A stretch of 64,000 nucleotides of DNA from Coriobacteriia bacterium. Lineage in GTDB: Bacteria; Actinomycetota; Coriobacteriia; Anaerosomatales; JAAXUF01. Positions within the stretch are counted from its first letter, which is position 1, and the number at the start of each line of letters is the position of its first letter. Under the pieces are notes generated by a model. It ran no database searches. It saw nothing but the letters and a program-made list of their open reading frames with translations, and was not told the origin of the DNA. The stretch is taken from positions 4,538 through 68,537 of the forward strand of contig JAAXUF010000008.1 in NCBI GenBank assembly GCA_013336165.1, in the 5' to 3' direction. Below are positions 1-64,000 of the stretch, piece after piece. Both the position numbers and the translations under genes were made by a program.

Positions 1-1
1 C

Positions 2-211
2 GTCACGATAGGCGGCATCTACGGCACCATCGTCGCCGTTGGCGATACCCGCATTCGCGTTCGTGTGGCGGACGGTTCCGAGCTCGAGATCGCCAAGCGT
101 GCCATCGGCTCGGTGGTACCTGCCGAGAAGACCGAGAACATCGCAGCCGAGCCCTTGGTCGCGGACTCCGACGACGAAGCTGCTGAGGACAAAGACGCAC
201 CGAATGCCTGA
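2..211 (+). CDS. yajC: Preprotein translocase subunit YajC, C-terminal fragment (5' end cut by window edge)
   Basis: Frame 2 is open from the window edge to TGA at 209-211. It translates as VTIGGIYGTIVAVGDTRIRVRVADGSELEIAKRAIGSVV followed by an acidic tail, which is the typical YajC C-terminal pattern. It lies upstream of secD/secF, as in the usual yajC-secDF arrangement. Confidence 0.7.
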   Translation, partial: VTIGGIYGTIVAVGDTRIRVRVADGSELEIAKRAIGSVVPAEKTENIAAEPLVADSDDEAAEDKDAPNA

Positions 212-905
212 TCTGCAGAATCCGCAGGATTCCGGCACCCTGCCGATTGTCACGCTTGAAGTCGTCCAGAAGGACGCAGAACTTCTGGCGTACATGCAGA
301 TGGGCGACGACTACCTCGGCGCCATCGGCTATACGGAGCATGGCATGCGTCACGCCGGTCTCACGGCGCACATCGCCGGCAACATACTGCGGCGCCTAGG
401 TTACGACGACCGGGTGGCCGAGGTGGCCTCGATCGCGGGTTTCATGCACGACATCGGCAACTGTGTGTCGCGATCGAACCACTGGATATCCTCGGCGATG
501 ATCGCTCGAGCAGCCCTGACACGGCTTGGTATGGACTATGCTGAGATCGCGACCGTTATGAACGCGGTTGGTAATCACGAGGAGGACGCATCGGATCCTT
601 CGACTGCGGCAGCTGCGGCGTGCGTCATCGCCGATAAGGCCGACGTGCACCAGACACGCGTGCGCAACGCCGACCCGGCAACGTACGACATTCACGACCG
701 AGTCAATCACGCGGCCAAGCGAAGCTTCCTTCGTGTCGACTCGCCCAGCCGCGTGCTTACTCTCGAGGTCGAGATCGATACCACAGAGATACAGATCATC
801 GACTATTTCCAGATCTTCCTGGAACGCATGCAGCTGTGCCGCAGGGCGGCTCAGGTCATCGACTCCGAGTTTTCGCTGGTGATCAACGGTACTAGGCTCG
901 TCTAG
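204..905 (+). CDS. HD-domain metal-dependent phosphohydrolase, substrate unknown
   Basis: ORF-track entry 39..905 trimmed to ATG 204, which overlaps the yajC stop. 'GYTEHGMRHAG' and 'GFMHDIGN' form the H...HD signature of the HD superfamily. Confidence 0.75.
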   Translation: MPDLQNPQDSGTLPIVTLEVVQKDAELLAYMQMGDDYLGAIGYTEHGMRHAGLTAHIAGNILRRLGYDDRVAEVASIAGFMHDIGNCVSRSNHWISSAMIARAALTRLGMDYAEIATVMNAVGNHEEDASDPSTAAAAACVIADKADVHQTRVRNADPATYDIHDRVNHAAKRSFLRVDSPSRVLTLEVEIDTTEIQIIDYFQIFLERMQLCRRAAQVIDSEFSLVINGTRLV

Positions 906-947
906 ACTGCTTTTTTGACGACGTACGAAGCAAGGAAGGTAGGGGGA

Positions 948-2327
948 ATGAACCCGAGACAGCGCAACTATCTGTTGCTCGCGCTCGCCGCAATGCTGGT
1001 GATCGGGTCGTGGGTGCTGTTTATGCCTCCCGCGACCAAGATCACGCAAGGCCTCGACATCAAGGGTGGGCTGTCGGTAATTCTGAAGGCCACTCCCTCC
1101 CAGGGACAGACGTTGACCAACGCTGACATGGATCGCGCGATCGCGATCATCCAGAACCGGGTCAACAAGCTGGGCGCCTCGGAGGCGAGCATTCAGAAGC
1201 AGGGGAGCGACTCGATTCTGGTTCAGATGCCGGGTGTGAAGAACTCCACCACGGCTCTTCAGATCATCGGCGAGACCGGACGTCTGGAGTTCGTGGATGT
1301 CTCTTCGCTTCCGACAGCCACGCAGGCCGCCATTGCCGCATGGGTCGGCGTGGGCGCGCCGAGGGACAGCGCACCAGAGCTACCGGCTGGGTTGGCCTAC
1401 ACGCCGGTTCTTACGGGCGACGTCATCACGAATGCCACAGCCGGTCAGAACTCTCAGAACACCGGCCAGCTCTCCGTCACGCTGTCGATGAACTCGGCTG
1501 GTATGGAGAAATGGGGAGCCTATACGACCGCCAACATCGGAAAGCAAGTCGCCATCGTGTTGGACGGGGTCGTGCAGTCGGCACCTCAGATACAGAGCGC
1601 GATCGTCAGCGGCAACACGGAGATCACCGGTTCATTCACAGTTGACGAGGCTAAGTACCTCGCTACGGTGCTGCAGACGGGGTCGTTGCCGGTCAAGCTC
1701 GAGCCCGTGGATACCCGGGCTGTCGGGGCGACCTTGGGCCAGGACTCGCTTCGCCAAGGCGTCATCGCCGCGCTCGTGGGCCTGCTCATCGTGGCGGTGT
1801 ACCTGCTGATCTTCTACCGCGGCATGGGTGCCGTATCGGTGCTGGGACTTCTTGTGTTCGCCTCGATGTTCCTCGGGCTGCTTGCAGCGATGTCCGCATT
1901 CAATCTCTTTGCGCTGTCACTGCCGGGTATCGCGGGTATCGTGTTGACGATCGGTCTTGCGGCCGACTCGTCGATTCTCATCAACGAGCGGTTCAGGGAA
2001 GAGATTTCGATGGGCAAGACGTACCGGTCGGCGGCGCTGTCGAGCACGCGTCACGCGATCGGAACCAGTGTTGACGCCGACTTGGTGACCTTCGTCTCGG
2101 CTCTTGCGCTCTTCGCGATTGCGATCGGACCCGTTCGGGGTTTCGCGCTCACACTGATGCTGGGAATTGCCTGCGACATCATCATGATGGTGATCTTCAG
2201 CCGTCCTCTGATCATCCTGCTTGCCGAGGGAGCACTGCGAAAGGCGCCTGCGTTCTGGGGGATTCCGAAGGAGACAACTCAGACTCGAGTCGGGGCTTCC
2301 GGAAAGCGAGGTGGTTCCGGTGCCTAA
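948..2327 (+). CDS. secD: Protein translocase subunit SecD
   Basis: ORF 915..2327 trimmed to ATG 948, which follows the RBS-like 'aaggaaggtaggggg'. It has an N-terminal TM segment, then 'LDIKGGLSV', a periplasmic-type domain, and the C-terminal six-TM block 'ALSLPGIAGIVLTIGLAADSSILINER' typical of SecD. Confidence 0.95.
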   Translation: MNPRQRNYLLLALAAMLVIGSWVLFMPPATKITQGLDIKGGLSVILKATPSQGQTLTNADMDRAIAIIQNRVNKLGASEASIQKQGSDSILVQMPGVKNSTTALQIIGETGRLEFVDVSSLPTATQAAIAAWVGVGAPRDSAPELPAGLAYTPVLTGDVITNATAGQNSQNTGQLSVTLSMNSAGMEKWGAYTTANIGKQVAIVLDGVVQSAPQIQSAIVSGNTEITGSFTVDEAKYLATVLQTGSLPVKLEPVDTRAVGATLGQDSLRQGVIAALVGLLIVAVYLLIFYRGMGAVSVLGLLVFASMFLGLLAAMSAFNLFALSLPGIAGIVLTIGLAADSSILINERFREEISMGKTYRSAALSSTRHAIGTSVDADLVTFVSALALFAIAIGPVRGFALTLMLGIACDIIMMVIFSRPLIILLAEGALRKAPAFWGIPKETTQTRVGASGKRGGSGA

Positions 2328-3231
2328 GTTCCACATTGATTTTCTGGGTAAGCGGCGGATCATGTACGGCGTTTCGATTGTCCTGATCATCGTGTCTATC
2401 GGGGCGCTCTCGCTTCGTGGGCTGAAGTTCGGTGTCGAGTTCCAGGGAGGTACCGTTGTCAGTGTTTCCAACTCCGGGGACGTCTCGACGGAACAGATGC
2501 GCCAGGCCTTCGAAGGCGTCGGCGTGAGTAATCCCGAGGTTCAGACGAGCACCGTTGGCGGAGTCAAAGGCTTCATCGTCAGAACCGCCGAGACCGACAA
2601 CGTGAAGGCGTCTCAGGACGCATCGAAGGTGGCCGAGGTCACGAAGCTCTCCGGCAACGACTTCCAGGTCACGACGATCGGTCCCGGTTGGGGGGCCAGC
2701 GTCACCAGCAAGGCGCTCTTGGCGCTCGCGGTCTCGATCATGGCGATTCTGCTCTACGTGGCGCTTAGATTCGAATACAAGATGTCGGTCACTGCGGTAT
2801 TGGCACTCGCGCATGACATTCTCATCACGCTGGGCATCTATGCCCTTGTGGGGCTAGAAGTATCACCGAACACCATTGCGGCACTTCTCACGATTCTGGG
2901 TTACTCGCTCTACGATACGATCGTCGTGTTCCACCGGATCAAAGAGAACTCGCACGGTCTGGTCAAAGAGTCCTTCATGAGTATGGCGAACAGGTCGATC
3001 AACCAAGTATTCATGCGCTCGATCAATACCACCGTAACGTCGCTGATACCGGTCGTCGTGCTCTTGCTCTTCGGCGGAGCCACGCTGAAGGACTTCGCTT
3101 TCGCGCTCACAATCGGGCTCTTCGCCGGCGCCTATTCCTCGATCGGCATTGCTGCCCCGATCTACGTGGTATGGAAAGAGCGGGAACCGAAGTTCGCGGC
3201 CTTGGCGAAGAAATACCTGAAGACTTCGTAG
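2320..3231 (+). CDS. secF: Protein translocase subunit SecF
   Basis: ORF 2221..3231 trimmed to GTG 2320, which overlaps the secD stop. 'FHIDFLGKRR' and 'LKFGVEFQGGT', plus the C-terminal TM bundle 'TILGYSLYDTIVVFHRIKEN', are typical of SecF. Confidence 0.95.
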   Translation: MPKFHIDFLGKRRIMYGVSIVLIIVSIGALSLRGLKFGVEFQGGTVVSVSNSGDVSTEQMRQAFEGVGVSNPEVQTSTVGGVKGFIVRTAETDNVKASQDASKVAEVTKLSGNDFQVTTIGPGWGASVTSKALLALAVSIMAILLYVALRFEYKMSVTAVLALAHDILITLGIYALVGLEVSPNTIAALLTILGYSLYDTIVVFHRIKENSHGLVKESFMSMANRSINQVFMRSINTTVTSLIPVVVLLLFGGATLKDFAFALTIGLFAGAYSSIGIAAPIYVVWKEREPKFAALAKKYLKTS

Positions 3232-3321
3232 CCGCCGCTCGTGTTGCCAAACGATACGAACCGACCGGGACCGGCATTCACGTCTATCGTGTGTGTCGGT
3301 CCCGTCCGCTAGGATGGACAT

Positions 3322-6300
3322 ATGATGGAATCCTGTCCGCAGATGCCGTGGTTCGTCACGTCCGTTGACGCGGACGTGGTTGACGCTCTCTCGGCGCAAA
3401 CGGGGCTTTCGGCGGTGACCGCTCGAGTGCTCGCTTCGCGCGGTATTTCGACGAAGGAAGAGGCTCGGCGTTTCCTTTCGCCCGATCTGGCGCGCGATTG
3501 GGCCGACCCTGAGGTGATCCCCGGTATGACCGAGGTCGCCGATCGGGTGGCGGCTGCCGTCCGTGCGGGGGAGCATATCGTCGTGTTCGGCGACTTCGAC
3601 CTGGACGGCGTTTCGGCGTCGGCGGTAGCAGCTCGCGGGTTGCGCGCGATGGGTGCTGCTGTGAGCGCGATCGTTCCGCATCGGTTCCGCGAAGGATACG
3701 GCCTCTCGGAGGGGGCGATTGAACGGCTTGTGAGTCTGAGGCCGTCCCTCGTGGTCACCGTTGACTGCGGTATCTCCTCGGCGGCGGAGGTCGCCGTGCT
3801 TGCCCGACACGGCATCGACGTGGTTATCACCGATCACCACGAGCCCGGCACCGGTATCCCGCTCGACGTGCCGGTAGCCGATCCGCGCATCGACGCCGCC
3901 GGTTGTCCGTCGCGCGATCTGGCCGGCGCTGGCGTGGCGCTTAAGCTCGTGCAGGCGGTTGGAGCGCGTCTCGGCTTTCCCGACGTGTGGCGCGAACTCG
4001 CCGACCTCGCAACACTCGGCACCGTGGCAGACGTCGTCCCCCTTCTCGCCGAGAACCGCGCGCTCGTGGCTGATGGCGTGGAGCGTATGCGTCGTGATCC
4101 GCGTGTCGCGATCGCCGCTCTTGCCGCCGTGAGCGGTGTGTCGCTGGAGGCGTTCTCGGCGGAAGCCGTGGGGTTCTCGCTCGCGCCGCGGCTCAACGCT
4201 GCCGGTCGCATGGCCGACCCGCAGCTGGCGCTCGATCTGCTGATGACGGACGATCCGGGGCGCGCGGAAGATCTCTCGCGCGAACTCGACGAGCTGAACC
4301 GCCTGCGCCAGAACACCGAAGCCGACCTTGCGGCGGCTGCGACCGCGCTGGCCGAGCGGACCTACCGCGGCGAGCGCGCGCTCGTTTTAGCGGGCGAGGG
4401 TTGGCACGAAGGCGTCAAAGGCATCGTCGCCTCGCGACTTACGGCTCTCTATCACGTGCCCACGTTGTTGCTGACCGTTGCCGATGGCGAGGCGCGAGGA
4501 AGTGGGCGCACCATCGGGCACGTCGATCTGTTCGCTGCGCTGACTTCGTGCGCCGACATTCTCACGCGTTTCGGCGGACACGCCGCGGCCGTGGGCTGCA
4601 CCTTGTCGGCGGAAGACGTCGACGAGCTGCGTCGGCGCTTGGTAGCCCACTTTGACACGCTGCCAGCTTCACAGTTCGAAACCTCGATGCACGCAGACGC
4701 CGAGATGGAGCTTGGCGACGTGAGTGTTGAGCTCGCGGCGGAGTTTGATTTGCTCGCCCCATTCGGACATGCAAACCCGGTCCCGCTCATGGTGAGCCGC
4801 GGGGTCTTCATGAACGGCCGCCAGCGTGTGGGAAAGCTTGGCAACCACCTCAGGTTCACCGCCTTCGACGGTGCAGTGAGCGTGCCCGCAATCTCATTTC
4901 GATGTGCCGAGATCGACGATCTCGTCGACCAAGACGGTGCGGTCGACTTGGCGTATGAGATAACCGCCGATCAGTGGCGAGGCCGAAACCGTGTGCAGCT
5001 TCGCGTTCGCGATTTCGTCGTTCACGATGTCCCGGCGGATGCCCCGGCTCGCGAGCTGGTGGAGAGCCTCTTCGCGCAGGCCGATGCGATCCTGGCTCGC
5101 GAGGAGTACGCGAACATCGAGGACGCGGACGCCTTTCACACGAAACTTGCGGGGGTGACCTTCGAAGGCAGGCAGGATGTTCTCGGCCGGGTCGTGCCGG
5201 GGATCCCCCTGCGTCTCGTGCGTCAACCCGAAAATCAGTTTGACTCGAATGCTTGTGCGCTTTTTGATCCACATGGCGATCAAGTCGGGTTCCTCAACCG
5301 TCGGCTTGCCGCCGCATTGGCGGCCACAATCGACAAGGGTGTCGGCTACGACGTCGAGGTCACGGAAGTCACCGGTGGCGAGGAAGGCCGCTCGTTGGGA
5401 GTCAACGTGCTCGTCTCGCGCCGCGGGGCTGGCGGCGGGGCTGATGGTGAGGATGCCGTCGCCCAGAGGGCGTCACGCCGTGTGGAGCTGGCTGCGCTTC
5501 CTGCAGACGCTCTGGACCGGGAGCTCACAGAGCGCTTCATCGGCAATCGTAGTCTGCATGAGGCGCAGGTTCGCGCGCTTGCGCATTTGGCCGCCGGCGA
5601 GAACACGCTCGCGGTGATGGCGACAGGTCGCGGCAAGTCGCTGATCTTCCACCTCCACGCGGCGCGAACCGCGCTGCGCGATGGGCGCGCGAGCATCTTC
5701 ATCTTTCCGCTGCGCGCACTGGTCGCCGATCAGGCGTACCACCTCGAAGAAGTGTTCGCCGAGGTCGGCCTCGTCGTCCGCACGGTGACCGGCGAGAGTT
5801 CGCAGGGCGAGCGCGACGAGGCGTTCTCGGCGCTGGCCGAAGGCAGTCTCAACGTTGTGCTCACGACACCGGAGTTCCTGGACCTGTATGCGGGGAGATT
5901 CGCCCAAGGCGGGCGTGTCGGCTTCGTGGTCGTCGACGAGGCGCATCACGTCGGCATGTCGCGTGCAGGGAACCGGCCGGCGTACGCGCGGCTCGGTCTT
6001 GCGCTGGAGACGCTCGGGAGCCCGGTGGTGCTTGCGGTCACGGCAACCGCCGATGACGCGACTGCCACCGCAATCCGCTCCACACTGCACATTACCGCGA
6101 CCGTGCTGGACCCGACGGTGCGCGACAACCTCGTGATCGAGGATCGCCGCGGTATCGCCGACAAGGATGGTTACCTTCTGGTGCTCGCGGCTAGGCCCGA
6201 GAAGAGTGTCATCTACGTGAACTCACGCGATCAGTCGGTCAAGCTCGCACGCATGCTGCGCAAACGGGTGCCAAGCGTGGCGATGCGCACGGCGTTCTAC

Positions 6301-6954
6301 AATGGCGGCCTCGCGCGATCGGTGCGCCACGCCGTCGAGCACGCGTTTCGCGCGGGCGAGGTGTCGCTGGTGATCGCGACCAGCGCGTTCGGCGAGGGCG
6401 TCAACATCCCCGATATCCGAAACGTTGTCTTGTACCACCTGCCGTTCAATAGTGTTGAGTTCAACCAGATGTCGGGCCGCGCCGGGCGCGACGGCGCCGT
6501 CGCGCGCGTGCACCTGCTGTTCGGTCAGAAGGATGCGCGCATCAACGAGACCATCCTGTCCTCCTTGGCTCCGGCGCGCGATGACATGGTGGCGCTGTAT
6601 GTGGTTCTGCGCGATCTGGGCGCTGCCGAGGGTGCCGGCTTCGAGATTACCAATGCTGAGCTTGCCGAGCGCTGTCGGAAGACGCGCAAGGGCTTTGCGC
6701 TCGATGAGGGAGGTATTTCCTCGGCGCTGGGGATCTTCCGCGAGCTCGGGTTCGTGACCGGTGAGGGGCATGGGGCCTATCGGCGGCTCACGTTCGTGCC
6801 CGGCACGGCAAAGGTCGACCTCGAGTCGAGCGTCAGATATGCCGAGGGAAAGGACGAGGTCGAAGAGTTCGGCAACTTCAAGGCGTGGGTGCTTGGAGCA
6901 CAGGCCGATGAGCTGCTCGCACGCTTCAACCGGCCGATCCTGCCGAGAGAGTAG
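3322..6954 (+). CDS. recJ: Three-part fusion protein: RecJ 5'-3' ssDNA exonuclease + HIRAN domain + RecQ-family SF2 helicase
   Basis: One uninterrupted 1210-codon ORF.
- aa 1-~568: RecJ DHH/DHHA1 motifs 'DFDLDG', 'DCG', 'DHH', 'GGH', and the OB-like C-terminal end 'ADQWRGRNRVQLRVRD'.
- aa ~605-700: 'KLAGVTFEGRQ...LRLVRQPENQFDSNACALF...VGFL', which is HIRAN-like.
- aa ~740-1075: RecQ-like motifs 'ATGRGKSLIF', 'FPLRALVADQ', 'VVVDEAHHV', 'VTATADDAT', 'ATSAFGEGVNIPDIRNVV', 'QMSGRAGRDG'. Confidence 0.9.
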   Translation: MMESCPQMPWFVTSVDADVVDALSAQTGLSAVTARVLASRGISTKEEARRFLSPDLARDWADPEVIPGMTEVADRVAAAVRAGEHIVVFGDFDLDGVSASAVAARGLRAMGAAVSAIVPHRFREGYGLSEGAIERLVSLRPSLVVTVDCGISSAAEVAVLARHGIDVVITDHHEPGTGIPLDVPVADPRIDAAGCPSRDLAGAGVALKLVQAVGARLGFPDVWRELADLATLGTVADVVPLLAENRALVADGVERMRRDPRVAIAALAAVSGVSLEAFSAEAVGFSLAPRLNAAGRMADPQLALDLLMTDDPGRAEDLSRELDELNRLRQNTEADLAAAATALAERTYRGERALVLAGEGWHEGVKGIVASRLTALYHVPTLLLTVADGEARGSGRTIGHVDLFAALTSCADILTRFGGHAAAVGCTLSAEDVDELRRRLVAHFDTLPASQFETSMHADAEMELGDVSVELAAEFDLLAPFGHANPVPLMVSRGVFMNGRQRVGKLGNHLRFTAFDGAVSVPAISFRCAEIDDLVDQDGAVDLAYEITADQWRGRNRVQLRVRDFVVHDVPADAPARELVESLFAQADAILAREEYANIEDADAFHTKLAGVTFEGRQDVLGRVVPGIPLRLVRQPENQFDSNACALFDPHGDQVGFLNRRLAAALAATIDKGVGYDVEVTEVTGGEEGRSLGVNVLVSRRGAGGGADGEDAVAQRASRRVELAALPADALDRELTERFIGNRSLHEAQVRALAHLAAGENTLAVMATGRGKSLIFHLHAARTALRDGRASIFIFPLRALVADQAYHLEEVFAEVGLVVRTVTGESSQGERDEAFSALAEGSLNVVLTTPEFLDLYAGRFAQGGRVGFVVVDEAHHVGMSRAGNRPAYARLGLALETLGSPVVLAVTATADDATATAIRSTLHITATVLDPTVRDNLVIEDRRGIADKDGYLLVLAARPEKSVIYVNSRDQSVKLARMLRKRVPSVAMRTAFYNGGLARSVRHAVEHAFRAGEVSLVIATSAFGEGVNIPDIRNVVLYHLPFNSVEFNQMSGRAGRDGAVARVHLLFGQKDARINETILSSLAPARDDMVALYVVLRDLGAAEGAGFEITNAELAERCRKTRKGFALDEGGISSALGIFRELGFVTGEGHGAYRRLTFVPGTAKVDLESSVRYAEGKDEVEEFGNFKAWVLGAQADELLARFNRPILPRE

Positions 6955-7061
6955 ACGTGCGTCGGTATCCTTGATGCTGTACTCGAGTCTGTGGGCACGT
7001 ACAATACGATGATGAGCCAGCGCCTTTAAGGCGAACGGGATGCGTTTCTCGAAAGGATCCG

Positions 7062-9284
7062 ATGTCGGCAACGCTCGAACAGATTGAGACAAAGGTCAAG
7101 GCATACAACCCTGCCGCAGACCTCACAGGGCTGGACAAGGCGTTTGCCTTCGCTACGCGAGCTCATGAAGGTCAGAGCCGCAAGAGCGGTGAACCTTTCA
7201 TCGGACATCCCCTCGAAGTCACGCTTGTTCTCGCCGAGCTGCATATGGACACGACCACGCTCGTAGCTTCGCTTCTGCATGATGTCGTTGAGGACTCTGA
7301 CGTTACACTCGAGGCAGTCCGCGACGAGTTTGGCAACGAAGTCGCAGAGCTCGTCGACGGCGTCACGAAGTTGGGCCGAATCGAGTTCGAATCGCTTTCC
7401 GAGGCGCAGAGCAACAACCTGCGCAAGATGCTCATAGCGATGGCGAAGGACATCCGCGTCATCATCATCAAGCTCGCTGACCGGCTGCACAACATGCGAA
7501 CCCTAGCGGCGCTGCCCGAGGACCGCCGCATCGAGAAGGCGCGCGAGACCATCGAGATCTACGCGCCGCTCGCACACAGGCTCGGGATATCGAGTATCAA
7601 GTGGGAGCTTGAGGATCTCGCGTTCTACTACCTTGAGCCGCACAAGTTCCACCAGGTTTCGCGAATGGTGGCCGAGAGCCGCAAGGCCCGCGAGGACTAC
7701 ACGATCAAGGTCATCGGCCAGCTGACGGAGGAACTTGCCGCGATCGGGATCAAGGCGAAGATATCGGGGCGGCCCAAGCATCTCTACAGCGTCTATCAGA
7801 AGATGAGCCAGAAGGGCCGTGACTTCAACGAGATCTACGACCTCATCGCCCTGCGCGTGATCGTCGACTCGGTCAAGGATGTCTACGGGGCTCTCGGCAC
7901 GGTTCACTCGATCTGGAAGCCGGTGCCCGGCCGCTTCAAAGACTACGTCGCGATGCCAAAATTCAACATGTACCAGTCCCTGCACACGACAGTCATAGGC
8001 CCGTCGGGCGCGCCGCTGGAGATACAGATCCGCTCGGAAGAGATGCACCGCATGGCCGAGTACGGCGTGGCGGCGCACTGGCGCTATAAGGAGGGCTCGC
8101 GAGGGGAGGACGCGTTCGATGAGCGTCTCGCATGGTTGCGTCAGATGCTCGAGTGGCAGACCGAGCTCAAAGACCCGCGCGAGTTCATGGAAGCTCTCAA
8201 GATCGACCTGTTCGAAGAGGAGGTCTTCGTCTTCACTCCTAAGGGCGACGTCATATCGCTCAAGCGCGGTTCAACCCCCATCGACTTCGCCTACATGATC
8301 CACACGGAGGTCGGGAACCATTGCGTGGGCGCGAAGGTCAACGGTTCGATCGTACCTCTCGGCTACGAACTGCAGATGGGCGACCGCGTCGACATCCTCA
8401 CCAACAAGAATGCCAACCCTTCGCGCGACTGGCTCAACATCGTCAAGACCTCCTCGGCGCGATCGAAGATACGCAACCACCTAGCCAAGGCCACTCGTGA
8501 AGACGATCTCGTCCGCGGGCGTGACGAGCTCGCAAAGGTGATGCGCAAGCACGGTCTGGGAATCGGCAGCAAGACCGCCGAGAAGGCCGCGGACGCCGTT
8601 GCGGTCGAGCTGAACTTCACGGCCGCAGAGGACGTGTTCGCAGGAATCGGCGCCGGCAAGGTTTCGGCGCAGATGGTCGCGACCAAGCTCCTCAAGCTCA
8701 TGGCCAAGGACGGTGAGGCCGAGAAGCCTGAGTCCAAGACGCCCGAGTTCACACTCGCCATGCCGATGACGCCGCCGCGCGGCAAGCGCACCAAACCTGC
8801 CGGCGGCGTGAAGGTCAAGGGCATCGACGACGTCCTTGTGCGCCTCGCGCGGTGCTGCACCCCGGTGCCCGGTGACGCGATCATCGGCTTCGTGACGCGC
8901 GGGCGCGGCCTGTCCGTCCACCGCCGCGACTGCCCCAACGCCGCCGAGCTCCTGAGCACGCCCGAGCGCATCATCGAAGTCGAATGGGACACCGGCACAT
9001 CGACGACCTTCCAGGTCGAGATATTCGTCGAGGCGATGGATCGGCTACGTCTCCTGCAGGACGTCACCTCGGCCCTCGCCGAGCAGGGCGTCAACATCCT
9101 CTCGTCATCTACCACCACGCACCGCGACGGAACGGTGGACATGCGCTATCTGTTCGAGATCGGCGACCTGTCACGGCTGGACTCCGTATTGGGAGAGGTG
9201 CGCCGCACGGAAGGCGTATTCGAGGCGCGACGCATGCAGCCCGGAGAGGCGAGCCAGCGTAAGCGGGGAGGAGACCACAGATGA
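7062..9284 (+). CDS. rel: Bifunctional (p)ppGpp synthetase/hydrolase (Rel/SpoT homologue)
   Basis: 740 aa. Contains the HD hydrolase motif 'GHPLEV...LLHDVVEDS', the synthetase region 'YSVYQKM...DLIALRVIV', TGS 'VFTPKGDVISL', and a C-terminal ACT-like region. Confidence 0.95.
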   Translation: MSATLEQIETKVKAYNPAADLTGLDKAFAFATRAHEGQSRKSGEPFIGHPLEVTLVLAELHMDTTTLVASLLHDVVEDSDVTLEAVRDEFGNEVAELVDGVTKLGRIEFESLSEAQSNNLRKMLIAMAKDIRVIIIKLADRLHNMRTLAALPEDRRIEKARETIEIYAPLAHRLGISSIKWELEDLAFYYLEPHKFHQVSRMVAESRKAREDYTIKVIGQLTEELAAIGIKAKISGRPKHLYSVYQKMSQKGRDFNEIYDLIALRVIVDSVKDVYGALGTVHSIWKPVPGRFKDYVAMPKFNMYQSLHTTVIGPSGAPLEIQIRSEEMHRMAEYGVAAHWRYKEGSRGEDAFDERLAWLRQMLEWQTELKDPREFMEALKIDLFEEEVFVFTPKGDVISLKRGSTPIDFAYMIHTEVGNHCVGAKVNGSIVPLGYELQMGDRVDILTNKNANPSRDWLNIVKTSSARSKIRNHLAKATREDDLVRGRDELAKVMRKHGLGIGSKTAEKAADAVAVELNFTAAEDVFAGIGAGKVSAQMVATKLLKLMAKDGEAEKPESKTPEFTLAMPMTPPRGKRTKPAGGVKVKGIDDVLVRLARCCTPVPGDAIIGFVTRGRGLSVHRRDCPNAAELLSTPERIIEVEWDTGTSTTFQVEIFVEAMDRLRLLQDVTSALAEQGVNILSSSTTTHRDGTVDMRYLFEIGDLSRLDSVLGEVRRTEGVFEARRMQPGEASQRKRGGDHR

Positions 9285-9919
9285 GAGTGGACCGCATCGT
9301 GCTCGGCCCGCTTGAGGCGAACTGTTGGGTTGTCTCCGACGACGCAGGCGGTCCTGCGTTAGTGATCGATCCGGCGGGGGACGCGGAGCGTGTACTCGAG
9401 GTACTCGACGGCCGTTCGGTAGCCGCAATCGTGCTCACGCACGGGCATTTCGACCACCTCGGCGGTGTCGAGGCGCTGATTGCGGCGACTGGCGCTGCGC
9501 TCATGGTGCATGAGCTCGATGCAGTGGACAGCATGTCGTCTCAGAAGAACCTGGCTACGATGCTCGGCTACCACTGTGTCGCCCCTGTCGCCGATAGACT
9601 CCTCTGTGAGGGGGACTCCATCGCTGCAGGTGAACTTCTGTTCACCGTGCTTCATACGCCAGGCCACACTCCTGGCGGGATTTGCCTCTTCGCCGAGGAT
9701 CCGGCAGGGGGTGCGCCGCAGCTGTTCTCGGGCGATACGCTGTTCGCCGGCAGCGTCGGGCGTAGCGACTTTGGGGGCGGTGACGGACGCGCGCTGTCGC
9801 ATTCGATCGCGGCGAAGCTTGCGCCGCTTCCTGGCGAGACGGTCGTGCATCCCGGTCACGGTCCGAACACCACCATCAGCCGCGAACGGCAGCTCAACCA
9901 GTTCTTCCCGAGGGCTTAG
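9281..9919 (+). CDS. MBL-fold metallo-hydrolase (glyoxalase II-like)
   Basis: 'LTHGHFDHLGG' is the HxHxDH metallo-beta-lactamase motif. The ATGA start overlaps the rel stop. Confidence 0.85.
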   Translation: MRVDRIVLGPLEANCWVVSDDAGGPALVIDPAGDAERVLEVLDGRSVAAIVLTHGHFDHLGGVEALIAATGAALMVHELDAVDSMSSQKNLATMLGYHCVAPVADRLLCEGDSIAAGELLFTVLHTPGHTPGGICLFAEDPAGGAPQLFSGDTLFAGSVGRSDFGGGDGRALSHSIAAKLAPLPGETVVHPGHGPNTTISRERQLNQFFPRA

Positions 9920-10021
9920 GCGTATCCCGAACTGGTGTCCCGCGGTTTCTGCCACGCCGTCCCATGCTATAGTCATCACCTGCAGATCCGCTTTTCGACG
10001 AGGGGTTCAAGAGAAACCGCC

Positions 10022-11314
10022 ATGGCTTCGCCGATCAATGCACGCGCACCCAAAGGCACCGCCGACATGCTCCCGCAGACCGCCAAAGTCTGGGAGCATT
10101 TGACGCGCACCGCCCAGGAACTGTTCGCCCGCTATGGCTACGAACCCATCTACACACCTGCATTCGAGCACACCGAGGTCTTCACGCGCGGTATCGGCGA
10201 GGCTACAGACATCGTCTCCAAGGAGATGTACACCTTCACCGACCGCTCTGAGCGCTCCCTGACACTGCGTCCCGAGAACACCGCCAGCGTGGTTCGCTCG
10301 GCGCTGGAGCACAGTCTTGCGGGGACGGGCAGCCCAGCGCTCAAGGTCTACTACGCCGGCCCGATGTTTCGCTACGAACGCCCACAGAAGGGCCGCATGC
10401 GGCAGTTCTGGCAGATCGGCGTCGAGCAGATCGGCTCGGCAGAGCCCACGGCGGACGCGGAAGTCATCGCACTGTTGTGGCGATTCTTCGAGGCTGTCGG
10501 CGTTCCGGTCGCGAACATGCGGCTTCTGCTCAACTCGATGGGCGATGAGAACTGCCGCCCGGCATACCGCGACAAGATCGCGGGCTTCATTCGCGATCAC
10601 TCCGCCGACCTGTGCGAAGAGTGCAACCGCCGAGCCGACACCAACCCGTTGCGCGCATTCGACTGCAAGAATCCCGGGTGCGCGGCGATCATGGCCGAGG
10701 CACCCAAGCTGGTCGATGAGCTTTGCGATGACTGTCGCTCGCACTACGCGGCCGTCAAGCTGCTGCTGGATGGTCTCGGCATCCCGTACGTCGAGGACCC
10801 GTCGCTAGTGCGCGGCCTCGACTACTACACCCGCACCGTGTTCGAGGTGCAGGTCGATGCCGGGCTTGGCAGCCAGAACGCTATTGGCGGAGGCGGCCGA
10901 TACGACCGCCTGATGCAGGAGTATGGCGGTCCGGCGACGCCTGGCCTCGGCTTCGCGCTTGGTTTCGAGCGCACGCTGCTTGCGTTGCAGGCCGCGGGTG
11001 TCGAGTCCGCGAGCCTCCCGCTCGCCGAGGTCTATGTCGCCAAGGTCGATGATTCCGTGACGGCTGCGGCGTTCGCGCTTGTCTCGGCGTTGCGCGATGC
11101 GGGTCTTGCCGCCGAGATGGACCATCAGGGGCGCTCGCTCAAGTCGCAGTTCAAGCAGGCGGACCGGCTCGGTGCGAAGTTCGTGGCGATTCTTGGCCCC
11201 GACGAGTTCGCGGCGGGCGAAGTGACGGTGCGTAACATGGGAACGAAGGAAGAGATACGCGTTTCGCTTGGGGACGTTGCCGGCACCGTCGGCGGGCTCC
11301 TCGAAGCACGTTAG
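10022..11314 (+). CDS. hisS: Histidine--tRNA ligase
   Basis: ORF 9935..11314 trimmed to ATG 10022 ('MASPINARAPKGTADMLP'). Class II motifs are present: 'YYAGPMFRYERPQKGRMRQFWQ' and 'GGGGRYD'. A C-terminal anticodon-binding domain follows. Confidence 0.95.
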   Translation: MASPINARAPKGTADMLPQTAKVWEHLTRTAQELFARYGYEPIYTPAFEHTEVFTRGIGEATDIVSKEMYTFTDRSERSLTLRPENTASVVRSALEHSLAGTGSPALKVYYAGPMFRYERPQKGRMRQFWQIGVEQIGSAEPTADAEVIALLWRFFEAVGVPVANMRLLLNSMGDENCRPAYRDKIAGFIRDHSADLCEECNRRADTNPLRAFDCKNPGCAAIMAEAPKLVDELCDDCRSHYAAVKLLLDGLGIPYVEDPSLVRGLDYYTRTVFEVQVDAGLGSQNAIGGGGRYDRLMQEYGGPATPGLGFALGFERTLLALQAAGVESASLPLAEVYVAKVDDSVTAAAFALVSALRDAGLAAEMDHQGRSLKSQFKQADRLGAKFVAILGPDEFAAGEVTVRNMGTKEEIRVSLGDVAGTVGGLLEAR

Positions 11315-11363
11315 TTCTCCAAGTGGCGCCGTGGCGCCCGTGAACCGGAAGGCCTGAAAAGCG

Positions 11364-13133
11364 ATGTTCGACGCTCGATACTCAATGCGCTCTCACGTGT
11401 GCGGCTCTGTGACGGCGGCACTTGTCGGCAAAGAAGTCCGGATCTGCGGATGGGTGGCCAAGCGCCGCGACCACGGTGGGCTGATCTTCATCGACGTGCG
11501 CGATCGGAGTGGGATCGTGCAGTGCACGTTTGATCCCGAGGGCTCGCGCGAGGCGTTCATCGTCGCCGAGGCTGTGCGCCCCGAATGGGTCGTCGAGCTC
11601 AGTGGCGTTGTGCGCCGCCGTCCCGAGGGGACCGTGAATGCGAACATGCCGACGGGCGAGGTCGAGGTCGCGATCACCGGCGCTCGCGTGCTCAACCAGA
11701 GCGTGACGCCACCCTTCGAGATCGAGGCCGGCATAGACACGGACGAACTCACGCGCCTGAAGTGGCGTTATCTCGATATCCGCCGCCCCGAGGTCCTCTC
11801 GGCGCTGGTGTTACGCGATCGAGTGACGCAGAGATTCCGCAAGTCACTCGAGCACAAAGGCTTCATGGAGGTCGAGACGCCGATTCTGGGTCGCTCGACG
11901 CCGGAAGGCGCGCGCGATTTCATCGTGCCGAGCCGGCTTTCCCCGGGCAAGTTCTACGCGTTGCCGCAGTCGCCGCAGCTCTTCAAGCAGCTGCTGATGG
12001 TCGGCGGCATCGAGCGCTACTACCAGATAGCGCGCTGCTTCCGCGATGAGGACTTGCGCGCCGACCGCCAGCCCGAGTTCACGCAAGTCGACATCGAGAT
12101 GTCGTTCGTCGGGCAGGAAGACGTCCTGGTGATGATGGAGGACACCATGCGCGACGTCATGGCCGAGGCCGGCGTCGACCTGCAGATACCGCTGCCGAGG
12201 ATCACGTGGCATGAGTCGATAGAGCGCTACGGTTGCGACCGTCCGGACGTGCGCTTCGGCCTCGAGTTGGTTGACGTGTCGCCGGTGTTCTCGGCAAGCG
12301 AGTTCAAGGTGTTCGCGGGGGCGCTTTCCGGCGGGGGAGCGATCAAGGCGATCAACGCCAAGGGCGCGGGCGATTGGAGCCGCGGCAAGATCGACGCGCT
12401 CAATCAGGCCGCTATCGACGCGGGCGCCAAGGGTCTCGCGTGGGTCGCGTTCACGACCGGAGGCGACGTGAAGAGCCCGGTCGCGAAATTCTTCACCGAG
12501 GCCGAGATGACCGGACTGCGCGAGACGCTGGCCGTTGAGCCGGGCGATCTCGTGGTCATGGTCGCCGATGCGCGCAAGGTCGCAAACGACGTTCTCGGCG
12601 TGCTGCGGTTGAAGCTCGCCGATGAGCTCGGCATCGAGCGCAAGGGTTTTGCGACGCTGTGGGTGCTCGGCTTCCCGCTGTTCACGTGGGACGACGAGCT
12701 GGACCGCTGGGACGCGAGTCACAACCCCTTCATGCTCCCGTACGCCGAGCACGTCGACTCACTCGAGGAGTCGCCGGGTTCAGCGCTGGGCTACAGCTAC
12801 GACCTCGTGATGAACGGCTACGAGATCGGCGGCGGCACGCTGCGTATTCCGAACTCCGAGCTGCAGATGCGCATCTTCAAGATCATCGGCCTGTCCCACG
12901 AGGAGGCCCGCGAGCAGTTCGGCTTCCTGCTCGACGCGCTCTCGTTCGGTGCACCCCCTCACGGCGGGATCGCGCTAGGCCTCGACCGACTGATCATGCT
13001 GCTCAACGGTTCGCACTCGATCCGCGATGTCATCGCCTTCCCGAAGACCTCCTCGGGCGGCGACCCGATGACGCTGGCGCCGGATGTGGTTTCGGCGAGG
13101 CAGCTCAAAGACGTGCGCCTGCGGGTCGACTAG
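11364..13133 (+). CDS. aspS: Aspartate--tRNA ligase (bacterial type; discriminating status not determinable by eye)
   Basis: 589 aa. Shows 'GWVAKRRDHGGLIFIDVRDRSG' (OB fold), 'FYALPQSPQLFKQLLM', 'QIARCFRDEDLRADRQPEFTQ', and 'GGGTLRI...PPHGGIALGLDR'. ATG 11385 is an alternative start. Confidence 0.95.
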   Translation: MFDARYSMRSHVCGSVTAALVGKEVRICGWVAKRRDHGGLIFIDVRDRSGIVQCTFDPEGSREAFIVAEAVRPEWVVELSGVVRRRPEGTVNANMPTGEVEVAITGARVLNQSVTPPFEIEAGIDTDELTRLKWRYLDIRRPEVLSALVLRDRVTQRFRKSLEHKGFMEVETPILGRSTPEGARDFIVPSRLSPGKFYALPQSPQLFKQLLMVGGIERYYQIARCFRDEDLRADRQPEFTQVDIEMSFVGQEDVLVMMEDTMRDVMAEAGVDLQIPLPRITWHESIERYGCDRPDVRFGLELVDVSPVFSASEFKVFAGALSGGGAIKAINAKGAGDWSRGKIDALNQAAIDAGAKGLAWVAFTTGGDVKSPVAKFFTEAEMTGLRETLAVEPGDLVVMVADARKVANDVLGVLRLKLADELGIERKGFATLWVLGFPLFTWDDELDRWDASHNPFMLPYAEHVDSLEESPGSALGYSYDLVMNGYEIGGGTLRIPNSELQMRIFKIIGLSHEEAREQFGFLLDALSFGAPPHGGIALGLDRLIMLLNGSHSIRDVIAFPKTSSGGDPMTLAPDVVSARQLKDVRLRVD

Positions 13134-13413
13134 CCACGGCCTTTCGCGACCGTTTGTCCGGTGTGATGTTGGCGCGCAACGCTGTGGGGTTTACACTAAC
13201 GATAGGCTCCGCCTTGTTCGTGGCTTGGCGCATACGGTCGAACCAATACTTCTCTATCGGGAGCTTCATATCCTGAGGCGGGAAGGTATCCTTTCCTGAT
13301 GGAAGGGAAGCTTCTTTTAGCCGATGTGCGAGCACCCACCTGCTAAGGCAGGTTCACCTTGTCAGGCCACGAACAAGACGAAGCAACCGGTATTCTTTGA
13401 GGGAGGACATCCG

Positions 13414-13974
13414 ATGCGCAGACTCGTCGCCGTACTCGCCCTTGCGTCGTTGACGCTTGCGGTTGTCGGCTGCACCAGCACGCCGACGTCGACGGCCACC
13501 ACACCTGCAGCGACCGCTGCGCCGGTCGTGACGGCATCCGCAACCCCCAAAATCTCGGGATCGGGTTCGATATTCGTGCCGCTCCCCAAGGGCGACTTCA
13601 TCTCCGCCGACCTCCAGAAGTCACTGGATGCCAAGCATGCGGTGCTCATCTACTTCTACAACTCCAAGCAAGACACGAGCACTGAGAGCCGCAAGATCAT
13701 CGATTCGGTTCTCGCCGCGAATGCCGGATTGGTCGATGTCGTCACCTACGACATCAGCAAGTATGCGACCTGGAGCGGTGGGGTCGTCACAATCGATCCG
13801 GCATACGCCAGCGACAAGGCCGCTGTTGCGGCGGTCGGTCTGACTCGAGCGCTTGGCGTGACGTTCATCCCCGCGACCATCGTGATCGACAAGCAGGGCT
13901 ACGTGACCTACGCGCGAGAGGGTCTCATCGACCGCGAGTTCCTCACACGCGAGATCTTCCGCGCGGCTAAGTAG
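13414..13974 (+). CDS. Lipoprotein, possibly with a thioredoxin-like fold
   Basis: ORF 13324..13974 trimmed to ATG 13414, preceded by the RBS 'gagggagg'. The signal peptide 'MRRLVAVLALASLTLAVVGC' carries a lipobox Cys. A T/A/P-rich linker follows. The C-terminal 'VLIYFY...FIPATIVIDKQGYV' resembles TlpA/thioredoxin-like folds, but I saw no CxxC motif. Confidence 0.6.
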   Translation: MRRLVAVLALASLTLAVVGCTSTPTSTATTPAATAAPVVTASATPKISGSGSIFVPLPKGDFISADLQKSLDAKHAVLIYFYNSKQDTSTESRKIIDSVLAANAGLVDVVTYDISKYATWSGGVVTIDPAYASDKAAVAAVGLTRALGVTFIPATIVIDKQGYVTYAREGLIDREFLTREIFRAAK

Positions 13975-13985
13975 TAAGACGGCCT

Positions 13986-15329
13986 ATGCGGTCGCTCTTC
14001 GATGAAGGGGCCGACGAGGCGCGGGCCAAAGCCGCACCGCTTGCGGCACGCATGCGCCCACGCACGCTCGACGAATTCGTTGGGCAGTCCGACGTCGTAG
14101 GCCCGGGCACTTGGCTGCGCCGCGCCATCGCCGAGGACACGCTGTCATCGGTCATTCTCTACGGTCCGGCGGGCACCGGGAAGACGTCGCTCGCCCGCAT
14201 CATCGCTTCGGCGACCCACGCCCATTTCGAAGAGGTCTCGGCTGTGACCGCCGGTGTCGCCGAGTTGCGCAAGGCGATCGCGGAAGCCTCGGACCGCCTC
14301 GGCTTGCAGGAGCGGCGTACGATCCTGTTCATCGACGAGATCCACCGGTTCTCGAAGTCGCAGCAAGACGCGCTTCTGCACGCGGTCGAGGATCGCATCG
14401 TCATCATGGTGGGCGCCACCACCGAGAACCCCTTCTTCGAGGTCAACGCACCCTTGATCAGCCGATCGCGCGTGATCGTCTTAAATGTGCTCTTCGACGA
14501 TGATGTGCGCGAGATCGTTCGCCGGGCGGTGATCGACGATCGCGGGCTGGCGGGCAAGGCGCGGCTGACGCCGGAAGCCGAAGACGCCATCGTCAATGAG
14601 GCCGGCGGAGACGCTCGTGTTGCGCTGACCACGCTCGAGCTGGCCGCGGGGGAGGCTCGCAACGCCACGGTAGGCGCGGACGGCGTTTGCGTCATCGGCA
14701 TCGACGAGGTCCGCAAGACATCGTCTTCTCGGCTGCTGCCGTACGACAAGCGCGGCGACGTGCACTACGACGTGATCTCGGCGTTCATCAAGTCGATGCG
14801 GGGGAGCGATCCTGATGCCGCGGTCTACTGGCTCGCTCGCATGATCCACGGTGGCGAGGATCCCAAGTTCATCGCGCGGCGCATGATGATCTTCGCGTCT
14901 GAGGATGTGGGCAACGCCGAACCGCAGGCGCTCCTGATCGCTCACGCAGCATTCAAGGCCGCCGAGTCCATCGGCTGGCCCGAGGCACGCATCAACCTGG
15001 CTCAGGCCGCGGTGTACCTCGCGCTTGCCCCGAAGAGCAACGTGGCTTGTGTTGCGATTGACGCCGCGCTCGCCGAGATCCGCAAAGGTCCAGCTCAGGG
15101 CGTGCCCAACCATCTTCGTGACCGTCATCGGCCGGGCGCCGAGGGGTACGGCCCCTACCGGTATCCGCATTCGTATCCGGATGCGATCGTGCAGCAGCGC
15201 TATCTTCCTGAAGGTCTGGAGCGGGGAGCCTTCTACACCTCTTCGCCGAGAGGCTGGGAGGCCGCTCGCTCGCGGGAGCTCGGCCGCTTGCGTGACGCTG
15301 ATATCGCTCGCGATGAGCGCGACGTCTGA
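13986..15329 (+). CDS. rarA: Replication-associated recombination protein A (AAA+ ATPase RarA/MgsA)
   Basis: 'LAARMRPRTLDEFVGQ', Walker A 'GPAGTGKTSLA', Walker B 'ILFIDEIHRF', and the C-terminal MgsA block 'HYDVISAFIKSMRGSDPDAAVYWLARM'. Confidence 0.9.
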   Translation: MRSLFDEGADEARAKAAPLAARMRPRTLDEFVGQSDVVGPGTWLRRAIAEDTLSSVILYGPAGTGKTSLARIIASATHAHFEEVSAVTAGVAELRKAIAEASDRLGLQERRTILFIDEIHRFSKSQQDALLHAVEDRIVIMVGATTENPFFEVNAPLISRSRVIVLNVLFDDDVREIVRRAVIDDRGLAGKARLTPEAEDAIVNEAGGDARVALTTLELAAGEARNATVGADGVCVIGIDEVRKTSSSRLLPYDKRGDVHYDVISAFIKSMRGSDPDAAVYWLARMIHGGEDPKFIARRMMIFASEDVGNAEPQALLIAHAAFKAAESIGWPEARINLAQAAVYLALAPKSNVACVAIDAALAEIRKGPAQGVPNHLRDRHRPGAEGYGPYRYPHSYPDAIVQQRYLPEGLERGAFYTSSPRGWEAARSRELGRLRDADIARDERDV

Positions 15330-15371
15330 TACACTGAAGTCCAATCTCGGAACTGATGTATCGGAGGCCGC

Positions 15372-15728
15372 ATGGACCCCGTCAACATACTTCTCGGCAT
15401 ATTGCTCGTGGTAGCCACCGTCCTGTGCTGCTTTGCGATATGGGCTTTGACTCAAGTTGTTTCGACGGCACGGTCCGTGAAGACCCTCGCGGATGACATG
15501 GATGTCCGGCTTGTGCCGCTCCTCGACAAGGCCGACGTGACCGTTGATGCCCTAAACGCCGAGTTGCTCCGTGTCGACGGCATAGTCGGTCAGTTCGAGC
15601 AGATCGGCGACCGCGTGAGCGGGGCGTCTCGGGCGGTTCAGGAAGTCACCAGCGCTCCCGGCGAAATCGTGGGCGAGATCGCTGACCGCGTCAGGCATGC
15701 CTGGCGTTCCCGCAAGTCTCGGCCGTAG
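15372..15728 (+). CDS. DUF948-like small membrane protein
   Basis: An N-terminal TM helix is followed by a coiled-coil-like region 'LADDMDVRLVPLLDKADVTVDALNAEL', the pattern I associate with DUF948. Confidence 0.55.
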   Translation: MDPVNILLGILLVVATVLCCFAIWALTQVVSTARSVKTLADDMDVRLVPLLDKADVTVDALNAELLRVDGIVGQFEQIGDRVSGASRAVQEVTSAPGEIVGEIADRVRHAWRSRKSRP

Positions 15729-15749
15729 CAGACCCAAACGGAGGCTCAC

Positions 15750-16148
15750 ATGGCACATGACCGCGTCACTCTCACGGTTCCCGCGAAGAGTGAATACGCC
15801 AAGACCGTTCGTATGACGGCCGCCGCTCTGGTCGGCCACTTCGAGATGACGTACGACGAAGTTGACGACGTGCGCATGGCCGCCGACGAAGCGTTCGTAT
15901 ACGCAGCTGAAACTGTACCCGAGGGCGCGGACGTGAAGTTCGAGTTCACGCTCGGCGACGATTCGATCGCGATCGACGTATTGCTTGGCCGGGAGATTCC
16001 GGATGCGGACAATGGGGTCGAGCGCAGTGTGGCCTACGCCGTGTTCATCCTCGAAGCCGTCTGTGACAGCTACGAATTCGCGAGCGATGAGGCGGGCGCG
16101 CATCTGCGTATCGTGAAGCGGGTCGGGAACGCCGATGCCAACGACTAG
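15750..16148 (+). CDS. Putative anti-sigma regulatory factor (short, degenerate HATPase-like)
   Basis: 132 aa, overlapping the downstream sigma gene by 14 nt. 'LTVPAKSEYAKTVRMTAAAL' resembles the N-terminal part of RsbW/SpoIIAB-type anti-sigma factors. I cannot see the N-box Asn or the G-boxes. Confidence 0.5.
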   Translation: MAHDRVTLTVPAKSEYAKTVRMTAAALVGHFEMTYDEVDDVRMAADEAFVYAAETVPEGADVKFEFTLGDDSIAIDVLLGREIPDADNGVERSVAYAVFILEAVCDSYEFASDEAGAHLRIVKRVGNADAND

Positions 16149-16923
16149 GAGCGGTCCTGTCAAGCAGGTCCGCAGACTCTCTTGGGACAAGGCCTATACC
16201 AGGGAACTCTTCGGCAGGTTTCGCCTCAATGCGGACGAGGAGGCTCGTGACGAACTCGTCACGATGTACCTGAATCTGGTGAAGTATCTTGCCAGCCGTT
16301 TTCGCAACCGGGGCGAGCCGATGGACGACCTCGTCCAGGTCGGTACGATCGGCCTCATCAAGGCGATCGACCGCTTCGACCTCGACCGGCAACTCGAGTT
16401 CACAACGTACGCCACCCCAACGATCGTCGGCGAGATCAAACGTCACTTTCGCGACAAGGGCTGGGCTATCAAGGTTCCTCGGCGGCTCCAGGAGCTGTCG
16501 TTCAAGGTCAATCAGGCCGTAGACGCACTCACGCAGTCCCAGCAGCGCTCTCCAACCATCGCCGAGATCGCTGACTACCTTGGGGTGACCTCGGAAGAAG
16601 TGCTTGAGGCGATGGAGACCAGCGAGGCGTATAACTTCGTGTCGCTTGAGACGGATCGCAACGGCGAGGGTTCGGACTCCTTCAGCATCCTGGAATATGT
16701 GGGCAAGGACGATGCGTTGATGTCGGTCGTCGAGGACCGCACCACGTTGGCCGCCGCCTTCACCAAGCTCACACCGCAAGAGCAGCAGGTGCTTTACCTG
16801 AGATTTTTCCAGGGACTCACCCAGACCGAGATCGCCGAGAAACTCGACATCTCGCAAATGCAGGTTTCACGTCTGTTGCGGCGGACGCTCAAGGTCCTGC
16901 GCGAGAACATAGTGAAGGACTGA
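16135..16923 (+). CDS. SigB/SigF/SigG-family (group 3) RNA polymerase sigma factor
   Basis: Region 2 is 'DDLVQVGTIGLIKAIDRFD...FTTYATPTIVGEIKRHFRD'. Region 4 is 'LTQTEIAEKLDISQMQVSRL'. Confidence 0.9.
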   Translation: MPTTRSGPVKQVRRLSWDKAYTRELFGRFRLNADEEARDELVTMYLNLVKYLASRFRNRGEPMDDLVQVGTIGLIKAIDRFDLDRQLEFTTYATPTIVGEIKRHFRDKGWAIKVPRRLQELSFKVNQAVDALTQSQQRSPTIAEIADYLGVTSEEVLEAMETSEAYNFVSLETDRNGEGSDSFSILEYVGKDDALMSVVEDRTTLAAAFTKLTPQEQQVLYLRFFQGLTQTEIAEKLDISQMQVSRLLRRTLKVLRENIVKD

Positions 16924-16925
16924 TC

Positions 16926-18137
16926 GTGATCACACCCGAGCAACGCTATTCAAAGTGGCGCACCACGGCGGTCATCGCTTGGGGGTCTATCGGTATTCTG
17001 GTGCTCATCGGCGCCGCCCTCGTCGGGATGTCGCACATTGTGAATGCGCTGGTTCCGTTCGCCCTCGCCCTCCTGTTTGCCTTCCTAATGCGTTCGCCCA
17101 TCAATGCGCTTGTTTCCCGGGGCTGGTCGCGCGGACTCGCCGCGCTGACTTGCATTCTGACCGTGTTCATTGTCATCGGAGGAGTGCTGACGTTCGTCAT
17201 CCCGCCGATAGGGCGTCAGACGGTCGCGTTTGTCGGCGACATACCCAAGTACCTGACTCAAGTTGAGAATCTGATCGCGAGCCTCAGCGCCCGGTTTACC
17301 TTGGCGACCCTCCCTACATGGGTCAGCGACATCTCCACGGCCATCAGCGATCAGATGTCAGGGGTCGCGCTTGCGGCTGGGAACGGAATCGCAAAGGGTG
17401 TTGTGTCTGCTGGCAGCACCATGGCGACCGGAGTCTTCGACATATTCATCGGTTTCGTGATCGCCTACTGGATACTGAGGGATCTTCCCAAGATCCGCCA
17501 GGAACTGGCAGTCTTGGCGGGGCCCAAGTACGAAAGAGATCTCGAGCATGCGCTGGCGACGATATCTCGCGTGGTCGGCGGCTACCTGAAAGGTCAGACC
17601 ATCGCATCGCTGGTTACCGGAACACTCGCGACCATCGGACTTGCGATACTTGGCGTGCCGTATGCGCTTGTGCTGGGACTAATGGTGTTCATCCTCAACT
17701 ACGTGCCCTACATTGGGCCGATGATATCGGCTCTGGTCGCCGGTCTTGTGGGCCTTCTTGTGGGCCCATGGGTGGGAGTCGGCGCTGTGGCTGTGGTCGT
17801 TGTCGCGCAGAACGTCACCGACAACTTTGTGACGCCCCGCGTCATGTCCGAGCAAGTCGACCTGCATCCGACGCTCGTGATATTCTCGCTGCTCGTCGGC
17901 GGAGCGCTTTTTGGCATTCCGGGCATGGTGCTGGCGATCCCCGTGGCTGCAACGGCGAAGGGGCTGTTCGTCTATTACTACGAGCGCAAGACGGAGCGCT
18001 CGCTGGTCAGCGACGACGGCGCGCTATTCCGCAGGCAGGCCGGTCCGGCGCCTGAAGAGCCACGAGTGGTGCAGGACGACGAATCGGCCGCTGAGACACC
18101 TGATGACATTCAAGAGAGCGCGAGGAACGATACGTGA
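16926..18137 (+). CDS. AI-2E family transporter (PerM-like permease)
   Basis: Multi-TM protein of 403 aa with 'NYVPYIGPMIS' and 'GIPGMVLAIPVAA', which are characteristic of this family. Confidence 0.8.
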   Translation: MITPEQRYSKWRTTAVIAWGSIGILVLIGAALVGMSHIVNALVPFALALLFAFLMRSPINALVSRGWSRGLAALTCILTVFIVIGGVLTFVIPPIGRQTVAFVGDIPKYLTQVENLIASLSARFTLATLPTWVSDISTAISDQMSGVALAAGNGIAKGVVSAGSTMATGVFDIFIGFVIAYWILRDLPKIRQELAVLAGPKYERDLEHALATISRVVGGYLKGQTIASLVTGTLATIGLAILGVPYALVLGLMVFILNYVPYIGPMISALVAGLVGLLVGPWVGVGAVAVVVVAQNVTDNFVTPRVMSEQVDLHPTLVIFSLLVGGALFGIPGMVLAIPVAATAKGLFVYYYERKTERSLVSDDGALFRRQAGPAPEEPRVVQDDESAAETPDDIQESARNDT

Positions 18138-20758
18138 ATTCGGTGGACATACGTGAGAAATACCTTTCATTCTTCGAGAGCAAGGGCTGCCGCAGGCTTC
18201 CGTCATCTTCGCTGATTCCGGACGACCCCTCACTGCTTCTGACCACGGCCGGTATGGTGCAGTTCAAGCCTGTGTTCCTCGGCGCGAAGAACCTCGGGTT
18301 CACACGCGCCACGACCGTGCAGAAGTGCGTCCGCACCACCGATATCGACATCATCGGTACGACGGGGAGGCATCACAGCTTCTTCGAGATGCTCGGCAAC
18401 TTCTCCTTTGGCGACTACTTCAAGTCCGAGGCGTGCGCTTGGGCGTGGGAGTTCTCGACCGGTGTTCTCGGGCTGGATCCGGACCGTCTCTGGGTCTCGA
18501 TATTTGAAGACGACGACGAAGCCGAGAACATCTGGATCAACGAAGTCGGTGTTTCCGCCGATCGGATCGTACGGATGGGAGCGAAGGACAACTTCTGGTC
18601 GGCCGGACCTACGGGCCCCTGCGGACCATGCTCCGAGCTCTACTACGACCAAGGGCCTGAGGTCGGTTGCGGCAGCGCCGAGTGCGCGGTCGGGTGCGAC
18701 TGCGACCGATTCCTTGAGTATTGGAACCTCGTCTTCATGCAGTACGACAGGGCCGAGGACGGCACGCTATCGCCCCTGCCCAAGAAGAACATCGACACCG
18801 GCATGGGCCTTGAGCGCATCGCCGGCATTCTGCAAGGCGTGCGCTCGAACTTCGAGACCGACATCCTGCGCTCGCTGATGACGCTTGCCGGGGAAATCAC
18901 CGGTACCCTGTACGGCGCGGGCGAGAAGTCTGACACCTCGCTGCGCATCATCGCCGACCACGCTCGCGCGGTGACGTTCCTTATCGCCGACGGCGTCATC
19001 CCGTCCAACGAAGGCCGGGGTTACGTGCTTCGCAGGCTCCTGCGGCGTGGAGTGCGGCACGGCAGGTTGCTCGGGGTCGAGGATGCGTTTCTCGTGCGGC
19101 TCGTCGATCTCGTCATCGAGCTCATGGGTGCCGCCTATCCCGAGATTGTCGAGCATCGCGATCTCATCGAAGGTATCGTGGAGAGCGAAGAGGAGAGATT
19201 TGGCGTCACGCTTCGTCAGGGCATGGGCTTCCTCGAGACGGAGCTCGAAAGGCTCGCCAACTCCGGCGGCGGCACGCTGGACGGCAACACAGCGTTCGCG
19301 CTTCACGACACCTACGGTTTCCCGTTCGAGCTGACCGCCGAGATCGCCGCCGAGAAGGGCGTCGCGGTCGACGTCGACTCCTTCACTAGCGCGATGGAAG
19401 CGCAACGCAATCGTGCTCGCGCGGCGGTCAAGGACGATTCGTGGACAGCTTTTGGCGGCGTGGCTGCTCAGGTCGCGAAGGAGCGCGGCGCAACCGACTT
19501 CGTGGGGTATGAGCACGATGAGACCGCTGCGCACGTCATTGCGCTCATTCGCGGGGGTGAGCGCGTCGAGGCGCTGCTGGCGGGCGAGCTGGGCGAGATC
19601 GTGCTTGACCGGACCTCGTTTTACGGCGAGCAGGGAGGTCAGGTCGGCGACATCGGCACAATCACCGGTGACGAGGCGGTGTTCATCGTCGAGGACACGA
19701 AGATAGCGCAGGGGGTCATCACGCATCTGGGCCACGTCGAGTCAGGGACCCTTCATGTGGGTGAAGACGTGCATGCAGTGATCGACGTGTTGCGCCGCGA
19801 GCGCATTCGCAGAAACCATACGGCGACCCATCTACTGCACTGGGCGCTGCGGCTCGTTCTCGGCCAGCATGCCAAACAGGCCGGTTCATACGTCACTCCC
19901 GAGCGGCTGCGGTTCGACTTCACGCACTTCGAGGGCATGACGCGCGAGCAGCTCGACAAGGTCGAACGCCTGGTCAACGCCAAGATCTTCGAGAACCATC
20001 CCGTCAGGGCATACGAGACGTCGATCACATTCGCGCGCGAATCCGGCGTGACCGCGCTGTTCGGCGAGAAATATGGCGAGTTCGTGCGCGTGCTCGAGAT
20101 AGGCAACTTCTCCAAGGAGTTGTGCGGCGGCACTCATATCGCACGGACCACCGAAATCGGCCTCGTGAAGATCGTCTCGGAATCCAGCGTGGGGGCCAAT
20201 CTGCGCCGGATCGAGGCGGTTTCCTCATTCGATGCTTATGATCTCGTCCTGCGTGAGGAAGCTGAGCTCATCGAAGCTGCCGATCTCCTGAAAGTGCCGC
20301 GATTTGACACGGCGGAACGCGTGAGTGCTCTCTTGACGCACAGCAAGGAGCTTCAAGCCAAAGAAGGCTCGCGTCTGCGTGCTGTGGCAGACAACGTCGT
20401 TGACGAACTGTTCGGGCAGGCCGAGAACGTCGGCTACCCGGTGGTTATCGCGCAGGTTCCGTCGGTAGATGCCAAGGCGATGCGCGCGCTCGCGGATTCG
20501 TTGCGCAGTCGCCTTGAAGGCGGTGCGGTCTTCCTCGCGACCACCGAACCCGCTGGCGGCACCCCACTGCTGCTGGCGGCCGGCTCCGATGAGGCGGTTG
20601 CGGCCGGTTTCGACGCGGGTGCCGTGATTCGCGCTGCGGCCGTGGCGGTCAAGGGTGGCGGCGGCGGAAAGCCGCAGATGGCGCAAGCCGGCGGCAAGGA
20701 CGCCGCGGGCATCGATGAAGCGCTTCGCATCGCCCGCGAGACCCTCGGCGCGAGATAG
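18134..20758 (+). CDS. alaS: Alanine--tRNA ligase
   Basis: 874 aa. Shows 'FKPVFLG', 'RHHSFFEMLGNFSFGDYFK', 'WNLVFMQY', the editing-domain 'HTATHLLH', and a C-terminal DHHA1-like 'GGGGGKPQMAQAGG'. Confidence 0.97.
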   Translation: MNSVDIREKYLSFFESKGCRRLPSSSLIPDDPSLLLTTAGMVQFKPVFLGAKNLGFTRATTVQKCVRTTDIDIIGTTGRHHSFFEMLGNFSFGDYFKSEACAWAWEFSTGVLGLDPDRLWVSIFEDDDEAENIWINEVGVSADRIVRMGAKDNFWSAGPTGPCGPCSELYYDQGPEVGCGSAECAVGCDCDRFLEYWNLVFMQYDRAEDGTLSPLPKKNIDTGMGLERIAGILQGVRSNFETDILRSLMTLAGEITGTLYGAGEKSDTSLRIIADHARAVTFLIADGVIPSNEGRGYVLRRLLRRGVRHGRLLGVEDAFLVRLVDLVIELMGAAYPEIVEHRDLIEGIVESEEERFGVTLRQGMGFLETELERLANSGGGTLDGNTAFALHDTYGFPFELTAEIAAEKGVAVDVDSFTSAMEAQRNRARAAVKDDSWTAFGGVAAQVAKERGATDFVGYEHDETAAHVIALIRGGERVEALLAGELGEIVLDRTSFYGEQGGQVGDIGTITGDEAVFIVEDTKIAQGVITHLGHVESGTLHVGEDVHAVIDVLRRERIRRNHTATHLLHWALRLVLGQHAKQAGSYVTPERLRFDFTHFEGMTREQLDKVERLVNAKIFENHPVRAYETSITFARESGVTALFGEKYGEFVRVLEIGNFSKELCGGTHIARTTEIGLVKIVSESSVGANLRRIEAVSSFDAYDLVLREEAELIEAADLLKVPRFDTAERVSALLTHSKELQAKEGSRLRAVADNVVDELFGQAENVGYPVVIAQVPSVDAKAMRALADSLRSRLEGGAVFLATTEPAGGTPLLLAAGSDEAVAAGFDAGAVIRAAAVAVKGGGGGKPQMAQAGGKDAAGIDEALRIARETLGAR

Positions 20759-20772
20759 GGGCTGAGGCGCGC

Positions 20773-21216
20773 ATGCGCGTGCTGGGTCTTGATATCGGCG
20801 AGAAGCGGATCGGAGTGGCCATTTCCGACCCTTCTGGGCGCGTCGCAATGCCGCTCGTGGTACTGGATGCGAAGGCTGTACTTCGGGACGGCGGCGAGCT
20901 GGTTCACCTCATTGCCGACTACGAAGTGGAGTCTGTCCTGATCGGATTGCCGCTCTCGCTCGATGGGAGCGAGAACCGGCAGGCAGAAGAAGTTCGCCGA
21001 GCAGGCAGAAGGTTGGCTCGGTTCTTGCCTGTTCCTCTTGTGTACTTTGACGAGCGGTTTTCCTCGGCCGAGGCACGCCGCGCGATGAGTACGGCGGGGC
21101 TCTCGGACCAAGAGCAGCGCGGGCGGGTCGACATGGTCGCCGCGTCACTTTTCCTGCAGGCCTACCTGGATCGTCTCGCGTGCAGCGGGAAGAGCGGAGA
21201 GCTTCAAAATGGTTGA
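20773..21216 (+). CDS. ruvX: Holliday junction resolvase-like / pre-16S rRNA nuclease RuvX (YqgF)
   Basis: 'MRVLGLDIGEKRIGVAISD' and 'VLIGLPLSLDGSE' are RuvX hallmarks. It follows alaS, as in many genomes. Confidence 0.9.
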   Translation: MRVLGLDIGEKRIGVAISDPSGRVAMPLVVLDAKAVLRDGGELVHLIADYEVESVLIGLPLSLDGSENRQAEEVRRAGRRLARFLPVPLVYFDERFSSAEARRAMSTAGLSDQEQRGRVDMVAASLFLQAYLDRLACSGKSGELQNG

Positions 21217-22345
21217 GGAAAGGCCGAGAAGGCATCGGAGAAGCGCCGTGTCCACACCGGTATCGGAGCCGCGGCGGCAGCAACGCGAACCGCGCCGTCG
21301 GTCGAAGAGAACCGTTGTGGCAGCGATCCTTTCGCTGGTGCTTGTGGCCGTCTTGGCGGTTGCGCTTATCGCTTGGCTCGGGTTTTTCCGGCCGGAAAGC
21401 TCGCTTGCGGCTGGCACGAATGTCACCGTCACGATAAGCAGCGGCTCCAGCACGTCCGAGATCGCGCGCGTTTTAGCGTCAAGCGGCGTTGTGGCCAACA
21501 GCAACATGTTCCTGTGGCGTGTGCGTCAGATGAACGCGGGTTCCGACCTCAAGTCGGGGACCTACCAGCTCGCGGCCAAGATGCCCTACGAGCTGGTCAT
21601 CGACCGCCTCAAGGCGGGGCCTGAGAAAGTGGTGCTCGACACCATCACAGTTACAATCCCGGAAGGCTTCAGGCTCAAAGACGTCGCTGCGCGCGTAGAG
21701 AGCAAGCTCGGCATTCCGGCTGCCGACTTCCTTGCGCTCGCGAGCAAGGGCGCCGAGAAGTTCTCGGCGAAGCACCCTGCCGTCAAGGGCGCGTACGGCG
21801 GGTCGCTGGAAGGCTTCCTGTTCCCCAAGACATACGAGTTCGAGCGCAGCGCGACGGCTACCGCCGTGATCGAGACGATGCTCGCGCAGTTCGACAAGGA
21901 AGTCGCCCAAGTCGACATGACCGCCGCGAACAAGGCCGGTTACTCGCTGTCCCAGATCGTGACGATGGCGTCCATCATCGAGAAGGAAACCAAGCTCGAT
22001 GAGGAACGGCCACTGGTGTCTTCGGTCATCTACAACCGGCTCGCCCTCAAGTGGAAGCTGCAGATGTGTTCTACGGTGCAGATTCTGCTCCCCGCCGAGA
22101 AGTTCCGGTTAAGCGACCAGGATCTCAAGATTGTGAGCCCCTATAACACGTACCTGAACAACGGGTTGCCGCCGGGACCGATCGCGAACCCCGGTCTTGC
22201 GTCTCTCAAGGCCGCCGCGAACCCCGCGAAGTCCGACTACTTGTATTATGTGCTGACAGGCAAAGACGGCTCTCAGACGTTCGCGTCTAACGACAAGGAC
22301 TTCCAGGCCGCCAAGAAGAAGTCGCTGGAGGTGTTCGGGCAGTAA
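21209..22345 (+). CDS. mltG: Endolytic murein transglycosylase MltG (YceG-like)
   Basis: N-terminal basic and TM region, then 'ASIIEKET', 'VIYNRL', and 'SPYNTYLNNGLPPGPIANPG'. Confidence 0.9.
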   Translation: MVEERPRRHRRSAVSTPVSEPRRQQREPRRRSKRTVVAAILSLVLVAVLAVALIAWLGFFRPESSLAAGTNVTVTISSGSSTSEIARVLASSGVVANSNMFLWRVRQMNAGSDLKSGTYQLAAKMPYELVIDRLKAGPEKVVLDTITVTIPEGFRLKDVAARVESKLGIPAADFLALASKGAEKFSAKHPAVKGAYGGSLEGFLFPKTYEFERSATATAVIETMLAQFDKEVAQVDMTAANKAGYSLSQIVTMASIIEKETKLDEERPLVSSVIYNRLALKWKLQMCSTVQILLPAEKFRLSDQDLKIVSPYNTYLNNGLPPGPIANPGLASLKAAANPAKSDYLYYVLTGKDGSQTFASNDKDFQAAKKKSLEVFGQ

Positions 22346-23316
22346 TGGGTGTAGGCGACGGTGGGGAATCGCTTCTGGCCGTACTGATAAAAGACGCTCG
22401 CAAGGACTACGGAAAAGCCGCCGGCGGACGCCGCGAAGCGGTCAAAGACGTGTCGCTCGCGGTTTCGCGCGGGACGATCCATGGGCTTCTGGGTCCCAAC
22501 GGCGCCGGCAAGACCACGACGCTCAAGATGCTTCTGGGCCTCGTTCGCCCGTCCGGCGGACGATTCGAGATCCTCGGCGTGCCGGCAGCACAACCTGAAG
22601 CGCGCGCCCGGGTCGGCTTTCTGCCCGAGCAGCCGTACTTTCCCGCCCAGCTGACGGCCTCTGAGGCGATGACGCTCTATGGCCGTCTCGCGGGCTTAAC
22701 TCGCTCAGCGATTGCCGAGCAGACCGGCGATCTCTTGGATCGTGTGGGACTTGATGGCCGCCAGACGACGCAACTCTCGAAGTTCTCCCGCGGCATGCTC
22801 CAGCGCTTGGGTCTTGCCACGGCACTTCTCGGCTCGCCTGAACTGCTGGTCCTCGACGAGCCGGGTTCCGGCTTAGATCCCATAGGACAGCGCGACATCC
22901 GCAACCTCATGCTCGACTTCAAGGCCGAGGGCGTCACTGTCCTGCTGTCTTCGCACCAGCTCTCTGAGGTCGAGGCCGTTTCCGACGAGGTCACGATTCT
23001 CAACCGCGGCCGAGTCGCCGCTAGGGGCCAGATCGATACGCTGCTCAATGTTGCGGGCCAGGTCTCGGTGACCGCTCGCGGCGAAGGCTCACTTCCGGTG
23101 GCTGTGACCGACGCGGTTACCGATGTGGCCGTCACGGGCGCCACGTCTGTCTTCTCGGTGCCGTGCGGCCGCGTGCGCGGTGTTGTGGATGCTCTAGATG
23201 ATGCCGGCTGGAGCCTCGTGTCTGTGGCGCCCAAGCGTTCTTCTCTTGAAGACTACTTCGCGCGGCTGCTTGACGACTCCGCCGAGGACGTCGGTAAGGG
23301 GGGTGACGCCCGATGA
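22345..23316 (+). CDS. ABC transporter ATP-binding protein
   Basis: Walker A 'GPNGAGKTT', signature 'FSRGMLQRLGLA', Walker B 'LLVLDEPGSGLD'. Confidence 0.9.
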   Translation: MGVGDGGESLLAVLIKDARKDYGKAAGGRREAVKDVSLAVSRGTIHGLLGPNGAGKTTTLKMLLGLVRPSGGRFEILGVPAAQPEARARVGFLPEQPYFPAQLTASEAMTLYGRLAGLTRSAIAEQTGDLLDRVGLDGRQTTQLSKFSRGMLQRLGLATALLGSPELLVLDEPGSGLDPIGQRDIRNLMLDFKAEGVTVLLSSHQLSEVEAVSDEVTILNRGRVAARGQIDTLLNVAGQVSVTARGEGSLPVAVTDAVTDVAVTGATSVFSVPCGRVRGVVDALDDAGWSLVSVAPKRSSLEDYFARLLDDSAEDVGKGGDAR

Positions 23317-24047
23317 ACAAAATCCTAGCGATCGCCGCGGCCGTAATTGCGGATGCGGTTCGGCGCAAGGTGGTCTGGATCGTTGTGGTGTTTGGCGCCC
23401 TGCTGGCAATCGCGGTTCCCAGCCTGCCGAGTTACGGTGTGGGCGTGGTCTCGGCTGTGTATCGCGAAGTCTCCATCGCGCTGATGTGGGTCGCGGCGCT
23501 GGTTGTCTCCCTGGCGCTTTCCGCCACACGGATTCCCGCCGAGGTCGAGCATCGCACCGTCTTCAACGTGTTCTCGCGCGACGTGCGACGATGGCAGTAT
23601 CTGACCGGGACGTGGCTCGGCATGTTCGCAGTGGTGGGCGTGGCTTTGGTCGCGTTTGCACTGATGACGATCGGCATCGGCGCGCTGCAGTACCAAGAAT
23701 TCATGTGGAGGCTCTTTGAGGCGGCCTTTGCAGTGTGGCTTGAGATGGGCGTCGTGATCGCGTTCACCGTGATGATTTCGAGCGTCATGGGAGCTGTGAC
23801 CTCCGTCGTGGCCGCCTTGGCGTTCGTGTTCGTGGGTCATTCATACGTCAGCCTGCTGCAGATTCCCGAGACGCAGCGCGCGCCGTGGTGGATCCCGGGG
23901 CTCGACGTCTTCAACGTCATCAACCCCGTGGCGCACGGAACCGGCTACGGGCTCGTCTATGCAGCTTCGATGGTGCTGGTGTTCGCGGGCTGGATCGGGC
24001 TGCTGCTTCTCGGCGGAGGGGCGCTGTTCTCGAGGCGCGACCTGTGA
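23313..24047 (+). CDS. ABC-2-type transporter permease
   Basis: 244-aa polytopic membrane protein. Its start overlaps the ATPase stop (ATGA). Confidence 0.7.
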   Translation: MNKILAIAAAVIADAVRRKVVWIVVVFGALLAIAVPSLPSYGVGVVSAVYREVSIALMWVAALVVSLALSATRIPAEVEHRTVFNVFSRDVRRWQYLTGTWLGMFAVVGVALVAFALMTIGIGALQYQEFMWRLFEAAFAVWLEMGVVIAFTVMISSVMGAVTSVVAALAFVFVGHSYVSLLQIPETQRAPWWIPGLDVFNVINPVAHGTGYGLVYAASMVLVFAGWIGLLLLGGGALFSRRDL

Positions 24048-24697
24048 TCGCGCGCACCTCGCAGTCGGCACGGCTCGCGGGCGTTGTCGCCGCCGTGGTC
24101 TTGGCCGCGACGCTGGTGGGCTCACAGGCGCTGGCCGGAGCACATGCGCCGGCAGGGGGGGTGGCCTCCACCGGAAAACTCGTGGGTCAGACGAGCTCGG
24201 CGTATCTGGGCGGGCTGCGAACTTTCGCGGCCGCCGTCCTGTGGAACCGGATCGATCCCCAGTTCCATCAGTACTACGGGGCGTCGTTTGACGAGAGTTT
24301 TGGAACTTTCACGCCAACGGTGCGGATGGTACAGGCCCTTGATCCGCAGTTCATCCAAGCGTACTACGTTGCGGCATACTGGATCGCACGCCACAAGAGC
24401 GTGCCCGAGGGGCTTCAGATTGCTGAAGAGGGGATCGATAACAACCCCCAGTCCGGACTCATGCGCGCCAACTACGTGCAGATCGCTCTGTTGGCCGAGA
24501 CGCCCGACATGACCGAGATCATGAAGCAGGCCACGATCGGCATCGGCGCCGACATGCAGTGGGCGAGCCACGCCGATGAGTTCGAAGGCCTTGGCATCTT
24601 CTCGGCCGCATTCAACATCTCCGGTGATACTGCGACTGTGGCTAAGCTCAAGGCACGCCAGGCGGCGCTGCCGGACGACCCGGTTTCACCCGAGTAG
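24044..24697 (+). CDS. Hypothetical exported/membrane-anchored protein linked to the ABC pair
   Basis: ORF 23885..24697 trimmed to GTG 24044, which overlaps the permease stop (GTGA). There is an N-terminal hydrophobic segment 'LAGVVAAVVLAATLVG'. I recognised no domain. Confidence 0.45.
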   Translation: MIARTSQSARLAGVVAAVVLAATLVGSQALAGAHAPAGGVASTGKLVGQTSSAYLGGLRTFAAAVLWNRIDPQFHQYYGASFDESFGTFTPTVRMVQALDPQFIQAYYVAAYWIARHKSVPEGLQIAEEGIDNNPQSGLMRANYVQIALLAETPDMTEIMKQATIGIGADMQWASHADEFEGLGIFSAAFNISGDTATVAKLKARQAALPDDPVSPE

Positions 24698-24708
24698 AGA
24701 GGCTGCAG

Positions 24709-25200
24709 TTGACCCTGTCACCGGATCACTACCTTCGCGCGGTTAGCGACATCGACCTTGACGCTTTGGCGGCTCAAGGCATCGACACGCTCCTGATCGA
24801 TCTCGACAATACGCTGTTGCCGCGCGATACGAGTAGGATCTCGGACGAGGCATTCGCTTGGGCCGCCGAGATCAAGAGCCGGGGCTTTCGTGCCTGCCTG
24901 GTCTCGAACAACTGGCATGATCGGGTGTTCAATGCCGCAGACTCGCTCGGGTTCGAACTCGTCTCGAAGGCGATCAAGCCGTTGCCGTTCGCATTCTTGA
25001 TTGCGCTCAAGAAGACGGGGTCGTCTCGGCGTCGGGCGGCCGTGATCGGCGACCAGCTTTTCACTGATATCCTCGGCGGGAAGATGCTGGGCATGAAGAC
25101 GATTATGGTGCTGCCACTTTCGCCCAGCGATCTTGCTCACACGCTGCTTCTTCGCCGCCTGGAGCGAGTGGTTCTGGCGGGACGGCAGCCGCTCCCGTAG
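24709..25200 (+). CDS. YqeG-family HAD-IIIA phosphatase
   Basis: 'LLIDLDNTL' is HAD motif I. 'LVSNN' and 'AAVIGDQLFTDILGG' are also present. It sits directly upstream of aroE, as yqeG does in Bacillus (from memory). Confidence 0.8.
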   Translation: MTLSPDHYLRAVSDIDLDALAAQGIDTLLIDLDNTLLPRDTSRISDEAFAWAAEIKSRGFRACLVSNNWHDRVFNAADSLGFELVSKAIKPLPFAFLIALKKTGSSRRRAAVIGDQLFTDILGGKMLGMKTIMVLPLSPSDLAHTLLLRRLERVVLAGRQPLP

Positions 25201-25237
25201 GATGGACTGTAGCGTCCTCGTAAGGAGCCGACGAGAA

Positions 25238-26137
25238 GTGCCTCATATCAGCGGGAAAACGAAACTTGCCGGCGTCACCGGCCGGCCCTTGGATCACTCG
25301 CTTTCGCCTGCGATGCATAACGCGGCGTATGAGGATCTCGGCTTGGATTGGGTGTATGTTCCGCTTGAAGTCTCCGACGAGCGCGCGCTGGCCGATCTGG
25401 CGGCGGCGGTTCGGGTCCTCCCGTTCGTCGGATTCAATGTCACCATGCCCTACAAGCAGGCGATGCTCTCTTTGTGTGACGAGGTATCTTCAGAGGCGCG
25501 CGCGGCAGGGGCCGTCAACACGGTTTCACACGCCGACGGTTGGCTCATCGGTCACAACACTGATGGCATCGGACTGCTTGAGTCACTGCGAGTTGATGCG
25601 GGCTTCGATCCGGCAGGCAAGCGAGTGGTACTCCTCGGCGCGGGCGGTGCCGCGCGCGGCGCGCTGGCGGTCCTGTTGCTTGCAGGATGCGAGAGCGTGA
25701 CCGTCGTCAATCGCGACATGTCGCGAGCTGAGGCGCTCATCGATGACATGGCGTCGTGGATCGGGTCGGCCGCGGTGGATGCCGCGGAGCTCGGCGACGC
25801 CGCCGAGCAGGTCGCAGATGCGCACCTCGTCATCAACGCCACGCCCTTGGGGATGCGTCCCGATGACGCGAGCCCCGTGCCCATCGAGTGGCTACATGCC
25901 GGTTCCGTCGTCCTGGACATGGTGTACGGCACTCCGCGCCAGACGGCGCTTGTCGAAGGCGCACGCTCACGCGGTGCGATTGCGGTCGACGGTCTCGGCA
26001 TGCTGGTGCACCAAGGGGCCGCCGCCATCGACATCTGGAACGCGGCTGCCGAGGGGCCACGCGCGTCGCGTGACGTCATGCGCCGAGCGGCAGAAGATGC
26101 GCTTGCCGTGCGATTCCAGCCCGAGCCGAGAGGGTAG
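25238..26137 (+). CDS. aroE: Shikimate dehydrogenase
   Basis: ORF 25133..26137 trimmed to GTG 25238, preceded by the RBS 'taaggag'. Shows 'GRPLDHSLSPAMHNAAY', 'GFNVTMPYKQ', 'GHNTDGIG', and 'LLGAGGAARG'. Confidence 0.9.
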   Translation: MPHISGKTKLAGVTGRPLDHSLSPAMHNAAYEDLGLDWVYVPLEVSDERALADLAAAVRVLPFVGFNVTMPYKQAMLSLCDEVSSEARAAGAVNTVSHADGWLIGHNTDGIGLLESLRVDAGFDPAGKRVVLLGAGGAARGALAVLLLAGCESVTVVNRDMSRAEALIDDMASWIGSAAVDAAELGDAAEQVADAHLVINATPLGMRPDDASPVPIEWLHAGSVVLDMVYGTPRQTALVEGARSRGAIAVDGLGMLVHQGAAAIDIWNAAAEGPRASRDVMRRAAEDALAVRFQPEPRG

Positions 26138-26140
26138 ATC

Positions 26141-27814
26141 ATGGCGGTCACCCGAAGCACACGGCTCGGCAGGATTTTGGTCGGATCCGGTCTGATCAGC
26201 GAGAGCCAGCTTGCACAGGCGCTTGCGGTTTCGGGCGACCGGCCGCTGCCGGGCGTCCTGGAGGAATTGCATTTTGCGAGCGAGATCGCCGTGGCCAAAT
26301 CGATTGCCGAGGTCATGCACGTCGATTTCATCGACATCGCGTCATACGATCTTGACCCGAATGCGGCGATCACCCTGAAGCCTGATCTGATGAGACGCCA
26401 TCGCGTCTTGCCGGTGAAGATGCAAAACGGCGACCTCATTCTGGCGATGGCCGACCCGGCCGATCTGTTCGCGCTTGACGACGTTCGCATCGCCACGCGT
26501 AAGGAAATTCACCCGGTCGTCGCAGTCGAGCGCGACCTTCTGGCGGCCATAGAGCGTTTCACGGCCTCGCAAACCAACGTGAGCGGGATGGTGGGAGATC
26601 TTGAGGAGAGCGTCGGCTCGAACCTCGAAGACGAAGAGAGTGCCGAGGCGGGCGCGGAGTCGCCGGCTTCGCGTCTCATGAACCACATCGTGACAGATGC
26701 GATTCGCCGAGGGGCCGGCGACATCTACATCGAGCCAGGCGAGAACGACATGCGTATCCGGTTTCGCATCGACGGGGTATGTCAGGTGGTCGACGTCTTG
26801 CCCAAGAAGCTGCACCGCCAGCTCGTGAGCCGCCTGAAGATCAGCGCCGGTATGGACATTGCCGAGAGGCGCGTCCCGCAGGACGGCCGCTTTGGCGTCA
26901 CCCTCGACGGCAAGGCGATCGACTTTCGAGTCGCCGTTCTCCCTCTGGTCTACGGCGAGCTGGCCGTGCTTCGGCTACTCAGGCGCGATTCGATCATGAT
27001 GTCGCTCACGGACCTCGGCTTTCTTGAGCATAACCTCAAGCAGTTCCTGAACGCTCTCGCGCTGCCGTACGGCGCGATCCTTGTGACCGGGCCGACCGGC
27101 TCGGGCAAGTCGACCACGCTCTATGCTGCGATCAATGAGACGAGCGATCCCACAGCCAACCTCATCACCGTCGAGGATCCGGTCGAGTATCAGCTTGCAG
27201 GTCTTTCGCAGGTCCAAGTGAACGAGAAGGCCGGGCTCACCTTCGCCGCAGCACTGCGCTCGATTCTTCGCCAAGACCCGGACAAGGTGATGATCGGCGA
27301 GATTCGCGACAAAGAGACCGGCACGATCGCGATCGAGGCCGCACTAACCGGCCACTTGGTGTTGTCCACGCTACACACCAACGACGCCCCCTCGGCGATC
27401 ACGCGTCTGACCGAGATGGGCATTGAGCCGTTCCTCTCGGCGTCCGCGCTCACGCTGGTGATGGCACAGCGTCTTGCCCGGCGCCTGTGCCCCGACTGCA
27501 AAGAGGTGTATCGGCCGGATGAGGAAGCCTTGCGCCGAATCGGGTTCCCGTTCGAGCCGGGCAAGGTCCCGCAGCTGTATCGGGCGCGCGGGTGCCGCAA
27601 GTGCGGCGGGGTAGGGTACCGGGGGCGTCTTGGAATCCACGAAGTCATGACGATGTCCGAGTCGATCCGCCAGCTGGTGGTCAGCCGAGTTTCCGCCGAC
27701 GAAATCGCAAAGCAAGCTGTGCGCGAGGGGATGCTCACTCTGCGAGACGACGGATTCGCGAAAGTGGCCATGGGTCAGACGTCGATCGAAGAAGTCCTGC
27801 GCGTCGTAGTCTGA
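26141..27814 (+). CDS. pilB: Type IV pilus assembly ATPase, PilB/GspE family (copy 1)
   Basis: 557 aa. The N-terminal T2SSE_N-like region is 'LGRILVGSGLISESQLAQAL'. Walker A is 'GPTGSGKSTT'. Also 'VEDPVEY', 'IMIGEIRD', and the His box 'GHLVLSTLHTN'. The tetracysteine 'CPDC...CRKCGGVGYRGR' is typical of PilB/GspE rather than PilT. Confidence 0.92.
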   Translation: MAVTRSTRLGRILVGSGLISESQLAQALAVSGDRPLPGVLEELHFASEIAVAKSIAEVMHVDFIDIASYDLDPNAAITLKPDLMRRHRVLPVKMQNGDLILAMADPADLFALDDVRIATRKEIHPVVAVERDLLAAIERFTASQTNVSGMVGDLEESVGSNLEDEESAEAGAESPASRLMNHIVTDAIRRGAGDIYIEPGENDMRIRFRIDGVCQVVDVLPKKLHRQLVSRLKISAGMDIAERRVPQDGRFGVTLDGKAIDFRVAVLPLVYGELAVLRLLRRDSIMMSLTDLGFLEHNLKQFLNALALPYGAILVTGPTGSGKSTTLYAAINETSDPTANLITVEDPVEYQLAGLSQVQVNEKAGLTFAAALRSILRQDPDKVMIGEIRDKETGTIAIEAALTGHLVLSTLHTNDAPSAITRLTEMGIEPFLSASALTLVMAQRLARRLCPDCKEVYRPDEEALRRIGFPFEPGKVPQLYRARGCRKCGGVGYRGRLGIHEVMTMSESIRQLVVSRVSADEIAKQAVREGMLTLRDDGFAKVAMGQTSIEEVLRVVV

Positions 27815-27961
27815 TCCGGCCCGACACCTTGAGGCCTGCAGTCGACGGACGTTGTGCCTGACCCCCCTTCGTGAGAACATTCGAGCGCGTCCCGACACTT
27901 GCCGATAATCGAGTGGACCGGGCACACACCGTTGGAGACGAAGACCGAAAGGTACTCTGGG

Positions 27962-28336
27962 ATGAATGCAGTACTTGAGTCTCTCATCGGAAGCGAGCCT
28001 GAGATAGAAGCTGCGGCATTTGTTCGAGGCGACGGCGCTGTCGAATCCTCAACCTTCCGTTCGAAGGCGCAGGAATCTCGCATCGGGGCAATGGCCGCAG
28101 CGATCGTTGATGTGTGCAATCGTGCTTCCGCCGAAATCGGCCGAGGCGAGCCGACGGAGGTGGCCATCGCGGGTGCGGACGGCTACGTCGCGATTGTCTC
28201 GGCGAAGGATGATAGGTACTTGGTATGTGCGACTTCCTTGGCGGCCGACGTTCGTACCGTGTTGGCAACCATGCGGGTGGTAGTGGATTCGAGCCAGACT
28301 GCCGGAGAGTGCGTCTCGCCGGCTCAACAGGGGTAG
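27962..28336 (+). CDS. Roadblock/LC7 domain protein (MglB/CvnB-like)
   Basis: ORF 27899..28336 trimmed to ATG 27962. At 124 aa it matches the Roadblock size. The pattern is 'IEAAAFVRGDGAVESS...AMAAAIVDV...TEVAIAGADGYVAIVSAKDDRYLVC'. Confidence 0.72.
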   Translation: MNAVLESLIGSEPEIEAAAFVRGDGAVESSTFRSKAQESRIGAMAAAIVDVCNRASAEIGRGEPTEVAIAGADGYVAIVSAKDDRYLVCATSLAADVRTVLATMRVVVDSSQTAGECVSPAQQG

Positions 28337-28351
28337 GGGCGAGCGCTCCAC

Positions 28352-29515
28352 ATGGCACTGCGCGGCAATCTTCAGGATTTCAGCCTTCCGGATATCTTTC
28401 AGCTGGTGTCATACAGCAGAAAGAACGGGGTGCTACACCTGCACGGTGCTGACGGCCTTACCGGTGACGTCATGTTCCGAGAAGGCCAGATCGCCCATGC
28501 TAGGAGCGACCGGTGGAAGGAGCCGCTGGGCGAGCGGCTTGTACGTTCGCGCAAGATATCGCGCCAAGACCTCAAGTGCGCTCTCGAAATCCGAGATCAT
28601 GGCGACTCGGATGACAGGCGTCTCGGGCGGATCCTTATCGACACCGGCTGTGCGAGCGAAGATGTAGTCACGGACTTCGTTCGCGAGCAGGTACAGGAGA
28701 CGGTTTTCGATCTCATGCAGTGGGAGGAAGGCGACTTCAGCTTCGAAGCGACTTCCGATGTCGTGGACGAAGATGTCGGCCCGGCACTCTCCATCGAGAA
28801 CATCATCATGGAGGGCAGCAGGCGGCTGGAGGAGTGGACCACCATCCGACGCAAGATCCCGTCGGCCGAGGTGGTGCTGGGGTTGGCTATCGCACCAGGG
28901 GACGGCGACGTCGACATCTCACTGAAGCCCGCTGAGTGGGCCCTGATGCCGTTCATCGACGGCCGACGCTCTGTCGCTACCATCGCATTTGAGTCCGGGC
29001 GCACGGAGTTCGAGGTCGCCAGAACGCTCTACGGGTTGCTGGGCGCCGGGCTGCTCGAGTTCGCCGAGACCGATGTCGACAGCGAGCAGGAGCCGCAAGC
29101 CGATCTCGCTGTCGTGACCGAGGAGCCGGTGCCCGCACAGGAAGAGGCGGAACTCGAACCGGAACCCGAACTAGAGCCGGAACCCCAACCCGAGCCGGTC
29201 TTCGTGATAGACGAACCCATCTACGAGACACTGCCGGTGGCCGAGCCGGAGATGCCGGCGGTCACCTCGCCTGAGGATGTGCCGCAAGGTCCACCACTCG
29301 CCCTCTTTGACGCCGAGCAGCCCGAGCCGACACCGGTATCCTTCGAGGGACTCGGCGAAGAGTTGTCTGCTCTGACTGGTGCAGAGCGCCGGGTGCGCCC
29401 GGAAGCACGGTCAGCGCCGGAACCGGACAGCCAACCCCGGGAGCCGTTGCGTTCCCGTTCTCAAATCAACAAGGACACTCTTCTCAAGGTCATAAATGGC
29501 CTGCGGAAGCTGTAG
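28352..29515 (+). CDS. PATAN/DUF4388-domain protein with an E/P-rich disordered tail
   Basis: - The N-terminus 'LRGNLQDFSLPDIFQLVSYSRKNGVLHL' is the DUF4388 (PATAN) hallmark.
- 'LGERLV...LGRILIDTG' resembles GspE-N repeats.
- 'LKPAEWALMPFIDGRRSVATIA...EVARTLYGLLGAGLLEF' looks like a winged helix.
- A roughly 130-aa E/P-rich region follows, including 'ELEPEPELEPEPQPEP'. Confidence 0.7.
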   Translation: MALRGNLQDFSLPDIFQLVSYSRKNGVLHLHGADGLTGDVMFREGQIAHARSDRWKEPLGERLVRSRKISRQDLKCALEIRDHGDSDDRRLGRILIDTGCASEDVVTDFVREQVQETVFDLMQWEEGDFSFEATSDVVDEDVGPALSIENIIMEGSRRLEEWTTIRRKIPSAEVVLGLAIAPGDGDVDISLKPAEWALMPFIDGRRSVATIAFESGRTEFEVARTLYGLLGAGLLEFAETDVDSEQEPQADLAVVTEEPVPAQEEAELEPEPELEPEPQPEPVFVIDEPIYETLPVAEPEMPAVTSPEDVPQGPPLALFDAEQPEPTPVSFEGLGEELSALTGAERRVRPEARSAPEPDSQPREPLRSRSQINKDTLLKVINGLRKL

Positions 29516-29530
29516 AGAGAGCAAGGGTAC

Positions 29531-30055
29531 ATGCATTCGCTCAAGGTCGTCATCGTTGGTCCGGCGGGCTCCGGCAAGACGACGTTCATCGGCGCAGTGA
29601 GCGAGATCACCGTGCTTTCGACCCGCCGCGAGATCGGTGCGGGTGGCAAGGATGCGGCGGACCGCATTGCGGTAGACATGGACTTCGGCCGGGTCACCCT
29701 TGCCGACGACATCGTTCTCTACCTCTTTGGCACACCGGGGCATGAGCGCGTTTCCTTCATGTGGGAGACTCTTTCCGAGGGGTTGCTCGGCTTCGTGGTG
29801 CTGCTCGACAGTGAGAATTCGGCGTCTCTCGAAGAGGCCCGCGAGACAATTGCGTTTCTGAGGGGTGACTCCGAGTTGCCATTTCTGGTCGCGGCGAACA
29901 AGCTTGCACCGGATGACGCAGCGGCCGTCAAGCATTTGCGCACGTCGCTGCACCTGCCCGATGACATTCCGCTTGTTTCGGTAGATGCAAGAAGCAGAGA
30001 ATCGGCAAAGCTAGTCCTTGAAGGTTTGGCGCAAGAAGCAGTGAGGAGAGGTTAG
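29531..30055 (+). CDS. Small Ras-like GTPase, CvnD/COG2229 'ATP/GTP-binding protein' family (MglA-related)
   Basis: 174 aa. P-loop 'VGPAGSGKTTFIGAVSEI', 'MDFGRVTL', G3-like 'LYLFGTPGHERVSFMW', 'GFVVLLD', and G4-like 'AANKLA'. This closely parallels Streptomyces conservon CvnD proteins as I remember them. Confidence 0.8.
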   Translation: MHSLKVVIVGPAGSGKTTFIGAVSEITVLSTRREIGAGGKDAADRIAVDMDFGRVTLADDIVLYLFGTPGHERVSFMWETLSEGLLGFVVLLDSENSASLEEARETIAFLRGDSELPFLVAANKLAPDDAAAVKHLRTSLHLPDDIPLVSVDARSRESAKLVLEGLAQEAVRRG

Positions 30056-30505
30056 ATGACCCCGGAGTTGAATCGGATCGCCCTTGTCGGCGGAGCGGGT
30101 CTCCTGCTGGTCGTCGCCATGATGGTGCTGATCGTCTCGGCTGTCCGTGGTTCCCGGGCACGGAAGCGGCAGAAGGCTGCGGCGGCGCAGTATGTCGCAC
30201 CGCCCGAGAGCGGGCAGTCTCCGGCTCCGGCCGAGCCCCCGGTATCGCCTCCGGTCTGGGTTCAAGCCGAGGAGCCCCTGGCCCCGGAGCCTGTCGGCAC
30301 GGCCGTTCTCCAGGAGATCGAGCCCGCCGACTTCTCCCCGGAAGAAGTGCCAGTCAAGTACGCGATGACCGCGCCGGCGGAGATGTGGTTCGACGATCTT
30401 CACGTCGGCGTCAAGGCAGAAAGCGTCACCGCCGAGCGTCTGCGCTACTATGCTGACATCCTATTGGATGAGGTACATAACTCCTCGTCGAAGCGCGAGC
30501 AGTAA
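30056..30505 (+). CDS. Single-pass membrane protein with a proline-rich linker, function unknown
   Basis: Its ATG directly abuts the GTPase TAG stop. The TM helix is 'IALVGGAGLLLVVAMMVLIVSAV', followed by a basic stretch and then a P/E/A-rich region. Confidence 0.55.
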   Translation: MTPELNRIALVGGAGLLLVVAMMVLIVSAVRGSRARKRQKAAAAQYVAPPESGQSPAPAEPPVSPPVWVQAEEPLAPEPVGTAVLQEIEPADFSPEEVPVKYAMTAPAEMWFDDLHVGVKAESVTAERLRYYADILLDEVHNSSSKREQ

Positions 30506-30526
30506 GCGGTCCAAAGAGAGGTTCTC

Positions 30527-32200
30527 TTGGCAGACGCGGCACAAAGGCTCGGTGAACTACTCGTTCGGGCGGGCGTCATCACGGCCAGTCAGCGAGACGA
30601 CGCCGTCCAGGTCCATGTCGCAACGGCTTCCCCGCTTGGCAAAGTGCTGGTTGAACTGGGCTATGCCAGCCACGGCGCGATCCTCGCGGTGGTGGCAAAG
30701 CAGATCGGCATCGAGTACATGGATCTGAGCGAGCGTCGCCCCGAACCGGGCGCCGTTGCGCTCATACCGCGCGAAGTTGCGACGCGCTACATGCTGATGC
30801 CGCTCGAGATTCGGGGCAACACTCTTCTGGTTGCCATGGCCGATCCACAAAACGTGCTCACCATCGATCACGTCAGGATCATCACCGGGCACGAGATCAG
30901 ACCCGCGATCTCGACGAAGAATGACATCCTTGAGGCGATCCGGCAGTACTACGATGTTGCCGATCGTGACGACAGTGACCTGCGCCTAGAAACAGACGAA
31001 CCGGACGACGAGGAACTCGGCCAGTTGGCGGACGTCGAGTCCGAGGCGCCTGCGGTCAAGCTCGTGAACTACATCATCCAGAAGGCCGTCAACGACCGGG
31101 CCTCAGACATCCACATCGAACCGCAACAAGATGAACTGCGCGTGCGGTTCCGGGTGGACGGCGTGCTCGTTGAAGCGACACCGCCGATCCCGAAGTCTAC
31201 TCAGGCATCCATCATCTCGCGGTTCAAGATCATGGCCGACATGGACATCTCGGAGTCGCGTCGGCCTCAAGACGGCCATTGCTCAGTATCCGTGGGCGGG
31301 CAAAAGCTCGATGTGCGAGTCTCGTCGTTGCCGACGGTTTTTGGCGAGCGCATGGTCTTGCGTCTCCTGCGCAAGGACTCGATCCTGCTGCAGCTCTCGG
31401 ATCTGGGCTTCCTGCCCTCGGCGAAGGACCGCTTTGAAGCCGCTTTCACCAAGCCGTACGGCGCGGTCTTGGTCACGGGTCCCACCGGTTCAGGCAAGTC
31501 GACCACGCTCTACGCTGCGGTCAATGTGCTCAACGACCCGTCCCGCCACATCATGACCGCCGAGGATCCGGTGGAGTACCGGCTCGCCGGCGTGAATCAA
31601 TGCCAGGTGAACCCCAAATTGGGAATGACCTTCGCGCGAGCGCTGCGATCGTTTCTGCGCTGCTCTCCCGATGTGATCTTGGTGGGGGAGATCCGCGACC
31701 AAGAAACGGCCAAGATCGCGATTGAGTCCGCGCTCACGGGACACTTAGTGCTCTCGACACTGCACACAAATGACTCCGCATCCGCGATCACTAGGTTGAT
31801 CGAGATGGGCGTCGAGCCGTTTCTGGTCTCGTCGGCTGTCGATTGCGTGCTCGCGCAGCGTCTTGCGCGGCGGCTATGCCCAGAATGCCGACAGGCGTGG
31901 ACGCCGGAATCCGGGGCGCTCATTAAACTGGGCTACGATGCCGATAGTCTTCCCGACGTCGTATACCGGGCCGTGGGTTGCAGAAAGTGCGGCGGCACCG
32001 GCTACAAGGGACGCTTGGGAGTTCATGAGGTTCTCTTGGTTTCCGACGAGATCAGGAGGCTGTGTGTTTCTGAAGCGTCAGTAGAGGAAATCAGACGCAC
32101 CGCCATTGAGCAGGGCATGAGGACATTGCGGCAGGACGGTCTTGAGAAGGTTCGACAGGGTCTGACGTCGGTTGAGGAAATCGTTCGTGTGATAGTGTAA
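30527..32200 (+). CDS. pilB: Type IV pilus assembly ATPase, PilB/GspE family (copy 2)
   Basis: TTG start, 557 aa (the same length as copy 1). Shows 'LGELLVRAGVITASQ', Walker A 'GPTGSGKSTT', 'ILVGEIRD', 'GHLVLSTLHTN', and the tetracysteine 'CPEC...CRKCGGTGYKGR'. Confidence 0.92.
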   Translation: MADAAQRLGELLVRAGVITASQRDDAVQVHVATASPLGKVLVELGYASHGAILAVVAKQIGIEYMDLSERRPEPGAVALIPREVATRYMLMPLEIRGNTLLVAMADPQNVLTIDHVRIITGHEIRPAISTKNDILEAIRQYYDVADRDDSDLRLETDEPDDEELGQLADVESEAPAVKLVNYIIQKAVNDRASDIHIEPQQDELRVRFRVDGVLVEATPPIPKSTQASIISRFKIMADMDISESRRPQDGHCSVSVGGQKLDVRVSSLPTVFGERMVLRLLRKDSILLQLSDLGFLPSAKDRFEAAFTKPYGAVLVTGPTGSGKSTTLYAAVNVLNDPSRHIMTAEDPVEYRLAGVNQCQVNPKLGMTFARALRSFLRCSPDVILVGEIRDQETAKIAIESALTGHLVLSTLHTNDSASAITRLIEMGVEPFLVSSAVDCVLAQRLARRLCPECRQAWTPESGALIKLGYDADSLPDVVYRAVGCRKCGGTGYKGRLGVHEVLLVSDEIRRLCVSEASVEEIRRTAIEQGMRTLRQDGLEKVRQGLTSVEEIVRVIV

Positions 32201-32238
32201 GGTGGTCTTCAGGCGTTATGGGGGTATGAGGAGCAAGA

Positions 32239-33447
32239 ATGACGACATTTGCATACGCGGTCAGGGACAAGTCCGGCAAGGTTGTGAAGGGCAAGCTTGA
32301 CGGTGAGAGCCAAGCGGCTGTCCAGAGCAAACTCTCCCAAATGGGCTACATCATTCTCGAGCTGAGACAGCAAAGTGCGCTCATGTCGTTCGGGGCAATC
32401 AAGATCGGCGGCAGCGTCAAGCCCAAGGAAGTCACGATCTTCGCACGTCAGTTCTCCACGATGATCCATGCGGGGCTCTCGCTCACGAAATGTCTGACGA
32501 TTCTGTCGCAGCAGACCGAGAGTGCAGCGCTTAAGGAAGTCATCGCTCAGATTGGGAAGGACGTCGAAGCCGGGCAGTCGCTATCTGAGGGGCTTGCTAA
32601 GCATCCCAAGGTCTTTCCCCCGATCTTCGTAAGCATGACCCGCGCCGGAGAAATCGGTGGTGTTCTGGACGAGGTCTTGGCTCGTGTGGCGGATCACCTT
32701 GAGGCCGAACAGGCTCTCAAAGGCAAGATCAGGTCCGCAATGATGTATCCGATCGCGATCGGATGCCTAGTAGTCCTCATCCTGGCGGCAATGCTGATCT
32801 TCGTGGTTCCCATATTTGTTGAGATGTTTGCGGGCATGGGAGGTACGCTTCCCCTGCCTACCCAAATCCTCGTAGACTTTTCCAATTTGGTCACGAGTTT
32901 CTGGGGCCTTGTGATTCTAGCTGCGATCATCGCTGTGATCTGGTTTTTTCGCTGGTGGTCCAAGGGGGCGGGGAAGCTGGCGTGGGACCGGATCAAGCTG
33001 GGCATGCCTGTCTTTGGGCCCCTGGTTCGAAAGATTGCTCTGGCTAGGTTCAGCCGGACCTTTGCGACACTGGTTTCCGCCGGTGTTCCGATCCTTCAAG
33101 CACTGGACATAGTCGCTGAGACATCGGGTAACGAGGTGATCTCTCTTGCTGTGAAGAAGTCGCGTGCTGCCATCAAGGAGGGCGAGACTATTGCCAAGCC
33201 GCTGTCGGAATCTAAGGTCTTCCCCCCGATGCTTGTTCAGATGATCAGCGTAGGCGAGGAAACCGGTGCGTTGGACACCATGCTCAACAAAGTTGCTGAG
33301 TTCTACGATGAGGAGGTCGCCTCAGCAACGGATGGGCTGACATCGCTGATTGAGCCGCTCATGATGGTTACGCTCGGTCTGATAGTGGGAGGTATGGTGA
33401 TAGCTCTGTACCTTCCGATGTTCAATGTGATAGCGTTAGTCAAGTAG
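32239..33447 (+). CDS. pilC: Type IV pilus platform protein PilC (GspF family)
   Basis: 402 aa with two GspF repeats ('FARQFSTMIHAGLSL' and 'FSRTFATLVSAGVPI'). The C-terminal 'EPLMMVTLGLIVGGMVIALYLPMF' is typical of the family. Confidence 0.92.
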   Translation: MTTFAYAVRDKSGKVVKGKLDGESQAAVQSKLSQMGYIILELRQQSALMSFGAIKIGGSVKPKEVTIFARQFSTMIHAGLSLTKCLTILSQQTESAALKEVIAQIGKDVEAGQSLSEGLAKHPKVFPPIFVSMTRAGEIGGVLDEVLARVADHLEAEQALKGKIRSAMMYPIAIGCLVVLILAAMLIFVVPIFVEMFAGMGGTLPLPTQILVDFSNLVTSFWGLVILAAIIAVIWFFRWWSKGAGKLAWDRIKLGMPVFGPLVRKIALARFSRTFATLVSAGVPILQALDIVAETSGNEVISLAVKKSRAAIKEGETIAKPLSESKVFPPMLVQMISVGEETGALDTMLNKVAEFYDEEVASATDGLTSLIEPLMMVTLGLIVGGMVIALYLPMFNVIALVK

Positions 33448-33571
33448 GGGGGTGGTTTCATCGAAGACTCTTGGCGTGTCTCAAGTTTCGCGTCCATGCG
33501 TCGATATAGGAACTACAAACACAGTGGGCGAACCCACGCAGGTCCCCAAAAGGGGAAGGAGACTCGAGGAA

Positions 33572-33952
33572 ATGCAAGCATTTCGCAAGAACGATGAAGG
33601 CTTCACGCTCGTAGAACTCATGGTCGTCGTTTTGATCATCGGTATCTTGGTCGCCATCGCGATCCCGGTATTCAACAACGCCAGCAACAACGCGCGTATC
33701 AAGTCTTGTCAGGCCAACATGCGAACCATTGAAGGCGCCTACCAGACGTACATGGCCAACAACGGCACGGCCATCACTGCCGCAACTACGGTTGTCTCGG
33801 GCGGGATCTTGGTTCCGGGCTTCATTGCCGCTGTGCCTGCGTGTCCCTCCGATCCGAACTTCGGAACCACCACCGCCAAGACCCCCTACAGCTTGGCTAC
33901 AACTGGCTTGACGGCCTGTCCGATCGTGCCTCTCACTCACATCCACTACTAG
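33572..33952 (+). CDS. pilA: Type IV (T4a-like) major pilin, copy 1
   Basis: ORF 33452..33952 trimmed to ATG 33572. The leader is 'MQAFRKNDEG', then 'FTLVELMVVVLIIGILVAIAIP' (class III signal, Glu at +5). The C-terminal Cys pair is 'ACPSD...TACP'. Confidence 0.9.
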   Translation: MQAFRKNDEGFTLVELMVVVLIIGILVAIAIPVFNNASNNARIKSCQANMRTIEGAYQTYMANNGTAITAATTVVSGGILVPGFIAAVPACPSDPNFGTTTAKTPYSLATTGLTACPIVPLTHIHY

Positions 33953-33959
33953 CATGCGA

Positions 33960-34015
33960 GACTCGCTGCCAAGGGTTCGCGGTTGGGTTTGTGCCGCGGC
34001 CCGTGGCAGCGAGTC
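33960..34015 (+). terminator. Strong inter-pilin stem-loop (candidate partial terminator or mRNA-stabilising hairpin)
   Basis: There is a perfect 12-bp inverted repeat: 'gactcgctgcca' (33960-33971) and 'tggcagcgagtc' (34004-34015). The 32-nt interior contains a nested 'cgcgg/ccgcg' pair. No U-tract follows. Confidence 0.4.
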
Positions 34016-34060
34016 CCTAAGGCGCGGCGATGTTTCCGAAGAAGGGGAAGCTGTACAGTT

Positions 34061-34441
34061 ATGATCAACTGGAGAAGACGGAACGAAGGTTTCACGCTCG
34101 TAGAACTCATGGTCGTCGTTTTGATCATCGGTATCTTGGTCGCCATCGCGATCCCGGTGTTCACGAACGCCAGCAACAACGCGCGTATCAAGTCTTGTCA
34201 GGCCAACATGCGAACCATTGAAGGCGCCTACCAGACGTACATGGCCAACAACGGCACGGCCATCACTGCCGCAACTACGGTTGTTCAGGGTGGGATCTTG
34301 GTTCCGACCTTCATTAAGGCGCCGCCCGTGTGTCCCTCAGATCCGAACTTCGGAACCACCACCGCCAAGACCCCCTACAGCTTGGCTACAACTGGCTTGA
34401 CGGCCTGTCCGATCGTGCCTCTCACTCACATCCACTACTAG
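34061..34441 (+). CDS. pilA: Type IV (T4a-like) major pilin, copy 2
   Basis: ORF 33983..34441 trimmed to ATG 34061. The leader is 'MINWRRRNEG', then 'FTLVELM...'. The mature part differs from copy 1 at 6 of 116 residues by my alignment. Confidence 0.9.
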   Translation: MINWRRRNEGFTLVELMVVVLIIGILVAIAIPVFTNASNNARIKSCQANMRTIEGAYQTYMANNGTAITAATTVVQGGILVPTFIKAPPVCPSDPNFGTTTAKTPYSLATTGLTACPIVPLTHIHY

Positions 34442-34545
34442 AGGTCGTGGCTATAGTTGGCGGATTAAGACTCGGGCTCTCTTGATTCTTGAGCGCGCCG
34501 ATCGTATACGGGTGTAGCGATTGGTGATGAAGTGGCCCTCGCCAG

Positions 34546-35376
34546 ATGGGATTGGGTGGATCAGTGGCTGCGTATGTCCTTCTGGCGGCTCTAGGTTTTG
34601 TCTTTGGCTCATTCGCAAACGTCGTCATTTGGCGTCTTCCGCGCGGTGAATCGCTGAACCACCCTGGCTCGCATTGTCCAAAATGCAGTTCGTCAATTGC
34701 ATGGTATGACAACGTTCCGGTGCTCTCCTACATCTTCTTGGGCGGGCAGTGCAGGGTGTGTGGTGCTCGTATATCACTGCGCTATCCGATCGTTGAGCTG
34801 CTCTCGGCGCTGTTGTGGCTCGCCGCCGGAATTCGGTTTGGTATCACGCCTCAAGCTGCGTTCGCTATGGTCTTCTTCTTTCTTCTGCTCATCCTTGCCT
34901 TCATCGATATCGACACCATGCGTCTGCCTAACGCTCTCACGGCACTGCTGTTCGTGATCGGCGCCATCGGCGTGGGTGTCGCTCAATTTGCTCAAATGGC
35001 GCTGGTTCCGCTCCTGCCGGTTGCCGCTCTACCATGGGGGCCGGGTGTCTCTGCCCTGATCGGGGCGAGTCTGTCAGCGGGTCTGGCGTTGGCAATTGCC
35101 GCGGCGTATGGCAGTTTGAGGAAGACCCAAGGCTTCGGCATGGGCGACGTGAAGCTATTGGGGGTCATCGGCGTCTTCCTTGGCTTGTATGGCCTCATGG
35201 TCTTCTTCTTGGGCAGTGTGATGGGGGCGGTGTACGGCGTGATCGTGGCGCGCCGTAGCGGTGGATCGTTGCAGCATAAGTTCGCCTTCGGGCCGTTTCT
35301 GGCTCTCGCTGCAGTGTTGGTGACGTTGTTCGGACCAACGCTGTGGTATTCCTACCTTGGCATCTTCGCGGGATGA
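34546..35376 (+). CDS. pilD: Prepilin peptidase / N-methyltransferase PilD (A24 family)
   Basis: 'CPKC...CRVCG' is the zinc/methyltransferase-region motif. It is a polytopic membrane protein. 'ILAFIDIDTMRLPN' and 'GFGMGDVKLLG' contain the two catalytic Asp motifs. Confidence 0.9.
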   Translation: MGLGGSVAAYVLLAALGFVFGSFANVVIWRLPRGESLNHPGSHCPKCSSSIAWYDNVPVLSYIFLGGQCRVCGARISLRYPIVELLSALLWLAAGIRFGITPQAAFAMVFFFLLLILAFIDIDTMRLPNALTALLFVIGAIGVGVAQFAQMALVPLLPVAALPWGPGVSALIGASLSAGLALAIAAAYGSLRKTQGFGMGDVKLLGVIGVFLGLYGLMVFFLGSVMGAVYGVIVARRSGGSLQHKFAFGPFLALAAVLVTLFGPTLWYSYLGIFAG

Positions 35377-35468
35377 TGGCTTAAGATTGCTTGTGGCAGT
35401 TACTCACTATGGTATCATCAGCCACGTGATCGTGTAGATCTTGTGCAGGGCAACGGGAGGGGGAAGCG

Positions 35469-36593
35469 TTGGCTCGATCATCTTTTGGCGCTGCACCACT
35501 GCCCGTTGGTCTTGATGTGGGGACTGACAGGATTCGAGTGGCTCAGATCAAGCAGAGTGGTATCGGCAGGGCGCTGACTGCCTATGGATCGATCACGATG
35601 CCGCTCGGTGCCACGGTTGAGGGGGAGATCATCGATCCGACGATCGTTTCCTTGGCAATCAAGAACCTATGGAGAAGCGTAGGCCTTCGCTCCAAAGAGG
35701 TTTCGATTGGCGTCTCGAACCAGAAGGTCATTGTCCGTCTGATTGACTTGCCATTCATGGACAAAGACGAACTCGCTGGGGCAATCCAGTATCAAGCTCA
35801 AGACTACATCCCAATTCCCGTAGAAGATGCTGTACTCGATTTTCAGATTCTTGGCGATTACATGACGCCATCTGACGAGCACATGATGGAAGTGCTTCTC
35901 GTCGCTGCGCAGCGAGACATGATCGCCAATGTCGTTGCCGCGGTTGAGGGGGCGGGTCTACGACTTGCCTCTATCGATGTCACTGCGTTCGCACTGGTTC
36001 GGGCGCTGCTGGGCACGGAAACCTCATGGCTGGCCACGGAGTTCAACGATCCAAGCCAGGCCTTGGGGGTCGTGCACATCAGTTCAGGATTGACCACGAT
36101 CGTGGTGCTAGAGCGAGGGATTCCGCGGTTCACCAGGGTTTCCTCTCTTGCCGGCAACCAGATGACACAAGCGGTTGCGACCGCTCTCAACATCACATTT
36201 GATGAGGCAGAAGCAATCAAGATCAAGGTCGGGCTGCCAAGTATGGACGGCACGCCCACCATCCCTGAGGGCGTCGACCCGGCTCAGGCGCAGGCCGCGC
36301 AGGAGACAATTGAACGCGAAGCGGGGAAGTTGATCGCCGAGATCCGTCGTTCTTTCGACTACTACCTCACTCAGGCTAACGGGGTACACGGTGTCCAGAA
36401 GGTCTATCTGACCGGCAATGGTGCACTTATGGGCAACCTGCCGGCGTATATGGAAAAAGGGCTGCAAGCGGAGGTGTGCTTGGGCGATCCGCTTGCGCAT
36501 GTGCAGATTGCGGCTGCGGTTGAGCACTCCGTCGTCGCAGACCGAATGGGCTGCGCGGCTTCGATCGGTCTGGCACTTGGGGGTACCTTCTGA
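35469..36593 (+). CDS. pilM: Type IV pilus assembly protein PilM (actin-like ATPase fold)
   Basis: TTG start. 'VGLDVGTDRIRVAQIK', 'DYIPIP', and 'IDVTAFALVRAL' fit PilM. The gene directly precedes pilN. Confidence 0.88.
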   Translation: MARSSFGAAPLPVGLDVGTDRIRVAQIKQSGIGRALTAYGSITMPLGATVEGEIIDPTIVSLAIKNLWRSVGLRSKEVSIGVSNQKVIVRLIDLPFMDKDELAGAIQYQAQDYIPIPVEDAVLDFQILGDYMTPSDEHMMEVLLVAAQRDMIANVVAAVEGAGLRLASIDVTAFALVRALLGTETSWLATEFNDPSQALGVVHISSGLTTIVVLERGIPRFTRVSSLAGNQMTQAVATALNITFDEAEAIKIKVGLPSMDGTPTIPEGVDPAQAQAAQETIEREAGKLIAEIRRSFDYYLTQANGVHGVQKVYLTGNGALMGNLPAYMEKGLQAEVCLGDPLAHVQIAAAVEHSVVADRMGCAASIGLALGGTF

Positions 36594-37255
36594 TGGTACA
36601 CATCAACCTTCTGCCTCGTGCCGTACTCAATCGCCGGCGCTATGAGCGGTGGTACCGCTACATCTTCATCATTGCGGTCGGCCTCGTGGCTTTGGTTCTG
36701 CTTCTCTCCGGCGCCCTGTGGCTGATGGTGCAACAGAAGACCGATACTCTGCAGAGCGCAAACGAGCAGGTTCAGCAATATCGAGCTCAATCGGATGCGC
36801 TTGCGGTGTTCGAACAAAACACGCAGACCTTGCAGGCCCGTCAAGCTGCTGTTCAGGCCGCCCTGTCGCAACGTGTTGACATGGGCAAGCTGGCCAACAA
36901 CATCTCTCTGGTTCTTCCTAGTGAGGTCTGGCTCAAATCAATCACAATAGGACAAGAATCCGGAGTGCTCGTGGTGGGGAGTACTCCACGTTCAACGAGC
37001 CAGTCGATGGATGTCGCCTACAAGTCGATCGCCAAGACGCTTGTGCGATTGGGCGAACTCAAAGAACTATCCAGCGTATGGCTTTCGAGCGCTGCCAACA
37101 CGATATGGCAGGAATGGGCCGTGCAAAGTGGATCAGCCAAGCCGGATCCGATCAATGTGGTCGGTTTCCAGATCACAGGGAAGCTAGACAAGATCAAGGC
37201 GCTTCTGGATGCGCCTGCCGCCTCGTCCACCACGTCCGGTACTTCGGGCAAATAG
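36593..37255 (+). CDS. pilN: Type IV pilus assembly protein PilN
   Basis: It has the canonical N-terminal 'INLLP' motif, a TM helix and a coiled coil. The ATGA start overlaps the pilM stop. Confidence 0.8.
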   Translation: MVHINLLPRAVLNRRRYERWYRYIFIIAVGLVALVLLLSGALWLMVQQKTDTLQSANEQVQQYRAQSDALAVFEQNTQTLQARQAAVQAALSQRVDMGKLANNISLVLPSEVWLKSITIGQESGVLVVGSTPRSTSQSMDVAYKSIAKTLVRLGELKELSSVWLSSAANTIWQEWAVQSGSAKPDPINVVGFQITGKLDKIKALLDAPAASSTTSGTSGK

Positions 37256-37267
37256 GGAGAGGGGCGG

Positions 37268-37885
37268 ATGACGTTGTCACCAAGGAACAAGGTCATACTC
37301 ACGATAGTGGGATGCGTTATTGCGATAGCGGTACTAGCTGTTGCCCTGATGCTGCCCATGTACAATGAGCTAGGCAAGTTGGATACACAGATTTCGACGG
37401 CGGACCAGCAGGCTGCGGTATTCAAGGCAAAGCTCGCTCAACGGCAGCAAATGAAAGATCAGTCTGCCAGCACGAACGCGACGTGGTTGCAGCTTACGAG
37501 CGCAGTACCGGAGAGCGCAAACCTACCTTCACTTATCATCGATTTGCAGGATGCTGCCTTTGCGAGTGGAGTCCAGTTAGTTGCGCTCACCCCCTCGGCG
37601 CCTACCTCACCCACAGCGGCGGCCGGTGGAGTGCAAGCGACAACGAGCGCATACCTGATCATTCCAGTCCAACTTGAAATCATTGGAACCTGGTCAGACA
37701 CGGTTGATTATCTGCAACGCATTCAGAAGCTGACCAGGAGTCTGCGCATCACGGAGTTCACTTCTACTGTGTCGGACAACGATACGCAGGCCAAGAAGGC
37801 AAATGCGACGTTGCCCGATTACTTCGAGGCAACCTCAATCAAGATCGAGGTCTATATGATTTCGGCGTCTGCGACGGGGAAGTAG
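37268..37885 (+). CDS. pilO: Type IV pilus assembly protein PilO
   Basis: A TM helix is followed by the coiled coil 'LGKLDTQISTADQQAAVFKAKLAQRQQ' and a C-terminal ferredoxin-like region 'IPVQLEIIGTWSDTVDYLQRIQKL'. The gene sits in the position after pilN. Confidence 0.72.
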   Translation: MTLSPRNKVILTIVGCVIAIAVLAVALMLPMYNELGKLDTQISTADQQAAVFKAKLAQRQQMKDQSASTNATWLQLTSAVPESANLPSLIIDLQDAAFASGVQLVALTPSAPTSPTAAAGGVQATTSAYLIIPVQLEIIGTWSDTVDYLQRIQKLTRSLRITEFTSTVSDNDTQAKKANATLPDYFEATSIKIEVYMISASATGK

Positions 37886-37894
37886 GGGCAGACG

Positions 37895-38455
37895 ATGACT
37901 GACACGAACTTCACCGATGTGCAGCAAACTGCCAGGCCTGCCGGCTTCTTCTCGACTTCAACCGGCAAGGTCGTGTTGGTTGCGATCGTCGCGGTTGTGC
38001 TGCTTGCCGCCGTTGGTGTCGCAGCCTACATGTTTCTGATTGGCACGCTTGCTCCCAGCAGTTCGACTGGCGGTTCTCCTCAAGTCACCGTTACCTCAAC
38101 GGTTACTTCGGGCACTGCCGGTTCTGCGTCTGCACCAGCCGAGCCGCCTCTATCGGAAACCTTCATCCTGCGAAACGTCTTCGCACCAACAGTGAAGCCA
38201 TCCATTGTTGCGGCCCCTACCGGCGGAGGTTCGTCTGTTACCGTTCCGACCAACACACTGTATCTGGTGAGTACTCAGCTGACGCCAACGAAGACGGCGA
38301 CCTTCATCTGGAACAACGTCACGTATGTGGTTGCGGAGGGTGGTCAGGTAGGCACTTCTCCATGGAAGGTGCTGACCATAAGCGAGGGTTCTGTGCTGAT
38401 GTTGTACGGCGACTCCCAGGTGACGCTGACATCCGGGCAGAGTGTCGGCAAATAA
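37895..38455 (+). CDS. Single-pass membrane protein with a PilP/GspC-HR-like C-terminal beta domain (tentative)
   Basis: The TM helix is 'VVLVAIVAVVLLAAVGVAAYMFLI', followed by an S/T/G/P-rich linker. The C-terminal 'ATFIWNNVTYVVAEGGQVGTSPWKVLTISEGSVLMLYGDSQVTL' resembles the PilP beta-sandwich pattern. The gene occupies the pilP slot after pilO. Confidence 0.4.
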   Translation: MTDTNFTDVQQTARPAGFFSTSTGKVVLVAIVAVVLLAAVGVAAYMFLIGTLAPSSSTGGSPQVTVTSTVTSGTAGSASAPAEPPLSETFILRNVFAPTVKPSIVAAPTGGGSSVTVPTNTLYLVSTQLTPTKTATFIWNNVTYVVAEGGQVGTSPWKVLTISEGSVLMLYGDSQVTLTSGQSVGK

Positions 38456-38530
38456 GGACGCTGATTGCTCGGCCCGCGCCTTTCTGGTCGAAGCCGGCTT
38501 GAGTTCGGTTCGTTTCAGAGAGGTCACGGC

Positions 38531-39682
38531 ATGCAGCACATAACAGCCGGCGAATCACACGGTCCCTGTCTGACCACCATTGTCACCGGCGTGCCCGCTG
38601 GGATCTCCTTGACGTGCGCGGACATCGATCACGATCTCGCACGTCGGCAACGTGGCTACGGCCGCGGCGGACGTCAGTCCATCGAATCCGATCACGGGCG
38701 AGTGACTTCCGGAGTGCGTTTTGGGCGCACAATCGGGAGTCCCATCGCAATCGTTATCGAGAATTGCGACTGGAGCAACTGGACTGAGATCATGTCACAT
38801 TCCGGGGAGAAGTCGGCAGGCACTCGCGTGACTCAACCGCGTCCGGGGCACGCGGATCTTGCGGGGATTCTCAAGACCGGTTCCGATGACGTGCGCGATG
38901 TCCTCGAGAGAGCCAGTGCCAGAGAGACCGCAGCGCGCGTGGCTGCGGGAGCTGTTGCAAAGGCATTCCTGAGGGAACTCGGCGTTCAGATCGCCTCATA
39001 TGTGCAGGCCATAGGTTCCGTCACGATGCCGGCAGTTGAGGACCCTGCCTCTCTTGCTGAAGCCTCCATCGAGGAAAGCGAGCTCCGCTGTCCCGACGGC
39101 CCGACCACAGAACTCATGAAGGCTGCAATTGACGCTGCGCGGGAGGCAGGAGAGTCTCTCGGAGGCGTGTTCGTTGTGACTGCCACTGGGTTGGTGCCCG
39201 GGATAGGTACCTATGCCGAGGCGGCTCGCAGGCTGGATGCGCAGATCGCAGCCGCCATCATGTCGATTCCTGCGATCAAGGCGGTCGAGATAGGCGACGG
39301 GTTCGCGCTTGCAGCTGTTGTCGGCAGCAAGGCGCATGATGAGATCCATTATTCTCAGGAGCGCGGCTACCACAGATACACCAACCACGCGGGCGGTCTT
39401 GAGGGTGGAATGACGAATGGGGAGACCTTGGTCGTACGCGCGGCCATGAAACCCATCCCCACGCTGATGCGACCGCTTGCAAGCGTCGACATTGACACGC
39501 ACGAAGCGGTGGATGCCAGCAGGGAACGCAGTGACGTATGTGCAGTTCCGGCTGCGGCTGTTGTCGCCGAAGCAGAACTCGCTCTAGTGCTTGCCCAAGC
39601 ATACGTCGATAAATTTGGCGGGGATGCGATGGTCGATATCATCGCTGCGCGTGATGCGTATCTTGCAAGGATCGCCCGATGA
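38531..39682 (+). CDS. aroC: Chorismate synthase
   Basis: ORF 38465..39682 trimmed to ATG 38531. Shows 'TAGESHGP', 'RPGHADL', and 'GGLEGGMTNGE'. Confidence 0.95.
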   Translation: MQHITAGESHGPCLTTIVTGVPAGISLTCADIDHDLARRQRGYGRGGRQSIESDHGRVTSGVRFGRTIGSPIAIVIENCDWSNWTEIMSHSGEKSAGTRVTQPRPGHADLAGILKTGSDDVRDVLERASARETAARVAAGAVAKAFLRELGVQIASYVQAIGSVTMPAVEDPASLAEASIEESELRCPDGPTTELMKAAIDAAREAGESLGGVFVVTATGLVPGIGTYAEAARRLDAQIAAAIMSIPAIKAVEIGDGFALAAVVGSKAHDEIHYSQERGYHRYTNHAGGLEGGMTNGETLVVRAAMKPIPTLMRPLASVDIDTHEAVDASRERSDVCAVPAAAVVAEAELALVLAQAYVDKFGGDAMVDIIAARDAYLARIAR

Positions 39683-40194
39683 GCCATGTGTTCCTCATAG
39701 GGTTCATGGGTGCGGGAAAATCCACCGTTGCTCGGGAAGTGGGAGAGAGACTGGATCGTCCGGTGGTCGATCTCGACCGAGTTGTGGAATCGAGCTCCGG
39801 ATACACGATTCCTGAAATCTTTGAGAGCGCCGGAGAGCAGGGGTTCCGCGCATTGGAGTCTGCCGCGTTGGCTGAGCTTGCTGATGCGCCTGCCAGTATC
39901 GTCGCATGTGGCGGAGGTATCGTCATATCGGATGAGAACCGCGTTGCCCTGAAGCGCCAAGGCTCCGTCATCTATCTGCGGGTGAGTCCGGAAGAGACAC
40001 TAGCCCGTGTGGGCGCGGACAAGTCCCGTCCGCTTCTGTCCGGTCCAGAAGGTGAGCTCGCGGCTGCCCGGCTCTTGGATTCCAGGGAGACACTCTACGC
40101 GGCCGTGGCCGATGCGACGATCGAGACGGTGGGTCTTTCGATGCACGAAGTTGCAGACGCTGCGGTCCAAGCCATCAAGGAGCGTGGATTGTGA
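39679..40194 (+). CDS. aroK: Shikimate kinase
   Basis: 'LIGFMGAGKSTVAR' (P-loop), 'FRALES', and 'VACGGG'. The ATGA start overlaps the aroC stop. Confidence 0.9.
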   Translation: MSHVFLIGFMGAGKSTVAREVGERLDRPVVDLDRVVESSSGYTIPEIFESAGEQGFRALESAALAELADAPASIVACGGGIVISDENRVALKRQGSVIYLRVSPEETLARVGADKSRPLLSGPEGELAAARLLDSRETLYAAVADATIETVGLSMHEVADAAVQAIKERGL

Positions 40195-41297
40195 CGATTT
40201 CGAGTATCGTCCACGTTGAGGTTCCGCACGCCGATTACGACGTCACCGTCGGAATCGGCTTGCTGGGCGAACTGGGCGCACGAGTTCGCGCGGTTTCCTC
40301 GGCGAAGCGCGTTGCCCTGGTCAGCGATTCCACGGTGGCCGCTCTCTATGGGCTCAGGGTCGATGCGGAGCTTGCCCGTGGAGGGTTTGAGGTGTTTCCA
40401 CTTTCGATTCAGCCAGGAGAGGGATCCAAGAGCTGGCTTGTCGTCGGCGAACTCCTCGAGGCTATGGCGGAGGTCGGTTTGGATCGTACCGACATCGTGG
40501 TCGCTCTGGGCGGCGGGGTGATTGGCGACGTCGCGGGCTTTGCGGCGGCCACGTATTTGCGCGGGATCGACTTCGTCCAGGTTCCCACTTCGCTGTTAGC
40601 TCAGGTGGATTCGTCGGTTGGGGGCAAGACAGGTGTCGACCTGCGTGCAGGAAAGAACCTCGCCGGCGCATTCAAGCAGCCGCGTGCGGTGGTCGCAGAT
40701 GTTGCGCTGCTCGAATCCCTGCCACAAGCCGAGTGGGCGAATGGTTTCGCAGAGGTCGTGAAGGGTGCGTTCATCGAAGGCGAGGCGTTCGTTTCATGGC
40801 TCGAACATCACTGCGATGAGCTTGTTTGTCATGATCAGAGTGCAGTTGCCGATGCGGTCTCGCGTTGCGTGCGATTCAAGTCGAGGGTCGTGTCTTCCGA
40901 TGAGAGGGAGACAGGGCTGCGAGAGTGCCTGAACTACGGACACACCCTGGGTCATGCGATCGAGAAGGTCGCCGGCTATGGTGTGGTCTCACACGGCGTC
41001 GCTGTTGCGGAGGGTATGCGGTTCGCAGCGCGACTTTCAGTAGAGGTATGCGGCACGAGCCGGGAGTTTGTGGAGCGGCAGGACAGACTGCTGGATGCAT
41101 TCGGTCTTCCGGCAGCTACAATGAACATTGAGGCAAACGAGTTGTTCGACGCAATGCGTGCTGACAAGAAAGTCCGCGCGGGGATGGTGCGGTTCGTGCT
41201 GCCGGAGAGGGCAGGGTCTTGGAGATGCTGTCCGGTCGAGGACAAAGTGATTCTGCAGCATCTGCGAGCGTGGGCTGCTTCGAAGAGAAGAGGGTGA
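40191..41297 (+). CDS. aroB: 3-dehydroquinate synthase
   Basis: '[45 protein letters not shown]' and '[12 protein letters not shown]'. Confidence 0.93.
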
Positions 41298-41299
41298 CG

Positions 41300-41743
41300 A
41301 TGACCCGAGTGCTGGTCCTGAATGGGCCGAACCTAAACCTGCTCGGTACTCGTGAGCCCGAGATATATGGGTCTGAGAGTCTTGCGGATATTGAAGCTGC
41401 CGTCCGAGGCGTTGCGCAGGAGCTGGGCGTCGAACTCACGTTCCTCCAAAGCAACCACGAGGGCGAGCTGATCGATGCGCTCCATGCATGCGTCGTTGAC
41501 TGCGATGCGGTGGTGTTCAATCCCGGGGCATTCACACACTATTCGTATGCACTGCGCGACGCGGTCGCCTCAATCCGGGTGCCGGTTGTGGAGGTTCATT
41601 TGTCCAATATCTCCGGCCGCGAGGCGTTCCGCCGAGAAAGCGTGATCGCTCCCGTTTGTGTGGGCCAGATCGCGGGTTTCGGTTCTGCTGGATACCTTCT
41701 TGGAGTGAAAGCGGTTCTGGGTTTGCTTTCCGCCCGTGGGTAG
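41300..41743 (+). CDS. aroQ: Type II 3-dehydroquinate dehydratase
   Basis: ORF 41219..41743 trimmed to ATG 41300. Shows '[21 protein letters not shown]', '[11 protein letters not shown]', and '[15 protein letters not shown]'. Confidence 0.93.
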
Positions 41744-41788
41744 ATACACTTGACTGGGATGTTCGGCAATGGGGATGCGGATTTGGAC

Positions 41789-43501
41789 ATGAGGAAACAT
41801 GAAGACGGGTTCACCGTAGCCGAGGTACTCATCTCCTTGGCGATCCTTCTGATTGTGGTAATGGGCGTGCTGACGGCGCTCGAGTACTCCGCGTGGACCA
41901 CCCAGCAAAATGCGATGCGGCAGGGTGCCGTTGAGTTGGCCAATAAGACGCTTGAGAAGGCGCGAACGATTCCCTATGCCGAGCTGGGCACACACTACCC
42001 GGACGGCACGTATGGCGACCCTCCAGGATCCATTCCAACCAGTACGACTGTGGGCGACTACACGGTCGTGACGAGCGTGTCTTGGGTGCGAGATCCTGTT
42101 TCGCACAGAGCGACATACAAAGATGTACAAGTGACGGTCTCGTGGCAGAAGCCGCATGCGTCAAGCGTATTTGTGGAGACGGGCGTCTTTGGCAAGAACA
42201 GCTACGTCAACAGCGGCGACGTCCAGATCCACGTTCTTGATGCCGACGATCTTAGTGCCCAGATCGCGGGCGCAGCGGTTACACTCACGCCAGCCACCGG
42301 AGTGACCCGATGGGAGACTACACTCACAGACGGAATCGCCTTCTTCGGCTACGTGCCATCGGGGGCCACAGGCGTGGCGGCCGCTCTCACGGGGTGGATG
42401 GCAGACCTCACCGCTTTCGGCGCGAAGACGGTCAACACTGACTCACTCAATGACTGGGCGCTCCTGATGCAGCGCGAAAGCGATGCAACCATCTACGTTG
42501 TTGGCGCTCCGAGCGGCTCGCCGATAGCGGGGGCAACGGTAACCCTGACGAATAATGAGCGATCACTCATCTATTACGGCACATCAAATGCGGCAGGGGC
42601 GGTGACCTTCCCTCAACTATGGAAGGCAACTGGCGCCGGGTACACGGTGTTGGTGACCTATCCCGGCCGTGATAATGGTGTCGCGTCATTCACAATCCCC
42701 AGCGGCGGGTATCACGCCAGCCAGACTGTGACGATTAACGACCCTACGTCGTTCGTGGTGTCCGTGAAGGATGCGGCCACGAATGCTGTGGTGGCAGGCG
42801 CGCAGGTCACCGTGCGTGACTCGGTCAATGCCCATGTCCCCGGGAGTCCCGGTGTCACAAGTGCAGGCGGCACGGCTTCATTCCAGATCAATCAGACCGG
42901 CACCTACACGGTCACAGTCGCTGCGACGGGATACACGACTTCGGTCACTTCCACCAACATCTCCGCGGGAGTTGGCGCCGTCACCTATATGGTCGCGTTG
43001 GCGCCGCCGACCTATCTCAGGGTGACGTGCAAGGACAGCGTGTCGAACCTTCCCATCGCAGGGGCGAGCGTCACGGTGGGCAGTACAACGCTGACCACCG
43101 ATAGTAGCGGGAACGCCCTCTTCACAATCACGGCAACGGGTACGTATGCCATCAATGCGACTGCGAGCGGCTACCAAGGCTACTCGGGATCGCAGTATGT
43201 TGCATTGGGCTCGGGCACAGTAGCCCATTCGGCGAGCATGGTTCCGGCGCCGACAACGGGGTCACTGCGAGTGCATGTTACGCGTTGGTGGGACGGGGAT
43301 CCTCGAGACGATGTGCAGGTGACCCTTTACAGGGGTAACACGCAGGTAGCAACTCAGAGGACGGATAGCGATGGTTACACCACTTTCACTAATCTCGCCC
43401 CTGGTACGAACTATAGAGTCAGGAGAACCAACTACAACACCTATTTCGGCTACTTCACCGTGACCGCCGGCTTGACCACGACCGCCGAAGTGAGCTGGTG
43501 A
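41789..43501 (+). CDS. Large pilin-like protein: prepilin-type N-terminus plus about five carboxypeptidase-regulatory-like beta-sandwich repeats (candidate pilus adhesin)
   Basis: ORF 41750..43501 trimmed to ATG 41789. The leader is 'MRKHEDG', then 'FTVAEVLISLAILLIVV' (Glu at +5). Five modules then recur with the pattern 'AGA.VT(L/V)...G.A.F..(L/I)..G.Y.V'. Examples are 'AGAQVTVRD...GTASFQINQTGTYTVTVAATGY' and 'AGASVTVGS...GNALFTITATGTYAINATASGY'. Confidence 0.78.
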   Translation: MRKHEDGFTVAEVLISLAILLIVVMGVLTALEYSAWTTQQNAMRQGAVELANKTLEKARTIPYAELGTHYPDGTYGDPPGSIPTSTTVGDYTVVTSVSWVRDPVSHRATYKDVQVTVSWQKPHASSVFVETGVFGKNSYVNSGDVQIHVLDADDLSAQIAGAAVTLTPATGVTRWETTLTDGIAFFGYVPSGATGVAAALTGWMADLTAFGAKTVNTDSLNDWALLMQRESDATIYVVGAPSGSPIAGATVTLTNNERSLIYYGTSNAAGAVTFPQLWKATGAGYTVLVTYPGRDNGVASFTIPSGGYHASQTVTINDPTSFVVSVKDAATNAVVAGAQVTVRDSVNAHVPGSPGVTSAGGTASFQINQTGTYTVTVAATGYTTSVTSTNISAGVGAVTYMVALAPPTYLRVTCKDSVSNLPIAGASVTVGSTTLTTDSSGNALFTITATGTYAINATASGYQGYSGSQYVALGSGTVAHSASMVPAPTTGSLRVHVTRWWDGDPRDDVQVTLYRGNTQVATQRTDSDGYTTFTNLAPGTNYRVRRTNYNTYFGYFTVTAGLTTTAEVSW

Positions 43502-44154
43502 GTCGATTGACAATCAGGTGGCGCGAGCGCAAAGGCGAATTGGGCGGCGACGCGGGGTTCACCCTAGTCGAGTTGATGATTGCGGTCAGCTTGCTTTCGC
43601 TCGTGTTGGCGACTGCGTATATGGTTCTCAATAGTGTCAGTTCGATGAGTGACCGCGTCTCGGCTCGCGAGATGGCAGCATCCAGTGCGAACTTGGCGAT
43701 CGAGCGAATGACGCGTGAACTCCGGCAGGCGCAGGAGTTGTCAACCGCCGAGGGTGCCGGGGTCTTCAGATACAACGAGCCGCAACGTGCATCGTTCTAT
43801 ATTGACTTAGATCACAACGGCACGCCGGAACGCGTGACCTACTACGTCTCGGGAACCACGCTCTATCGGACGGTCGCCGTAGCTACGATCACGTATCCGG
43901 GCGCGGGGAACTTCGGTGCCGATAGCGCTCCAACGGCGGTGCTGAGTGGCTTGGATCCGGGGTGGACGCCCAATGTGTTTGTCTACTACGACAACAGCAG
44001 TGTTCCGGCCGTGGTCAGCTCCGCGAATCCGGACGAGGTTTCGGCGGTCGAAATCACCGTCGTCGCACAGGGACGATCCGGATCCATCACCGCCTCTGCC
44101 ACGAGCACGACCTGGGTCAGGATTCGCTCAGTTCATAACGACATCGCTTACTAA
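43498..44154 (+). CDS. Minor pilin (prepilin-type N-terminal cleavage/methylation domain)
   Basis: 'GDAG' followed by 'FTLVELMIAVSLLSLVLATAYMVL' (Glu at +5). The start overlaps the upstream gene's stop (GTGA). Confidence 0.75.
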   Translation: MSRLTIRWRERKGELGGDAGFTLVELMIAVSLLSLVLATAYMVLNSVSSMSDRVSAREMAASSANLAIERMTRELRQAQELSTAEGAGVFRYNEPQRASFYIDLDHNGTPERVTYYVSGTTLYRTVAVATITYPGAGNFGADSAPTAVLSGLDPGWTPNVFVYYDNSSVPAVVSSANPDEVSAVEITVVAQGRSGSITASATSTTWVRIRSVHNDIAY

Positions 44155-44171
44155 AGCTGGAGAGAAGAGCC

Positions 44172-45464
44172 ATGGATACCCTGCGCATCAAGCGTGAGAT
44201 ACGGAAAGCGGTGCACCTCGCGCGTGCTGACGACGGGATGGCGCTGGCAACCGTGGTCGTGATCTCGGCGATTCTGTTTATGCTGGTGACCACACTCCTT
44301 GTGGTGGTTGCACAGCAGCAGCTTACGACCTCACATACTGTCGCAAGGGCTAAGGCGCTCCAAGTTGCGGATTCCGGAATTGACGCTTATCTCTACCACA
44401 TGAGGCAGAACACGACCTACTACTCCACCAATCCCGTGTTGGGACCGGTTGCAACCACTGAAGGCATGTTCACCGTCACCGCCACGCCACCAACGGGCAA
44501 CGGGCCCATCATCTTGAGATCCGTCGGCACCATACCATCCCTAGGGGCCACGAAAAGCATAGTCGCCTCAGTCAGATACCCAACCTTTGCTGACTATGTG
44601 TTCCTGTATGATACGGACATCAGTATCGGCTCTGAAGCCACCATTATTGGCAAGGTCAGAAGCAACAGAAGCATCGACAACGATGGCGTGATCACCGGTG
44701 CCTGCATCGCGGCCGATTCCATCACGGGAAGTGGTTCGTTTGGCAGCAGGCAGCCCGACTCGCCAGTCATCGACTTCTCGAGCGTCTTGACCGACATGGG
44801 CCAGATGAAGACCACGGCACAGGGGACATCCACGTATTTCGCGTCGTCGGGCACTCGCGGCTACCGGGTTATCCTGAACGGCATGAACTTCAGCGTTGCG
44901 AAGGTGACTGCTGTGAACAGTTCAACAGGCGCCCTGACTCTGGGAACCGCGACGAACTACTCGATTCCCACGGCAGGAATCCTCTATTTCAATGACACTA
45001 TCTGGCTCAGCGGAACGTACTCGACAAGAGTCACTGTTGCATGCGGCGATACGAGCGTCAACGACCCCGGCTATGCGACTCCCGTAGACGATTCGGCCGT
45101 GTTCATTCTGGACAACTTGGTCCCCCAGGATCCATATGGCACGGCGGTCTGCGGTGTCGTTGCGCTCGGGGATATCAGCGTACCCAGTTGGTACAGTTCG
45201 ATGCCGCAGGATCTGACGATCCAGGCCGCCCTTCTCTCGCAGGCCGGCGGTATCCATGCTGACTGGTCTTCTGCGAGGAACAAGGACAGCTTCCACTTGA
45301 TCGGATCTAGGGCGCAGAAAGGCGAGGGAGGTTTCGTGAGCGGCTCCATGGGCTTCATGTCGCGTGTCTACGAGTACGATGCTCGACTCGACACAAACCC
45401 GCCGCCCAGCTTCCCGGTTGTGAGAGACGGTGCGCTCAAGGTCAGTACGTGGGTCGAGAACTGA
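44172..45464 (+). CDS. PilX/GspK-like minor pilin lacking Glu+5 (tentative)
   Basis: 'ARADDG' followed by 'MALATVVVISAILFMLVTTLLVVVA', then 'ALQVADSGIDAYLYHM', which is PilX-N-like. A large C-terminal domain follows. It is the last gene of the minor-pilin trio. Confidence 0.55.
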   Translation: MDTLRIKREIRKAVHLARADDGMALATVVVISAILFMLVTTLLVVVAQQQLTTSHTVARAKALQVADSGIDAYLYHMRQNTTYYSTNPVLGPVATTEGMFTVTATPPTGNGPIILRSVGTIPSLGATKSIVASVRYPTFADYVFLYDTDISIGSEATIIGKVRSNRSIDNDGVITGACIAADSITGSGSFGSRQPDSPVIDFSSVLTDMGQMKTTAQGTSTYFASSGTRGYRVILNGMNFSVAKVTAVNSSTGALTLGTATNYSIPTAGILYFNDTIWLSGTYSTRVTVACGDTSVNDPGYATPVDDSAVFILDNLVPQDPYGTAVCGVVALGDISVPSWYSSMPQDLTIQAALLSQAGGIHADWSSARNKDSFHLIGSRAQKGEGGFVSGSMGFMSRVYEYDARLDTNPPPSFPVVRDGALKVSTWVEN

Positions 45465-45485
45465 CGGTCTGCGACATTAGTACTT

Positions 45486-45511
45486 GACCGGGTCGCTGCT
45501 GCGGCCCGGTT
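45486..45511 (+). terminator. Weak candidate terminator after the minor-pilin operon
   Basis: The stem 'gaccggg'/'cccggtt' encloses a 12-nt loop and is followed by the T-rich 'gtcttgttg'. It is short and imperfect. Confidence 0.3.
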
Positions 45512-45541
45512 GTCTTGTTGGGAGAGAGGCAGTGGTCTTCG

Positions 45542-46627
45542 ATGACTGAAGTGCGGGTGGAGGGACTGCGCGCGCGCCTGAGTACCGACGGCGTTGCGGC
45601 TCTTGCGGTCATCGGCGTTCCCAACATCACCTATCTCACGGGTTTCAGCCACGTCTTCGACGACGAGCCGGCGCATGTGGCCCTCGTGACCTCAGATGCT
45701 TGCACGCTCTACACGGATTCGCGCTATGCCGAGGCCGTCAGGAGCGCGGCAGACGGTACCCCCTGGCGTATCGCGCTTCCTGCCGGCGAGGTGCTCTCGG
45801 CGGTTCGGCAGGACCTGATGGATGCCGGCATCACCAAAGTGGCGATCGAGTCGACGCTGCCGTATCGTCGGTTCGAGCGATTCCGCACCGGCTTCACCGG
45901 TGAAGTTGTGGCCGCCGATGGCTGGGTGGAGGACTTGCGCCGGGTCAAGGATGCCGATGAGATCGCGAGCATCACCGCAGCCCAAGCACTGACGGATGCG
46001 GCTTTCGAGCACATTCTCGCCTTCGTGAAGGCTGGCGTCACCGAGCGCGACATTGCCCTCGAGCTTGAGTTCTTCATGCGCAAGCAGGGGAGCGACGGCG
46101 TCGCTTTCGCCCCGATTGTGGCGAGCGGCCCGAACTCGGCCAAGCCCCACGCGGCGATCACTGATCGCGCATTCACTCAGGGTGACTTCGTGGTCATGGA
46201 CTTTGGTGCGCGAATAGACGGTTACTGTGCCGACATGACACGCACCGTGGTCATCGGCCGTGCCACGGATCGCCACCGCGAGATCTATGAGGCGGTTCTT
46301 GCCGCCAACATCGTCGGAATCGCCGCCGTGAAGGCGGGTTTGCTCGGCAAACAGATCGACGCGGCGGCCCGCGCAGTGATCGAGGAGCGAGGGTTCGCGC
46401 AGTACTTCGAGCACGGGTTGGGGCACGGAGTGGGGCTCGAAGTCCACGAGATGCCGGGCCTCGGACCTCGGTCGACGAAGCCGGTTCCAGAAGGCAGCGT
46501 CGTGACTGTGGAGCCGGGAGTCTATGTGCCGGGCTTCGGCGGTGTTAGAATCGAGGACTTGGTGGTGGTAGAGGCGGATCACGCACGCGTCCTCACCCGA
46601 TCGGCCAAGGATCTGCTGGAACTGTAG
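45542..46627 (+). CDS. pepP: Xaa-Pro aminopeptidase/dipeptidase (M24B family)
   Basis: ORF 45515..46627 trimmed to ATG 45542. Shows 'FVVMDFGARIDGYCADMTRT', 'HGLGHGVGLEVHE', and 'VTVEPGVY...GGVRIED'. Confidence 0.9.
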   Translation: MTEVRVEGLRARLSTDGVAALAVIGVPNITYLTGFSHVFDDEPAHVALVTSDACTLYTDSRYAEAVRSAADGTPWRIALPAGEVLSAVRQDLMDAGITKVAIESTLPYRRFERFRTGFTGEVVAADGWVEDLRRVKDADEIASITAAQALTDAAFEHILAFVKAGVTERDIALELEFFMRKQGSDGVAFAPIVASGPNSAKPHAAITDRAFTQGDFVVMDFGARIDGYCADMTRTVVIGRATDRHREIYEAVLAANIVGIAAVKAGLLGKQIDAAARAVIEERGFAQYFEHGLGHGVGLEVHEMPGLGPRSTKPVPEGSVVTVEPGVYVPGFGGVRIEDLVVVEADHARVLTRSAKDLLEL

Positions 46628-46668
46628 AAGTGACTTATCGGCGAGCTGCCGACTAGGCAAAAGGAGCC

Positions 46669-47235
46669 ATGAGAGTGTCAGTCACAACGGCAAACTTCAA
46701 GAACGGCATGTGCATCGTGCACGACGGCAAGCGCTGGGTGATCATCGATTTCCAGCACGTCAAGCCTGGCAAGGGCGGTGCGTTTGTGCGCACCAAGCTC
46801 AAAGAACTCAAGTCGGGTCGCGTGGTTGAGTACACGTTTCGCTCGGGCGAGAAGTTCGACGACGTTCGCATCGAGACCAAGCACATGCAATTCCTGTACA
46901 AGGACGGCGATACGTTCTACTTCATGGACAACGCCAGCTACGAGCAGGTCGAGCTCAATGCCGATTTCGTCGGCGATCAGGCCAAGTGGCTGCGGGAGAA
47001 CGACGAGGTCGACATCGTGACCGCCGATGGCGAGTACATGGGTGTTGAGCCTCCGATGTTCGTTGACCTCGAGGTCATCGAGACGGATCCCGGGTTCAAG
47101 GGCGACACCGTCCAGGGCGGCTCGAAGCCCGCGACGCTCGAGACAGGCGCCGTGGTGCAGGTTCCGATGTTCATCAACACCGGTGACAGGCTTCGCATAG
47201 ACACGCGCGACGCACGCTACATCACGCGCGTCTAG
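46669..47235 (+). CDS. efp: Elongation factor P
   Basis: 'ANFKNGMCIVHDGKRWVIIDFQHVKPGKGGAFVRTKLK' and 'TGAVVQVPMFINTGD'. Confidence 0.95.
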   Translation: MRVSVTTANFKNGMCIVHDGKRWVIIDFQHVKPGKGGAFVRTKLKELKSGRVVEYTFRSGEKFDDVRIETKHMQFLYKDGDTFYFMDNASYEQVELNADFVGDQAKWLRENDEVDIVTADGEYMGVEPPMFVDLEVIETDPGFKGDTVQGGSKPATLETGAVVQVPMFINTGDRLRIDTRDARYITRV

Positions 47236-47374
47236 CGGTTCTTTAGCCGGCGATGTGACAGGCGTGCAGCCAGCGCGCCTGTCGTCGTATATACTGTCTG
47301 ACTACGCACAGATTGGCGGCGTCAGAAGAGGCGCCCACTTTGATATACGCCCTGACGCACGCCAAGGAGGCGCA

Positions 47375-49219
47375 ATGCGACCAGTCCACATCACCGATAC
47401 GACGCTTCGCGACGCGCACCAATCGCTGTGGGCCACGCGGATGGAGATCGGCGACATGTTGCCGATACTCGCGAAGATGGATTCCGTCGGGTACTGGTCG
47501 CTCGAGGTGTGGGGCGGAGCGACGTTTGACTCCTGTCTGCGCTTCATGGACGAGAATCCGTGGGAGCGGTTGCGCACGATCAAGGCGCACTGTCCCAACA
47601 CGCCGCTACAGATGCTTCTTCGCGGACAGAACCTGGTCGGCTATCATCACTACTCGGATGAGATCGTCACGAGGTTCGTGCATGCGAGCAAGCGCAACGG
47701 CATCGACGTCTTCCGGGTGTTCGACGCCCTGAACGACATCCGCAATGTGGAGACGGCGGCTAGTGCGGTCAAGGAATGCGGAGGCCTCTTTGAAGGCGCG
47801 ATTTCCTACACTGTCAGCCCGGTGCACACCATCGATTCCTATCTTGAGTACGCGCAGCAGCTCAAAGAACTCGGTGCGGACACGATCTGCATCAAGGACA
47901 TGGCAGGCATGCTCACGCCATTTCGTACCGAGAAGATGGTGCGTGCGCTGAAGGACCAGATCGGTCTGCCGGTTCATGTGCACTGCCACTACATCGGCGG
48001 TATGGCTCCGATGAACTACGTGAAGGCCGCCGAGGCGGGCGCCGACATCGTAGACACCGCTGTGGTCGCTTTGGCGTTCGGCAACAGCCAGCCGGCTGTC
48101 GAGACGATCGTGGCCGCGCTCAAGGAGTCCCCGTACGATACCGGGCTTGACCTCGACCTGCTGTTCGAGATCGCCGAGTACTGGGAGGGTGTGCGCAAGA
48201 AGAAACACCTCAAGCGCGGAATCACCACGCTGCTCTCCATGGAAGTCTTCAGCCACCAGGTGCCGGGCGGCATGATGAGCAACCTCATCTCTCAGCTTGA
48301 GGCACAAAAGGCGATGGACCGCCTCCCCGACGTCTTCGCCGAGGTCCCCATAGTGCGGGCAGAGGTCGGCTATCCGCCTCTCGTAACGCCTCTGTCGCAG
48401 ATCGTCGGGACTCAGGCCGTCATCAACGTCCTGACCGGCAAGCGCTGGAACCTAGTGCCCCAGGAAATGAAGAACTACATCAAGGGCTACTACGGCAAAG
48501 CGCCGGGCCCGATGAACCGGGACATCGTCGCCAAGGTTCTCGGCGACGAAGCTCAGCTTGCGCCTGACATTCGCCCCGGGTCGCTTGTGACCACCACCTA
48601 TTCGGAAGTCGAGGCCGAGATCGGCGAGTTGGCCAAGAGTGAAGAAGACGTGCTCATGTACGCGCTCTTCCCCAACGAAGCACTTCAGTACCTCACTACT
48701 CACAAGGTTGGCGCCGAGAAGGCCGTCTTCCTTCAGAGCGAGGAATACAAGACTGTCAAGGAGGACGAATCCGTGGATGTGAACCAAATCCGGGAACTGA
48801 TCAAGGTCGTCGAGGCCTCGGACATCACAGAGATCACAATCGAAGAGGGCGAAACCAAGGTGACGATCCGCAAAGGCGGGTCGGTCGCAGTCGCGTGCGA
48901 AACCTCGGCCGCCGCTCCTGTCGCAGCCGCCCCGGCCGCGACTCCCGCCGCCCCTGCGGCGTCGGCGCGTCCGGCTTCGTGGAGGCAGGTCGTTGCCCCC
49001 ATGGTCGGCACCTTCTACGAGGCCGCTTCCCCCACCTCTACCGCATTCGTTTCCGTGGGCGATTCGGTTTCTGAGGGCCAGACGCTGTGCATCCTCGAAG
49101 CCATGAAGCTGATGAACGAGATCATCGCCGAGGAGGCGGGCATCATCCGCGAGATCGGCGTCGCGAACGGCTCCGCGGTTGAGTATGGCACGGTTCTGTT
49201 CTCCTACGAGCCCATCTAG
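47375..49219 (+). CDS. Carboxyltransferase (oxaloacetate decarboxylase alpha / pyruvate carboxylase subunit B / transcarboxylase 5S type) fused to a full AccB-like biotin carboxyl carrier protein
   Basis: ORF 47255..49219 trimmed to ATG 47375, preceded by the RBS 'aaggagg'. The N-terminus reads '[18 protein letters not shown]...[15 protein letters not shown]'. The C-terminal ~150 aa read like a whole AccB: '[29 protein letters not shown]', an A/P linker, then 'APMVGTFY...[12 protein letters not shown]' (biotinyl-Lys motif). Confidence 0.88.
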
Positions 49220-49230
49220 CGGAGGTGCCC

Positions 49231-50598
49231 GTGTTCGATCGCATTCTCATCGCCAATCGCGGCGAGATCGCTTTGCGGGTCATTCGGGCCGCAAAGGAGA
49301 TGGGCATCCAGACAGTCGCGGTCTACTCCGACGCAGACAAGGACTCGTTGCCTGTCGCCATGGCCGACCGCGCTGTGTGCATCGGCCCGGCGCCGGCCTC
49401 GCAGTCGTACCTCAACATGTCCAACATCATTTCCGCCGCGCTTACCACCGGCGCCCAAGCGATTCATCCCGGGTACGGCTTTCTCGCCGAGAACTCGGCC
49501 TTCGCGCGCGCGTGCGCGGACTCCGGGCTGGTCTTCATCGGCCCGTCGCCCGACGCTATCGACCGCATGGGCGACAAGTCGGTTGCGCGCGAGACCATGG
49601 CGGCTGCTGGTGTGCCGACGGTTCCAGGCTCCGACGGTCCGGTCGAAAGCTACGAGGAGGCCCTCGTCTTCGCCGAGAAGGTCGGGTTCCCCGTCCTCAT
49701 CAAAGCGAGCGCAGGCGGCGGCGGCAAGGGTATGCGCGTTGCCCGTGACGCGAGTGAGTTGCACGCCAACCTGACCGCCGCCAAGACCGAGGCGGCGGCG
49801 GCATTCGGCAACGATACCGTCTACATCGAGAAGTACCTCCTGCGCCCGCGCCACGTGGAGATGCAGGTCCTAGCGGACAGTCACGGCAACGCGGTGCACC
49901 TCTACGAGCGCGACTGCTCGATCCAGCGCCGTCACCAGAAGCTGGTGGAGGAGGCGCCGTCTCCTGCGGTGACGCCGGAGCTTCGCGCGGCGATGGGAGA
50001 GGCCGCCATGAAGGCGGTTCGCGCGGTCAACTACATCAACGCCGGCACGATCGAGTTTTTGCTCGACACAGACGGCAGATTCTACTTCATGGAGATGAAC
50101 ACCCGCGTTCAGGTCGAGCACCCCATCACCGAGCAGATCACGGGTGTGGACATCATCAAGGAACAGATCCGGATCGCATCCGGCGAACCCATGCGTCACA
50201 AGACCCAGGACCAGATCGTCAAGCGGGGTCACGCGATTGAGTTTCGTATCAATGCCGAGGACCCGGCGCACAACTTTCGCCCGCATCCCGGCCTGATCGA
50301 GGTGTTCAACCCCCCGGGTGGTTTTGGCGTGCGTATCGACAGCCATGTGTATTCGGGATATCGCGTTCCGCCCACGTACGACTCCTTGCTCGGCAAGCTG
50401 GTTGTGTGGGGTGAGACGCGTGACGAGGCTATTGCCCGGGCGCGACGCGCGCTCGACGAATTCATCGTGATCGGCATTCCGACGACGATTCCTTTTCATC
50501 AGGCAGTTGTCGAGAACAAGGCGTTCCAGTCAGGTGACGTCTATACTGACTTTATCGAGGCAGAAATGAGCGACGAGAAGGACAAGGGGGCAGCGTAG
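49231..50598 (+). CDS. accC: Biotin carboxylase (AccC / pyruvate carboxylase subunit A type)
   Basis: '[19 protein letters not shown]', '[13 protein letters not shown]', and '[14 protein letters not shown]'. GTG 49231 follows the RBS 'ggagg'. The ORF track starts two codons earlier, at 49225. Confidence 0.93.
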
Positions 50599-50599
50599 G

Positions 50600-50950
50600 A
50601 TGTCTGACGAGATTCGGCTCGAGGGACTGGGAGTAGCCCCCGGAGTGCTTGACACGATCGTGACGATGGCCGCACAAAGTGTCGAGGGCGTCGCGGCCGT
50701 CGGCGCGCCGGGAATCGCCGGTATCGTGCAGAAGAACAGCCGGAAGGGAACGGCGCGCGCTGTCGATGTGATCGTCGGCGAGGACGGAACCGTCTCAGTG
50801 ACCGTGCACGTGCAAATACTGTATGGCCATCGGATCAAGGACGTCGCTGCTGCCGTTCAGGCCTGCGTCCTTGATGCGATTTCGATCCAAGTCGGCGTTG
50901 AAGTCGCTGCTGTCGACGTGTATGTCGACGGCATTGTGTTCGCCGAGTGA
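50600..50950 (+). CDS. Asp23/Gls24-family stress protein
   Basis: 'VAPGVLDTIVTMAAQSVEGVAAV' and 'VDVYVDGI' fit the family. The gene lies between accC and nusB, as yqhY does in Bacillus (from memory). Confidence 0.85.
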   Translation: MSDEIRLEGLGVAPGVLDTIVTMAAQSVEGVAAVGAPGIAGIVQKNSRKGTARAVDVIVGEDGTVSVTVHVQILYGHRIKDVAAAVQACVLDAISIQVGVEVAAVDVYVDGIVFAE

Positions 50951-51390
50951 GCCGGATGCTTGAGCGAAGCAGGGCGCGCAGGCAAGCGCTCCAGATACTC
51001 TACCAGCGGGAAATCACCGGGGAGGCCGCCGAGGACATTCTGCTCGCCGGCAGTTACTCCGTCGAAGATGGTGAGCCCGACGAGTACTGCAGGGATCTCG
51101 TCATCGGTGTCGAGCAGCACATCGCCGGAATCGACGAGCTCATCGCCGAGGTCTCGGAGAACTGGTCGGTGTCGCGCATGCCTTTTGTCGACCGCAATAT
51201 CCTTCGTGTGGCGATCTACGAGATCGTCCATCATCCGGATGTTCCCACCAGTGTCGCCATCAACGAGGCGGTTGAGTTGGCCAAGGTCTACGGTACCGAT
51301 GATTCATCCAAGTTCGTGAACGGCGTCCTGGGCAAGATCGCCCTGCGGAATGCCGAGGAAAAGGGTACAGAGGAGTCGACCGATGCCTGA
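50947..51390 (+). CDS. nusB: Transcription antitermination factor NusB
   Basis: 'RRQALQILYQ', 'DRNILRVAIYEI', and 'INEAVELAKVYG...KFVNGVLG'. Confidence 0.9.
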   Translation: MSRMLERSRARRQALQILYQREITGEAAEDILLAGSYSVEDGEPDEYCRDLVIGVEQHIAGIDELIAEVSENWSVSRMPFVDRNILRVAIYEIVHHPDVPTSVAINEAVELAKVYGTDDSSKFVNGVLGKIALRNAEEKGTEESTDA

Positions 51391-51643
51391 GGAGTCCCAC
51401 GGTTTCGCCGCCGCCCGAGTGCGTCTTGAAGAGATTGTCACGCAGGTCCGTAAGAAGGACACGTCGCTCGAGAAGAGCCTCGACCTTCTTGAGGAGGGCG
51501 TGCGGCTTGCGGGATCGTGCACGGAACTGATAGATCGCGCCGACTGGAGCGCCGAGGCTTCTATTGCGAGCGATGGCGAGGCGGTTGGGTCAGAGCAGGG
51601 TGCTGAAGAACCCCACGACACTTCGGCCGAGGAGTCATCCTAA
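51383..51643 (+). CDS. xseB: Exodeoxyribonuclease VII small subunit
   Basis: ORF 51350..51643 trimmed to ATG 51383, which overlaps the nusB stop. 'FAAARVRLEEIVTQVRKKDTSLEKSLDLLEEGVRLAGSCTELI' matches the XseB helical-hairpin pattern. An acidic tail follows. Confidence 0.8.
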   Translation: MPEESHGFAAARVRLEEIVTQVRKKDTSLEKSLDLLEEGVRLAGSCTELIDRADWSAEASIASDGEAVGSEQGAEEPHDTSAEESS

Positions 51644-51686
51644 GAGGGACCGACTCGTGCTACGGTCAGTGTAATGCTTAACGGAG

Positions 51687-53630
51687 ATGATGAACCCGGT
51701 GCGGACACGCATCCTTGATTCGATAGATGCGCCGTGCGACGTGAAGTCGCTCGATGACGCCCAACTCGCCCAACTCTCTACCGAGATTCGCGACGAACTC
51801 GTCTCGACGGTCTCGAAGACCGGCGGGCACCTGGCGCCCAACCTCGGCATCGTCGAGTTGACGCTGGGGATTCACCGCGCACTCGATTGCCCCAATGATC
51901 GCATCGTCTTCGACGTGGGCCACCAGGCATACGTGCACAAGCTCATCACGGGGCGGCGCGACGAGTTCTCCAGCTTGCGCCAGTACGGCGGGCTGTGCGG
52001 CTTCCCAAAGCGCAGCGAGTCTGCGTTCGACTCGTTTGACGCGGGGCACGCCTCTGATTCGCTTTCCGTCGCACTCGGGCTGGCGTTAGCGCGAGACGCC
52101 CGCGGGGGCGACGAGACGGTGCTGGCCGTCATCGGCGACGGGTCTTTGACCGGTGGGATGGCTTTCGAGGCCATGAATCACATCGGCCACTTGGGCACGC
52201 GCGTCGTGATCGTGCTCAACGACAACGAGATGTCGATATCCGAAAACGTCGGCGCTCTATCAAGCTATCTGGCGCGCGTTCGCTTGGACCCGCGCTACAC
52301 GCGCCTTCGCGACGGTGTCGAGTCCAAACTCGCGACGACCGGCTTTGGCCGCGTGATGGTCGAGGCGGGAGAGGCGGTCAAGGGATCGTTCAAACAGCTT
52401 CTCGTTCCCGGGATGCTCTTCGAGGAGATGGGACTGAAGTACGTCGGTCCGATCGACGGCCATGACATCAAACAGGTGCAAACGGCCGTCGAGAGGGCAA
52501 AGACGGTCAACGGCCCGGTCATCATTCACGCCGTGACTCGCAAAGGCCGGGGCTACGCTCCCGCCGAGAACCAACCGGACACCTTTCACGGCATTGGGCC
52601 GTTCTCGGCGGAAACCGGGGAGGCTGCCTCCTCCGGCGGGCCGATGAACTACACGAATGCCTTCTCGCTCTCCCTTGTCACGGAAGCCGAGAACGATCCG
52701 TCCATTGTCGCGATCACCGCCGCCATGCCCTTCGGCACGGGGCTTGACCGCTTCGAGGCGGCCTTTCCCGGCCGCTTCTTCGACGTCGGCATCGCCGAGG
52801 AGCACGCCGTCGGCATGGCCGCAGGTCTGGCCGCCGGAGGGCTTACACCGGTCGTCGCGATCTACTCGACGTTCCTGCAACGCGCCTACGACCAGCTGAT
52901 CACCGACATCGCGCTGCAGAACCTCCACGTGGTGTTCTGCCTGGACCGCGCGGGGCTTGTCGGCGAGGACGGGCCCACGCACCACGGCGTGTTCGACCTG
53001 ACGTACCTGCGCTCGATCCCCAACATGATGGTTCTGGCTCCGGCCGACGAGGCGGAGCTGGCCAACGCGCTCCACACGGCGCTTGCCGCCGACGGGCCTG
53101 TGGCGATCCGCTATCCGCGGGGCGCTTCGCGCGGCGTGGGCCTTCCCGTGCACCCTTCGGTTTTCGAGACCGGTCGTGCCGAGGTGCGCCGAAGGGGCAG
53201 CGACGTGGCCTTGCTGGCCGCGGGGCGCATGGTGGGCGTGTGCGAAGATGCCGCCGAGTTGCTCGCGGTCCGGGGGGTCTCGGCGAGCGTGGTCAACGCG
53301 CGCTGGATCAAGCCGCTCGATACCGAGGTGATCTCGTGGGCCGCATCGGAGCATGCGCTTGTGGTGACGGTCGAAGAGAACACCACAATCGGCGGCTTTG
53401 GCGCCGGCGTGTGCGAGGTGCTGGCCGATCTGCGGCTGCAGGTGCCCGTTCTGCGGCTGGCGATACCCGACTGCTTCGTAACTCATGGCGCCATGAGCAG
53501 GCTGCTCGCCGATGTCGGGCTCACCAGCGACGGCGTGGCCGCTTCGGTTCTTGCCAGGATGGCCGACATGTCAGTAGACGCCGAGAGGAACGCTCATGGC
53601 GCGCAGCCGCCTCGACGCGACCCTCGCTGA
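51687..53630 (+). CDS. dxs: 1-deoxy-D-xylulose-5-phosphate synthase
   Basis: 'GGHLAPNLGIVELT', 'DVGHQAYVHKLITGR', 'IGDGSLTGGMAFEAMN', and 'GIAEEHAV'. Confidence 0.96.
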   Translation: MMNPVRTRILDSIDAPCDVKSLDDAQLAQLSTEIRDELVSTVSKTGGHLAPNLGIVELTLGIHRALDCPNDRIVFDVGHQAYVHKLITGRRDEFSSLRQYGGLCGFPKRSESAFDSFDAGHASDSLSVALGLALARDARGGDETVLAVIGDGSLTGGMAFEAMNHIGHLGTRVVIVLNDNEMSISENVGALSSYLARVRLDPRYTRLRDGVESKLATTGFGRVMVEAGEAVKGSFKQLLVPGMLFEEMGLKYVGPIDGHDIKQVQTAVERAKTVNGPVIIHAVTRKGRGYAPAENQPDTFHGIGPFSAETGEAASSGGPMNYTNAFSLSLVTEAENDPSIVAITAAMPFGTGLDRFEAAFPGRFFDVGIAEEHAVGMAAGLAAGGLTPVVAIYSTFLQRAYDQLITDIALQNLHVVFCLDRAGLVGEDGPTHHGVFDLTYLRSIPNMMVLAPADEAELANALHTALAADGPVAIRYPRGASRGVGLPVHPSVFETGRAEVRRRGSDVALLAAGRMVGVCEDAAELLAVRGVSASVVNARWIKPLDTEVISWAASEHALVVTVEENTTIGGFGAGVCEVLADLRLQVPVLRLAIPDCFVTHGAMSRLLADVGLTSDGVAASVLARMADMSVDAERNAHGAQPPRRDPR

Positions 53631-54390
53631 TCGCGGGCTGTTCCCATCGCGCGAGCAGGCGCGCGCCGCTGTCCTCGCGGGAGAAGTGCGCGTCGATGGC
53701 GAGATCGTGACGAAGGCCGGCCATTCAATCGCCGAGACCGCCGAGATCGAGGTGCTCAAGCGCCCCAGGTTCGTGTCGCGCGGAGGTGAGAAGCTGGCGG
53801 GCGCGCTTGCCAAGTTCGGCGTGGATCCGGCTGGTGCGCGCGCCATCGACGTGGGCGCCTCGACGGGAGGATTCACCGACTGCCTGCTTCAGGCGGGTGC
53901 GGCGCAGGTGGTCGCCCTCGACGTGGGATACGGTCAGCTTGCATGGTCACTGCGGACCGATCCGCGAGTCGTGGTGGTGGAGCGGACCAACGTTCGCTCG
54001 GCGGATTCGGAGCTACTGGGCGCCCCGTTTGATCTTGTCGTCATGGATGTGTCCTTCATTTCGCTCAGGACGGTATTCCCGCAGCTCCTTACGCTGCTTG
54101 GCGAGGCGGGCGACCTTATCGTCTTGGTAAAACCCCAGTTTGAAGCTGGTAAGGGGCGCGTGGGAAAAAAGGGCGTTGTGAGGAATCCGGCTGTGCACGA
54201 AGATGTCTTGCGTGCGGCGGTCGAAACCGCAGTTGCTGCAGATCTGGTTGTCAGGGGCCTGACCTTCTCGCCGATACAAGGGCCGGAGGGTAATATCGAG
54301 TTTTGGATGTGGGTCGCGCGTGAAGGGGAAGCGACGCCTGATTCCGTGGAACAGGTTGTCGCCGACGCTCACCGGGTTTTCGGAGGGTAG
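53596..54390 (+). CDS. tlyA: TlyA-family rRNA 2'-O-methyltransferase (S4 + FtsJ domains)
   Basis: 'RLDATLADRGLFPSREQARAAVLAGEVRVDG' is the S4 domain. 'AIDVGASTGGFTDCLLQ' is the SAM-binding motif. Confidence 0.9.
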   Translation: MARSRLDATLADRGLFPSREQARAAVLAGEVRVDGEIVTKAGHSIAETAEIEVLKRPRFVSRGGEKLAGALAKFGVDPAGARAIDVGASTGGFTDCLLQAGAAQVVALDVGYGQLAWSLRTDPRVVVVERTNVRSADSELLGAPFDLVVMDVSFISLRTVFPQLLTLLGEAGDLIVLVKPQFEAGKGRVGKKGVVRNPAVHEDVLRAAVETAVAADLVVRGLTFSPIQGPEGNIEFWMWVAREGEATPDSVEQVVADAHRVFGG

Positions 54391-54392
54391 CA

Positions 54393-55235
54393 TTGAGAGT
54401 CTTGCTGGTACCGAATGTGGCGAATCCTGCAGCCGTCTCGGCTGCGGTTGAACTGGTTACATGGCTGGCAGGACAAGGCCTTGAGCCGGTCTTCTCGGCT
54501 GAGGATGCGGCACGGGCCGGCTTACCCCGGCTGGGCTTGGCTCCTACCGACATAGGAGAGCCTGCACTCACGATCGCGCTGGGCGGGGACGGGACGATTC
54601 TGAAAGCAGTGCACCTGATCGGCGAGACGGAAGTGCCGATTCTGGGGCTCAATTTCGGACAACTCGGGTTCATGTCGGGGGCAGGCGCCGGTCAAATGCG
54701 CGAGTCGGTCCTAGCGGCGCTTTCGGGCGAGGTTCGTGTCGAGCGGCGGGCGACGCTTTCGGCGGAAGTGGTGATGGACGGGCGTGCGGTCGGCACGTAT
54801 CGGGCGCTCAACGAGATCGTCATCTCGAAGGGGGAGTCGGCGCGCCTAGTGGCCTTCGACCTCGCGATCGATGGTCACACGGTCATGAGGACACGCGCCG
54901 ACGGCCTCATCGTCGCGACGGCCACGGGATCGACAGCGTATGCACTTTCGGCGGGTGGTCCGATGGTGGCGCCGGGATTTGGCGGCATGGTGGTTGTGCC
55001 GGTGGCCGCCCATACGCTGAAGGCGAGAACCATCCTGACCAATCCCGCGGACGTCGTTGAGATCGCCCTTCCTGATCCGAATCGCGCAGACGCGTGCGTG
55101 GTCGTTGACGGAGACCCGACGCCTAATCGCCGTGCAATCGAGCGCGTGACGGTCACCCGGGGGCAACACGACGTGCTCCTCGTGAAACTCGACGGGCGCG
55201 ACTTCTATGAGACGATTTCGGCGGAGTTCTTTTAG
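54393..55235 (+). CDS. nadK: NAD kinase
   Basis: 'ALGGDGTILKA', 'GLNFGQLGF', and 'DGLIVATATGSTAYALSAGGP'. Confidence 0.9.
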   Translation: MRVLLVPNVANPAAVSAAVELVTWLAGQGLEPVFSAEDAARAGLPRLGLAPTDIGEPALTIALGGDGTILKAVHLIGETEVPILGLNFGQLGFMSGAGAGQMRESVLAALSGEVRVERRATLSAEVVMDGRAVGTYRALNEIVISKGESARLVAFDLAIDGHTVMRTRADGLIVATATGSTAYALSAGGPMVAPGFGGMVVVPVAAHTLKARTILTNPADVVEIALPDPNRADACVVVDGDPTPNRRAIERVTVTRGQHDVLLVKLDGRDFYETISAEFF

Positions 55236-55243
55236 GGGACAAG

Positions 55244-56872
55244 GTGCTTCAAGAACTACACGTCCAAAACCTCGCTCTCATCAGCGACGCATGGCTCGAA
55301 TTCGGCCCGGGAATGACGGCGCTGACCGGTGAGACCGGTGCCGGCAAGACGGCGCTGCTCGGTGCGCTCAAGCTACTGCTTGGGGAGCGCGCCGACTCGA
55401 CGCTCGTGCGAAACGGGGCGAGCGAGGCGCTCGTTGAGGGCCGCTTCACCGCGGGTGAGGACGAAGTCGTGGCGCGCCGCAAGGTCTCCTCGGACGGGAG
55501 AAGCCGCTGCACGCTCGACGGCGAGATGGCGACTGTCGGTGCGCTTGCCGAGCGGCTCGGCCCATTGGTGGACCTACATGGACAGCACGAGCATCAGGCG
55601 CTCCTGACGCCCGGCAGCCACGTGGCCTATCTGGACCGCTGGGCAGGCGAAGAGGGGATGAGCGCGATCGCTCGATACCGCGCCGCCCGTGCGGCGTACA
55701 GGGGTGCGCTCGCTGCGAAAGAGGTGCTGGCGGATCAGCTCGCCAACGCCGCGCGCAATGCGGACTACCTGCATTTTGTCGCCGATGAGATCGGCCGGGT
55801 GGCGCCGGTGGCGGGGGAGGATGACGCGCTCTCAGCACGGCTGCCGGCGCTCCAGCACGCTGAGCGGCTGGCAGAGGCGGCTGGTCTGGCGACGGAGCTG
55901 CTGCGTGGCGATGAGGGCGCCCTCGATCGCATCGGCGAGGCGGCTGCGGTGCTCTCGCGGGTCGAGGGGATCGACCCGGATCTGGACGCCCTTGTCGGCA
56001 GGCTCGCGGAGGCCAGGGCGCTCGTCGACGATGCGAGTGCCGACTTGCGCGGGTATCGCGATGGAGTCGAGCACGATCCGTCGGTGTTGGACAGTATGCT
56101 GACGCGCTTGGGCCAGCTAAACGCCCTCGCGCGCAAGTACGGCCCTCGGCTGCAAGACGTCATACGTACGCGCGAAGAGGCGCTTGTGGCGCTGGCCGCT
56201 TTTGAGAGCGGCGAGGAAGGTCTCTCGGCGGCGCAGTCAGCCTGCGCAGAGGCCGAATCCGAGCTGCGCACGGCCGCCGCCGCTGTCTCCGGAGTGCGCA
56301 AGCGAGCCGAGGCGGGGTTTGTTGGGGCGCTGGGTGCTGCTGCGGCCGACCTCGCGATGGATGGCGCGTGCTTCGAGGTCTCGGTCACGGACCTGCCTTT
56401 CGATGCCTGGACCGCAGACGGCCCGCACCGGGTGGAGTTCCTCTACGCGCCAGCTTCCGGCCTGCAGCCCCGGCCGCTGGCACGGATCGCTTCGGGCGGC
56501 GAGATCTCGCGGGTGATGCTCGCGCTCAAGGGGGTTCTCGGCGAGGCGGACACGGTGGAGACGCTCGTGTTTGATGAGGTCGATGCAGGCATCGGCGGAA
56601 CGACTGCGGACGCCGTGGGTCGGCGTCTTGCCCAGCTCGCCCGGACGCACCAGGTCATAATTGTGACGCATCTGGCCCAGGTCGCGGCGTACGCCGATTC
56701 TCAGATGGTTGTAGCCAAGCACACCACCGAGGAGTCGGTCGCAACGACTGTGGAGGTGGTCTACGGGGAAGATCGCATCGCAGAGATCGCGCGCATGCTT
56801 TCCGGGAGAGATTCCGAAGCAAGCCGCCTGCACGCGCGAGAGCTTCTCGGCAGCGTGGACAGGCCGCTTTAG
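55244..56872 (+). CDS. recN: DNA repair protein RecN
   Basis: GTG start. 'FGPGMTALTGETGAGKTALLGAL' (Walker A), a long coiled coil, and the C-terminal 'ASGGEISRVMLALK' and 'LVFDEVDAGIGG'. Confidence 0.93.
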   Translation: MLQELHVQNLALISDAWLEFGPGMTALTGETGAGKTALLGALKLLLGERADSTLVRNGASEALVEGRFTAGEDEVVARRKVSSDGRSRCTLDGEMATVGALAERLGPLVDLHGQHEHQALLTPGSHVAYLDRWAGEEGMSAIARYRAARAAYRGALAAKEVLADQLANAARNADYLHFVADEIGRVAPVAGEDDALSARLPALQHAERLAEAAGLATELLRGDEGALDRIGEAAAVLSRVEGIDPDLDALVGRLAEARALVDDASADLRGYRDGVEHDPSVLDSMLTRLGQLNALARKYGPRLQDVIRTREEALVALAAFESGEEGLSAAQSACAEAESELRTAAAAVSGVRKRAEAGFVGALGAAAADLAMDGACFEVSVTDLPFDAWTADGPHRVEFLYAPASGLQPRPLARIASGGEISRVMLALKGVLGEADTVETLVFDEVDAGIGGTTADAVGRRLAQLARTHQVIIVTHLAQVAAYADSQMVVAKHTTEESVATTVEVVYGEDRIAEIARMLSGRDSEASRLHARELLGSVDRPL

Positions 56873-57582
56873 GCGCGCTTGCCTCGCGGATCGTGTCGCC
56901 GAGACTTCCGGGCGAGTTTCGTGAGCGCGAGGCCGACGTGCACGAGCCGGCGCCCTCGAGTGATGAGCCCTTGCAGGTTCTTTCCGCCGGGCTTACCGGT
57001 CATTCCGGTCTCGACTTCCTCGATCCGAAACCCCGCCCGAAGTGCTCGCACCGTCACACCGACTTCCACCCCGTACCCGGCCGAGAATGGCCTGACCGCC
57101 TCGAGGCAGCGGTTCGTGAGAGCCCGCTGACTGGAGAGTGGGACTCGAAAGTCGACGTTTTCGCCCGCCAGTCGTCGAATTCCCCAGCGAGCCAGTCCTT
57201 CCGCCCAGCCGAGACCTGCGTTGCGGGCGGCACTCGGGGCCAGCGAGACTGTCATGTCGGCTCGACCGGCCAGCAACGGCTCGAGGAGCAGCTCGGCCTG
57301 CGATGCTCCTTGTCCCAGATCGCCGTCAAGCAGCAGTATGATGTCGGCGTTTTCGATGCGCATCGCGCCGGCTTCGAGCGCCGCGCCTTTGCCCATGTTG
57401 CCAAAAATCCGGACTACCTTGGCACCGGCCGCCTCGGCTCGCTGGTCCGTCTCGTCCTCGCTCCCGTCGTCAACGACGACGACTCTCGTGACACCCGGGA
57501 TCAAAAAGGCTGTTTGCACTGTCTCGGCGATGGCGGCAGCCTCGTTGTGGGCGGGGATCAGGACGGCGATGTCCAACTTCAA
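56869..57582 (-). CDS. Family 2 glycosyltransferase
   Basis: Only the 3' ~237 codons of minus ORF 56869..58353 look real: 'IAVLIPAHNEAAAI...VVVVDDGSEDET...LLLDGDL'. The proposed start is TTG at 57582, overlapping the murJ TGA (TTGA). TTG 57576 is an alternative start. Confidence 0.78.
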   Translation of the reverse strand: MKLDIAVLIPAHNEAAAIAETVQTAFLIPGVTRVVVVDDGSEDETDQRAEAAGAKVVRIFGNMGKGAALEAGAMRIENADIILLLDGDLGQGASQAELLLEPLLAGRADMTVSLAPSAARNAGLGWAEGLARWGIRRLAGENVDFRVPLSSQRALTNRCLEAVRPFSAGYGVEVGVTVRALRAGFRIEEVETGMTGKPGGKNLQGLITRGRRLVHVGLALTKLARKSRRHDPRGKRA

Positions 57583-59216
57583 GACTTCCGCAGTCGTGAC
57601 CCCGCGCGCCTGAACAGGTCGGTGGCGACGGAGACTTCCTTCACGCCGAACCAGTGTCCTAGGGTGAGTGCGACCGTGATCCCTGCCGCACCTCCCACAG
57701 CGATCTGCAGAAGCGCCCCCGGAACCCCTCCGGCCAGTGATGCAAGCGGGATGGTGATGCCCCAGGCAACCAAGCCCGCGATTGCAGAGGCGGCGCCCAT
57801 CCTCAGGAAGGTGCTCGCGATGCCCGCGAAATCGAAGCTTCCGATCCGCTTGCGCAGCGCAACGCCGAGAACCGTGCACATGAGGATGAAGAAGATGGTG
57901 TCGCCGATCGGGATGCCGTTGATCCCGATACCTTTCCAGCCACCGATTCCGGTCGACAACAGCGTGTAGAGACCGATCTGGATGACAGTCAGCGTCAGGT
58001 TGATGACCATCGGCGTCTTCGTGTCTCTGAGCGAGTAGAACGCTTTGAGCAGGAACATGGTGGTCGCGTAGAAGATGAGGCCGATCGCCCAGAAGCGCAG
58101 GGCGCTTGCCACCAGCGGGACATCGGCGGCTGTGAACGCGCCAACACGGTACATCGAGACGAGAGGGCTTGCCAGCGCAATGAGGAGCGCTGACATCGGC
58201 AGCATTATGACGCCGGTGGCCCTCAGGCCCCGCGAGAACGTGTCCTTGAAGCCGGCCATGTCCTTCTTGCCTGCCGTCTCGGCGAGCTCGGTGAAGATCG
58301 CTGTCGCCAGCGCAACGGCGAAGATCCCGTAGGGAAGCTGGTAGAAGATCCATGCGTAGATGAGGACCGACGGGCCCTTGGGCGAAACGGCGAACGCTGA
58401 CGCATTCATAAACGAGACGGCGACTAGGTTGGTGAGGGTATAGACGAGTGTGGGCACGGCGAGCTGCAGCATCTTGCGAAGAGCCGGGTCGTCAAACCCG
58501 AGACCCCAAGAGTGGCGCCAGCCGCTCTTTCGCAGGGCGGGTATCTGAATCCCGAACATGACGGCGACCGCAAGCGTTGTGCCGACACCCAGCACGATGT
58601 AAGCGATCCTCGAGTCACCCTTGAACGCTACGAAGGCGATCATTGTGGCGATCGCGATGAGGTTGTTAAAGATCGGCCCGATCGCAGGCCACAAGTAGCG
58701 TCGCTGGGAGTTCAACACCGCGGTGGTCACGGATCCAAGACCGTATAAGACAACCTGGATTGCGAAGAATCGGAAGAAGAACGTCGCGGGCTCGACCACG
58801 CCCGAGGCTTCTGCGGTCGACATTCGGAATGTCTGCGTCCAGATGAACGGCCCGGGAAACACCGTGCCGATGATCGCCAGCAGCCCGAGGCCCAGCATGG
58901 CCAGGTTGAACACGTGGCTCGTGAAACGCCAAGCGGACGCCTCGTCTCTGGTCTGCCGGATTTCCATGAAAGTTGGGATGAACAGGGAAGAGATGATTCC
59001 GCCGGCAACCAGCTCATACATCATGTTGGGGAGGTTGTTTGCGACGGTGTAGGACGACATGAGCCCCGTAGCTCCGAGCGCAAAGGCGGTTGCCCACATG
59101 CGCAGGAAGCCTGTACCGCGCGAGAGCAGGGTCGCAGTCGACATGAGCGCGGTTGAGCGGGCGATCGATGGCTTGCTGATGGTCCGCCTCCTTCTTGCTG
59201 TCGCAAGAGAATCCAC
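57579..59216 (-). CDS. murJ: Lipid II flippase MurJ
   Basis: 545-aa polytopic protein. 'TLLSRGTGFLRMWATAFALG' and the overall MOP-family pattern fit MurJ/MviN. Confidence 0.9.
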   Translation of the reverse strand: MDSLATARRRRTISKPSIARSTALMSTATLLSRGTGFLRMWATAFALGATGLMSSYTVANNLPNMMYELVAGGIISSLFIPTFMEIRQTRDEASAWRFTSHVFNLAMLGLGLLAIIGTVFPGPFIWTQTFRMSTAEASGVVEPATFFFRFFAIQVVLYGLGSVTTAVLNSQRRYLWPAIGPIFNNLIAIATMIAFVAFKGDSRIAYIVLGVGTTLAVAVMFGIQIPALRKSGWRHSWGLGFDDPALRKMLQLAVPTLVYTLTNLVAVSFMNASAFAVSPKGPSVLIYAWIFYQLPYGIFAVALATAIFTELAETAGKKDMAGFKDTFSRGLRATGVIMLPMSALLIALASPLVSMYRVGAFTAADVPLVASALRFWAIGLIFYATTMFLLKAFYSLRDTKTPMVINLTLTVIQIGLYTLLSTGIGGWKGIGINGIPIGDTIFFILMCTVLGVALRKRIGSFDFAGIASTFLRMGAASAIAGLVAWGITIPLASLAGGVPGALLQIAVGGAAGITVALTLGHWFGVKEVSVATDLFRRAGSRLRKS

Positions 59217-59396
59217 GTTGCTACGATCGCACCAGTGTACCTAAAGTCGTAGGTCGCCTGCTTCGGCTCTTTTGTGGGGCCTCCTCCGAATCTTGCGCGA
59301 GAATCGGCCCGGCTTTCGGCTATACTTGGTTCGGGCACTTCAAGAGCCCGGGATGCGCTGGTTTTGTCCCGCGTCGAAACCCCCGAATGCTTTGCG

Positions 59397-59429
59397 ACAG
59401 ACACGCCGCAAACCCAAAGGCATGTCTGT
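59397..59429 (+). promoter_or_regulatory. Stem-loop in the pyrG upstream region (candidate leader attenuator; tentative)
   Basis: 'acagacacgcc' (59397-59407) pairs with 'ggcatgtctgt' (59419-59429) at 10 of 11 positions and is followed by 'gctgttt'. A -10-like 'tagaat' lies at 59444-59449. The RBS 'aagaaggag' precedes ATG 59495. Confidence 0.3.
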
Positions 59430-59494
59430 GCTGTTTGAAAGGTTAGAATCACATCGGCGGACGTCTCACACAAGAAGGAGCTGGAAAGAGAGCT

Positions 59495-61108
59495 ATGGCA
59501 ACCAAGCACATCTTCGTGACCGGAGGCGTCGTCTCATCGCTTGGGAAGGGGATTACCGCCGCTTCTCTCGGCAGGCTGCTCAAGGCTCGCGGGCTCAAGG
59601 TGACGATCCAGAAGCTCGACCCGTATCTCAACGTCGATCCGGGCACCATGAGTCCGTTTCAGCACGGCGAGGTGTTCGTCACCGATGACGGTGCCGAGAC
59701 CGACCTCGACTTGGGCCACTACGAGCGATTCATCGATGAGTCGCTCACCCGAGACTGCAACGTCACGGCCGGCTCGATCTACCAGACTATCATCACTCGC
59801 GAGCGCCGCGGTGATTTTCTCGGCGGCACGGTCCAGGTCATCCCGCATGTCACCAACGAGATCAAGGAGCGCATCAACCGTCTTGCCGAGCAGACCCAGC
59901 CCGACGTCATTCTGACGGAGGTCGGCGGTACGGTGGGCGACATCGAGTCGCTGCCATTCCTTGAGGCGATCCGCCAGCTCAAGAAGGACAAGGGCCGCGA
60001 GAACGTCTGCTACATCCACGTGACCCTCGTGCCTTACATCGCCGCATCGAGCGAGCTGAAGACCAAGCCCACTCAGCACTCGGTCAAGGAGCTGCGCTCG
60101 ATCGGTATTCAGCCGGACTTCATCGTCTGCCGCTCGGACAGGCCGATCGACGTGGGGATCAGGCGCAAGATAGCGCTGTTCTGCGACGTGGATCCGGGCG
60201 CGGTCATCTCGGCGATCGACGCCCGCAGCATCTATGAGGTACCGCGCAACATCGCCGCCCAGGGACTCGATGAGATGGTGATCGAGCGTCTCGGCCTCAA
60301 GTGCGGCGCGCCGGACATGCGCGAGTGGGACGCCTTTGTCACTCACTCAGCGATGATGGCCGATGAGGTCAATATCGCGCTCGTGGGCAAGTACGTGCAG
60401 CTGCCTGACGCGTATCTGTCGGTCAACGAGGCGCTCGACCACGCCGGCATCTTTCACAACCACAAGGTGCACGTTCAGTGGGTGGACGCTGAGTCGCTCA
60501 CGCCCGAAGAGGTCGATCAGATTCTCTCGAAGATGGACGGGATCCTCGTCCCGGGTGGGTTTGGCGTGCGGGGCATCGAAGGCAAGATCCGGGCGGCCTG
60601 CTATGCGCGCGAGGGCAAAGTGCCCTACCTCGGTATCTGTCTCGGCATGCAGGTGGCTGTCGCCGAGTTCGCCCGGCACGTTGCCGGTTTTGAAGGCGCC
60701 AACTCGGCGGAGTTCGATCCGGCGACTCCGCATCCGGTCATCGACCTCATGCGCGAACAGCAGGATGTGCATGACATGGGTGGCTCGATGCGTCTCGGAA
60801 CCTATCCCTGCAGTGTGATTCCGGGCACCAAGGGCTACGCGGCGTATGGCGACGAACTCATCTATGAGCGCCACCGCCACCGTTATGAGGTCAACAACGC
60901 CTACCGCGATCAGCTCACGGAGGCGGGTCTGGTCATCAGTGGCCTGTCCCCCGACGGCACACTTGTCGAGATGGTCGAGCTTGCCGACCATCCGTGGTTC
61001 GTCGGCAACCAAGGCCACCCGGAGTTCAAGAGCCGGCCAACCCGCCCCGCCCCGCTCTTCCGCGATTTCGTCGGTGCGGCAGTGGCGTTCAAGAACCGTC
61101 GGCAGTAA
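59495..61108 (+). CDS. pyrG: CTP synthase
   Basis: '[17 protein letters not shown]', '[25 protein letters not shown]', 'GICLGMQ', and 'HRHRYEVN'. Confidence 0.97.
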
Positions 61109-61113
61109 CGGCC

Positions 61114-62232
61114 GTGAGCGACGAGAGGCTGCTTTCCACGTTCTTGGACCTTGCGCGGATCGACAGCCCCTCGCGCTCTGAGGCGCGCGTTGCCGCCTAC
61201 TGCGCGACCGCGCTCGTCGCGGCCGGCTGCACCGTGCATTTCGACGACAGCGCGCAAGCGACCGGGTCCGATACCGGCAATCTGATCGCGGAGTTGACCG
61301 GCGACGCGCCGGGGGTTCTCGCGCTTTCGGCGCACATGGACTGCGTCGAGCCATGTCTCGGTGTCGAGCCGGTCATCGTCGATGGCGTGATCAGCTCGGC
61401 AGGCGAGACAATCCTTGGGGCCGACGACAAGGCCGGACTTGCGGTGGCCATCGAGGTCATCCGGCGTCTCGCCGAGAGCGGCCGCCCGCATCCGACGGTC
61501 AAGGCGCTGTTCACTGTCCAGGAGGAAGTCGGTCTCACCGGCGCCAAAACGCTTCGTGCCGAGGATGCCGCCAGTGATCTGTGCCTCGTGCTCGATGCGG
61601 CCGGTCCCGCGGGAAGCATCATCGTGGCGGCGCCGACCCATTACACCTTCACCGCCGAGTTTCTCGGGCGCGCCTGCCACGCAGGCGTGGCTCCGGAGTT
61701 GGGCGTGAGCGCGATCCGCATGGCGGCCGACGCGATTACTCGCATGCAACTCGGGCGTCTGGACGGGGAGACGACCGCCAACATCGGTTCGGTCCACGGA
61801 GGTACGGCCACAAACGTCGTGGCAGAGCGATGCATCGTGACTGGAGAGTGCCGTTCGCTCGATCCCGGCCGCGTCGAAGATGTCCGGGCTGCGACGGATG
61901 CCGCCTTGTATGCGGCCGCGAATGAGGCCGGAGGCGGCGTCGAGATCCGGTGGATCCGCGAGTACGGCGGATTTCGTGTCGCCGATGACAACGAGAAGCT
62001 TTCGCTGGTCTTGGCCGCATGTCGCGCTGCGGGCCTCACACCGCGGGTCGAAAGCACGGGCGGCGGGTCCGACGCCAATGTGCTCGCTACGATGGGAATC
62101 GAGGTTCTTGCCCTGGGGTGCGGGATGACCGATGTGCACAGCACACGGGAGACACTCGCGATAGCCGATATGGCCGGGCTCGCGAGATTGCTGGAATCAC
62201 TCGCGACCAGCCTTTCCGAGAAAGCGCATTAG
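61114..62232 (+). CDS. M20-family metallopeptidase (peptidase T-like)
   Basis: ORF 60994..62232 trimmed to GTG 61114. Shows 'LSAHMDCV', 'LGADDKAGLA', 'FTVQEEVGLTGAK', and the C-terminal 'GGGSDAN'. Confidence 0.85.
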   Translation: MSDERLLSTFLDLARIDSPSRSEARVAAYCATALVAAGCTVHFDDSAQATGSDTGNLIAELTGDAPGVLALSAHMDCVEPCLGVEPVIVDGVISSAGETILGADDKAGLAVAIEVIRRLAESGRPHPTVKALFTVQEEVGLTGAKTLRAEDAASDLCLVLDAAGPAGSIIVAAPTHYTFTAEFLGRACHAGVAPELGVSAIRMAADAITRMQLGRLDGETTANIGSVHGGTATNVVAERCIVTGECRSLDPGRVEDVRAATDAALYAAANEAGGGVEIRWIREYGGFRVADDNEKLSLVLAACRAAGLTPRVESTGGGSDANVLATMGIEVLALGCGMTDVHSTRETLAIADMAGLARLLESLATSLSEKAH

Positions 62233-62342
62233 CACTTTTCACCTAATACTATAAGGCGTAAACTGCGTTGAGCCAGCTTATCGATGGCTGGGTATACACC
62301 ATTCAATGCAGACGTCCACAAGGTGAGGAAGGAAGTGCGCAC

Positions 62343-63458
62343 GTGATCGTCGGAGCACCCAAGGAGATCAAGAACAACGAGTTTCGCGTCGGTCTCACGC
62401 CGGCTGGTGTTGTTGAGTTTGTGACGCATGGCCACAGTGTTCTGGTCGAGAAGGGTGCAGGCGAGGGCTCGTCGTTCTCTGACGCCGAGTACGCTGCCGC
62501 CGGAGCCACGCTCCTGGACACGGCCGCCGAAGTATTCGCTGCCGCCGACATGATCGTGAAGGTCAAGGAGCCGCAGGCGAGCGAGATTGCGATGCTGCGG
62601 CCGGGCCAGATCCTCTACACCTACCTCCATCTCGCCCCCGACTATGAGCAGACCATGGGCCTCATCGCTTCCGGTGCAGTATGCATCGCGTACGAGACCG
62701 TCGAGCTCCCCAATCGCACGCTCCCGCTGCTTGCTCCGATGTCCGAGGTCGCCGGTCGTATGGCCGCGCAGGTCGGCGCGAACTACCTGCAGAAGACGTT
62801 CGGCGGTCGCGGCGTACTCATGGGCGGAACGCCCGGCGTGCTTCCGGCCAAGGTCGTCGTTCTCGGCGCCGGAGTGGTCGGCACGAACGCCGCCTACGTC
62901 GCGATGGGCATGGGCGCCGATGTGACCGTCATCGACATCAACCTCGACCGCTTGCGCTATCTGGACGAGATCTGGGGCAACCGCGTCCGCACTCTCTACA
63001 GCAACCGCAAGAACATCGCCGAGCAGGTCTACGCCGCCGATCTCGTTATCGGTTCCGTCCTGCTGCCGGGTGCCAAGACTCCGTGGCTTGTGACCAACGA
63101 CATGCTTTCGAACATGAAGAAGGGCTCCGTCATCGTCGATGTCTCCGTTGATCAGGGCGGCTGCATCGAGTCCACGCACGCAACAACGCACGCCAATCCG
63201 ACGTACTTCGTCGACGGTGTCTTGCACTACGGCGTCGCCAACATGCCCGGTGCTGTACCCAACACCTCGACGCTCGCTCTCACCAATGCCACGCTGCGCT
63301 ATGGCATGGCCATCGCCGACAAGGGCTGGAAGAAAGCTGTCAGCGACGATGCTGCACTTGCCAAGGGGGTCAACGTGCTCGAGGGCAAAGTAACCTATAA
63401 GCCCGTCGCCGACGCGCATGGTCTTGAGTATGTCTCGCTTGAATCGCTGATCGCGTAG
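62343..63458 (+). CDS. ald: Alanine dehydrogenase
   Basis: ORF 62268..63458 trimmed to GTG 62343, preceded by the RBS 'aggtgaggaaggaag'. Shows 'GAPKEIKNNEFRVGLTPAGV', 'KVKEP', 'VLGAGVVGTNAA', and 'HYGVANMPGAVP'. Confidence 0.95.
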   Translation: MIVGAPKEIKNNEFRVGLTPAGVVEFVTHGHSVLVEKGAGEGSSFSDAEYAAAGATLLDTAAEVFAAADMIVKVKEPQASEIAMLRPGQILYTYLHLAPDYEQTMGLIASGAVCIAYETVELPNRTLPLLAPMSEVAGRMAAQVGANYLQKTFGGRGVLMGGTPGVLPAKVVVLGAGVVGTNAAYVAMGMGADVTVIDINLDRLRYLDEIWGNRVRTLYSNRKNIAEQVYAADLVIGSVLLPGAKTPWLVTNDMLSNMKKGSVIVDVSVDQGGCIESTHATTHANPTYFVDGVLHYGVANMPGAVPNTSTLALTNATLRYGMAIADKGWKKAVSDDAALAKGVNVLEGKVTYKPVADAHGLEYVSLESLIA

Positions 63459-63483
63459 GCTGCTCACTCACAAAGGAATCATC

Positions 63484-63516
63484 GCGAAAGGCCACTTCAA
63501 ATGAGTGGCCTTTCGC
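63484..63516 (+). terminator. Rho-independent-type terminator hairpin after ald
   Basis: The perfect 13-bp stem 'gcgaaaggccact' (63484-63496) / 'agtggcctttcgc' (63504-63516) encloses the 7-nt loop 'tcaaatg'. It is followed by 'tgttgctttcg'. Confidence 0.7.
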
Positions 63517-63586
63517 TGTTGCTTTCGATGCTACGCGGGAATACGGTATTGGTTGACACTTCTTGGAGGGTTTGGGGGGATTATCT

Positions 63587-64000
63587 GTGATCGCACCGCT
63601 CAGTTCGGCATTGTCGTTTTTCGGGTGGTTGATCGGAATCTTCGTCGGGTTGTTGATCCTGGGTTGGCTTGTAGGCTTCCGGGTCATACGCAACGACAAG
63701 GTCGGCGTGGTCGAGAAGTGGTGGAGCGCCAAGGGCTCGCTCAAGGACGCCATCATCGCGCTGAACGGCCAGGCCGGCTACCAGCCCGACGTGCTTCGTG
63801 GCGGTATCCACTTCCGTACTCCGCTTATGTACCGGGTACATGTCATGCCGCTTGTGACCATCTCGCAAGGCAAGATCGCTTACGTCTTCGCGCGTGACGG
63901 CGTGCCGCTGACGCCCGGTCAGACGCTTGGCAAGGTCGTCCCCGGCAACTCCTTCGAAAACGTCAAGGCGTTCATGCAAGGCGGCGGTCAGCGAGGTCCT
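63587..64000 (+). CDS. SPFH/flotillin-like protein (YqiK-like), N-terminal fragment running off the window
   Basis: This frame is not in the ORF track because it is open to the window end. GTG 63587 follows the RBS-like 'gggggga'. My translation reads 'VIAPLSSALSFFGWLIGIFVGLLILGWLVGFRVIRNDKVGVVEKWWS...LNGQAGYQPDVLRGGIHFRTP...QGKIAYVFARDG...FMQGGGQRGP', which fits a TM anchor plus the start of an SPFH domain. Confidence 0.78.
   Translation, partial: MIAPLSSALSFFGWLIGIFVGLLILGWLVGFRVIRNDKVGVVEKWWSAKGSLKDAIIALNGQAGYQPDVLRGGIHFRTPLMYRVHVMPLVTISQGKIAYVFARDGVPLTPGQTLGKVVPGNSFENVKAFMQGGGQRGP

Follow-up and report, generated by a model that had tools for sequence, protein, structure and literature searches.

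The window analysed here is a 64 kb stretch of DNA from the metagenome-assembled genome of a Coriobacteriia bacterium, and between positions 25238 and 45464 it carries a complete set of type IV pilus genes, but none for an outer-membrane pore, interleaved with genes of the shikimate pathway. Gene identities were assigned with Pfam and NCBIfam profile scans, which recovered every gene named in the initial annotation, all on the forward strand and in the order given there. A YqeG-family HAD-IIIA phosphatase gene (24709–25200; TIGR01668 108 bits, cutoff 89.1, and Pfam HAD matches) is the 5' neighbour of aroE (shikimate dehydrogenase, 25238–26137; Shikimate_dh_N, Shikimate_DH and SDH_C in the translation). 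The open reading frame of aroE extends from 25133 to 26137, with the likely start at ATG 25202 or GTG 25238.

The pilus genes begin with pilB1 (26141–27814; MshEN and T2SSE, TIGR02538 604.7 bits), a paralogue of the PilB-type extension ATPase. A GTPase cassette follows, which codes for a Roadblock/LC7 (MglB-like) protein (27899–28336; PF03259, E = 2e-9), a PATAN (DUF4388/PatA_N) domain protein (28352–29515; PF14332, E = 2.6e-33) and a small Ras-like/GPN-loop-like GTPase (29531–30055; ATP_bind_1, Arf and Ras matches, TIGR00231). The next gene, recognised from its sequence and without a Pfam match, codes for a 149-aa membrane-anchored Pro-rich protein (30056–30505); its tblastn matches are confined to L012 and L021, that is, to close relatives among our comparison loci. 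The main extension ATPase gene, pilB2 (30527–32200; TIGR02538 626.3 bits), is kept in all related loci with orthologues 66–82% identical, and a second pilB 5' of the GTPase cassette occurs in the window, L004 and L012. In pairwise comparison PilB1 and PilB2 are 48% identical. The MshEN c-di-GMP motif is intact in PilB2 (NF053729 39.7 bits, cutoff 38) and half-matched in PilB1 (26.1 bits, model positions 1–24 of 53); the PATAN protein contains a sub-threshold MshEN-like motif (32.9 bits against the same cutoff).

The cassette resembles the MglA/MglB polarity module of Myxococcus and Thermus in placing a Roadblock/LC7 protein and a small GTPase beside pilus ATPases. However, the best match of the GTPase is the GPN-loop/ATP_bind_1 family and not an MglA model. 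The PATAN gene adjoining the pilus ATPases likewise recalls the cyanobacterial PATAN pilus regulators, although the protein encoded here is devoid of a receiver domain. In Synechocystis, PATAN response regulators are described as interacting with PilB, the motor of the type IV pilus (bioRxiv 10.1101/2021.06.11.447907).

Downstream lie the platform gene pilC (32239–33447; two T2SSF domains, E = 1e-66) and two major pilin genes, pilA1 (33572–33952; N_methyl and sequence) and its tandem duplicate pilA2 (34061–34441; N_methyl). The PilA1 leader MQAFRKNDEG is followed by FTLVELM; the two pilins are 90% identical and their genes share the direct repeat D1 (300 nt, 94% identity). The prepilin peptidase gene pilD (34546–35376; A24_N_bact and Peptidase_A24) precedes pilM (35469–36593; PilM_2, E = 6e-50), for which 1365 homologues were found and whose start is supported by alignment A1. 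The pilN gene (36593–37255) was assigned from an N-terminal INLLP motif, one transmembrane helix and its position; it has no Pfam match and only weak GspL and Amuc_1101 matches in the NCBIfam scan, but the gene at the same position in L084 and L089 matches PF05137 PilN. Next come pilO (37268–37885; PilO and T2SSM) and the PilP-like gene discussed below.

Four shikimate pathway genes follow: aroC (chorismate synthase, 38531–39682, open reading frame from 38465; PF01264, E = 5e-113, and the gene call in L001, the window's own contig among the comparison loci), aroK (shikimate kinase, 39679–40194; SKI, E = 1.8e-45), aroB (3-dehydroquinate synthase, 40191–41297; DHQ_synthase and DHQS_C) and aroQ (type II 3-dehydroquinase, 41300–41743; DHquinase_II, E = 1.7e-59, and gene call). 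Behind aroQ, three minor pilins had been proposed. The description holds for the large modular pilin mp1 (41789–43501; N_methyl, four CarboxypepD_reg domains, SpaA) and for mp2 (43498–44154; N_methyl, E = 2e-7), which have the canonical G/FT..E prepilin motif, as G/FTVAE in mp1 and G/FTLVELM in mp2. It does not hold for mp3 (44172–45464), a 430-aa pilin-like protein recognised from its sequence, without a Pfam match, which has a hydrophobic N-terminus but no Glu5. The four repeats of mp1 are CarboxypepD_reg/Ig-like, and the protein shows weak ComGE and PilV matches. The locus is closed by pepP/pepQ (Xaa-Pro aminopeptidase, 45542–46627, open reading frame from 45515; Creatinase_N and Peptidase_M24) and efp (elongation factor P, 46669–47235; EFP_N, EFP and Elong-fact-P_C). 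The remaining sizeable open reading frames of the window are housekeeping genes or have no Pfam match. In line with the initial annotation, scans of the open reading frames of the 64 kb window turned up no secretin, no PilT and no protein of the LysM/TsaP type. The absent secretin gene at the locus fits the single-membrane cell plan of the Actinomycetota.

The gene behind pilO (37895–38455; in NCBI HGA39_06985 of a Coriobacteriia bacterium) had been labelled PilP-like. It codes for 186 amino acids with a transmembrane helix (22–50), a Ser/Thr/Pro-rich linker, a C-terminal beta domain (about 118–186) and a conserved F.FR(D/N).F.P motif; no lipobox was found in the protein. Sequence searches gave borderline matches only. 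In an AlphaFold2 model built from a 61-sequence alignment the C-terminal domain reaches a pLDDT of about 95, and the ten best Foldseek matches in the PDB are PilP, the HR domain of GspC/PulC and GspB, at modest E-values (0.026–0.3). Comparison with the same-position gene of other classes by hhalign gave 98.1% and E = 6e-14. The label is thus borne out by the predicted fold: as modelled, the gene product is homologous in structure to the HR domain of PilP/GspC and is retained with no secretin gene in the window. Such a secretin-less retention was not found described in the open-access literature searched; according to reviews, monoderms lack PilP (PMC6916266), and in Neisseria a set of eight proteins that includes PilP suffices to assemble filaments (PMC10191384).

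We considered whether the linkage of pil and aro genes is functional, with co-transcription or co-regulation coupling pili to aromatic amino-acid supply or growth state. All genes share one strand, and neighbours either overlap or stand no more than about 150 nt apart. Overlaps of 1–4 nt occur at pilM/pilN, aroC/aroK (4 nt), aroK/aroB (4 nt) and mp1/mp2. The 3 nt reported between aroE and pilB1 were confirmed, and the distance from the PilP-like stop codon to aroC, given as about 10–75 nt, is 9 nt if the start is TTG and 75 nt if it is ATG. The widest gaps, about 90–125 nt, border pilA1, pilA2, pilD and the start of the GTPase cassette, where the gap before the Roadblock gene grows to about 150 nt if a downstream ATG is the start. 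RNA folding revealed a long GC-rich hairpin just 3' of pilA1 (33960–34015; –54.8 kcal/mol, z = –2.49, 4 of 200 shuffles as stable), a candidate attenuator, terminator or mRNA stabiliser, and a GC hairpin with a U-containing tail in the mp3–pepP gap (45486–45511; z = –1.75, 8/200 shuffles as stable), possibly a weak terminator. Promoter-like and terminator-like sites are not commoner in the window than in shuffled sequence.

No significant hairpin was found at the PilP-like/aroC and aroQ/mp1 junctions, which would suit a functional coupling, as would the short PilP-like–aroC spacing (a median of about 108 nt in 69 loci) and the occurrence of the minor-pilin module in three or four slots, including the aro–pepP stretch, which suggests read-through. 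Against it, the aro genes belong to the essential housekeeping set, while pili are as a rule under tight regulation; a promoter would fit into the 75-nt gap before aroC or into the PilP-like gene; and in E. coli aroK-aroB is transcribed from promoters of its own that do not depend on the silent hof genes. We regard a functional linkage as unlikely. The genes are probably organised in long same-strand transcription units, in which the hairpin behind pilA1 would act as an attenuator. Internal promoters are likely, e.g., before pilM and aroC, and the essential aro genes would therefore be independent of pilus regulation.

All comparison loci were retrieved via PilM, so that the sample covers type IVa clusters with a recognisable PilM, and Actinomycetota clusters at other sites with a more divergent one fall outside it. 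The best PilM homologues (57–71% identity) belong to Coriobacteriia, Anaerosomatales or Actinomycetota metagenome-assembled genomes (MAGs). Among the related, Coriobacteriia-type species-level loci that extend far enough, 71 of 72 keep the order pilM-pilN-pilO-[PilP-like]-aroC-aroK-aroB-aroQ, with aroC at most 3.5 kb downstream of pilO as the criterion, and aroK, aroB and aroQ follow aroC wherever a related locus continues. The junction is also present in six of seven distant loci (33–43% PilM identity; Acidimicrobiales, Nitriliruptorales, a Frankia-labelled MAG and four other Actinomycetota contigs); the seventh, L086, ends before aroC. In the distant loci reaching far enough aroE lies upstream of the pilus genes, immediately so in three of the seven, and pepP-efp(-nusB) is found downstream in 3/7. 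In Acidimicrobiales and Nitriliruptorales a minor-pilin block separates the PilP-like gene from aroC. The proposal that aroC sits where pilQ would be thus describes the arrangement of the window but not that of these two orders. Since the layout is shared across the related Actinomycetota loci sampled, it must have been inherited and is no peculiarity of one genome, which agrees with the preserved linkage that the initial annotation had considered. Its presence in related and distant loci alike points to an old insert in the aro–efp block, passed on vertically.

A chance rearrangement peculiar to the strain could appeal only to the minor-pilin module behind aroQ, an uncommon position (8 of 59 loci with assignable position). 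Yet this odd position is common to seven other species that form one clade with the window, and the pilO–aroC junction stands in 71/72 loci. We rejected a strain-specific event on the conserved junction and the monophyletic eight-locus module position; it is hardly credible.

In 47 loci the gap between pilD and pilM measures about 3.1–4.5 kb (median 3.9) and holds the same triad of open reading frames (about 500–580, 190–220 and 415–645 aa), a size pattern matched by mp1–mp3, and in these loci the aroQ–pepP gap has a median of about 39 nt. The reverse pattern is found in the window and in L002, L004, L005, L010, L011, L016 and L034. On the PilM tree, which includes the three distant loci L083, L085 and L086, these eight loci and four truncated ones form one clade. 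The module changed places once, from the pilD–pilM to the aroQ–pepP interval, in a single monophyletic event in the window subclade. Only this position and the absence of pilT from the locus are special to the subclade. The pilus genes had been called broken into blocks; this breakage looks partly recent, owing to the relocated module.

Bacillus neighbourhoods (yqeG-aroE, aroQ-pepP-efp) had been taken as the frame for the housekeeping genes, but the actinobacterial alaS-ruvX-mltG-aroE...aroCKBQ-pepP-efp-nusB block is more relevant. Mycobacterium and Corynebacterium have an alaS-ruvX-mltG-aroE ... aroC-aroK-aroB-aroQ-pepQ-efp-nusB cluster. The backbone genes of the window stand in the same order; of the distant loci, L083 shows mltG-aroE on the upstream side, and L087 and L089 show the stretch from aroC to efp-nusB on the downstream side. 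The window differs in that pilus genes fill about 12 kb from aroE to aroC and that carboxylase genes and asp23 separate efp from nusB; in its subclade, minor pilins take up another 3.7 kb in the aroQ–pepP interval.

The GC content of pilC–pilO (0.555–0.567) lies below that of the flanks (0.60–0.66 elsewhere) and could hint at a foreign origin. An island acquired horizontally and inserted into the aro block, recently or repeatedly, would explain this dip and would agree with the polyphyly of type IVa pili in scattered monoderm clades (Denise et al. 2019). But insertion site and internal order are the same in at least four classes at 33–71% PilM identity (most distant loci without firm taxonomy), no flanking repeats, tRNA or integrase genes were found, and the Coriobacteriia-type loci separate from L083, L085 and L086 on the PilM tree. 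We consider an island very improbable.

An older link is conceivable. As stated in the initial annotation, pilMNOPQ is followed by aroK-aroB in Pseudomonas and many other diderms; we confirmed this in E. coli K-12 (hofMNOPQ-aroK-aroB), and it is described for Gammaproteobacteria (PMC7545093). Both lineages have pilM-N-O-P and then aroK-aroB, alike in order and strand, with a (here predicted) PilP/GspC-HR fold just before the aro genes. For monoderm type IVa pili, several secretin losses at their origin have been inferred (Denise et al. 2019). The two adjacencies may stem from one ancient arrangement, from which the actinobacterial locus would have lost the secretin gene while keeping PilP beside the deletion site. 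The window differs from the proteobacterial block in several ways: it has no pilQ; aroC precedes aroK and aroQ follows aroB; pilB, pilC, pilA, pilD and the minor pilins share one locus instead of being scattered; and a transmembrane helix, as in GspC, anchors the PilP-like protein in place of a lipid. Against a common origin, the proteobacterial block includes neither aroC nor aroQ, the PilP-like gene of Acidimicrobiales and Nitriliruptorales is followed by the minor-pilin block and not by aroC, and the aroK-aroB pair is conserved strongly enough that it could have been captured twice independently. With a comparison spanning two phyla, Actinomycetota and Proteobacteria, we hold common ancestry to be a tentative possibility, somewhat short of an even chance.

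The Firmicutes type IVa clusters (Clostridium perfringens, C. difficile, Streptococcus sanguinis) also combine PilB, PilC, PilD, PilM/N/O, a major and several minor pilins on one strand, and large modular pilins are known from S. sanguinis too. These clusters have no secretin, as at the window locus (PMC6916266). The window differs from them in the PilP/GspC-HR-type protein after PilO, the Roadblock-PATAN-GTPase cassette, two PilB paralogues without PilT in the locus, and the setting between aroE and aroC.

Taken together, the locus is very probably an Actinomycetota-form type IVa pilus cluster, vertically inherited within the phylum's alaS-ruvX-mltG-aroE ... aroC-aroK-aroB-aroQ-pepP-efp-(nusB) block. 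The interleaving of pil and aro genes would be ancestral to the phylum, with the window lineage reshuffled later by the single shift of the minor-pilin module. Judging from domain content, PilD would cleave the prepilins, and PilB2 with its paralogue PilB1 would polymerise PilA1 and PilA2 on the PilC platform, held by PilM-PilN-PilO and the membrane-anchored PilP/GspC-HR-type protein. The three-gene module of Ig-repeat pilin, small pilin and non-canonical pilin-like protein may prime or tip the fibre, and the Roadblock-PATAN-small GTPase cassette, together with the MshEN motif of PilB2, probably sets the place and timing of the pili.

The initial annotation had read a type IVa pilus locus interleaved with shikimate pathway genes, and Pfam and NCBIfam scans of the ORFs bore out its gene list and gene order, all on the + strand between 24.7 and 47.3 kb. 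The locus opens with genes for a YqeG-type HAD phosphatase and aroE, followed by pilB1 and genes for a Roadblock/LC7 protein, a DUF4388 (PATAN) protein, a small GTPase and a 149-aa membrane protein. Then come pilB2, pilC, pilA1, pilA2, pilD, pilM, a 220-aa ORF, pilO and a 186-aa ORF, and behind these aroC, aroK, aroB and aroQ. The next block is a three-gene minor-pilin module consisting of mp1 (41789-43501; a 570-aa pilin with four CarboxypepD_reg/Ig-like repeats), mp2 (43498-44154; a 218-aa pilin) and mp3 (44172-45464; a 430-aa ORF without family match). The genes pepP and efp form the downstream end. The spacing was confirmed as well, with 3 nt separating aroE and pilB1. Overlaps of 1-4 nt are found at pilM/pilN, aroC/aroK, aroK/aroB and mp1/mp2, and the stop codon of the 186-aa ORF (37895-38455), the PilP-like gene, precedes aroC by 9 nt (TTG start) or 75 nt (ATG start, the one chosen by a gene call).

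The PilM homologues nearest to the window's own (57-71% identity) come from MAGs labelled Coriobacteriia, Anaerosomatales or Actinomycetota, and an identical 12 kb stretch is present on a Logan contig from SRR11449212. PilO was located on a Logan contig, but for the PilP-like protein an exact-match query gave none. A scan with a PilM alignment, taking one genome per species, gave 80 related loci, in which the window proteins were used as tblastn queries. Seventy-two loci reach more than 2.5 kb beyond pilO, and 71 of them keep the order pilM-pilN-pilO, 186-aa gene, aroC-aroK-aroB-aroQ. For a distant set, PilM representatives at 33-50% identity were aligned and searched, and the genomic context of seven matches (L083 to L089) was inspected. 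In six of these, namely an Acidimicrobiales MAG, a Nitriliruptorales MAG, a Frankia-labelled MAG and three other Actinomycetota contigs, pilM, pilN, pilO and a further gene are followed by aroC and further aro genes; in the seventh (L086) the contig stops short of aroC. aroE is situated immediately upstream of the pilus genes in three of the seven distant loci, in one of them together with mltG. The continuation aroQ-pepP-efp is likewise found in three, and nusB follows efp in L087 and L089. All homologue searches and the scan of the genome collection yielded Actinomycetota only.

From the contexts of the related and the distant loci it therefore follows that the pilus cluster occupies one slot, between aroE and aroC, in at least four classes. 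The backbone alaS-ruvX-mltG-aroE...aroCKBQ-pepP-efp-nusB encloses this slot and is seen in the window and partly in L083, L087 and L089. The window departs from it by an ABC transporter and yqeG before aroE, and by carboxylase genes and asp23 before nusB. A chance rearrangement unique to this strain, the case that would have spoken against the initial annotation, is not what the 71 related and six distant loci show: the interleaving is not strain-specific, and the pil-aro arrangement is ordinary within Actinomycetota. Of the ancient linkage proposed there, what stands is its conservation and its age within the phylum. In actinobacteria devoid of type IV pili, such as Mycobacterium and Corynebacterium, a prepilin-peptidase gene is presumably kept between aroE and aroC.

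Two further features were seen in the distant loci. A gene of 48-72 aa with an HTH_17 match lies immediately upstream of pilM in L083 (9846-10001), L085 (9161-9379), L086 (9785-9997) and L087 (9849-9995). It may encode a local regulator or stand at the head of a transcription unit; at this position the window has only a 92-nt gap before pilM. In L087 a polysaccharide/glycosylation cluster (879-9612) with Wzy_C, Bac_transf, several glycosyltransferases, a flippase and a methyltransferase is inserted between pilD and pilM and may serve pilin glycosylation.

Apart from these, every sizeable ORF of the window either is a housekeeping gene or lacks a Pfam match. The former include secDF, a RecJ-helicase fusion, relA, hisS, aspS, rarA, a sigma factor, alaS, ruvX, mltG, an ABC transporter, carboxylase subunits, asp23, nusB, xseB, dxs, tlyA, nadK, recN, murJ and pyrG. 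The fusion (3322-6954, +; 1210 aa) joins a complete RecJ exonuclease (DHH, DHHA1, RecJ_OB) to a HIRAN domain and an SF2 helicase (DEAD and Helicase_C), an unusual architecture. No family match was obtained for a 216-aa ORF before rarA (13324-13974, +) and a 270-aa ORF after an ABC-2 permease (23885-24697, +). Between 46669 and 56872 (+) the order is efp, carboxylase alpha subunit, biotin carboxylase, asp23, nusB, xseB, dxs, tlyA, nadK and recN. This is similar to the Bacillus subtilis order, efp...accBC-yqhY-nusB-folD-xseAB-ispA-dxs-yqxC-argR-recN, and suggests that a much larger block is shared with Firmicutes.

The domain content of the pilus genes was examined individually. PilC contains two T2SSF domains and PilD the domains A24_N_bact and Peptidase_A24 (Pfam), so that platform and prepilin peptidase are present. 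PilB-type ATPases (MshEN/GSPII N-terminus and T2SSE core) are encoded twice, and both have their best NCBIfam match to the PilB model TIGR02538 with 604.7 and 626.3 bits, just below the equivalog cutoff of 675.65. In the translations PilA1 begins with a class III signal peptide (MQAFRKNDEG/FTLVELM), and PilA2, mp1 and mp2 begin alike. The pilin motif of short leader, Gly-1, Phe+1 and Glu+5 reads G/FTLVELM in PilA1, PilA2 and mp2 and G/FTVAEVL in mp1; mp3 has no Glu5. PilM_2 and PilO matches together with PilN indicate that the PilM-PilN-PilO subcomplex is present. The 220-aa ORF (36593-37255) was assigned to PilN by its N-terminus MVHINLLP, which is the PilN signature, and by its transmembrane helix and position; its positional counterparts in L084 and L089 match PF05137 (PilN). 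pilA1 and pilA2 (33572-34441, +) are a recent tandem duplicate, their proteins being 90% identical and their DNA 94% identical over 300 nt. Over pilC-pilO (32000-38000) the GC content falls to 0.555-0.567, as against 0.60-0.66 elsewhere in the window.

Going by this domain content, the pilins would be matured by PilD and assembled on PilC, with PilB2, and also PilB1, supplying the power. PilM, PilN and PilO would form the membrane subcomplex together with the PilP-like protein, and the minor-pilin module would prime or tip the fibre, its Ig-repeat pilin being a plausible adhesin.

Beside these pilus genes the window encodes Roadblock/LC7, small GTPase and PATAN together. The same triad is found between aroE and pilB in L085 and L086, and tblastn detected the GTPase in 30, PATAN in 18 and Roadblock in 15 of the related loci. 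The GTPase matches only generic small-GTPase models of Pfam and NCBIfam. The cassette has a Roadblock protein and a small GTPase in common with MglA/MglB. In Synechocystis, PATAN regulators bind PilB, according to a preprint (bioRxiv 10.1101/2021.06.11.447907). In several classes the cassette adjoins the ATPase genes. By analogy with these two precedents, and by its domains, the cassette is likely a spatial or temporal regulator of the pilus. With the MshE-type c-di-GMP motif model (cutoff 38), PilB2 (30527-32200) passes with 39.7 bits, PilB1 reaches 26.1 bits over the first half only, and the PATAN protein (28352-29515) has an MshEN-like motif at residues 58-113 with 32.9 bits, below the cutoff. 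These motif scores suggest that control by c-di-GMP may be split between the PilB paralogues. The 149-aa protein encoded between GTPase and pilB2 (30056-30505, +) is Pro-rich and membrane-anchored, has no family match and was found among the relatives only in L012 and L021.

What is specific to the window is the position of the minor-pilin module; the ATPase set of the locus differs as well. In 47 loci pilD and pilM lie about 3.1-4.5 kb apart (median 3.9), whilst the distance from aroQ to pepP is about 39 nt (median). The pilD-pilM gap holds three ORFs of about 500-580 aa (with prepilin motif), 190-220 aa and 415-645 aa, which are the same module as mp1-mp3. The reverse pattern, with less than 1 kb between pilD and pilM and 3.6-4.2 kb between aroQ and pepP, is displayed by the window (present among the loci as its own contig, L001) and seven other species (L002, L004, L005, L010, L011, L016 and L034). 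In a neighbour-joining tree of PilM these loci form a single clade together with four truncated loci; one relocation event accounts for them. The module is situated between the PilP-like gene and aroC in L032, L063, the Acidimicrobiales and Nitriliruptorales loci and L086, and between pilA and pilD in L084, L088 and L089. As it occurs in three or four different slots, the module shows where in the locus rearrangement is tolerated.

The PilP-like protein of the window is entered at NCBI as HGA39_06985 of a Coriobacteriia bacterium MAG. Pfam scans of 24 orthologues were borderline, with PilP matched in one (E 0.032) and T2SSB in four, and a profile search of the PDB sequences gave GspC at E 0.2, which is suggestive only. 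We replaced this sequence-level result by a structural one, for which AlphaFold2 was run on an alignment of 61 sequences. The model has a transmembrane helix (22-50) and, behind a disordered Ser/Thr/Pro linker, a C-terminal beta domain with a pLDDT of about 95. The ten best Foldseek matches in the PDB all belong to one family, comprising PilP of Myxococcus, Pseudomonas and Neisseria, the HR domain of GspC/PulC, and GspB. The probability was 1.0 for the top five, and for 3oss_C a target-normalised TM-score of 0.84 and an rmsd of 1.4 A were obtained. The 186-aa protein is thus predicted to contain the beta-sandwich fold of the PilP HR domain, and its anchor is a transmembrane helix, as in GspC, not a lipid. 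The gene at the same position in other classes is homologous (hhalign 98.1%, E 6e-14). So, from the modelled fold and this homology, a GspC-like membrane-anchored homologue of PilP appears to belong to the conserved actinobacterial machinery, even with no secretin gene at the locus.

The retention of a PilP-like protein contradicts the current view, because the review by Pelicic (2019; PMC6916266) terms the absence of PilP from monoderms 'logical'. A 2023 review (PMC10191384) counts PilP as one of eight proteins that suffice to assemble filaments in Neisseria; such a role fits as a rationale for keeping PilP without a secretin. No description of a PilP homologue in monoderms was found in the open-access literature searched.

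The initial annotation had also listed PilQ, TsaP and PilT as missing, and this holds across the whole 64 kb window in the Pfam scans of the ORFs. No ORF of the window contains a Secretin domain, and tblastn with E. coli HofQ matched neither the window nor the related loci, 1.57 Mb in all. Between the PilP-like gene and aroC the window thus has no pilQ, and none of the related loci yielded a secretin. A gene for a PilT retraction ATPase is likewise absent from the 64 kb. Of 88 related loci, 29 have a PilT-like gene directly behind pilB, none of them from the subclade of the window. In the other classes the PilT-like gene after pilB bears an added MshEN domain. The second ATPase of L083 (4527-6143), L085 (4434-6026) and L086 (4946-6559) combines an N-terminal MshEN with a PilT-like core at least 45% identical to a 353-aa PilT across more than 250 residues, a combination that is not typical for PilT.

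We considered whether pilB1 or pilB2 could be a PilT in disguise. The two proteins align with each other end to end at 48% identity, including the paired Cys motifs that both carry in the C-terminal region (CPDC/CPEC ... CRKC), and neither matches PilT well; because of this the possibility was rejected. A second true PilB (48% identical to PilB2) upstream of the GTPase cassette is found in the window and also in L004 and L012.

Promoter and terminator consensus scans gave no excess over shuffled sequences, the Rfam scan gave no elements and the tRNA scan no tRNA. Folding of the intergenic regions gave a single outstanding hairpin at 33960-34015, directly after pilA1 (-54.8 kcal/mol, z -2.5). 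No such strong hairpin lies behind pilA2; by its predicted fold and position the pilA1 hairpin would suit an attenuator, as is typical where a major pilin gene is highly expressed. Behind mp3 there is a weaker hairpin (45486-45511, z -1.75), and the PilP-like/aroC and aroQ/mp1 junctions have no notable fold. It is therefore possible that transcripts run across the pil/aro junctions; internal promoters are equally possible.

The diderm precedent invoked for the linkage is real. In E. coli K-12 hofM-N-O-P-Q-aroK-aroB are arranged on one strand, and Weaver et al. 2020 (PMC7545093) describe aroK and aroB flanking pilMNOPQ as 'consistent with literature precedent'. With E. coli as reference, the window has pilM-N-O-P and then aroK-aroB on the same strand with aroC in between. 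Both blocks share the order of pilMNOP and aroK-aroB, whereas the window locus has no pilQ, has aroC and aroQ in addition and keeps all other pilus genes together. As to the suggestion that aroC sits where pilQ would be, aroC does follow the PilP-like gene after 9-75 nt, but this is a positional coincidence of the window arrangement, as in other loci the module intervenes.

The HR domain of PilP is otherwise known as a secretin-binding module. It is conceivable, though in our estimate rather improbable, that the locus is a genomic scar of outer-membrane loss: a diderm pilMNOPQ-aro(C)KB block would predate the split of Actinomycetota and Proteobacteria, the secretin gene, lying between pilP and the aro genes, would have been deleted in the actinobacterial stem, and PilP would have been kept in a secretin-independent assembly role. 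If this were true, the pil-aro junction would provide a synteny marker by which the diderm-to-monoderm transition could be dated. In the open-access literature searched, which included PMC3244431, PMC13091076, PMC6916266, PMC6668835 and PMC10191384, no previous account of pil-aro linkage in Gram-positives or Actinobacteria was found and only the proteobacterial pilMNOPQ-aroKB precedent surfaced; no text was found on pil neighbourhoods of Firmicutes or Deinococcota, and no paper on the aroE/aroC address of actinobacterial type IVa pili.

The system is a type IVa pilus of the monoderm kind that has kept a PilP/GspC-HR protein, includes a PATAN-GTPase module and is encoded at a fixed housekeeping address. 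The actinobacterial pili studied experimentally up to 2019 were all of the Tad type, as stated in PMC6916266. A fixed, phylum-wide address in an essential housekeeping block offers a simple anchor to find and compare these largely unstudied pili. The locus goes against the textbook expectation on PilP and, being without a secretin, is a natural system to separate the assembly role of PilP from its secretin-docking role. It also supplies a testable synteny marker for envelope evolution, and if the linkage is homologous to pilMNOPQ-aroKB, this positional marker would be a rare one.

Follow-up and report, generated by a model that had tools for sequence, protein, structure and literature searches.

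A Coriobacteriia type IVa pilus locus with two PilB-type ATPases flanking a GTPase/PATAN cassette and an empty pilT slot

Introduction

In Acinetobacter, the extension motors PilB and TfpB both act on one pilus (reviewed in PMC11656802). Two PilB paralogues are also used by Clostridia (PMC6958937), and Clostridium perfringens PilB2 binds c-di-GMP via its MshEN motif (PMC6958937, citing PMC5405213; PMC11656802). Synechocystis likewise has a PilB1 and a PilB2. There, PilB1 and PilC are targets of PATAN regulators, which bind to them, and PATAN is also found together with GspE_N (10.1101/2021.06.11.447907). MglA and SofG control the placement of PilB and PilT, MglA/MglB genes are found near PATAN genes and genes of the MglA family occasionally adjoin them (PMC4316618). 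Cultured Anaerosomatales are non-motile and carry numerous pili-like appendages (PMC9686372).

This work describes a pilus locus within a 64-kb stretch of DNA (the window) from an uncultured Coriobacteriia bacterium. As with PilB and TfpB of Acinetobacter baylyi, two phylogenetically distinct PilB-type extension ATPases would serve one machine with one platform. Unlike in A. baylyi, a GTPase/PATAN cassette sits between the pilB genes inside the pil locus, the locus is without PilT and the host is a monoderm actinobacterium. Two PilB paralogues in a type IV pilus system of the Gram-positive kind are a feature that the window shares with C. perfringens and C. difficile, but the clostridia have a separate PilC for each PilB in separate operons, possess PilT and are without the Roadblock/PATAN/GTPase cassette. 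With middling confidence, we read the locus as encoding one type IVa pilus machine in which two extension motors would act on one platform under the gating of the cassette, a variant of the known two-PilB systems.

Organization of the locus

The features of the locus are listed in Table 1. The aroE stop lies 3 nt ahead of the PilB1 start, and aroE is found immediately upstream of PilB1 in relatives too, so that it marks a conserved upstream edge of the locus. The order aroE-PilB1-Roadblock-PATAN-GTPase-X-PilB2-PilC is kept in more than 60 loci of environmental Coriobacteriia (OPB41/Anaerosomatales group); it was seen in L002-L005 and almost throughout a set of 80 PATAN-seeded metagenome loci. 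The order of the PilM, PilN-like, PilO and membrane protein genes matches that in L164 and L165. An identical copy of the window PilC is present on a Logan contig.

Table 1. Features of the pilus locus (window positions)
Feature	Position	Strand	Basis or remark
aroE (shikimate dehydrogenase)	25133..26137	+	Pfam Shikimate_dh_N, Shikimate_DH, SDH_C
PilB1	26141..27814	+	557 aa, ATG start; PilB-type ATPase, clade-specific paralogue
Roadblock/LC7 (MglB-like)	27899..28336	+	145 aa; Pfam Robl_LC7 37.5 bits; position conserved
PATAN (DUF4388) protein	28352..29515	+	387 aa; Pfam DUF4388 115 bits
Small Ras-like GTPase, MglA/CvnD kind	29531..30055	+	174 aa; Pfam ATP_bind_1, Arf, Ras
Protein X	30056..30505	+	149 aa; N-terminal transmembrane helix, Pro-rich linker, conserved C-terminal ~45 aa
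PilB2	30527..32200	+	557 aa, TTG start; PilB-type ATPase, canonical extension motor
Empty pilT slot, PilB2-PilC junction	32201..32238	.	38 bp; ~1.06-1.2 kb PilT gene here in relatives
PilC platform protein	32239..33447	+	Pfam T2SSF x2, NCBIfam PilC models; sole copy in window
pilA1 and pilA2, tandem major pilin genes	33452..34441	+	Pfam N_methyl
PilD prepilin peptidase	34546..35376	+	Pfam A24_N_bact, Peptidase_A24
PilM, PilN-like protein, PilO, 186-aa membrane protein	35469..38455	+	Pfam PilM_2, PilO; ORF listing
Minor-pilin/adhesin block, 3 genes	41750..45464	+	Pfam N_methyl, CarboxypepD_reg, SpaA-type domains

The tandem pilins, with likely true starts at ATG 33572 (pilA1) and ATG 34061 (pilA2), are 90% identical across 126 aa. 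The minor-pilin/adhesin block, with products of 583 aa (with Ig-like domains), 218 aa and 430 aa, lies downstream of aroC-aroK-aroB. Relatives have a block of three to four genes between PilD and PilM, some with weak N_methyl matches, that resembles it in make-up.

Two PilB-type ATPases

The sequence-only reading had described two ATPases of 557 aa that are of PilB/GspE type and not of PilT type, and this is borne out by NCBIfam scores and structural matches. PilB1 and PilB2 score 605 and 626 bits with the PilB model, 575 and 595 bits with the GspE model, and 158 and 182 bits with the PilT model, whose cut-off is 319. Their top PDB matches are PilB and PilF, and Pfam assigns both an MshEN domain (75 and 79 bits) and a T2SSE domain (447 and 459 bits). 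TfpB was ruled out as an identity for either one (NF053534, 430 and 447 bits against a cut-off of 850). Both start codons are consistent with those of the orthologues. The relatives of PilB1 listed are mostly 545-560 aa long and the PilB2 orthologues ~555-557 aa, except for one gene call of 544 aa; that the two window proteins have the same 557 aa is incidental.

Both proteins retain every catalytic and zinc-binding motif, namely (PilB1 and PilB2, respectively) Walker A GPTGSGKST at aa 317 and 318, the Asp box EDPVE at aa 345 and 346, Walker B at aa 379 and 380, the His box TGHLVLSTLHT at aa 403 and 404, and the zinc motif, CPDC...CRKC at aa 450 and 485 in PilB1 and CPEC...CRKC at aa 451 and 485 in PilB2. 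Walker B of PilB1 comes with the canonical RQDPD; ahead of its Walker B, PilB2 has an unusual RCSPD instead.

Full-length identity between the two is 48%. The N-termini had been noted as diverged and the cores as alike, which holds, as identity rises from 30% in residues 1-150 through 49% in the N2D to 60% in the C-terminal ATPase domain. Since the N1 domains, thought to touch the platform or stator (PMC11656802), are thus the most diverged and a separate minor-pilin/adhesin block is present, PilB1 and PilB2 might build different fibres on shared machinery: a PilA1/PilA2 pilus as opposed to an Ig-domain minor-pilin/adhesin fibre or pseudopilus, or a secretion-type function. The use of two PilBs by Clostridia, noted above, also fits such a division, which can be likened to clostridial PilB1/PilB2 or Vibrio PilB/MshE. 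However, PilC, PilD and the PilMNO set each occur just once in the window, whereas clostridia and Vibrio pair each extra PilB with its own platform protein. In addition, the two major pilins are 90% identical, and PilB1 goes with the regulatory cassette instead of with any pilin gene. Two filaments, like the different pilin sets suggested from the sequence alone, are possible but not very likely.

Conservation and origin of the paralogues

Walker A, Walker B and the His box are conserved in 49/49 PilB1 and 28-29/29 PilB2 orthologues, and the zinc-binding Cys4 motif in 46/49 and 29/29, respectively. Values of dN/dS (0.03-0.25 across both motors, 0.04-0.25 for PilB1) point to strong purifying selection on both. 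Distinct, conserved differences between the paralogues were found at 29 sites.

The two-part MshEN c-di-GMP motif is complete in PilB2; PilB1 retains the first half-motif and its second is degenerate. The second LG motif occurs in 29/29 PilB2 and 0/49 PilB1 orthologues, and the NCBIfam model NF053729 (cut-off 38) gives 39.7 bits for PilB2 and 26.1 bits for PilB1. This half-lost motif, together with somewhat faster evolution (mean within-group distance 0.34 for PilB1 versus 0.28 for PilB2), would fit a PilB1 that is a non-motor regulatory subunit, a degenerate ATPase serving as sensor or scaffold. The Walker A, Walker B (RQDPD) and His box motifs kept in every PilB1 orthologue, the Cys4 motif kept in nearly all and the low dN/dS make such a role far-fetched.

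Trees were built by neighbour-joining (distance) only. Both PilB1 (49 orthologues) and PilB2 are monophyletic (bootstrap 100/100); their joint clade reaches only 51/100, so that either a duplication within the clade or an older origin is possible. The single PilBs of outgroups (other Actinomycetota) are nearer to PilB2 than to PilB1, as is the one PilB that follows Robl-PATAN-GTPase-X in L163. An exhaustive search returned only one further representative with more than 51% whole-protein identity, P0026, which belongs to PilB1's own family. Of the two, PilB2 seems to be the ancestral, canonical motor, because it adjoins PilC, is closest to the outgroup single PilB and has a complete MshEN motif. 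PilB1 is probably an old paralogue particular to this environmental Coriobacteriia clade.

Loss of pilT from the locus

A tblastn search of the 64 kb with PilB1, PilB2 and four PilTs from relatives yielded neither a third ATPase of T2SSE type nor any remnant of pilT, in agreement with the earlier remark that no PilT-sized ATPase is present. At least 12 related loci combine PilB1, the cassette and PilB2 with a genuine PilT between PilB2 and PilC, mostly of 354 aa and with an AIRNLIR(D/E)-type motif. PilT occupies this slot in L105, L106, L108, L118, L154, L161, L164, L165/L166, L167 and L168, and is frameshifted in L123. The gap between PilB2 and PilC measures 32-119 bp in 17 loci (the window and 16 others), versus ~1.13-1.9 kb in loci that have PilT. 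The ancestor had the order pilB1-cassette-pilB2-pilT-pilC, and pilT was deleted at the locus in the lineage of the window. In 200/200 bootstrap distance trees, pilT was inferred to have been lost independently at least four times, and the loss at the locus is secondary, recent and recurrent, with independent events in several sister lineages. Gonococcal pilT mutants and Sulfolobus adhesion pili are likewise type IV filament systems with no PilT-family ATPase at the locus; unlike these, the window owes the absence to recent, recurrent loss from a PilT-containing ancestor.

Since PilB1, the cassette and PilB2 coexist with PilT in these relatives, the two-PilB design is older than, and independent of, the loss of PilT. 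Likewise, since the ancestral locus had a pilT that was then deleted, the absence is a secondary loss that the second PilB does not compensate. The initial suggestion that one paralogue took a retraction role consequently fares badly. In its fuller form, one PilB (most plausibly PilB1) became a retraction or bidirectional motor after the loss, with the GTPase cassette switching direction. Next to the coexistence with PilT and the recurrent loss, both proteins retain the PilB-specific N1D, zinc finger and PilB-level scores, with PilT scores far under the cut-off. Convergent substitutions do not accompany the loss: in PilB2 no substitution tracks it, and in PilB1 just four weak, variable sites do; dN/dS is alike in lineages with and without PilT. 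Motor substitution is thus very improbable, even though PilT is absent from the 64 kb, other systems are documented to retract without a dedicated retraction ATPase, and L132, a relative with a PilT-less locus and a genome in the database, contributes no PilT from its 2,037,191-bp contig among the 120 best PilT matches.

That 2.04-Mb contig bears in turn on an ordinary retractile pilus, in which a pilT or pilU, canonical or divergent, would lie elsewhere in the genome, the PilBs would be partly redundant extension motors and the mechanism would hold nothing out of the ordinary. Bacteria often have pilT apart from pilB, and the data comprise a 64-kb window, not a whole genome. We nonetheless consider this unlikely: besides the result for L132, all PilT contexts inspected in the clade (five database entries and the metagenome loci) are the PilB2-PilC slot, and purifying selection on both paralogues, with their conserved differences at 29 sites, argues against simple redundancy. 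Under the preferred reading of two extension motors, the likely outcome would be pili that are extended but have no motor dedicated to retraction, and that serve adhesion or contact with minerals and not twitching.

The regulatory cassette

The cassette, which always directly follows PilB1, has four members: the MglB-like Roadblock protein, the PATAN protein, the small GTPase of the MglA family and the membrane-anchored protein X. Cyanobacterial PATAN-REC regulators (PixG, PixE, TaxP1) are PATAN proteins that bind the extension motor or platform (PilB1/PilC); unlike these, the window PATAN protein has no receiver domain, carries an inserted MshEN-like module and is encoded between the pilB genes beside the GTPase. 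The insertion, of four helices (aa 58-113, nt 28523-28690), resembles the MshEN c-di-GMP-binding motif. After it come a part that resembles a winged helix, a linker of low complexity and, at the C-terminus, ~55 conserved aa. NF053729 matches PATAN in 64/64 orthologues (best E 2.3e-14), with 33-34 bits for the window copy, under the cut-off of 38. In Foldseek, the AF2 model (pLDDT 85.9) matches MshE with c-di-GMP (5htl) at an rmsd of 1.1 A over 58 columns, a local and weak match (E 0.05). Protein X has a hydrophobic segment at aa 8-26 and a C-terminus conserved among relatives, and matches no family in Pfam or NCBIfam.

Synteny and motifs suggest a model in which a single Gram-positive-type type IVa pilus machine (one PilC, PilD, PilMNO and pilin set) within an aro operon would be served by two extension-type ATPases, a presumably ancestral PilB2 and a PilB1 that appears intact in catalysis with half of its c-di-GMP motif lost. 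The GTPase/Roadblock switch and a c-di-GMP-sensing PATAN adaptor may set when, or which, PilB hexamer engages PilC/PilM. Extension could then be split between the motors, for example into priming and processive assembly, on the pattern of PilB and TfpB in Acinetobacter, or alternatively into c-di-GMP-dependent and c-di-GMP-independent assembly. The idea of the GTPase cassette as a motor selector, voiced from the sequence alone, remains plausible and is strengthened by the strict synteny, the binding of PATAN proteins in Synechocystis, the MshEN-like motif in PATAN and the motif asymmetry between PilB2 and PilB1.

The pairing of a Ras-like GTPase with a Roadblock/LC7 protein, presumed here to be its GAP partner, is shared with Myxococcus MglA/MglB (and SofG) and with CvnB/CvnD of actinobacterial conservons. 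Unlike MglA/MglB, the window module lies inside the pil operon, and the likeness does not imply a polarity role; unlike conservons, it is without a histidine kinase or DUF742 protein. The window GTPase has G1 GPAGSGKTT and G3 FGTPGH. In contrast to MglA and CvnD, the G4 Asp is mostly absent across the cassette orthologues and missing from the window copy, which alone (1/51) has His at the catalytic Gln position (Gln in 43/51), so that it may not cycle like MglA. The lineage that lacks Roadblock is precisely the one whose GTPase has a P-loop K->T and a G3 Q->D/A change; we presume this to be a sign of coupling between GTPase and Roadblock.

Two PilB-type ATPases in one pilus locus

The locus encodes two ATPases, PilB1 and PilB2, which are both PilB-type ATPases of a type IVa pilus by family assignment and for which a role in pilus extension is predicted. 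Each combines an MshEN/GspE_N domain at the N-terminus with a T2SSE core (Pfam PF05157 and PF00437; MshEN 75/79 bits and T2SSE 447/459 bits for PilB1/PilB2), and each carries Walker A, the Asp box, Walker B, the His box and the tetracysteine CxxC...CxxC Zn motif. These catalytic and Zn motifs are kept in 46-49 of the 49 PilB1 orthologues and in 28-29 of the 29 PilB2 orthologues. The two proteins share 48% identity overall, ranging from 30% over residues 1-150 to 49% in the N2D domain and 60% in the C-terminal ATPase domain. The sequence-only reading had described two PilB/GspE-type ATPases of equal size with diverged N-termini and no PilT in the window; domains, motifs, identities and tblastn bear this out in all details. 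The identical length of both proteins was rejected as meaningful, since orthologue lengths vary.

Among the NCBIfam families, PilB (TIGR02538) ranks first for both proteins (604.7 bits for PilB1 and 626.3 for PilB2, both below the equivalog cut-off of 675.65 bits), followed by GspE (574.5/595.1 bits, cut-off 630) and then ComGA (approximately 250-265 bits). The PilT/PilU profile TIGR01420 scores 158/182 bits, below its cut-off of 319, and the TfpB profile NF053534 scores 430/447 bits, below its cut-off of 850. Both proteins have 557 aa and an N1 domain, versus approximately 350 aa without N1 for PilT, and neither has the AIRNLIRE-type motif that is present in the PilT proteins of relatives. 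The nearest PDB structures for both are the PilB/PilF proteins of Geobacter, Myxococcus and Thermus, and both are encoded alongside PilC, PilD, PilMNO and pilins. Neither PilB copy shows decay, with dN/dS values (Nei-Gojobori) of 0.04-0.25 for PilB1 and 0.03-0.15 for PilB2. A tblastn search with both PilBs and four relatives' PilT proteins detected no third ATPase or pilT remnant in the 64-kb window.

The two proteins also differ ahead of Walker B, where PilB1 keeps the canonical RQDPD and PilB2 has RCSPD in 29/29 orthologues. The longer LRCSPD motif is likewise present in all 29; PilB1, PilT and most outgroup PilBs carry the near-universal xRxDPD at this site.

Features of the locus and of homologous loci (L-numbers) from databases and metagenomes
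Feature	Sequence	Position (nt)	Strand	Description
PilB1	window	26141-27814	+	ATPase, exactly 557 aa
Cassette genes	window	27899-30505		Roadblock/LC7, PATAN, small GTPase, protein X
Helical insertion of PATAN domain	window	28523-28690		PATAN aa 58-113; conserved, with a putative MshE-related c-di-GMP motif
His at G3 Gln site	window	29741-29743		GTPase codon 71
PilB2	window	30527-32200	+	ATPase, exactly 557 aa; TTG start
LRCSPD motif	window	31652-31669		PilB2 aa 376-381, just before Walker B
pilA1/pilA2	window	33452-34441		Tandem duplicates
Minor-pilin/adhesin block	window	41750-45464		Downstream of aroC-aroK-aroB
RecJ-helicase fusion	window	3322-6954		1210 aa; RecJ (DHH, DHHA1, RecJ_OB), HIRAN and DEAD/Helicase_C helicase
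Extra ORFs	L154	4747-5375		86 and 123 aa, between PilB2 and PilT
Extra ORF	L161	13962-14441		159 aa, between PilB2 and PilT
PATAN-PilB locus	L007	8836-14618		Acidimicrobiaceae MAG; aroE, PATAN, PilB, EAL/HDOD protein, stand-alone MshEN-domain ORF, PilT, PilC

Organization and conservation of the locus

The gene order in the window is aroE, PilB1, Roadblock/LC7, PATAN (DUF4388), small GTPase, membrane protein X, PilB2 and PilC, then pilA1, pilA2, PilD, PilM, a PilN-like protein, PilO and a 186-aa membrane protein, and finally aroC, aroK, aroB, the minor-pilin/adhesin block, pepP and efp. There is a single PilC, and the remainder of the window is housekeeping. An exact look-up gave no record for PilB1, and for PilC a match on a 2.4-kb Logan contig only. 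The arrangement from aroE to PilC, including the four-gene cassette between the two ATPases, also occurs in four database relatives and in nearly all of 80 metagenome loci retrieved with PATAN. The nearest PilB1 homologues (69-77% identity) are found in MAGs of uncultured Coriobacteriia and Actinobacteria, and the host group is environmental, of the OPB41/Anaerosomatales type. Cultured Anaerosomatales are non-motile rods with pili-like appendages all over (PMC9686372). A scan of 24.5-38.6 kb for promoters and terminators gave counts that were not above those in shuffled sequence; therefore, no operon boundaries can be claimed.

Both pilA genes are 90% identical over their last 126 codons, and their differences are concentrated in the leader and near mature residues 75-90. 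One product of the minor-pilin/adhesin block is a pilin-like protein of 583 aa that contains CarboxypepD_reg and SpaA-type Ig domains. L164, L165 and L168 have a comparable block of three to four genes, some with weak N_methyl matches, at a different place, between PilD and PilM. A local rearrangement of the block is therefore suggested, although its counterparts in relatives are only comparable and their homology is putative. Elsewhere in the window, RecJ is fused to a helicase in one large protein (see table).

Origin of the paralogues

Trees were built from 49 full-length PilB1 and 29 PilB2 orthologues, and a pattern scan of genome contigs with generic patterns yielded two close relatives and 78 diverse PilB loci as outgroups. 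The PilB1 and PilB2 clades each receive 100/100 bootstrap support, and the monophyly of PilB1 and PilB2 together receives 51/100. Most of the nearest PilBs from Actinomycetota and other monoderm outgroups score higher with PilB2 than with PilB1, and it is PilB2 that holds the canonical place upstream of (pilT-)pilC. In a more distant lineage (L163), aroE-Robl-PATAN-GTPase-X is followed by a single PilB, which is nearer to PilB2 than to PilB1.

An exhaustive search with PilB1 against 1.84 billion representatives collapsed its family to one full-length representative plus a 449-aa fragment at 67% identity, and outside this family no representative exceeded 51% identity, which marks PilB1 as clade-restricted. 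We infer that PilB1 is an old, clade-restricted paralogue and that PilB2 is the ancestral motor. Recent transfer of PilB1 from another phylum was rejected, as the sole whole-protein representative above 51% identity belongs to its own family. The window itself lies on a long branch of the PilB2 tree.

Ancestral presence and loss of pilT

Several relatives encode a genuine PilT between PilB2 and PilC, namely L105, L106, L108, L118, L154, L161, L164 (Coriobacteriaceae bacterium EMTCatB1), L165/L166, L167 and L168, and L123 has a frameshifted copy in the same slot. These PilT proteins are mostly 354 aa long, with Walker A, the His box and an AIRNLIR(D/E)-type motif. The order aroE-pilB-pilT-pilC was also found in other Actinomycetota and in several other phyla sampled. 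In the window and 16 further loci, the gap between PilB2 and PilC is just 32-119 bp. PilT-bearing loci are scattered and basal on the PilB2 tree, and 4-7 independent pilT losses are needed in 200/200 bootstrap trees of concatenated PilB1 and PilB2, assuming no regain. Gene order and phylogeny thus place PilT as ancestral in the locus and lost in the lineage of the window.

The loss may extend beyond the locus. All PilT contexts inspected in this clade are the PilB2-PilC slot, and the 120 best PilT matches include none from the 2.04-Mb contig of a relative whose locus lacks PilT, even though the database contains that genome; both hint at a genome-wide loss. One earlier proposal, that one of the two paralogues has taken over retraction, finds no support, with PilT ancestral in the locus and lost here. 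Substitutions that track the loss of PilT were sought in both proteins, with a negative result for PilB2 and a weak one for PilB1. A literature search for pilT in Coriobacteriia yielded no usable information, and neither did the Anaerosomatales paper (PMC9686372) and its supplement for pilT or pilB.

The basal lineage has small extra ORFs between PilB2 and PilT in L154 and L161, which may be toxin-antitoxin-like.

Candidate regulatory cassette and c-di-GMP motifs

The PATAN protein matches PF14332/DUF4388 with 115.1 bits over aa 4-162 (gathering threshold 25 bits), and the domain contains a helical insertion. Its AlphaFold model, based on an alignment of database homologues (pLDDT 85.9), comprises a beta-rich domain with four inserted helices, followed by a winged-helix-like part. 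MshEN c-di-GMP receptors were recognized with profile NF053729, which consists of two 24-residue half-motifs and has a cut-off of 38 bits. The insertion in the window scores 32.9-34 bits, below this cut-off, and its first half-motif is without the conserved Gly at position 10; the profile matches 64/64 PATAN orthologues, with a best E-value of 2.3e-14. Superposition of the modelled insertion on MshE with c-di-GMP gave an rmsd of 1.1 Å over 58 columns with 33% identity, a local match with a weak E-value of 0.05. Profile and model together suggest that some PATAN domains carry, as their helical insertion, a putative MshEN-type receptor for c-di-GMP.

With the same profile, PilB2 scores 39.7 bits and has both half-motifs; all 29 orthologues keep the second LG, and 24 of the 29 have both core motifs. 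PilB1 falls below the cut-off with 26.1 bits, and its match is confined to profile positions 1-24. It retains the first half-motif only, and none of the 49 orthologues has the Gly of the second LG.

The small GTPase gene adjoins the Roadblock/LC7 gene, as in MglA/MglB-type pairs (Pfam: ATP_bind_1 57.9, Arf 28.7 and Robl_LC7 37.5 bits). The GTPase has the G1 motif GPxxxGKTT and the G3 motif FGTPGQ, and the catalytic Gln of G3 is present in 43 of 51 orthologues; the window is the only one of the 51 with His at this site. The G4 Asp (NKxD) is found in just 13/51. In a basal lineage without the Roadblock gene and X (L151-L155 and L161), the P-loop Lys is replaced by Thr and the G3 Gln by Asp or Ala, so the GTPase resembles a pseudo-GTPase. 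Because the loss of Roadblock coincides with the loss of GTPase catalytic residues, a putative activity of Roadblock as GAP partner of the GTPase fits these data. In protein X, a single transmembrane helix is followed by a Pro-rich linker, and the cytoplasmic C-terminus is conserved.

The cassette proteins of the window are far shorter than those of L002-L005 and L164-L168 (Roadblock 145 versus approximately 138-266 aa, PATAN 387 versus 494-724 aa and X 149 versus 201-533 aa), and this difference lies mostly in low-complexity linkers.

Proposed mechanism and relation to known systems

The system is real and is a variant of two-PilB pili and of PATAN/MglA-type pilus regulators. Extension would be split between PilB2, responding to c-di-GMP, and PilB1, linked to the cassette, and motor-driven retraction would have been lost. 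The sequence-only reading's suggestion that the cassette selects between the motors is plausible, and its specifics are now testable. We consider it highly improbable that, in PilT-less lineages, the cassette swaps two PilB hexamers on one PilC antagonistically, with one extending the pilus and the other depolymerising or stalling it. Such an exchange would be run by the PATAN adaptor, as a sensor of c-di-GMP, together with the GTPase/Roadblock switch and, if true, antagonistic PilBs would provide a retraction or reversal mechanism from extension-type ATPases alone.

Each element of the locus has a published precedent. PATAN regulators of Synechocystis bind PilB1 and PilC, and PATAN co-occurs with GspE_N domains (10.1101/2021.06.11.447907). 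MglA/MglB genes at times adjoin PATAN genes (PMC4316618). C. perfringens PilB2 binds c-di-GMP (PMC6958937, citing PMC5405213; PMC11656802), and in Acinetobacter one pilus is served by two extension motors, PilB and TfpB (reviewed in PMC11656802). In the literature covered, we found no description of a conserved in-locus pilB1-cassette-pilB2 module, an MshEN-type insertion in this PATAN, complementary c-di-GMP motifs or recurrent pilT loss.

Why some bacteria have several PilB homologues was named as an open question in a 2024 review of PilB control (PMC11656802). The clade described here offers a compact natural test case, in which one platform is common to two conserved extension motors and the candidate regulators are encoded between them, namely a c-di-GMP-type PATAN adaptor, an MglA-like GTPase, an MglB-like protein and a membrane anchor. 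Sister lineages, some having PilT and others lacking it, can serve as natural knock-outs. The link between PATAN and PilB is widened from cyanobacteria to Actinomycetota, and the recurrent loss of the retraction motor is in keeping with the life of cultured Anaerosomatales, described as non-motile, rich in pili and associated with minerals (PMC9686372).

Related arrangements were observed elsewhere. The gene content of L007 (see table) ties PATAN and c-di-GMP components to PilB beyond Coriobacteriia. Pilus loci with two full-length PilB genes are likewise found in Planctomycetia, Omnitrophota, Verrucomicrobiota and Kiritimatiellae; the pair is adjacent in L071, L073 and L078, and a PilT-like gene lies between the two in L052 and L079. 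The best representatives of the exhaustive search commonly include proteins of approximately 1000 aa that match PilB twice (P0285 and about 20 more). P0285, the one inspected, consists of a full-length PilB followed by a second N2D and ATPase core and is thus a covalently fused double PilB.

What the first reader, a model, noticed from the sequence alone, without database searches (positions are those of the whole stretch)
41789..45464. Minor-pilin operon headed by a 570-aa pilin with about five beta-sandwich repeats (candidate pilus-tip adhesin), plus a Glu5-less PilX/GspK-like partner
Seen in the sequence: three consecutive genes have class III signal-like N-termini.
- 'G|FTVAEV...'
- 'G|FTLVEL...'
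- 'G|MALATV...'. This one lacks Glu+5, as do GspK/PilX-type tip subunits.

The first gene carries five recurring modules of roughly 80-90 aa with the pattern 'AGA.VT(V/L)...G.A.F.....G.Y.V...A.GY', ending in '...VQVTLYRGNTQVATQRTDSDGYTTFTNLAPGTNYRV'. These resemble carboxypeptidase-regulatory / Cna-B-like folds found in Gram-positive adhesins.

Inference: the three form a priming or tip complex that displays an adhesin stalk fused directly to a pilin. This block is separated from the rest of the pil genes by the aro genes and is noticeably more A/T-rich.
Basis: partly seen in the sequence, partly recalled or inferred. Interest (0 to 1): 0.55.

Follow-up and report, generated by a model that had tools for sequence, protein, structure and literature searches.

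The report
Minor-pilin trio with stalked modular pilin
Three adjacent genes in an uncultured Coriobacteriia genome encode the minor subunits that most likely start and cap a type IV pilus, one of them carrying a five-domain beta-sandwich arm, which is a clear but uncharacterised example of the already catalogued "modular pilin" design.

Summary
Genes at 41789-43501, 43498-44154 and 44172-45464 (+ strand) all begin with prepilin-type leaders: G|FTVAE, G|FTLVE and G|MALAT, the last without Glu5.

- **Gene 1 (570 aa):** a small pilin module followed by five CarboxypepD_reg beta-sandwich domains (Pfam E 4e-30; AlphaFold2 pLDDT 88). Its nearest solved folds are Gram-positive adhesin and pilin stalks.
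- **Gene 2:** its N-terminus resembles GspJ.
- **Gene 3:** a pilin fold with an inserted beta-solenoid (pLDDT 90). Its best solved match is the Thermus tip pilin ComZ, not GspK.

The trio stays together as a unit in about 27 related loci. These come from Coriobacteriia, Desulfotomaculum and a candidate-phyla-radiation bacterium, and in several the trio lies inside the pil operon.

The best reading is an I-J-K-like priming and tip complex that displays an adhesive or spacer arm. Processing, assembly, tip location and binding are all inferred, not shown.

The "pilin + PF13620" architecture was already the third commonest modular-pilin type in a 2021 survey (66 proteins). This is therefore a new member of a known kind. 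Interest is modest.

The parts
41789..43501 (+). P1: 570-aa modular minor pilin. It has a leader of 7 aa, a cleavage site G7|F8 and Glu5.
   Evidence: ORF. It is 100% identical to HGA39_07010, annotated as a hypothetical protein. Pfam N_methyl plus CarboxypepD_reg. AlphaFold2 pLDDT 87.9.
41810..42211 (+). P1 pilin module, residues 8-141: alpha1 helix 10-59 and a four-stranded sheet 85-133. It is weakly I-type (ComGE/PilV/GspI-like).
   Evidence: AlphaFold2 secondary structure. Sub-threshold NCBIfam hits to ComGE, PilV and GspI. It is the most conserved part among orthologues, 42-58% identity. An exhaustive HMM search with this module found 13,494 cluster representatives at E <= 1e-3.
42212..43498 (+). 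P1 stalk: five tandem beta-sandwich domains. D1 is 42212-42478, D2 42479-42742, D3 42743-43003, D4 43004-43249 and D5 43250-43498.
   Evidence: CarboxypepD_reg E 4.4e-30. AlphaFold2 strands. Foldseek matches to the B. anthracis TIE protein, SdrD B, Cna B and sortase pilins. D3/D4 look like a recent duplication. Identity to orthologues falls towards the C-terminus.
43498..44154 (+). P2: 218-aa minor pilin with G20|F21 and Glu5. Its N-terminus is J-type-like. Its start overlaps the P1 stop, which suggests translational coupling.
   Evidence: N_methyl 30.7 bits. GspJ TIGR01711 E 3e-7 over residues 19-83, below cutoff. Sequence at the junction. Orthologues of 188-252 aa always lie between the P1 and P3 homologues.
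44172..45464 (+). P3: 430-aa Glu5-less pilin with G22|M23 and Thr at +5. A beta-solenoid (about residues 140-420, nt 44589-45431) is inserted before the last strand of the pilin fold. It is ComZ/PilX-type.
   Evidence: AlphaFold2 pLDDT 90.3, pTM 0.79. Foldseek top hit is ComZ 6qvi, E 1.2e-8, followed by ice-binding-protein beta-helices. This is the same topology as described for ComZ and cyanobacterial PilX. Family residue statistics.
45485..45512 (+). GC-rich hairpin just after the P3 stop. It is a possible terminator or processing site ahead of pepP.
   Evidence: 12-bp stem with 8 GC pairs. Fold -28.5 kcal/mol, z -2.0. The evidence is weak.
34546..35376 (+). PilD prepilin peptidase, the presumed processing enzyme for the trio.
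   Evidence: ORF. The equivalent genes in related loci carry Peptidase_A24.
33452..34441 (+). Two near-identical major-pilin paralogues (33452-33952 and 33983-34441), presumed to form the pilus shaft.
   Evidence: ORFs. GspG/ComGC/PilA-type N-termini. 112/118 identical residues.
30527..37885 (+). Assembly machinery: pilB (30527-32200), pilC (32239-33447), pilM, pilN and pilO (35469-37885).
   Evidence: ORFs. Pfam T2SSE/MshEN for pilB. Pfam labels of the syntenic genes in related loci.

Best explanation
The three genes are the minor-pilin set of a Gram-positive-type (monoderm) type IVa pilus system. They correspond in order and type to the I, J and K subunits: GspI/J/K, PilV/W/X or ComGE/GF/GG.

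**Proposed mechanism.**
1. PilD cuts each protein after the conserved Gly.
2. The three subunits associate in the membrane through their hydrophobic N-terminal helices and form the priming complex on the PilC/PilMNO platform.
3. P3 takes the apex. It lacks Glu5 and so needs no partner above it, and its bulky beta-solenoid could not fit in the shaft.
4. P1 and P2 sit beneath P3.
5. The two major pilins then polymerise underneath, driven by PilB.

The finished pilus would display at its tip the P3 solenoid and, hanging from the I-type subunit P1, an arm of five beta-sandwich domains. The arm most likely acts as a spacer and adhesive stalk that reaches a surface or glycan ligand.

**Shown here:** the sequence motifs, domain identities, confident fold predictions and conserved synteny with pilus genes.

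**Inferred:** cleavage, trimer formation, tip location and adhesion.
For: - **Motifs:** prepilin motifs with family-wide conservation of Gly-1, of Glu5 in P1 and P2, and absence of Glu5 in most P3 homologues.
- **Subunit type:** gene order and the best (sub-threshold) HMM hits are I-type for P1 (ComGE, PilV, GspI), J-type for P2 (GspJ) and K-position for P3 (PilX_N, GspK, Verru_Chthon_A).
- **P3 fold:** it matches the tip pilin ComZ. ComZ's pilin domain is closest to GspK and binds the adjacent I-type pilin PilA2.
- **Review support:** tip complexes are capped by a Glu5-less subunit, and in S. sanguinis they include modular adhesive pilins.
- **Synteny:** the trio is kept intact in about 27 loci. 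In L002, L003, L006, L007, L016 and L017 it lies inside the pil operon next to the pilin and pilD genes. In Desulfotomaculum it lies between pilC and pilM.
- **Domain conservation:** 26 of 27 first genes carry CarboxypepD_reg.
- **Exposed, adaptable arm:** length classes of about 490, 570 and 620-670 aa indicate that repeat number varies, and conservation declines distally.
- **Swappable modules:** in Bacillota the same pilin module carries other modules, including F5/8-type-C lectin domains.
- **Fold relatives of the stalk:** they are the stalks of Gram-positive adhesins and pilins.
Against: - No direct evidence of expression, PilD processing, complex formation or presence in pili.
- The I, J and K assignments rest on HMM scores below the curated cutoffs.
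- P2 was not modelled and no complex model could be run.
- CarboxypepD_reg domains are often only spacers, so no ligand can be named.
- A pilus tip carrying a roughly 59-kDa arm plus a 43-kDa solenoid has to pass a thick cell wall. How it does so is unexplained.
- No pilT gene was seen in the window, though not every ORF was annotated. Retraction-dependent functions therefore cannot be assumed.
Confidence: 0.65

Rival explanations
1. The trio tips a DNA-uptake (competence) pilus. P3 would be a ComZ-like DNA receptor, and the P1 arm would be accessory.
For: - The only strong solved-structure match of P3 is ComZ, a DNA-binding competence tip pilin that pairs with an I-type pilin.
- Cyanobacterial PilX beta-solenoid pilins include a competence-associated subfamily.
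- The candidate-phyla-radiation locus L008 has a ComEC-type gene about 7 kb downstream.
Against: - Mature P3 is acidic (pI 5.0, 8 Lys).
- The ORFs I annotated in the window include no competence genes, though the window was not fully annotated.
- The cluster has PilM/N/O and two major pilins, as in type IVa pili.
- Beta-solenoid PilX pilins also serve motility pili.
- A five-domain beta-sandwich arm has no known role in DNA uptake.
Confidence: 0.12
2. The genes belong to a short, secretion-type pseudopilus that works like a type II secretion piston, not to a long surface pilus.
For: - The I-J-K set is shared with type II secretion systems.
- The window holds two PilB-type ATPases, which hints at two functions.
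- A second C. perfringens pil gene set has been proposed to act in secretion (abstract listed).
Against: - A long arm on a pseudopilus tip has no precedent.
- Only one pilC and one pilMNO set are present.
- Cultured members of the Coriobacteriia order Anaerosomatales do make pili-like appendages. It is not known whether those are this system, or whether this genome belongs to that order.
Confidence: 0.08
3. P1 is a true tip or priming subunit, but its beta-sandwich array is purely structural and not an adhesin. It could, for example, space the tip away from or through the thick cell wall, or stabilise the priming complex in place of the missing PilY1.
For: - CarboxypepD_reg and CnaB-like domains commonly form inert stalks (fold matches).
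- No recognisable lectin or vWA head is present in P1.
- Cyanobacterial PilX solenoids are proposed to act as a PilY1-like "tip plug".
Against: - Distal domains are the least conserved and repeat number varies. This fits an exposed, ligand-facing part better than a machine part.
- Homologous carriers bear lectin modules.
Confidence: 0.15

Closest known systems
Modular type IV pilins (Raynaud et al. 2021, PMC8179133), in particular the IPR012902-PF13620 architecture
   Same: An N-terminal pilin module is followed by domains not specific to pilus biology. PF13620 (CarboxypepD_reg) after the pilin motif is the third commonest architecture in that survey, with 66 proteins.
   Different: - No member of the PF13620 class has been characterised; a literature search found none.
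- P1 has five tandem copies, not one.
- The N_methyl model detects only 5 of 27 family members at E <= 0.001. Surveys based on that signature therefore undercount the family.
Streptococcus sanguinis PilA-PilB-PilC tip complex
   Same: It is a monoderm type IVa pilus in which three minor pilins replace the usual four. One is I-like, and modular pilins display grafted adhesive domains at the tip.
   Different: - The S. sanguinis modules are vWA and lectin domains on PilB and PilC.
- Here the stalk sits on the I-like subunit, and the third subunit carries a beta-solenoid.
- No sequence relationship was detected beyond the pilin motif.
Thermus thermophilus ComZ (PDB 6QVI) with PilA2, and cyanobacterial PilX beta-solenoid pilins
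   Same: - P3 has a pilin fold with a large triangular beta-solenoid inserted before the last strand.
- It is the top Foldseek hit at E 1.2e-8.
- It has the same secondary resemblance to ice-binding proteins as reported for ComZ and PilX.
- It is encoded next to I- and J-like pilins.
   Different: - Sequence identity is only 14% and TM-scores are 0.30-0.34.
- P3 is smaller (430 against about 550 aa) and acidic.
- Thermus and the cyanobacteria are diderms with secretins.
- DNA binding is untested.
GspI-GspJ-GspK pseudopilus tip of type II secretion; FimU-PilV-PilW-PilX of Pseudomonas
   Same: Gene order matches, the last subunit is Glu5-less, and the N-terminal HMM resemblances fit.
   Different: - All HMM scores are below the family cutoffs.
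- GspK carries an alpha-domain, not a solenoid.
- No H-type subunit (GspH/FimU) and no PilY1 were found in the cluster.
Stalk domains of Gram-positive sortase pilins and adhesins (Cna B, SdrD B, SpaA, BcpA, B. anthracis TIE protein)
   Same: Tandem prealbumin/CnaB-like beta-sandwiches are the best structural matches to the P1 arm. Weak Pfam SpaA and SdrD_B hits fall on D5.
   Different: - P1 is anchored by a pilin helix. It ends in ...AEVSW with no LPXTG-type sorting motif in its C-terminal residues.
- No lysine column in the repeats is invariant or nearly invariant, so isopeptide bonds are not indicated.

Membership tests
Type IV pilin (class III signal peptide) | Gly at -1, a hydrophobic stretch of about 20 residues, and Glu at +5 | tested here: met
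   P1 is G|FTVAE and P2 is G|FTLVE. P3 is G|MALAT and lacks Glu5, as known capping subunits do. Family conservation was counted and the sequences are.
Type IV pilin (class III signal peptide) | Pfam N_methyl (PF07963) at or above the gathering score | tested here: met
   P1 scores 23.0 and P2 30.7 bits against a cutoff of 21.2. P3 has no hit.
Type IV pilin (class III signal peptide) | Pilin fold: a long N-terminal helix packed on an antiparallel beta-sheet | tested here: met
   AlphaFold2 gives P1 helix 10-59 with strands 85-133. P3 has a helix to residue 79, strands 89-135 and a C-terminal strand 423-429. P2 was not modelled.
Type IV pilin (class III signal peptide) | Cleavage and N-methylation by the prepilin peptidase; incorporation into filaments | not testable with these tools
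   A pilD gene is present at 34546-35376. Showing cleavage needs an experiment.
Modular pilin (Raynaud 2021) | A pilin module followed by a domain that also occurs outside pilus biology | tested here: met
   N_methyl plus CarboxypepD_reg x5.
CarboxypepD_reg (PF13620) | HMM score above the gathering cutoff and a beta-sandwich fold | tested here: met
   104.3 bits against 32.3, with 5 stretches. There are five beta-sandwich units at pLDDT mostly 85-97.
CnaB-type isopeptide domain | A conserved Lys-Asn/Asp pair with a catalytic Glu/Asp in each domain | tested here: not met
   The only invariant or nearly invariant Lys in alignments A1 and A7 is K111, which lies in the pilin module. Each of D1-D4 has a single Lys and D5 has none. 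The fold resemblance is not membership.
GspK / T2SS K pseudopilin | GspK family HMM at cutoff, and an alpha-helical domain inserted in the pilin sheet | tested here: not met
   NF037980 gives 11 bits against 130. PilX_N gives 10.8 against 25.5. The predicted insert is a beta-solenoid. Only the absence of Glu5 is shared.
ComZ / PilX beta-solenoid tip pilin | A pilin fold interrupted by a triangular beta-solenoid between the penultimate and last strands | tested here: met
   The Foldseek top hit is 6qvi at E 1.2e-8, probability 1.00, followed by ice-binding proteins. The strand order in the model fits. The topology is as described. TM-scores are low (0.30-0.34), so this is fold-class membership only.
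ComZ / PilX beta-solenoid tip pilin | Binding to the neighbouring I-type pilin, and DNA binding in the case of ComZ | not testable with these tools
I-type minor pilin (GspI / PilV / ComGE) | Family HMM at cutoff | tested here: inconclusive
   The best NCBIfam hits of P1 are ComGE (23.1 bits against 49), PilV (19.4 against 52.2) and GspI (15 against 44). All cover only the N-terminal helix. A profile search against PDB sequences gave only generic pilin matches.
J-type minor pilin (GspJ / PilW) | Family HMM at cutoff | tested here: inconclusive
   P2 scores 30.3 bits on TIGR01711 against a cutoff of 64.85, over residues 19-83 only. There is a weak PDB hit to Thermus TTHA1219 at E 0.014.

The most novel reading that the evidence does not exclude
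The arrangement of an I-type pilin bearing a variable-length beta-sandwich arm, a J-type pilin and a K-position pilin bearing a beta-solenoid may be an old, widely conserved tip organelle of monoderm lineages (Actinomycetota, Bacillota and candidate-phyla-radiation bacteria). It would replace the PilY1-plus-four-minor-pilins tip of diderms. Arm length (about 4 to 6 domains) and swappable distal modules would tune what the pilus can reach and bind. Current annotation largely misses it: all three genes are "hypothetical" in the source record, and the pilin motif is detected in only 5 of 27 family members.
Probability: 0.2. Interest if true: 0.55.

Novelty: new member of a known kind. Interest (0 to 1): 0.3.

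Why it matters
If the reading is right, it gives a concrete and testable model for how the pili of uncultured, free-living Coriobacteriia attach to surfaces. The tip would be built from three co-inherited subunits, one carrying a modular arm.

The work also shows that this trio recurs across several Gram-positive-type lineages. Annotation based on the pilin signature undercounts it, which matters for surveys of pilus adhesins.

It does not change the current concepts of type IV pilus assembly. It fits them.

Tried and rejected
- **Genome scans with broad alignments.** Scanning the genome collection with the P1 N-terminal alignments (A3, A5) or the broad P3 alignment (A2) failed because no stretch was conserved enough. 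A narrower P3 alignment (A6) worked.
- **Typing P1 and P2 from PDB sequences.** Profile searches of the P1 pilin module and of P2 against PDB sequences returned only generic pilin helices. They could not assign I or J type.
- **Foreign origin from A/T-richness.** Rejected. The GC difference is 1.6-3 points, GC3 is not lowered, and the main pil block is even lower in GC.
- **CnaB-type isopeptide bonds in the repeats.** Rejected for lack of conserved lysines.
- **P3 as a GspK family member.** Rejected on HMM scores and predicted fold.
- **Is the family rare?** The first word-indexed homology search suggested so, with 7 orthologues. The exhaustive profile search corrected this: 87 cluster representatives at E <= 1e-30 and 1,310 at E <= 1e-10.
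- **Characterised pilins with this domain.** A literature search for "carboxypeptidase regulatory-like" together with "minor pilin" found nothing.
- **Published link between Gram-positive pil operons and shikimate genes.** The search gave no usable statement.

Full report
**What is in the sequence.**
Three ORFs lie head to tail on the + strand.
- P1 is 41789-43501 (570 aa).
- P2 is 43498-44154 (218 aa). Its GTG start overlaps the TGA of P1.
- P3 is 44172-45464 (430 aa). It starts 17 nt after P2 and has a GGAGAG upstream.

All three begin with a short charged leader ending in Gly, followed by a hydrophobic stretch: MRKHEDG|FTVAEV...GGDAG|FTLVEL and ...RADDG|MALATV. The Pfam N_methyl model passes its gathering score for P1 (23.0 bits) and P2 (30.7 bits; cutoff 21.2) but does not detect P3.

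The window comes from a metagenome-assembled Coriobacteriia genome. P1 and P3 are 100% identical to HGA39_07010 and HGA39_07020, both annotated "hypothetical protein".

**The repeats.**
CarboxypepD_reg (PF13620) matches P1 at E 4.4e-30 (104 bits against a cutoff of 32.3) in five stretches. Weaker overlapping hits to bMG3, SpaA, SdrD_B and Big_1 also appear.

An AlphaFold2 model built on eight sequences has mean pLDDT 87.9. It shows a helix at 10-59, a four-stranded sheet at 85-133, and then five beta-sandwich units between about 142 and 570.

Foldseek against the PDB returns the B. anthracis TIE protein (E 1.4e-14), SdrD B domains, Cna B repeats and many sortase-pilin stalks.

By pairwise sequence only D3 and D4 are clearly related (30/77 identical, z 10.8). 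The other pairs are recognisable only through the profile. No lysine column in the repeats is invariant or nearly invariant across orthologues. This argues against CnaB-type isopeptide bonds.

**The partners.**
P2's N-terminal 65 residues resemble GspJ (TIGR01711, E 3e-7, below cutoff).

P3 gives only faint PilX_N, GspK and Verru_Chthon_A hits. Its model, however, is confident: 47 sequences, pLDDT 90.3, pTM 0.79. It shows a pilin helix and sheet, then a long run of short strands with one flanking helix, and a final strand at the C-terminus.

The only strong PDB match is ComZ of Thermus thermophilus (6qvi, E 1.2e-8), followed by ice-binding-protein beta-helices. This is the pair of resemblances reported for ComZ itself. 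ComZ is a pilin fold closest to GspK, with a beta-solenoid inserted before the last strand. It was argued to sit at the pilus tip and shown to bind the adjacent I-type pilin PilA2. A 2026 preprint reports the same solenoid in all cyanobacterial PilX pilins.

In the P3 family Gly-1 is present in 45 of 47 members, but position +5 is Glu in only 7 of 47. In the P1 family Glu5 is invariant (27/27).

**Context.**
The window is a housekeeping stretch with all of these genes on the + strand:

recJ-like, relA, hisS, aspS, ..., alaS, mltG, ..., aroE, pilB, Roadblock/LC7, DUF4388, small GTPase, unknown, pilB, pilC, two pilins, pilD, pilM, pilN, pilO, unknown, aroC, aroK, aroB, aroQ, P1, P2, P3, pepP, efp.

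Its GC content (58.8%) is only slightly below that of the window (61.9%) and the aro genes (60.4%). The main pil block is lower still (56-57%). GC3 of the trio is not reduced. Composition gives no sign of foreign origin.

A GC-rich hairpin follows P3 at 45485-45512.

**Relatives.**
The trio travels as a unit.
- In another Coriobacteriia genome (L001), and in L010, it sits in the same place after aroQ.
- In L002, L003 and L006 it lies inside the pil operon between the pilin genes and pilD.
- In L007, L016 and L017 it lies after pilD.
- In L018 it lies after pilO and the unknown gene.
- In a Desulfotomaculum contig (L004, L005) it lies between pilC and pilM.
- In a Candidatus Lloydbacteria genome (L008) a 620-aa CarboxypepD_reg protein, a 237-aa protein and a 490-aa P3 homologue follow pilC and other pilin-like genes.

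Of 27 first-gene proteins, 26 carry CarboxypepD_reg. Only 5 are recognised by N_methyl at E <= 0.001. Their lengths cluster near 490, 570 and 620-670 aa, and the alignment shows whole repeats gained or lost. Identity to orthologues falls from the pilin module (42-58%) to the distal domains (18-41%).

An exhaustive profile search with the pilin module alone found 13,494 cluster representatives at E <= 1e-3, 1,310 at <= 1e-10 and 87 at <= 1e-30. About 120 of the best 150 are 400 aa or longer.

More distant long members come from Bacillota, including Syntrophomonas. They carry CarboxypepD_reg, F5/8-type-C lectin domains, a glycine-rich domain, or nothing recognisable.

**Interpretation.**
Four lines of evidence point the same way:
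- the gene order;
- the weak I, J and K-position resemblances;
- the Glu5-less, bulky third subunit;
- the strict co-inheritance with pilus machinery genes.

They fit the established model in which a complex of minor pilins primes assembly, ends up at the tip, and is capped by a subunit lacking Glu5.

The closest functional precedent is the S. sanguinis PilA-PilB-PilC tip, where modular pilins present adhesive domains. For P1, the arm is best read as an exposed stalk with an adhesive or spacing role. The grounds are the distal divergence, the variation in repeat number, and the lectin modules on homologous carriers.

None of this is shown directly. Cleavage, trimer formation, tip location and binding are inferences.

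**Rivals.** Three alternatives remain open:
- a ComZ-like DNA-uptake tip, weakened by P3's acidity (pI 5.0) and the absence of competence genes among the ORFs I annotated;
- a secretion-type pseudopilus;
- a purely structural arm.

**Novelty.**
Raynaud et al. (2021) defined modular pilins and list IPR012902-PF13620 as the third most frequent architecture, with 66 proteins. Beta-solenoid K-position pilins are also described. The finding is therefore a new, uncharacterised member of a known kind.

Three features are mildly new:
- the five-fold tandem arm sits on the I-like subunit;
- the trio is conserved across Coriobacteriia, Bacillota and a candidate-phyla-radiation genome;
- signature-based annotation detects the family poorly.

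[quoted passage not shown] I could not establish that these are the same system, or that this genome belongs to that order.

Noticed in passing
window 25133-47235: The whole type IV pilus cluster is embedded in the conserved shikimate/translation block aroE ... aroC-aroK-aroB-aroQ-pepP-efp. The main pil genes lie between aroE and aroC, and the minor-pilin trio lies between aroQ and pepP. Relatives keep the pil operon just upstream of aroC but place the trio at different points (L001, L002, L006, L007, L018).
   Followed up: partly
window 27899-30505: A cassette of Roadblock/LC7 (27899-28336), DUF4388/PatA_N (28352-29515), a small Ras/Arf-like GTPase (29531-30055) and a 149-aa unknown protein sits between two PilB-type ATPase genes (26141 and 30527). 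The same cassette precedes pilB in L002, L006 and L007. It resembles MglA/MglB-type or conservon-type regulators and may control the pilus.
   Followed up: partly
window 33452-34441: There are two tandem major-pilin paralogues, identical at 112 of 118 aligned residues from the cleavage site onward. This recalls the PilE1/PilE2 pair of S. sanguinis.
   Followed up: partly
window 37895-38455: A 186-aa protein with one N-terminal membrane helix and a Ser/Thr/Gly-rich region follows pilO. It has no Pfam hit. A gene of about 200-214 aa occupies the same position in L001, L002, L006, L007 and L018. It may be a missing alignment-complex component (a PilP analogue?).
   Followed up: no
window 3322-6954: A 1,210-aa ORF fuses RecJ domains (DHH, DHHA1, RecJ_OB) to a HIRAN domain and a DEAD/Helicase_C helicase. 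This combination is unusual.
   Followed up: no
L023 and L025 (contig JANYKZ010000027.1): One Coriobacteriia contig carries two complete trios about 11 kb apart. Each has a long first pilin (529 and 586 aa ORFs), a second pilin of 212-244 aa and a P3 homologue. This suggests duplication and diversification of the tip set.
   Followed up: partly
P0192 and P0202 (Bacillota-type relatives of the P1 pilin module): The same I-type pilin module is fused to F5/8-type-C (discoidin, galactose-binding-like) domains in place of a pure CarboxypepD_reg arm. This is direct evidence that the carrier accepts different effector modules.
   Followed up: partly
window 45485-45512: A GC-rich 12-bp hairpin lies between the P3 stop and pepP (-28.5 kcal/mol, z -2.0). 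It is only weakly terminator-like because its T-tract is poor.
   Followed up: partly
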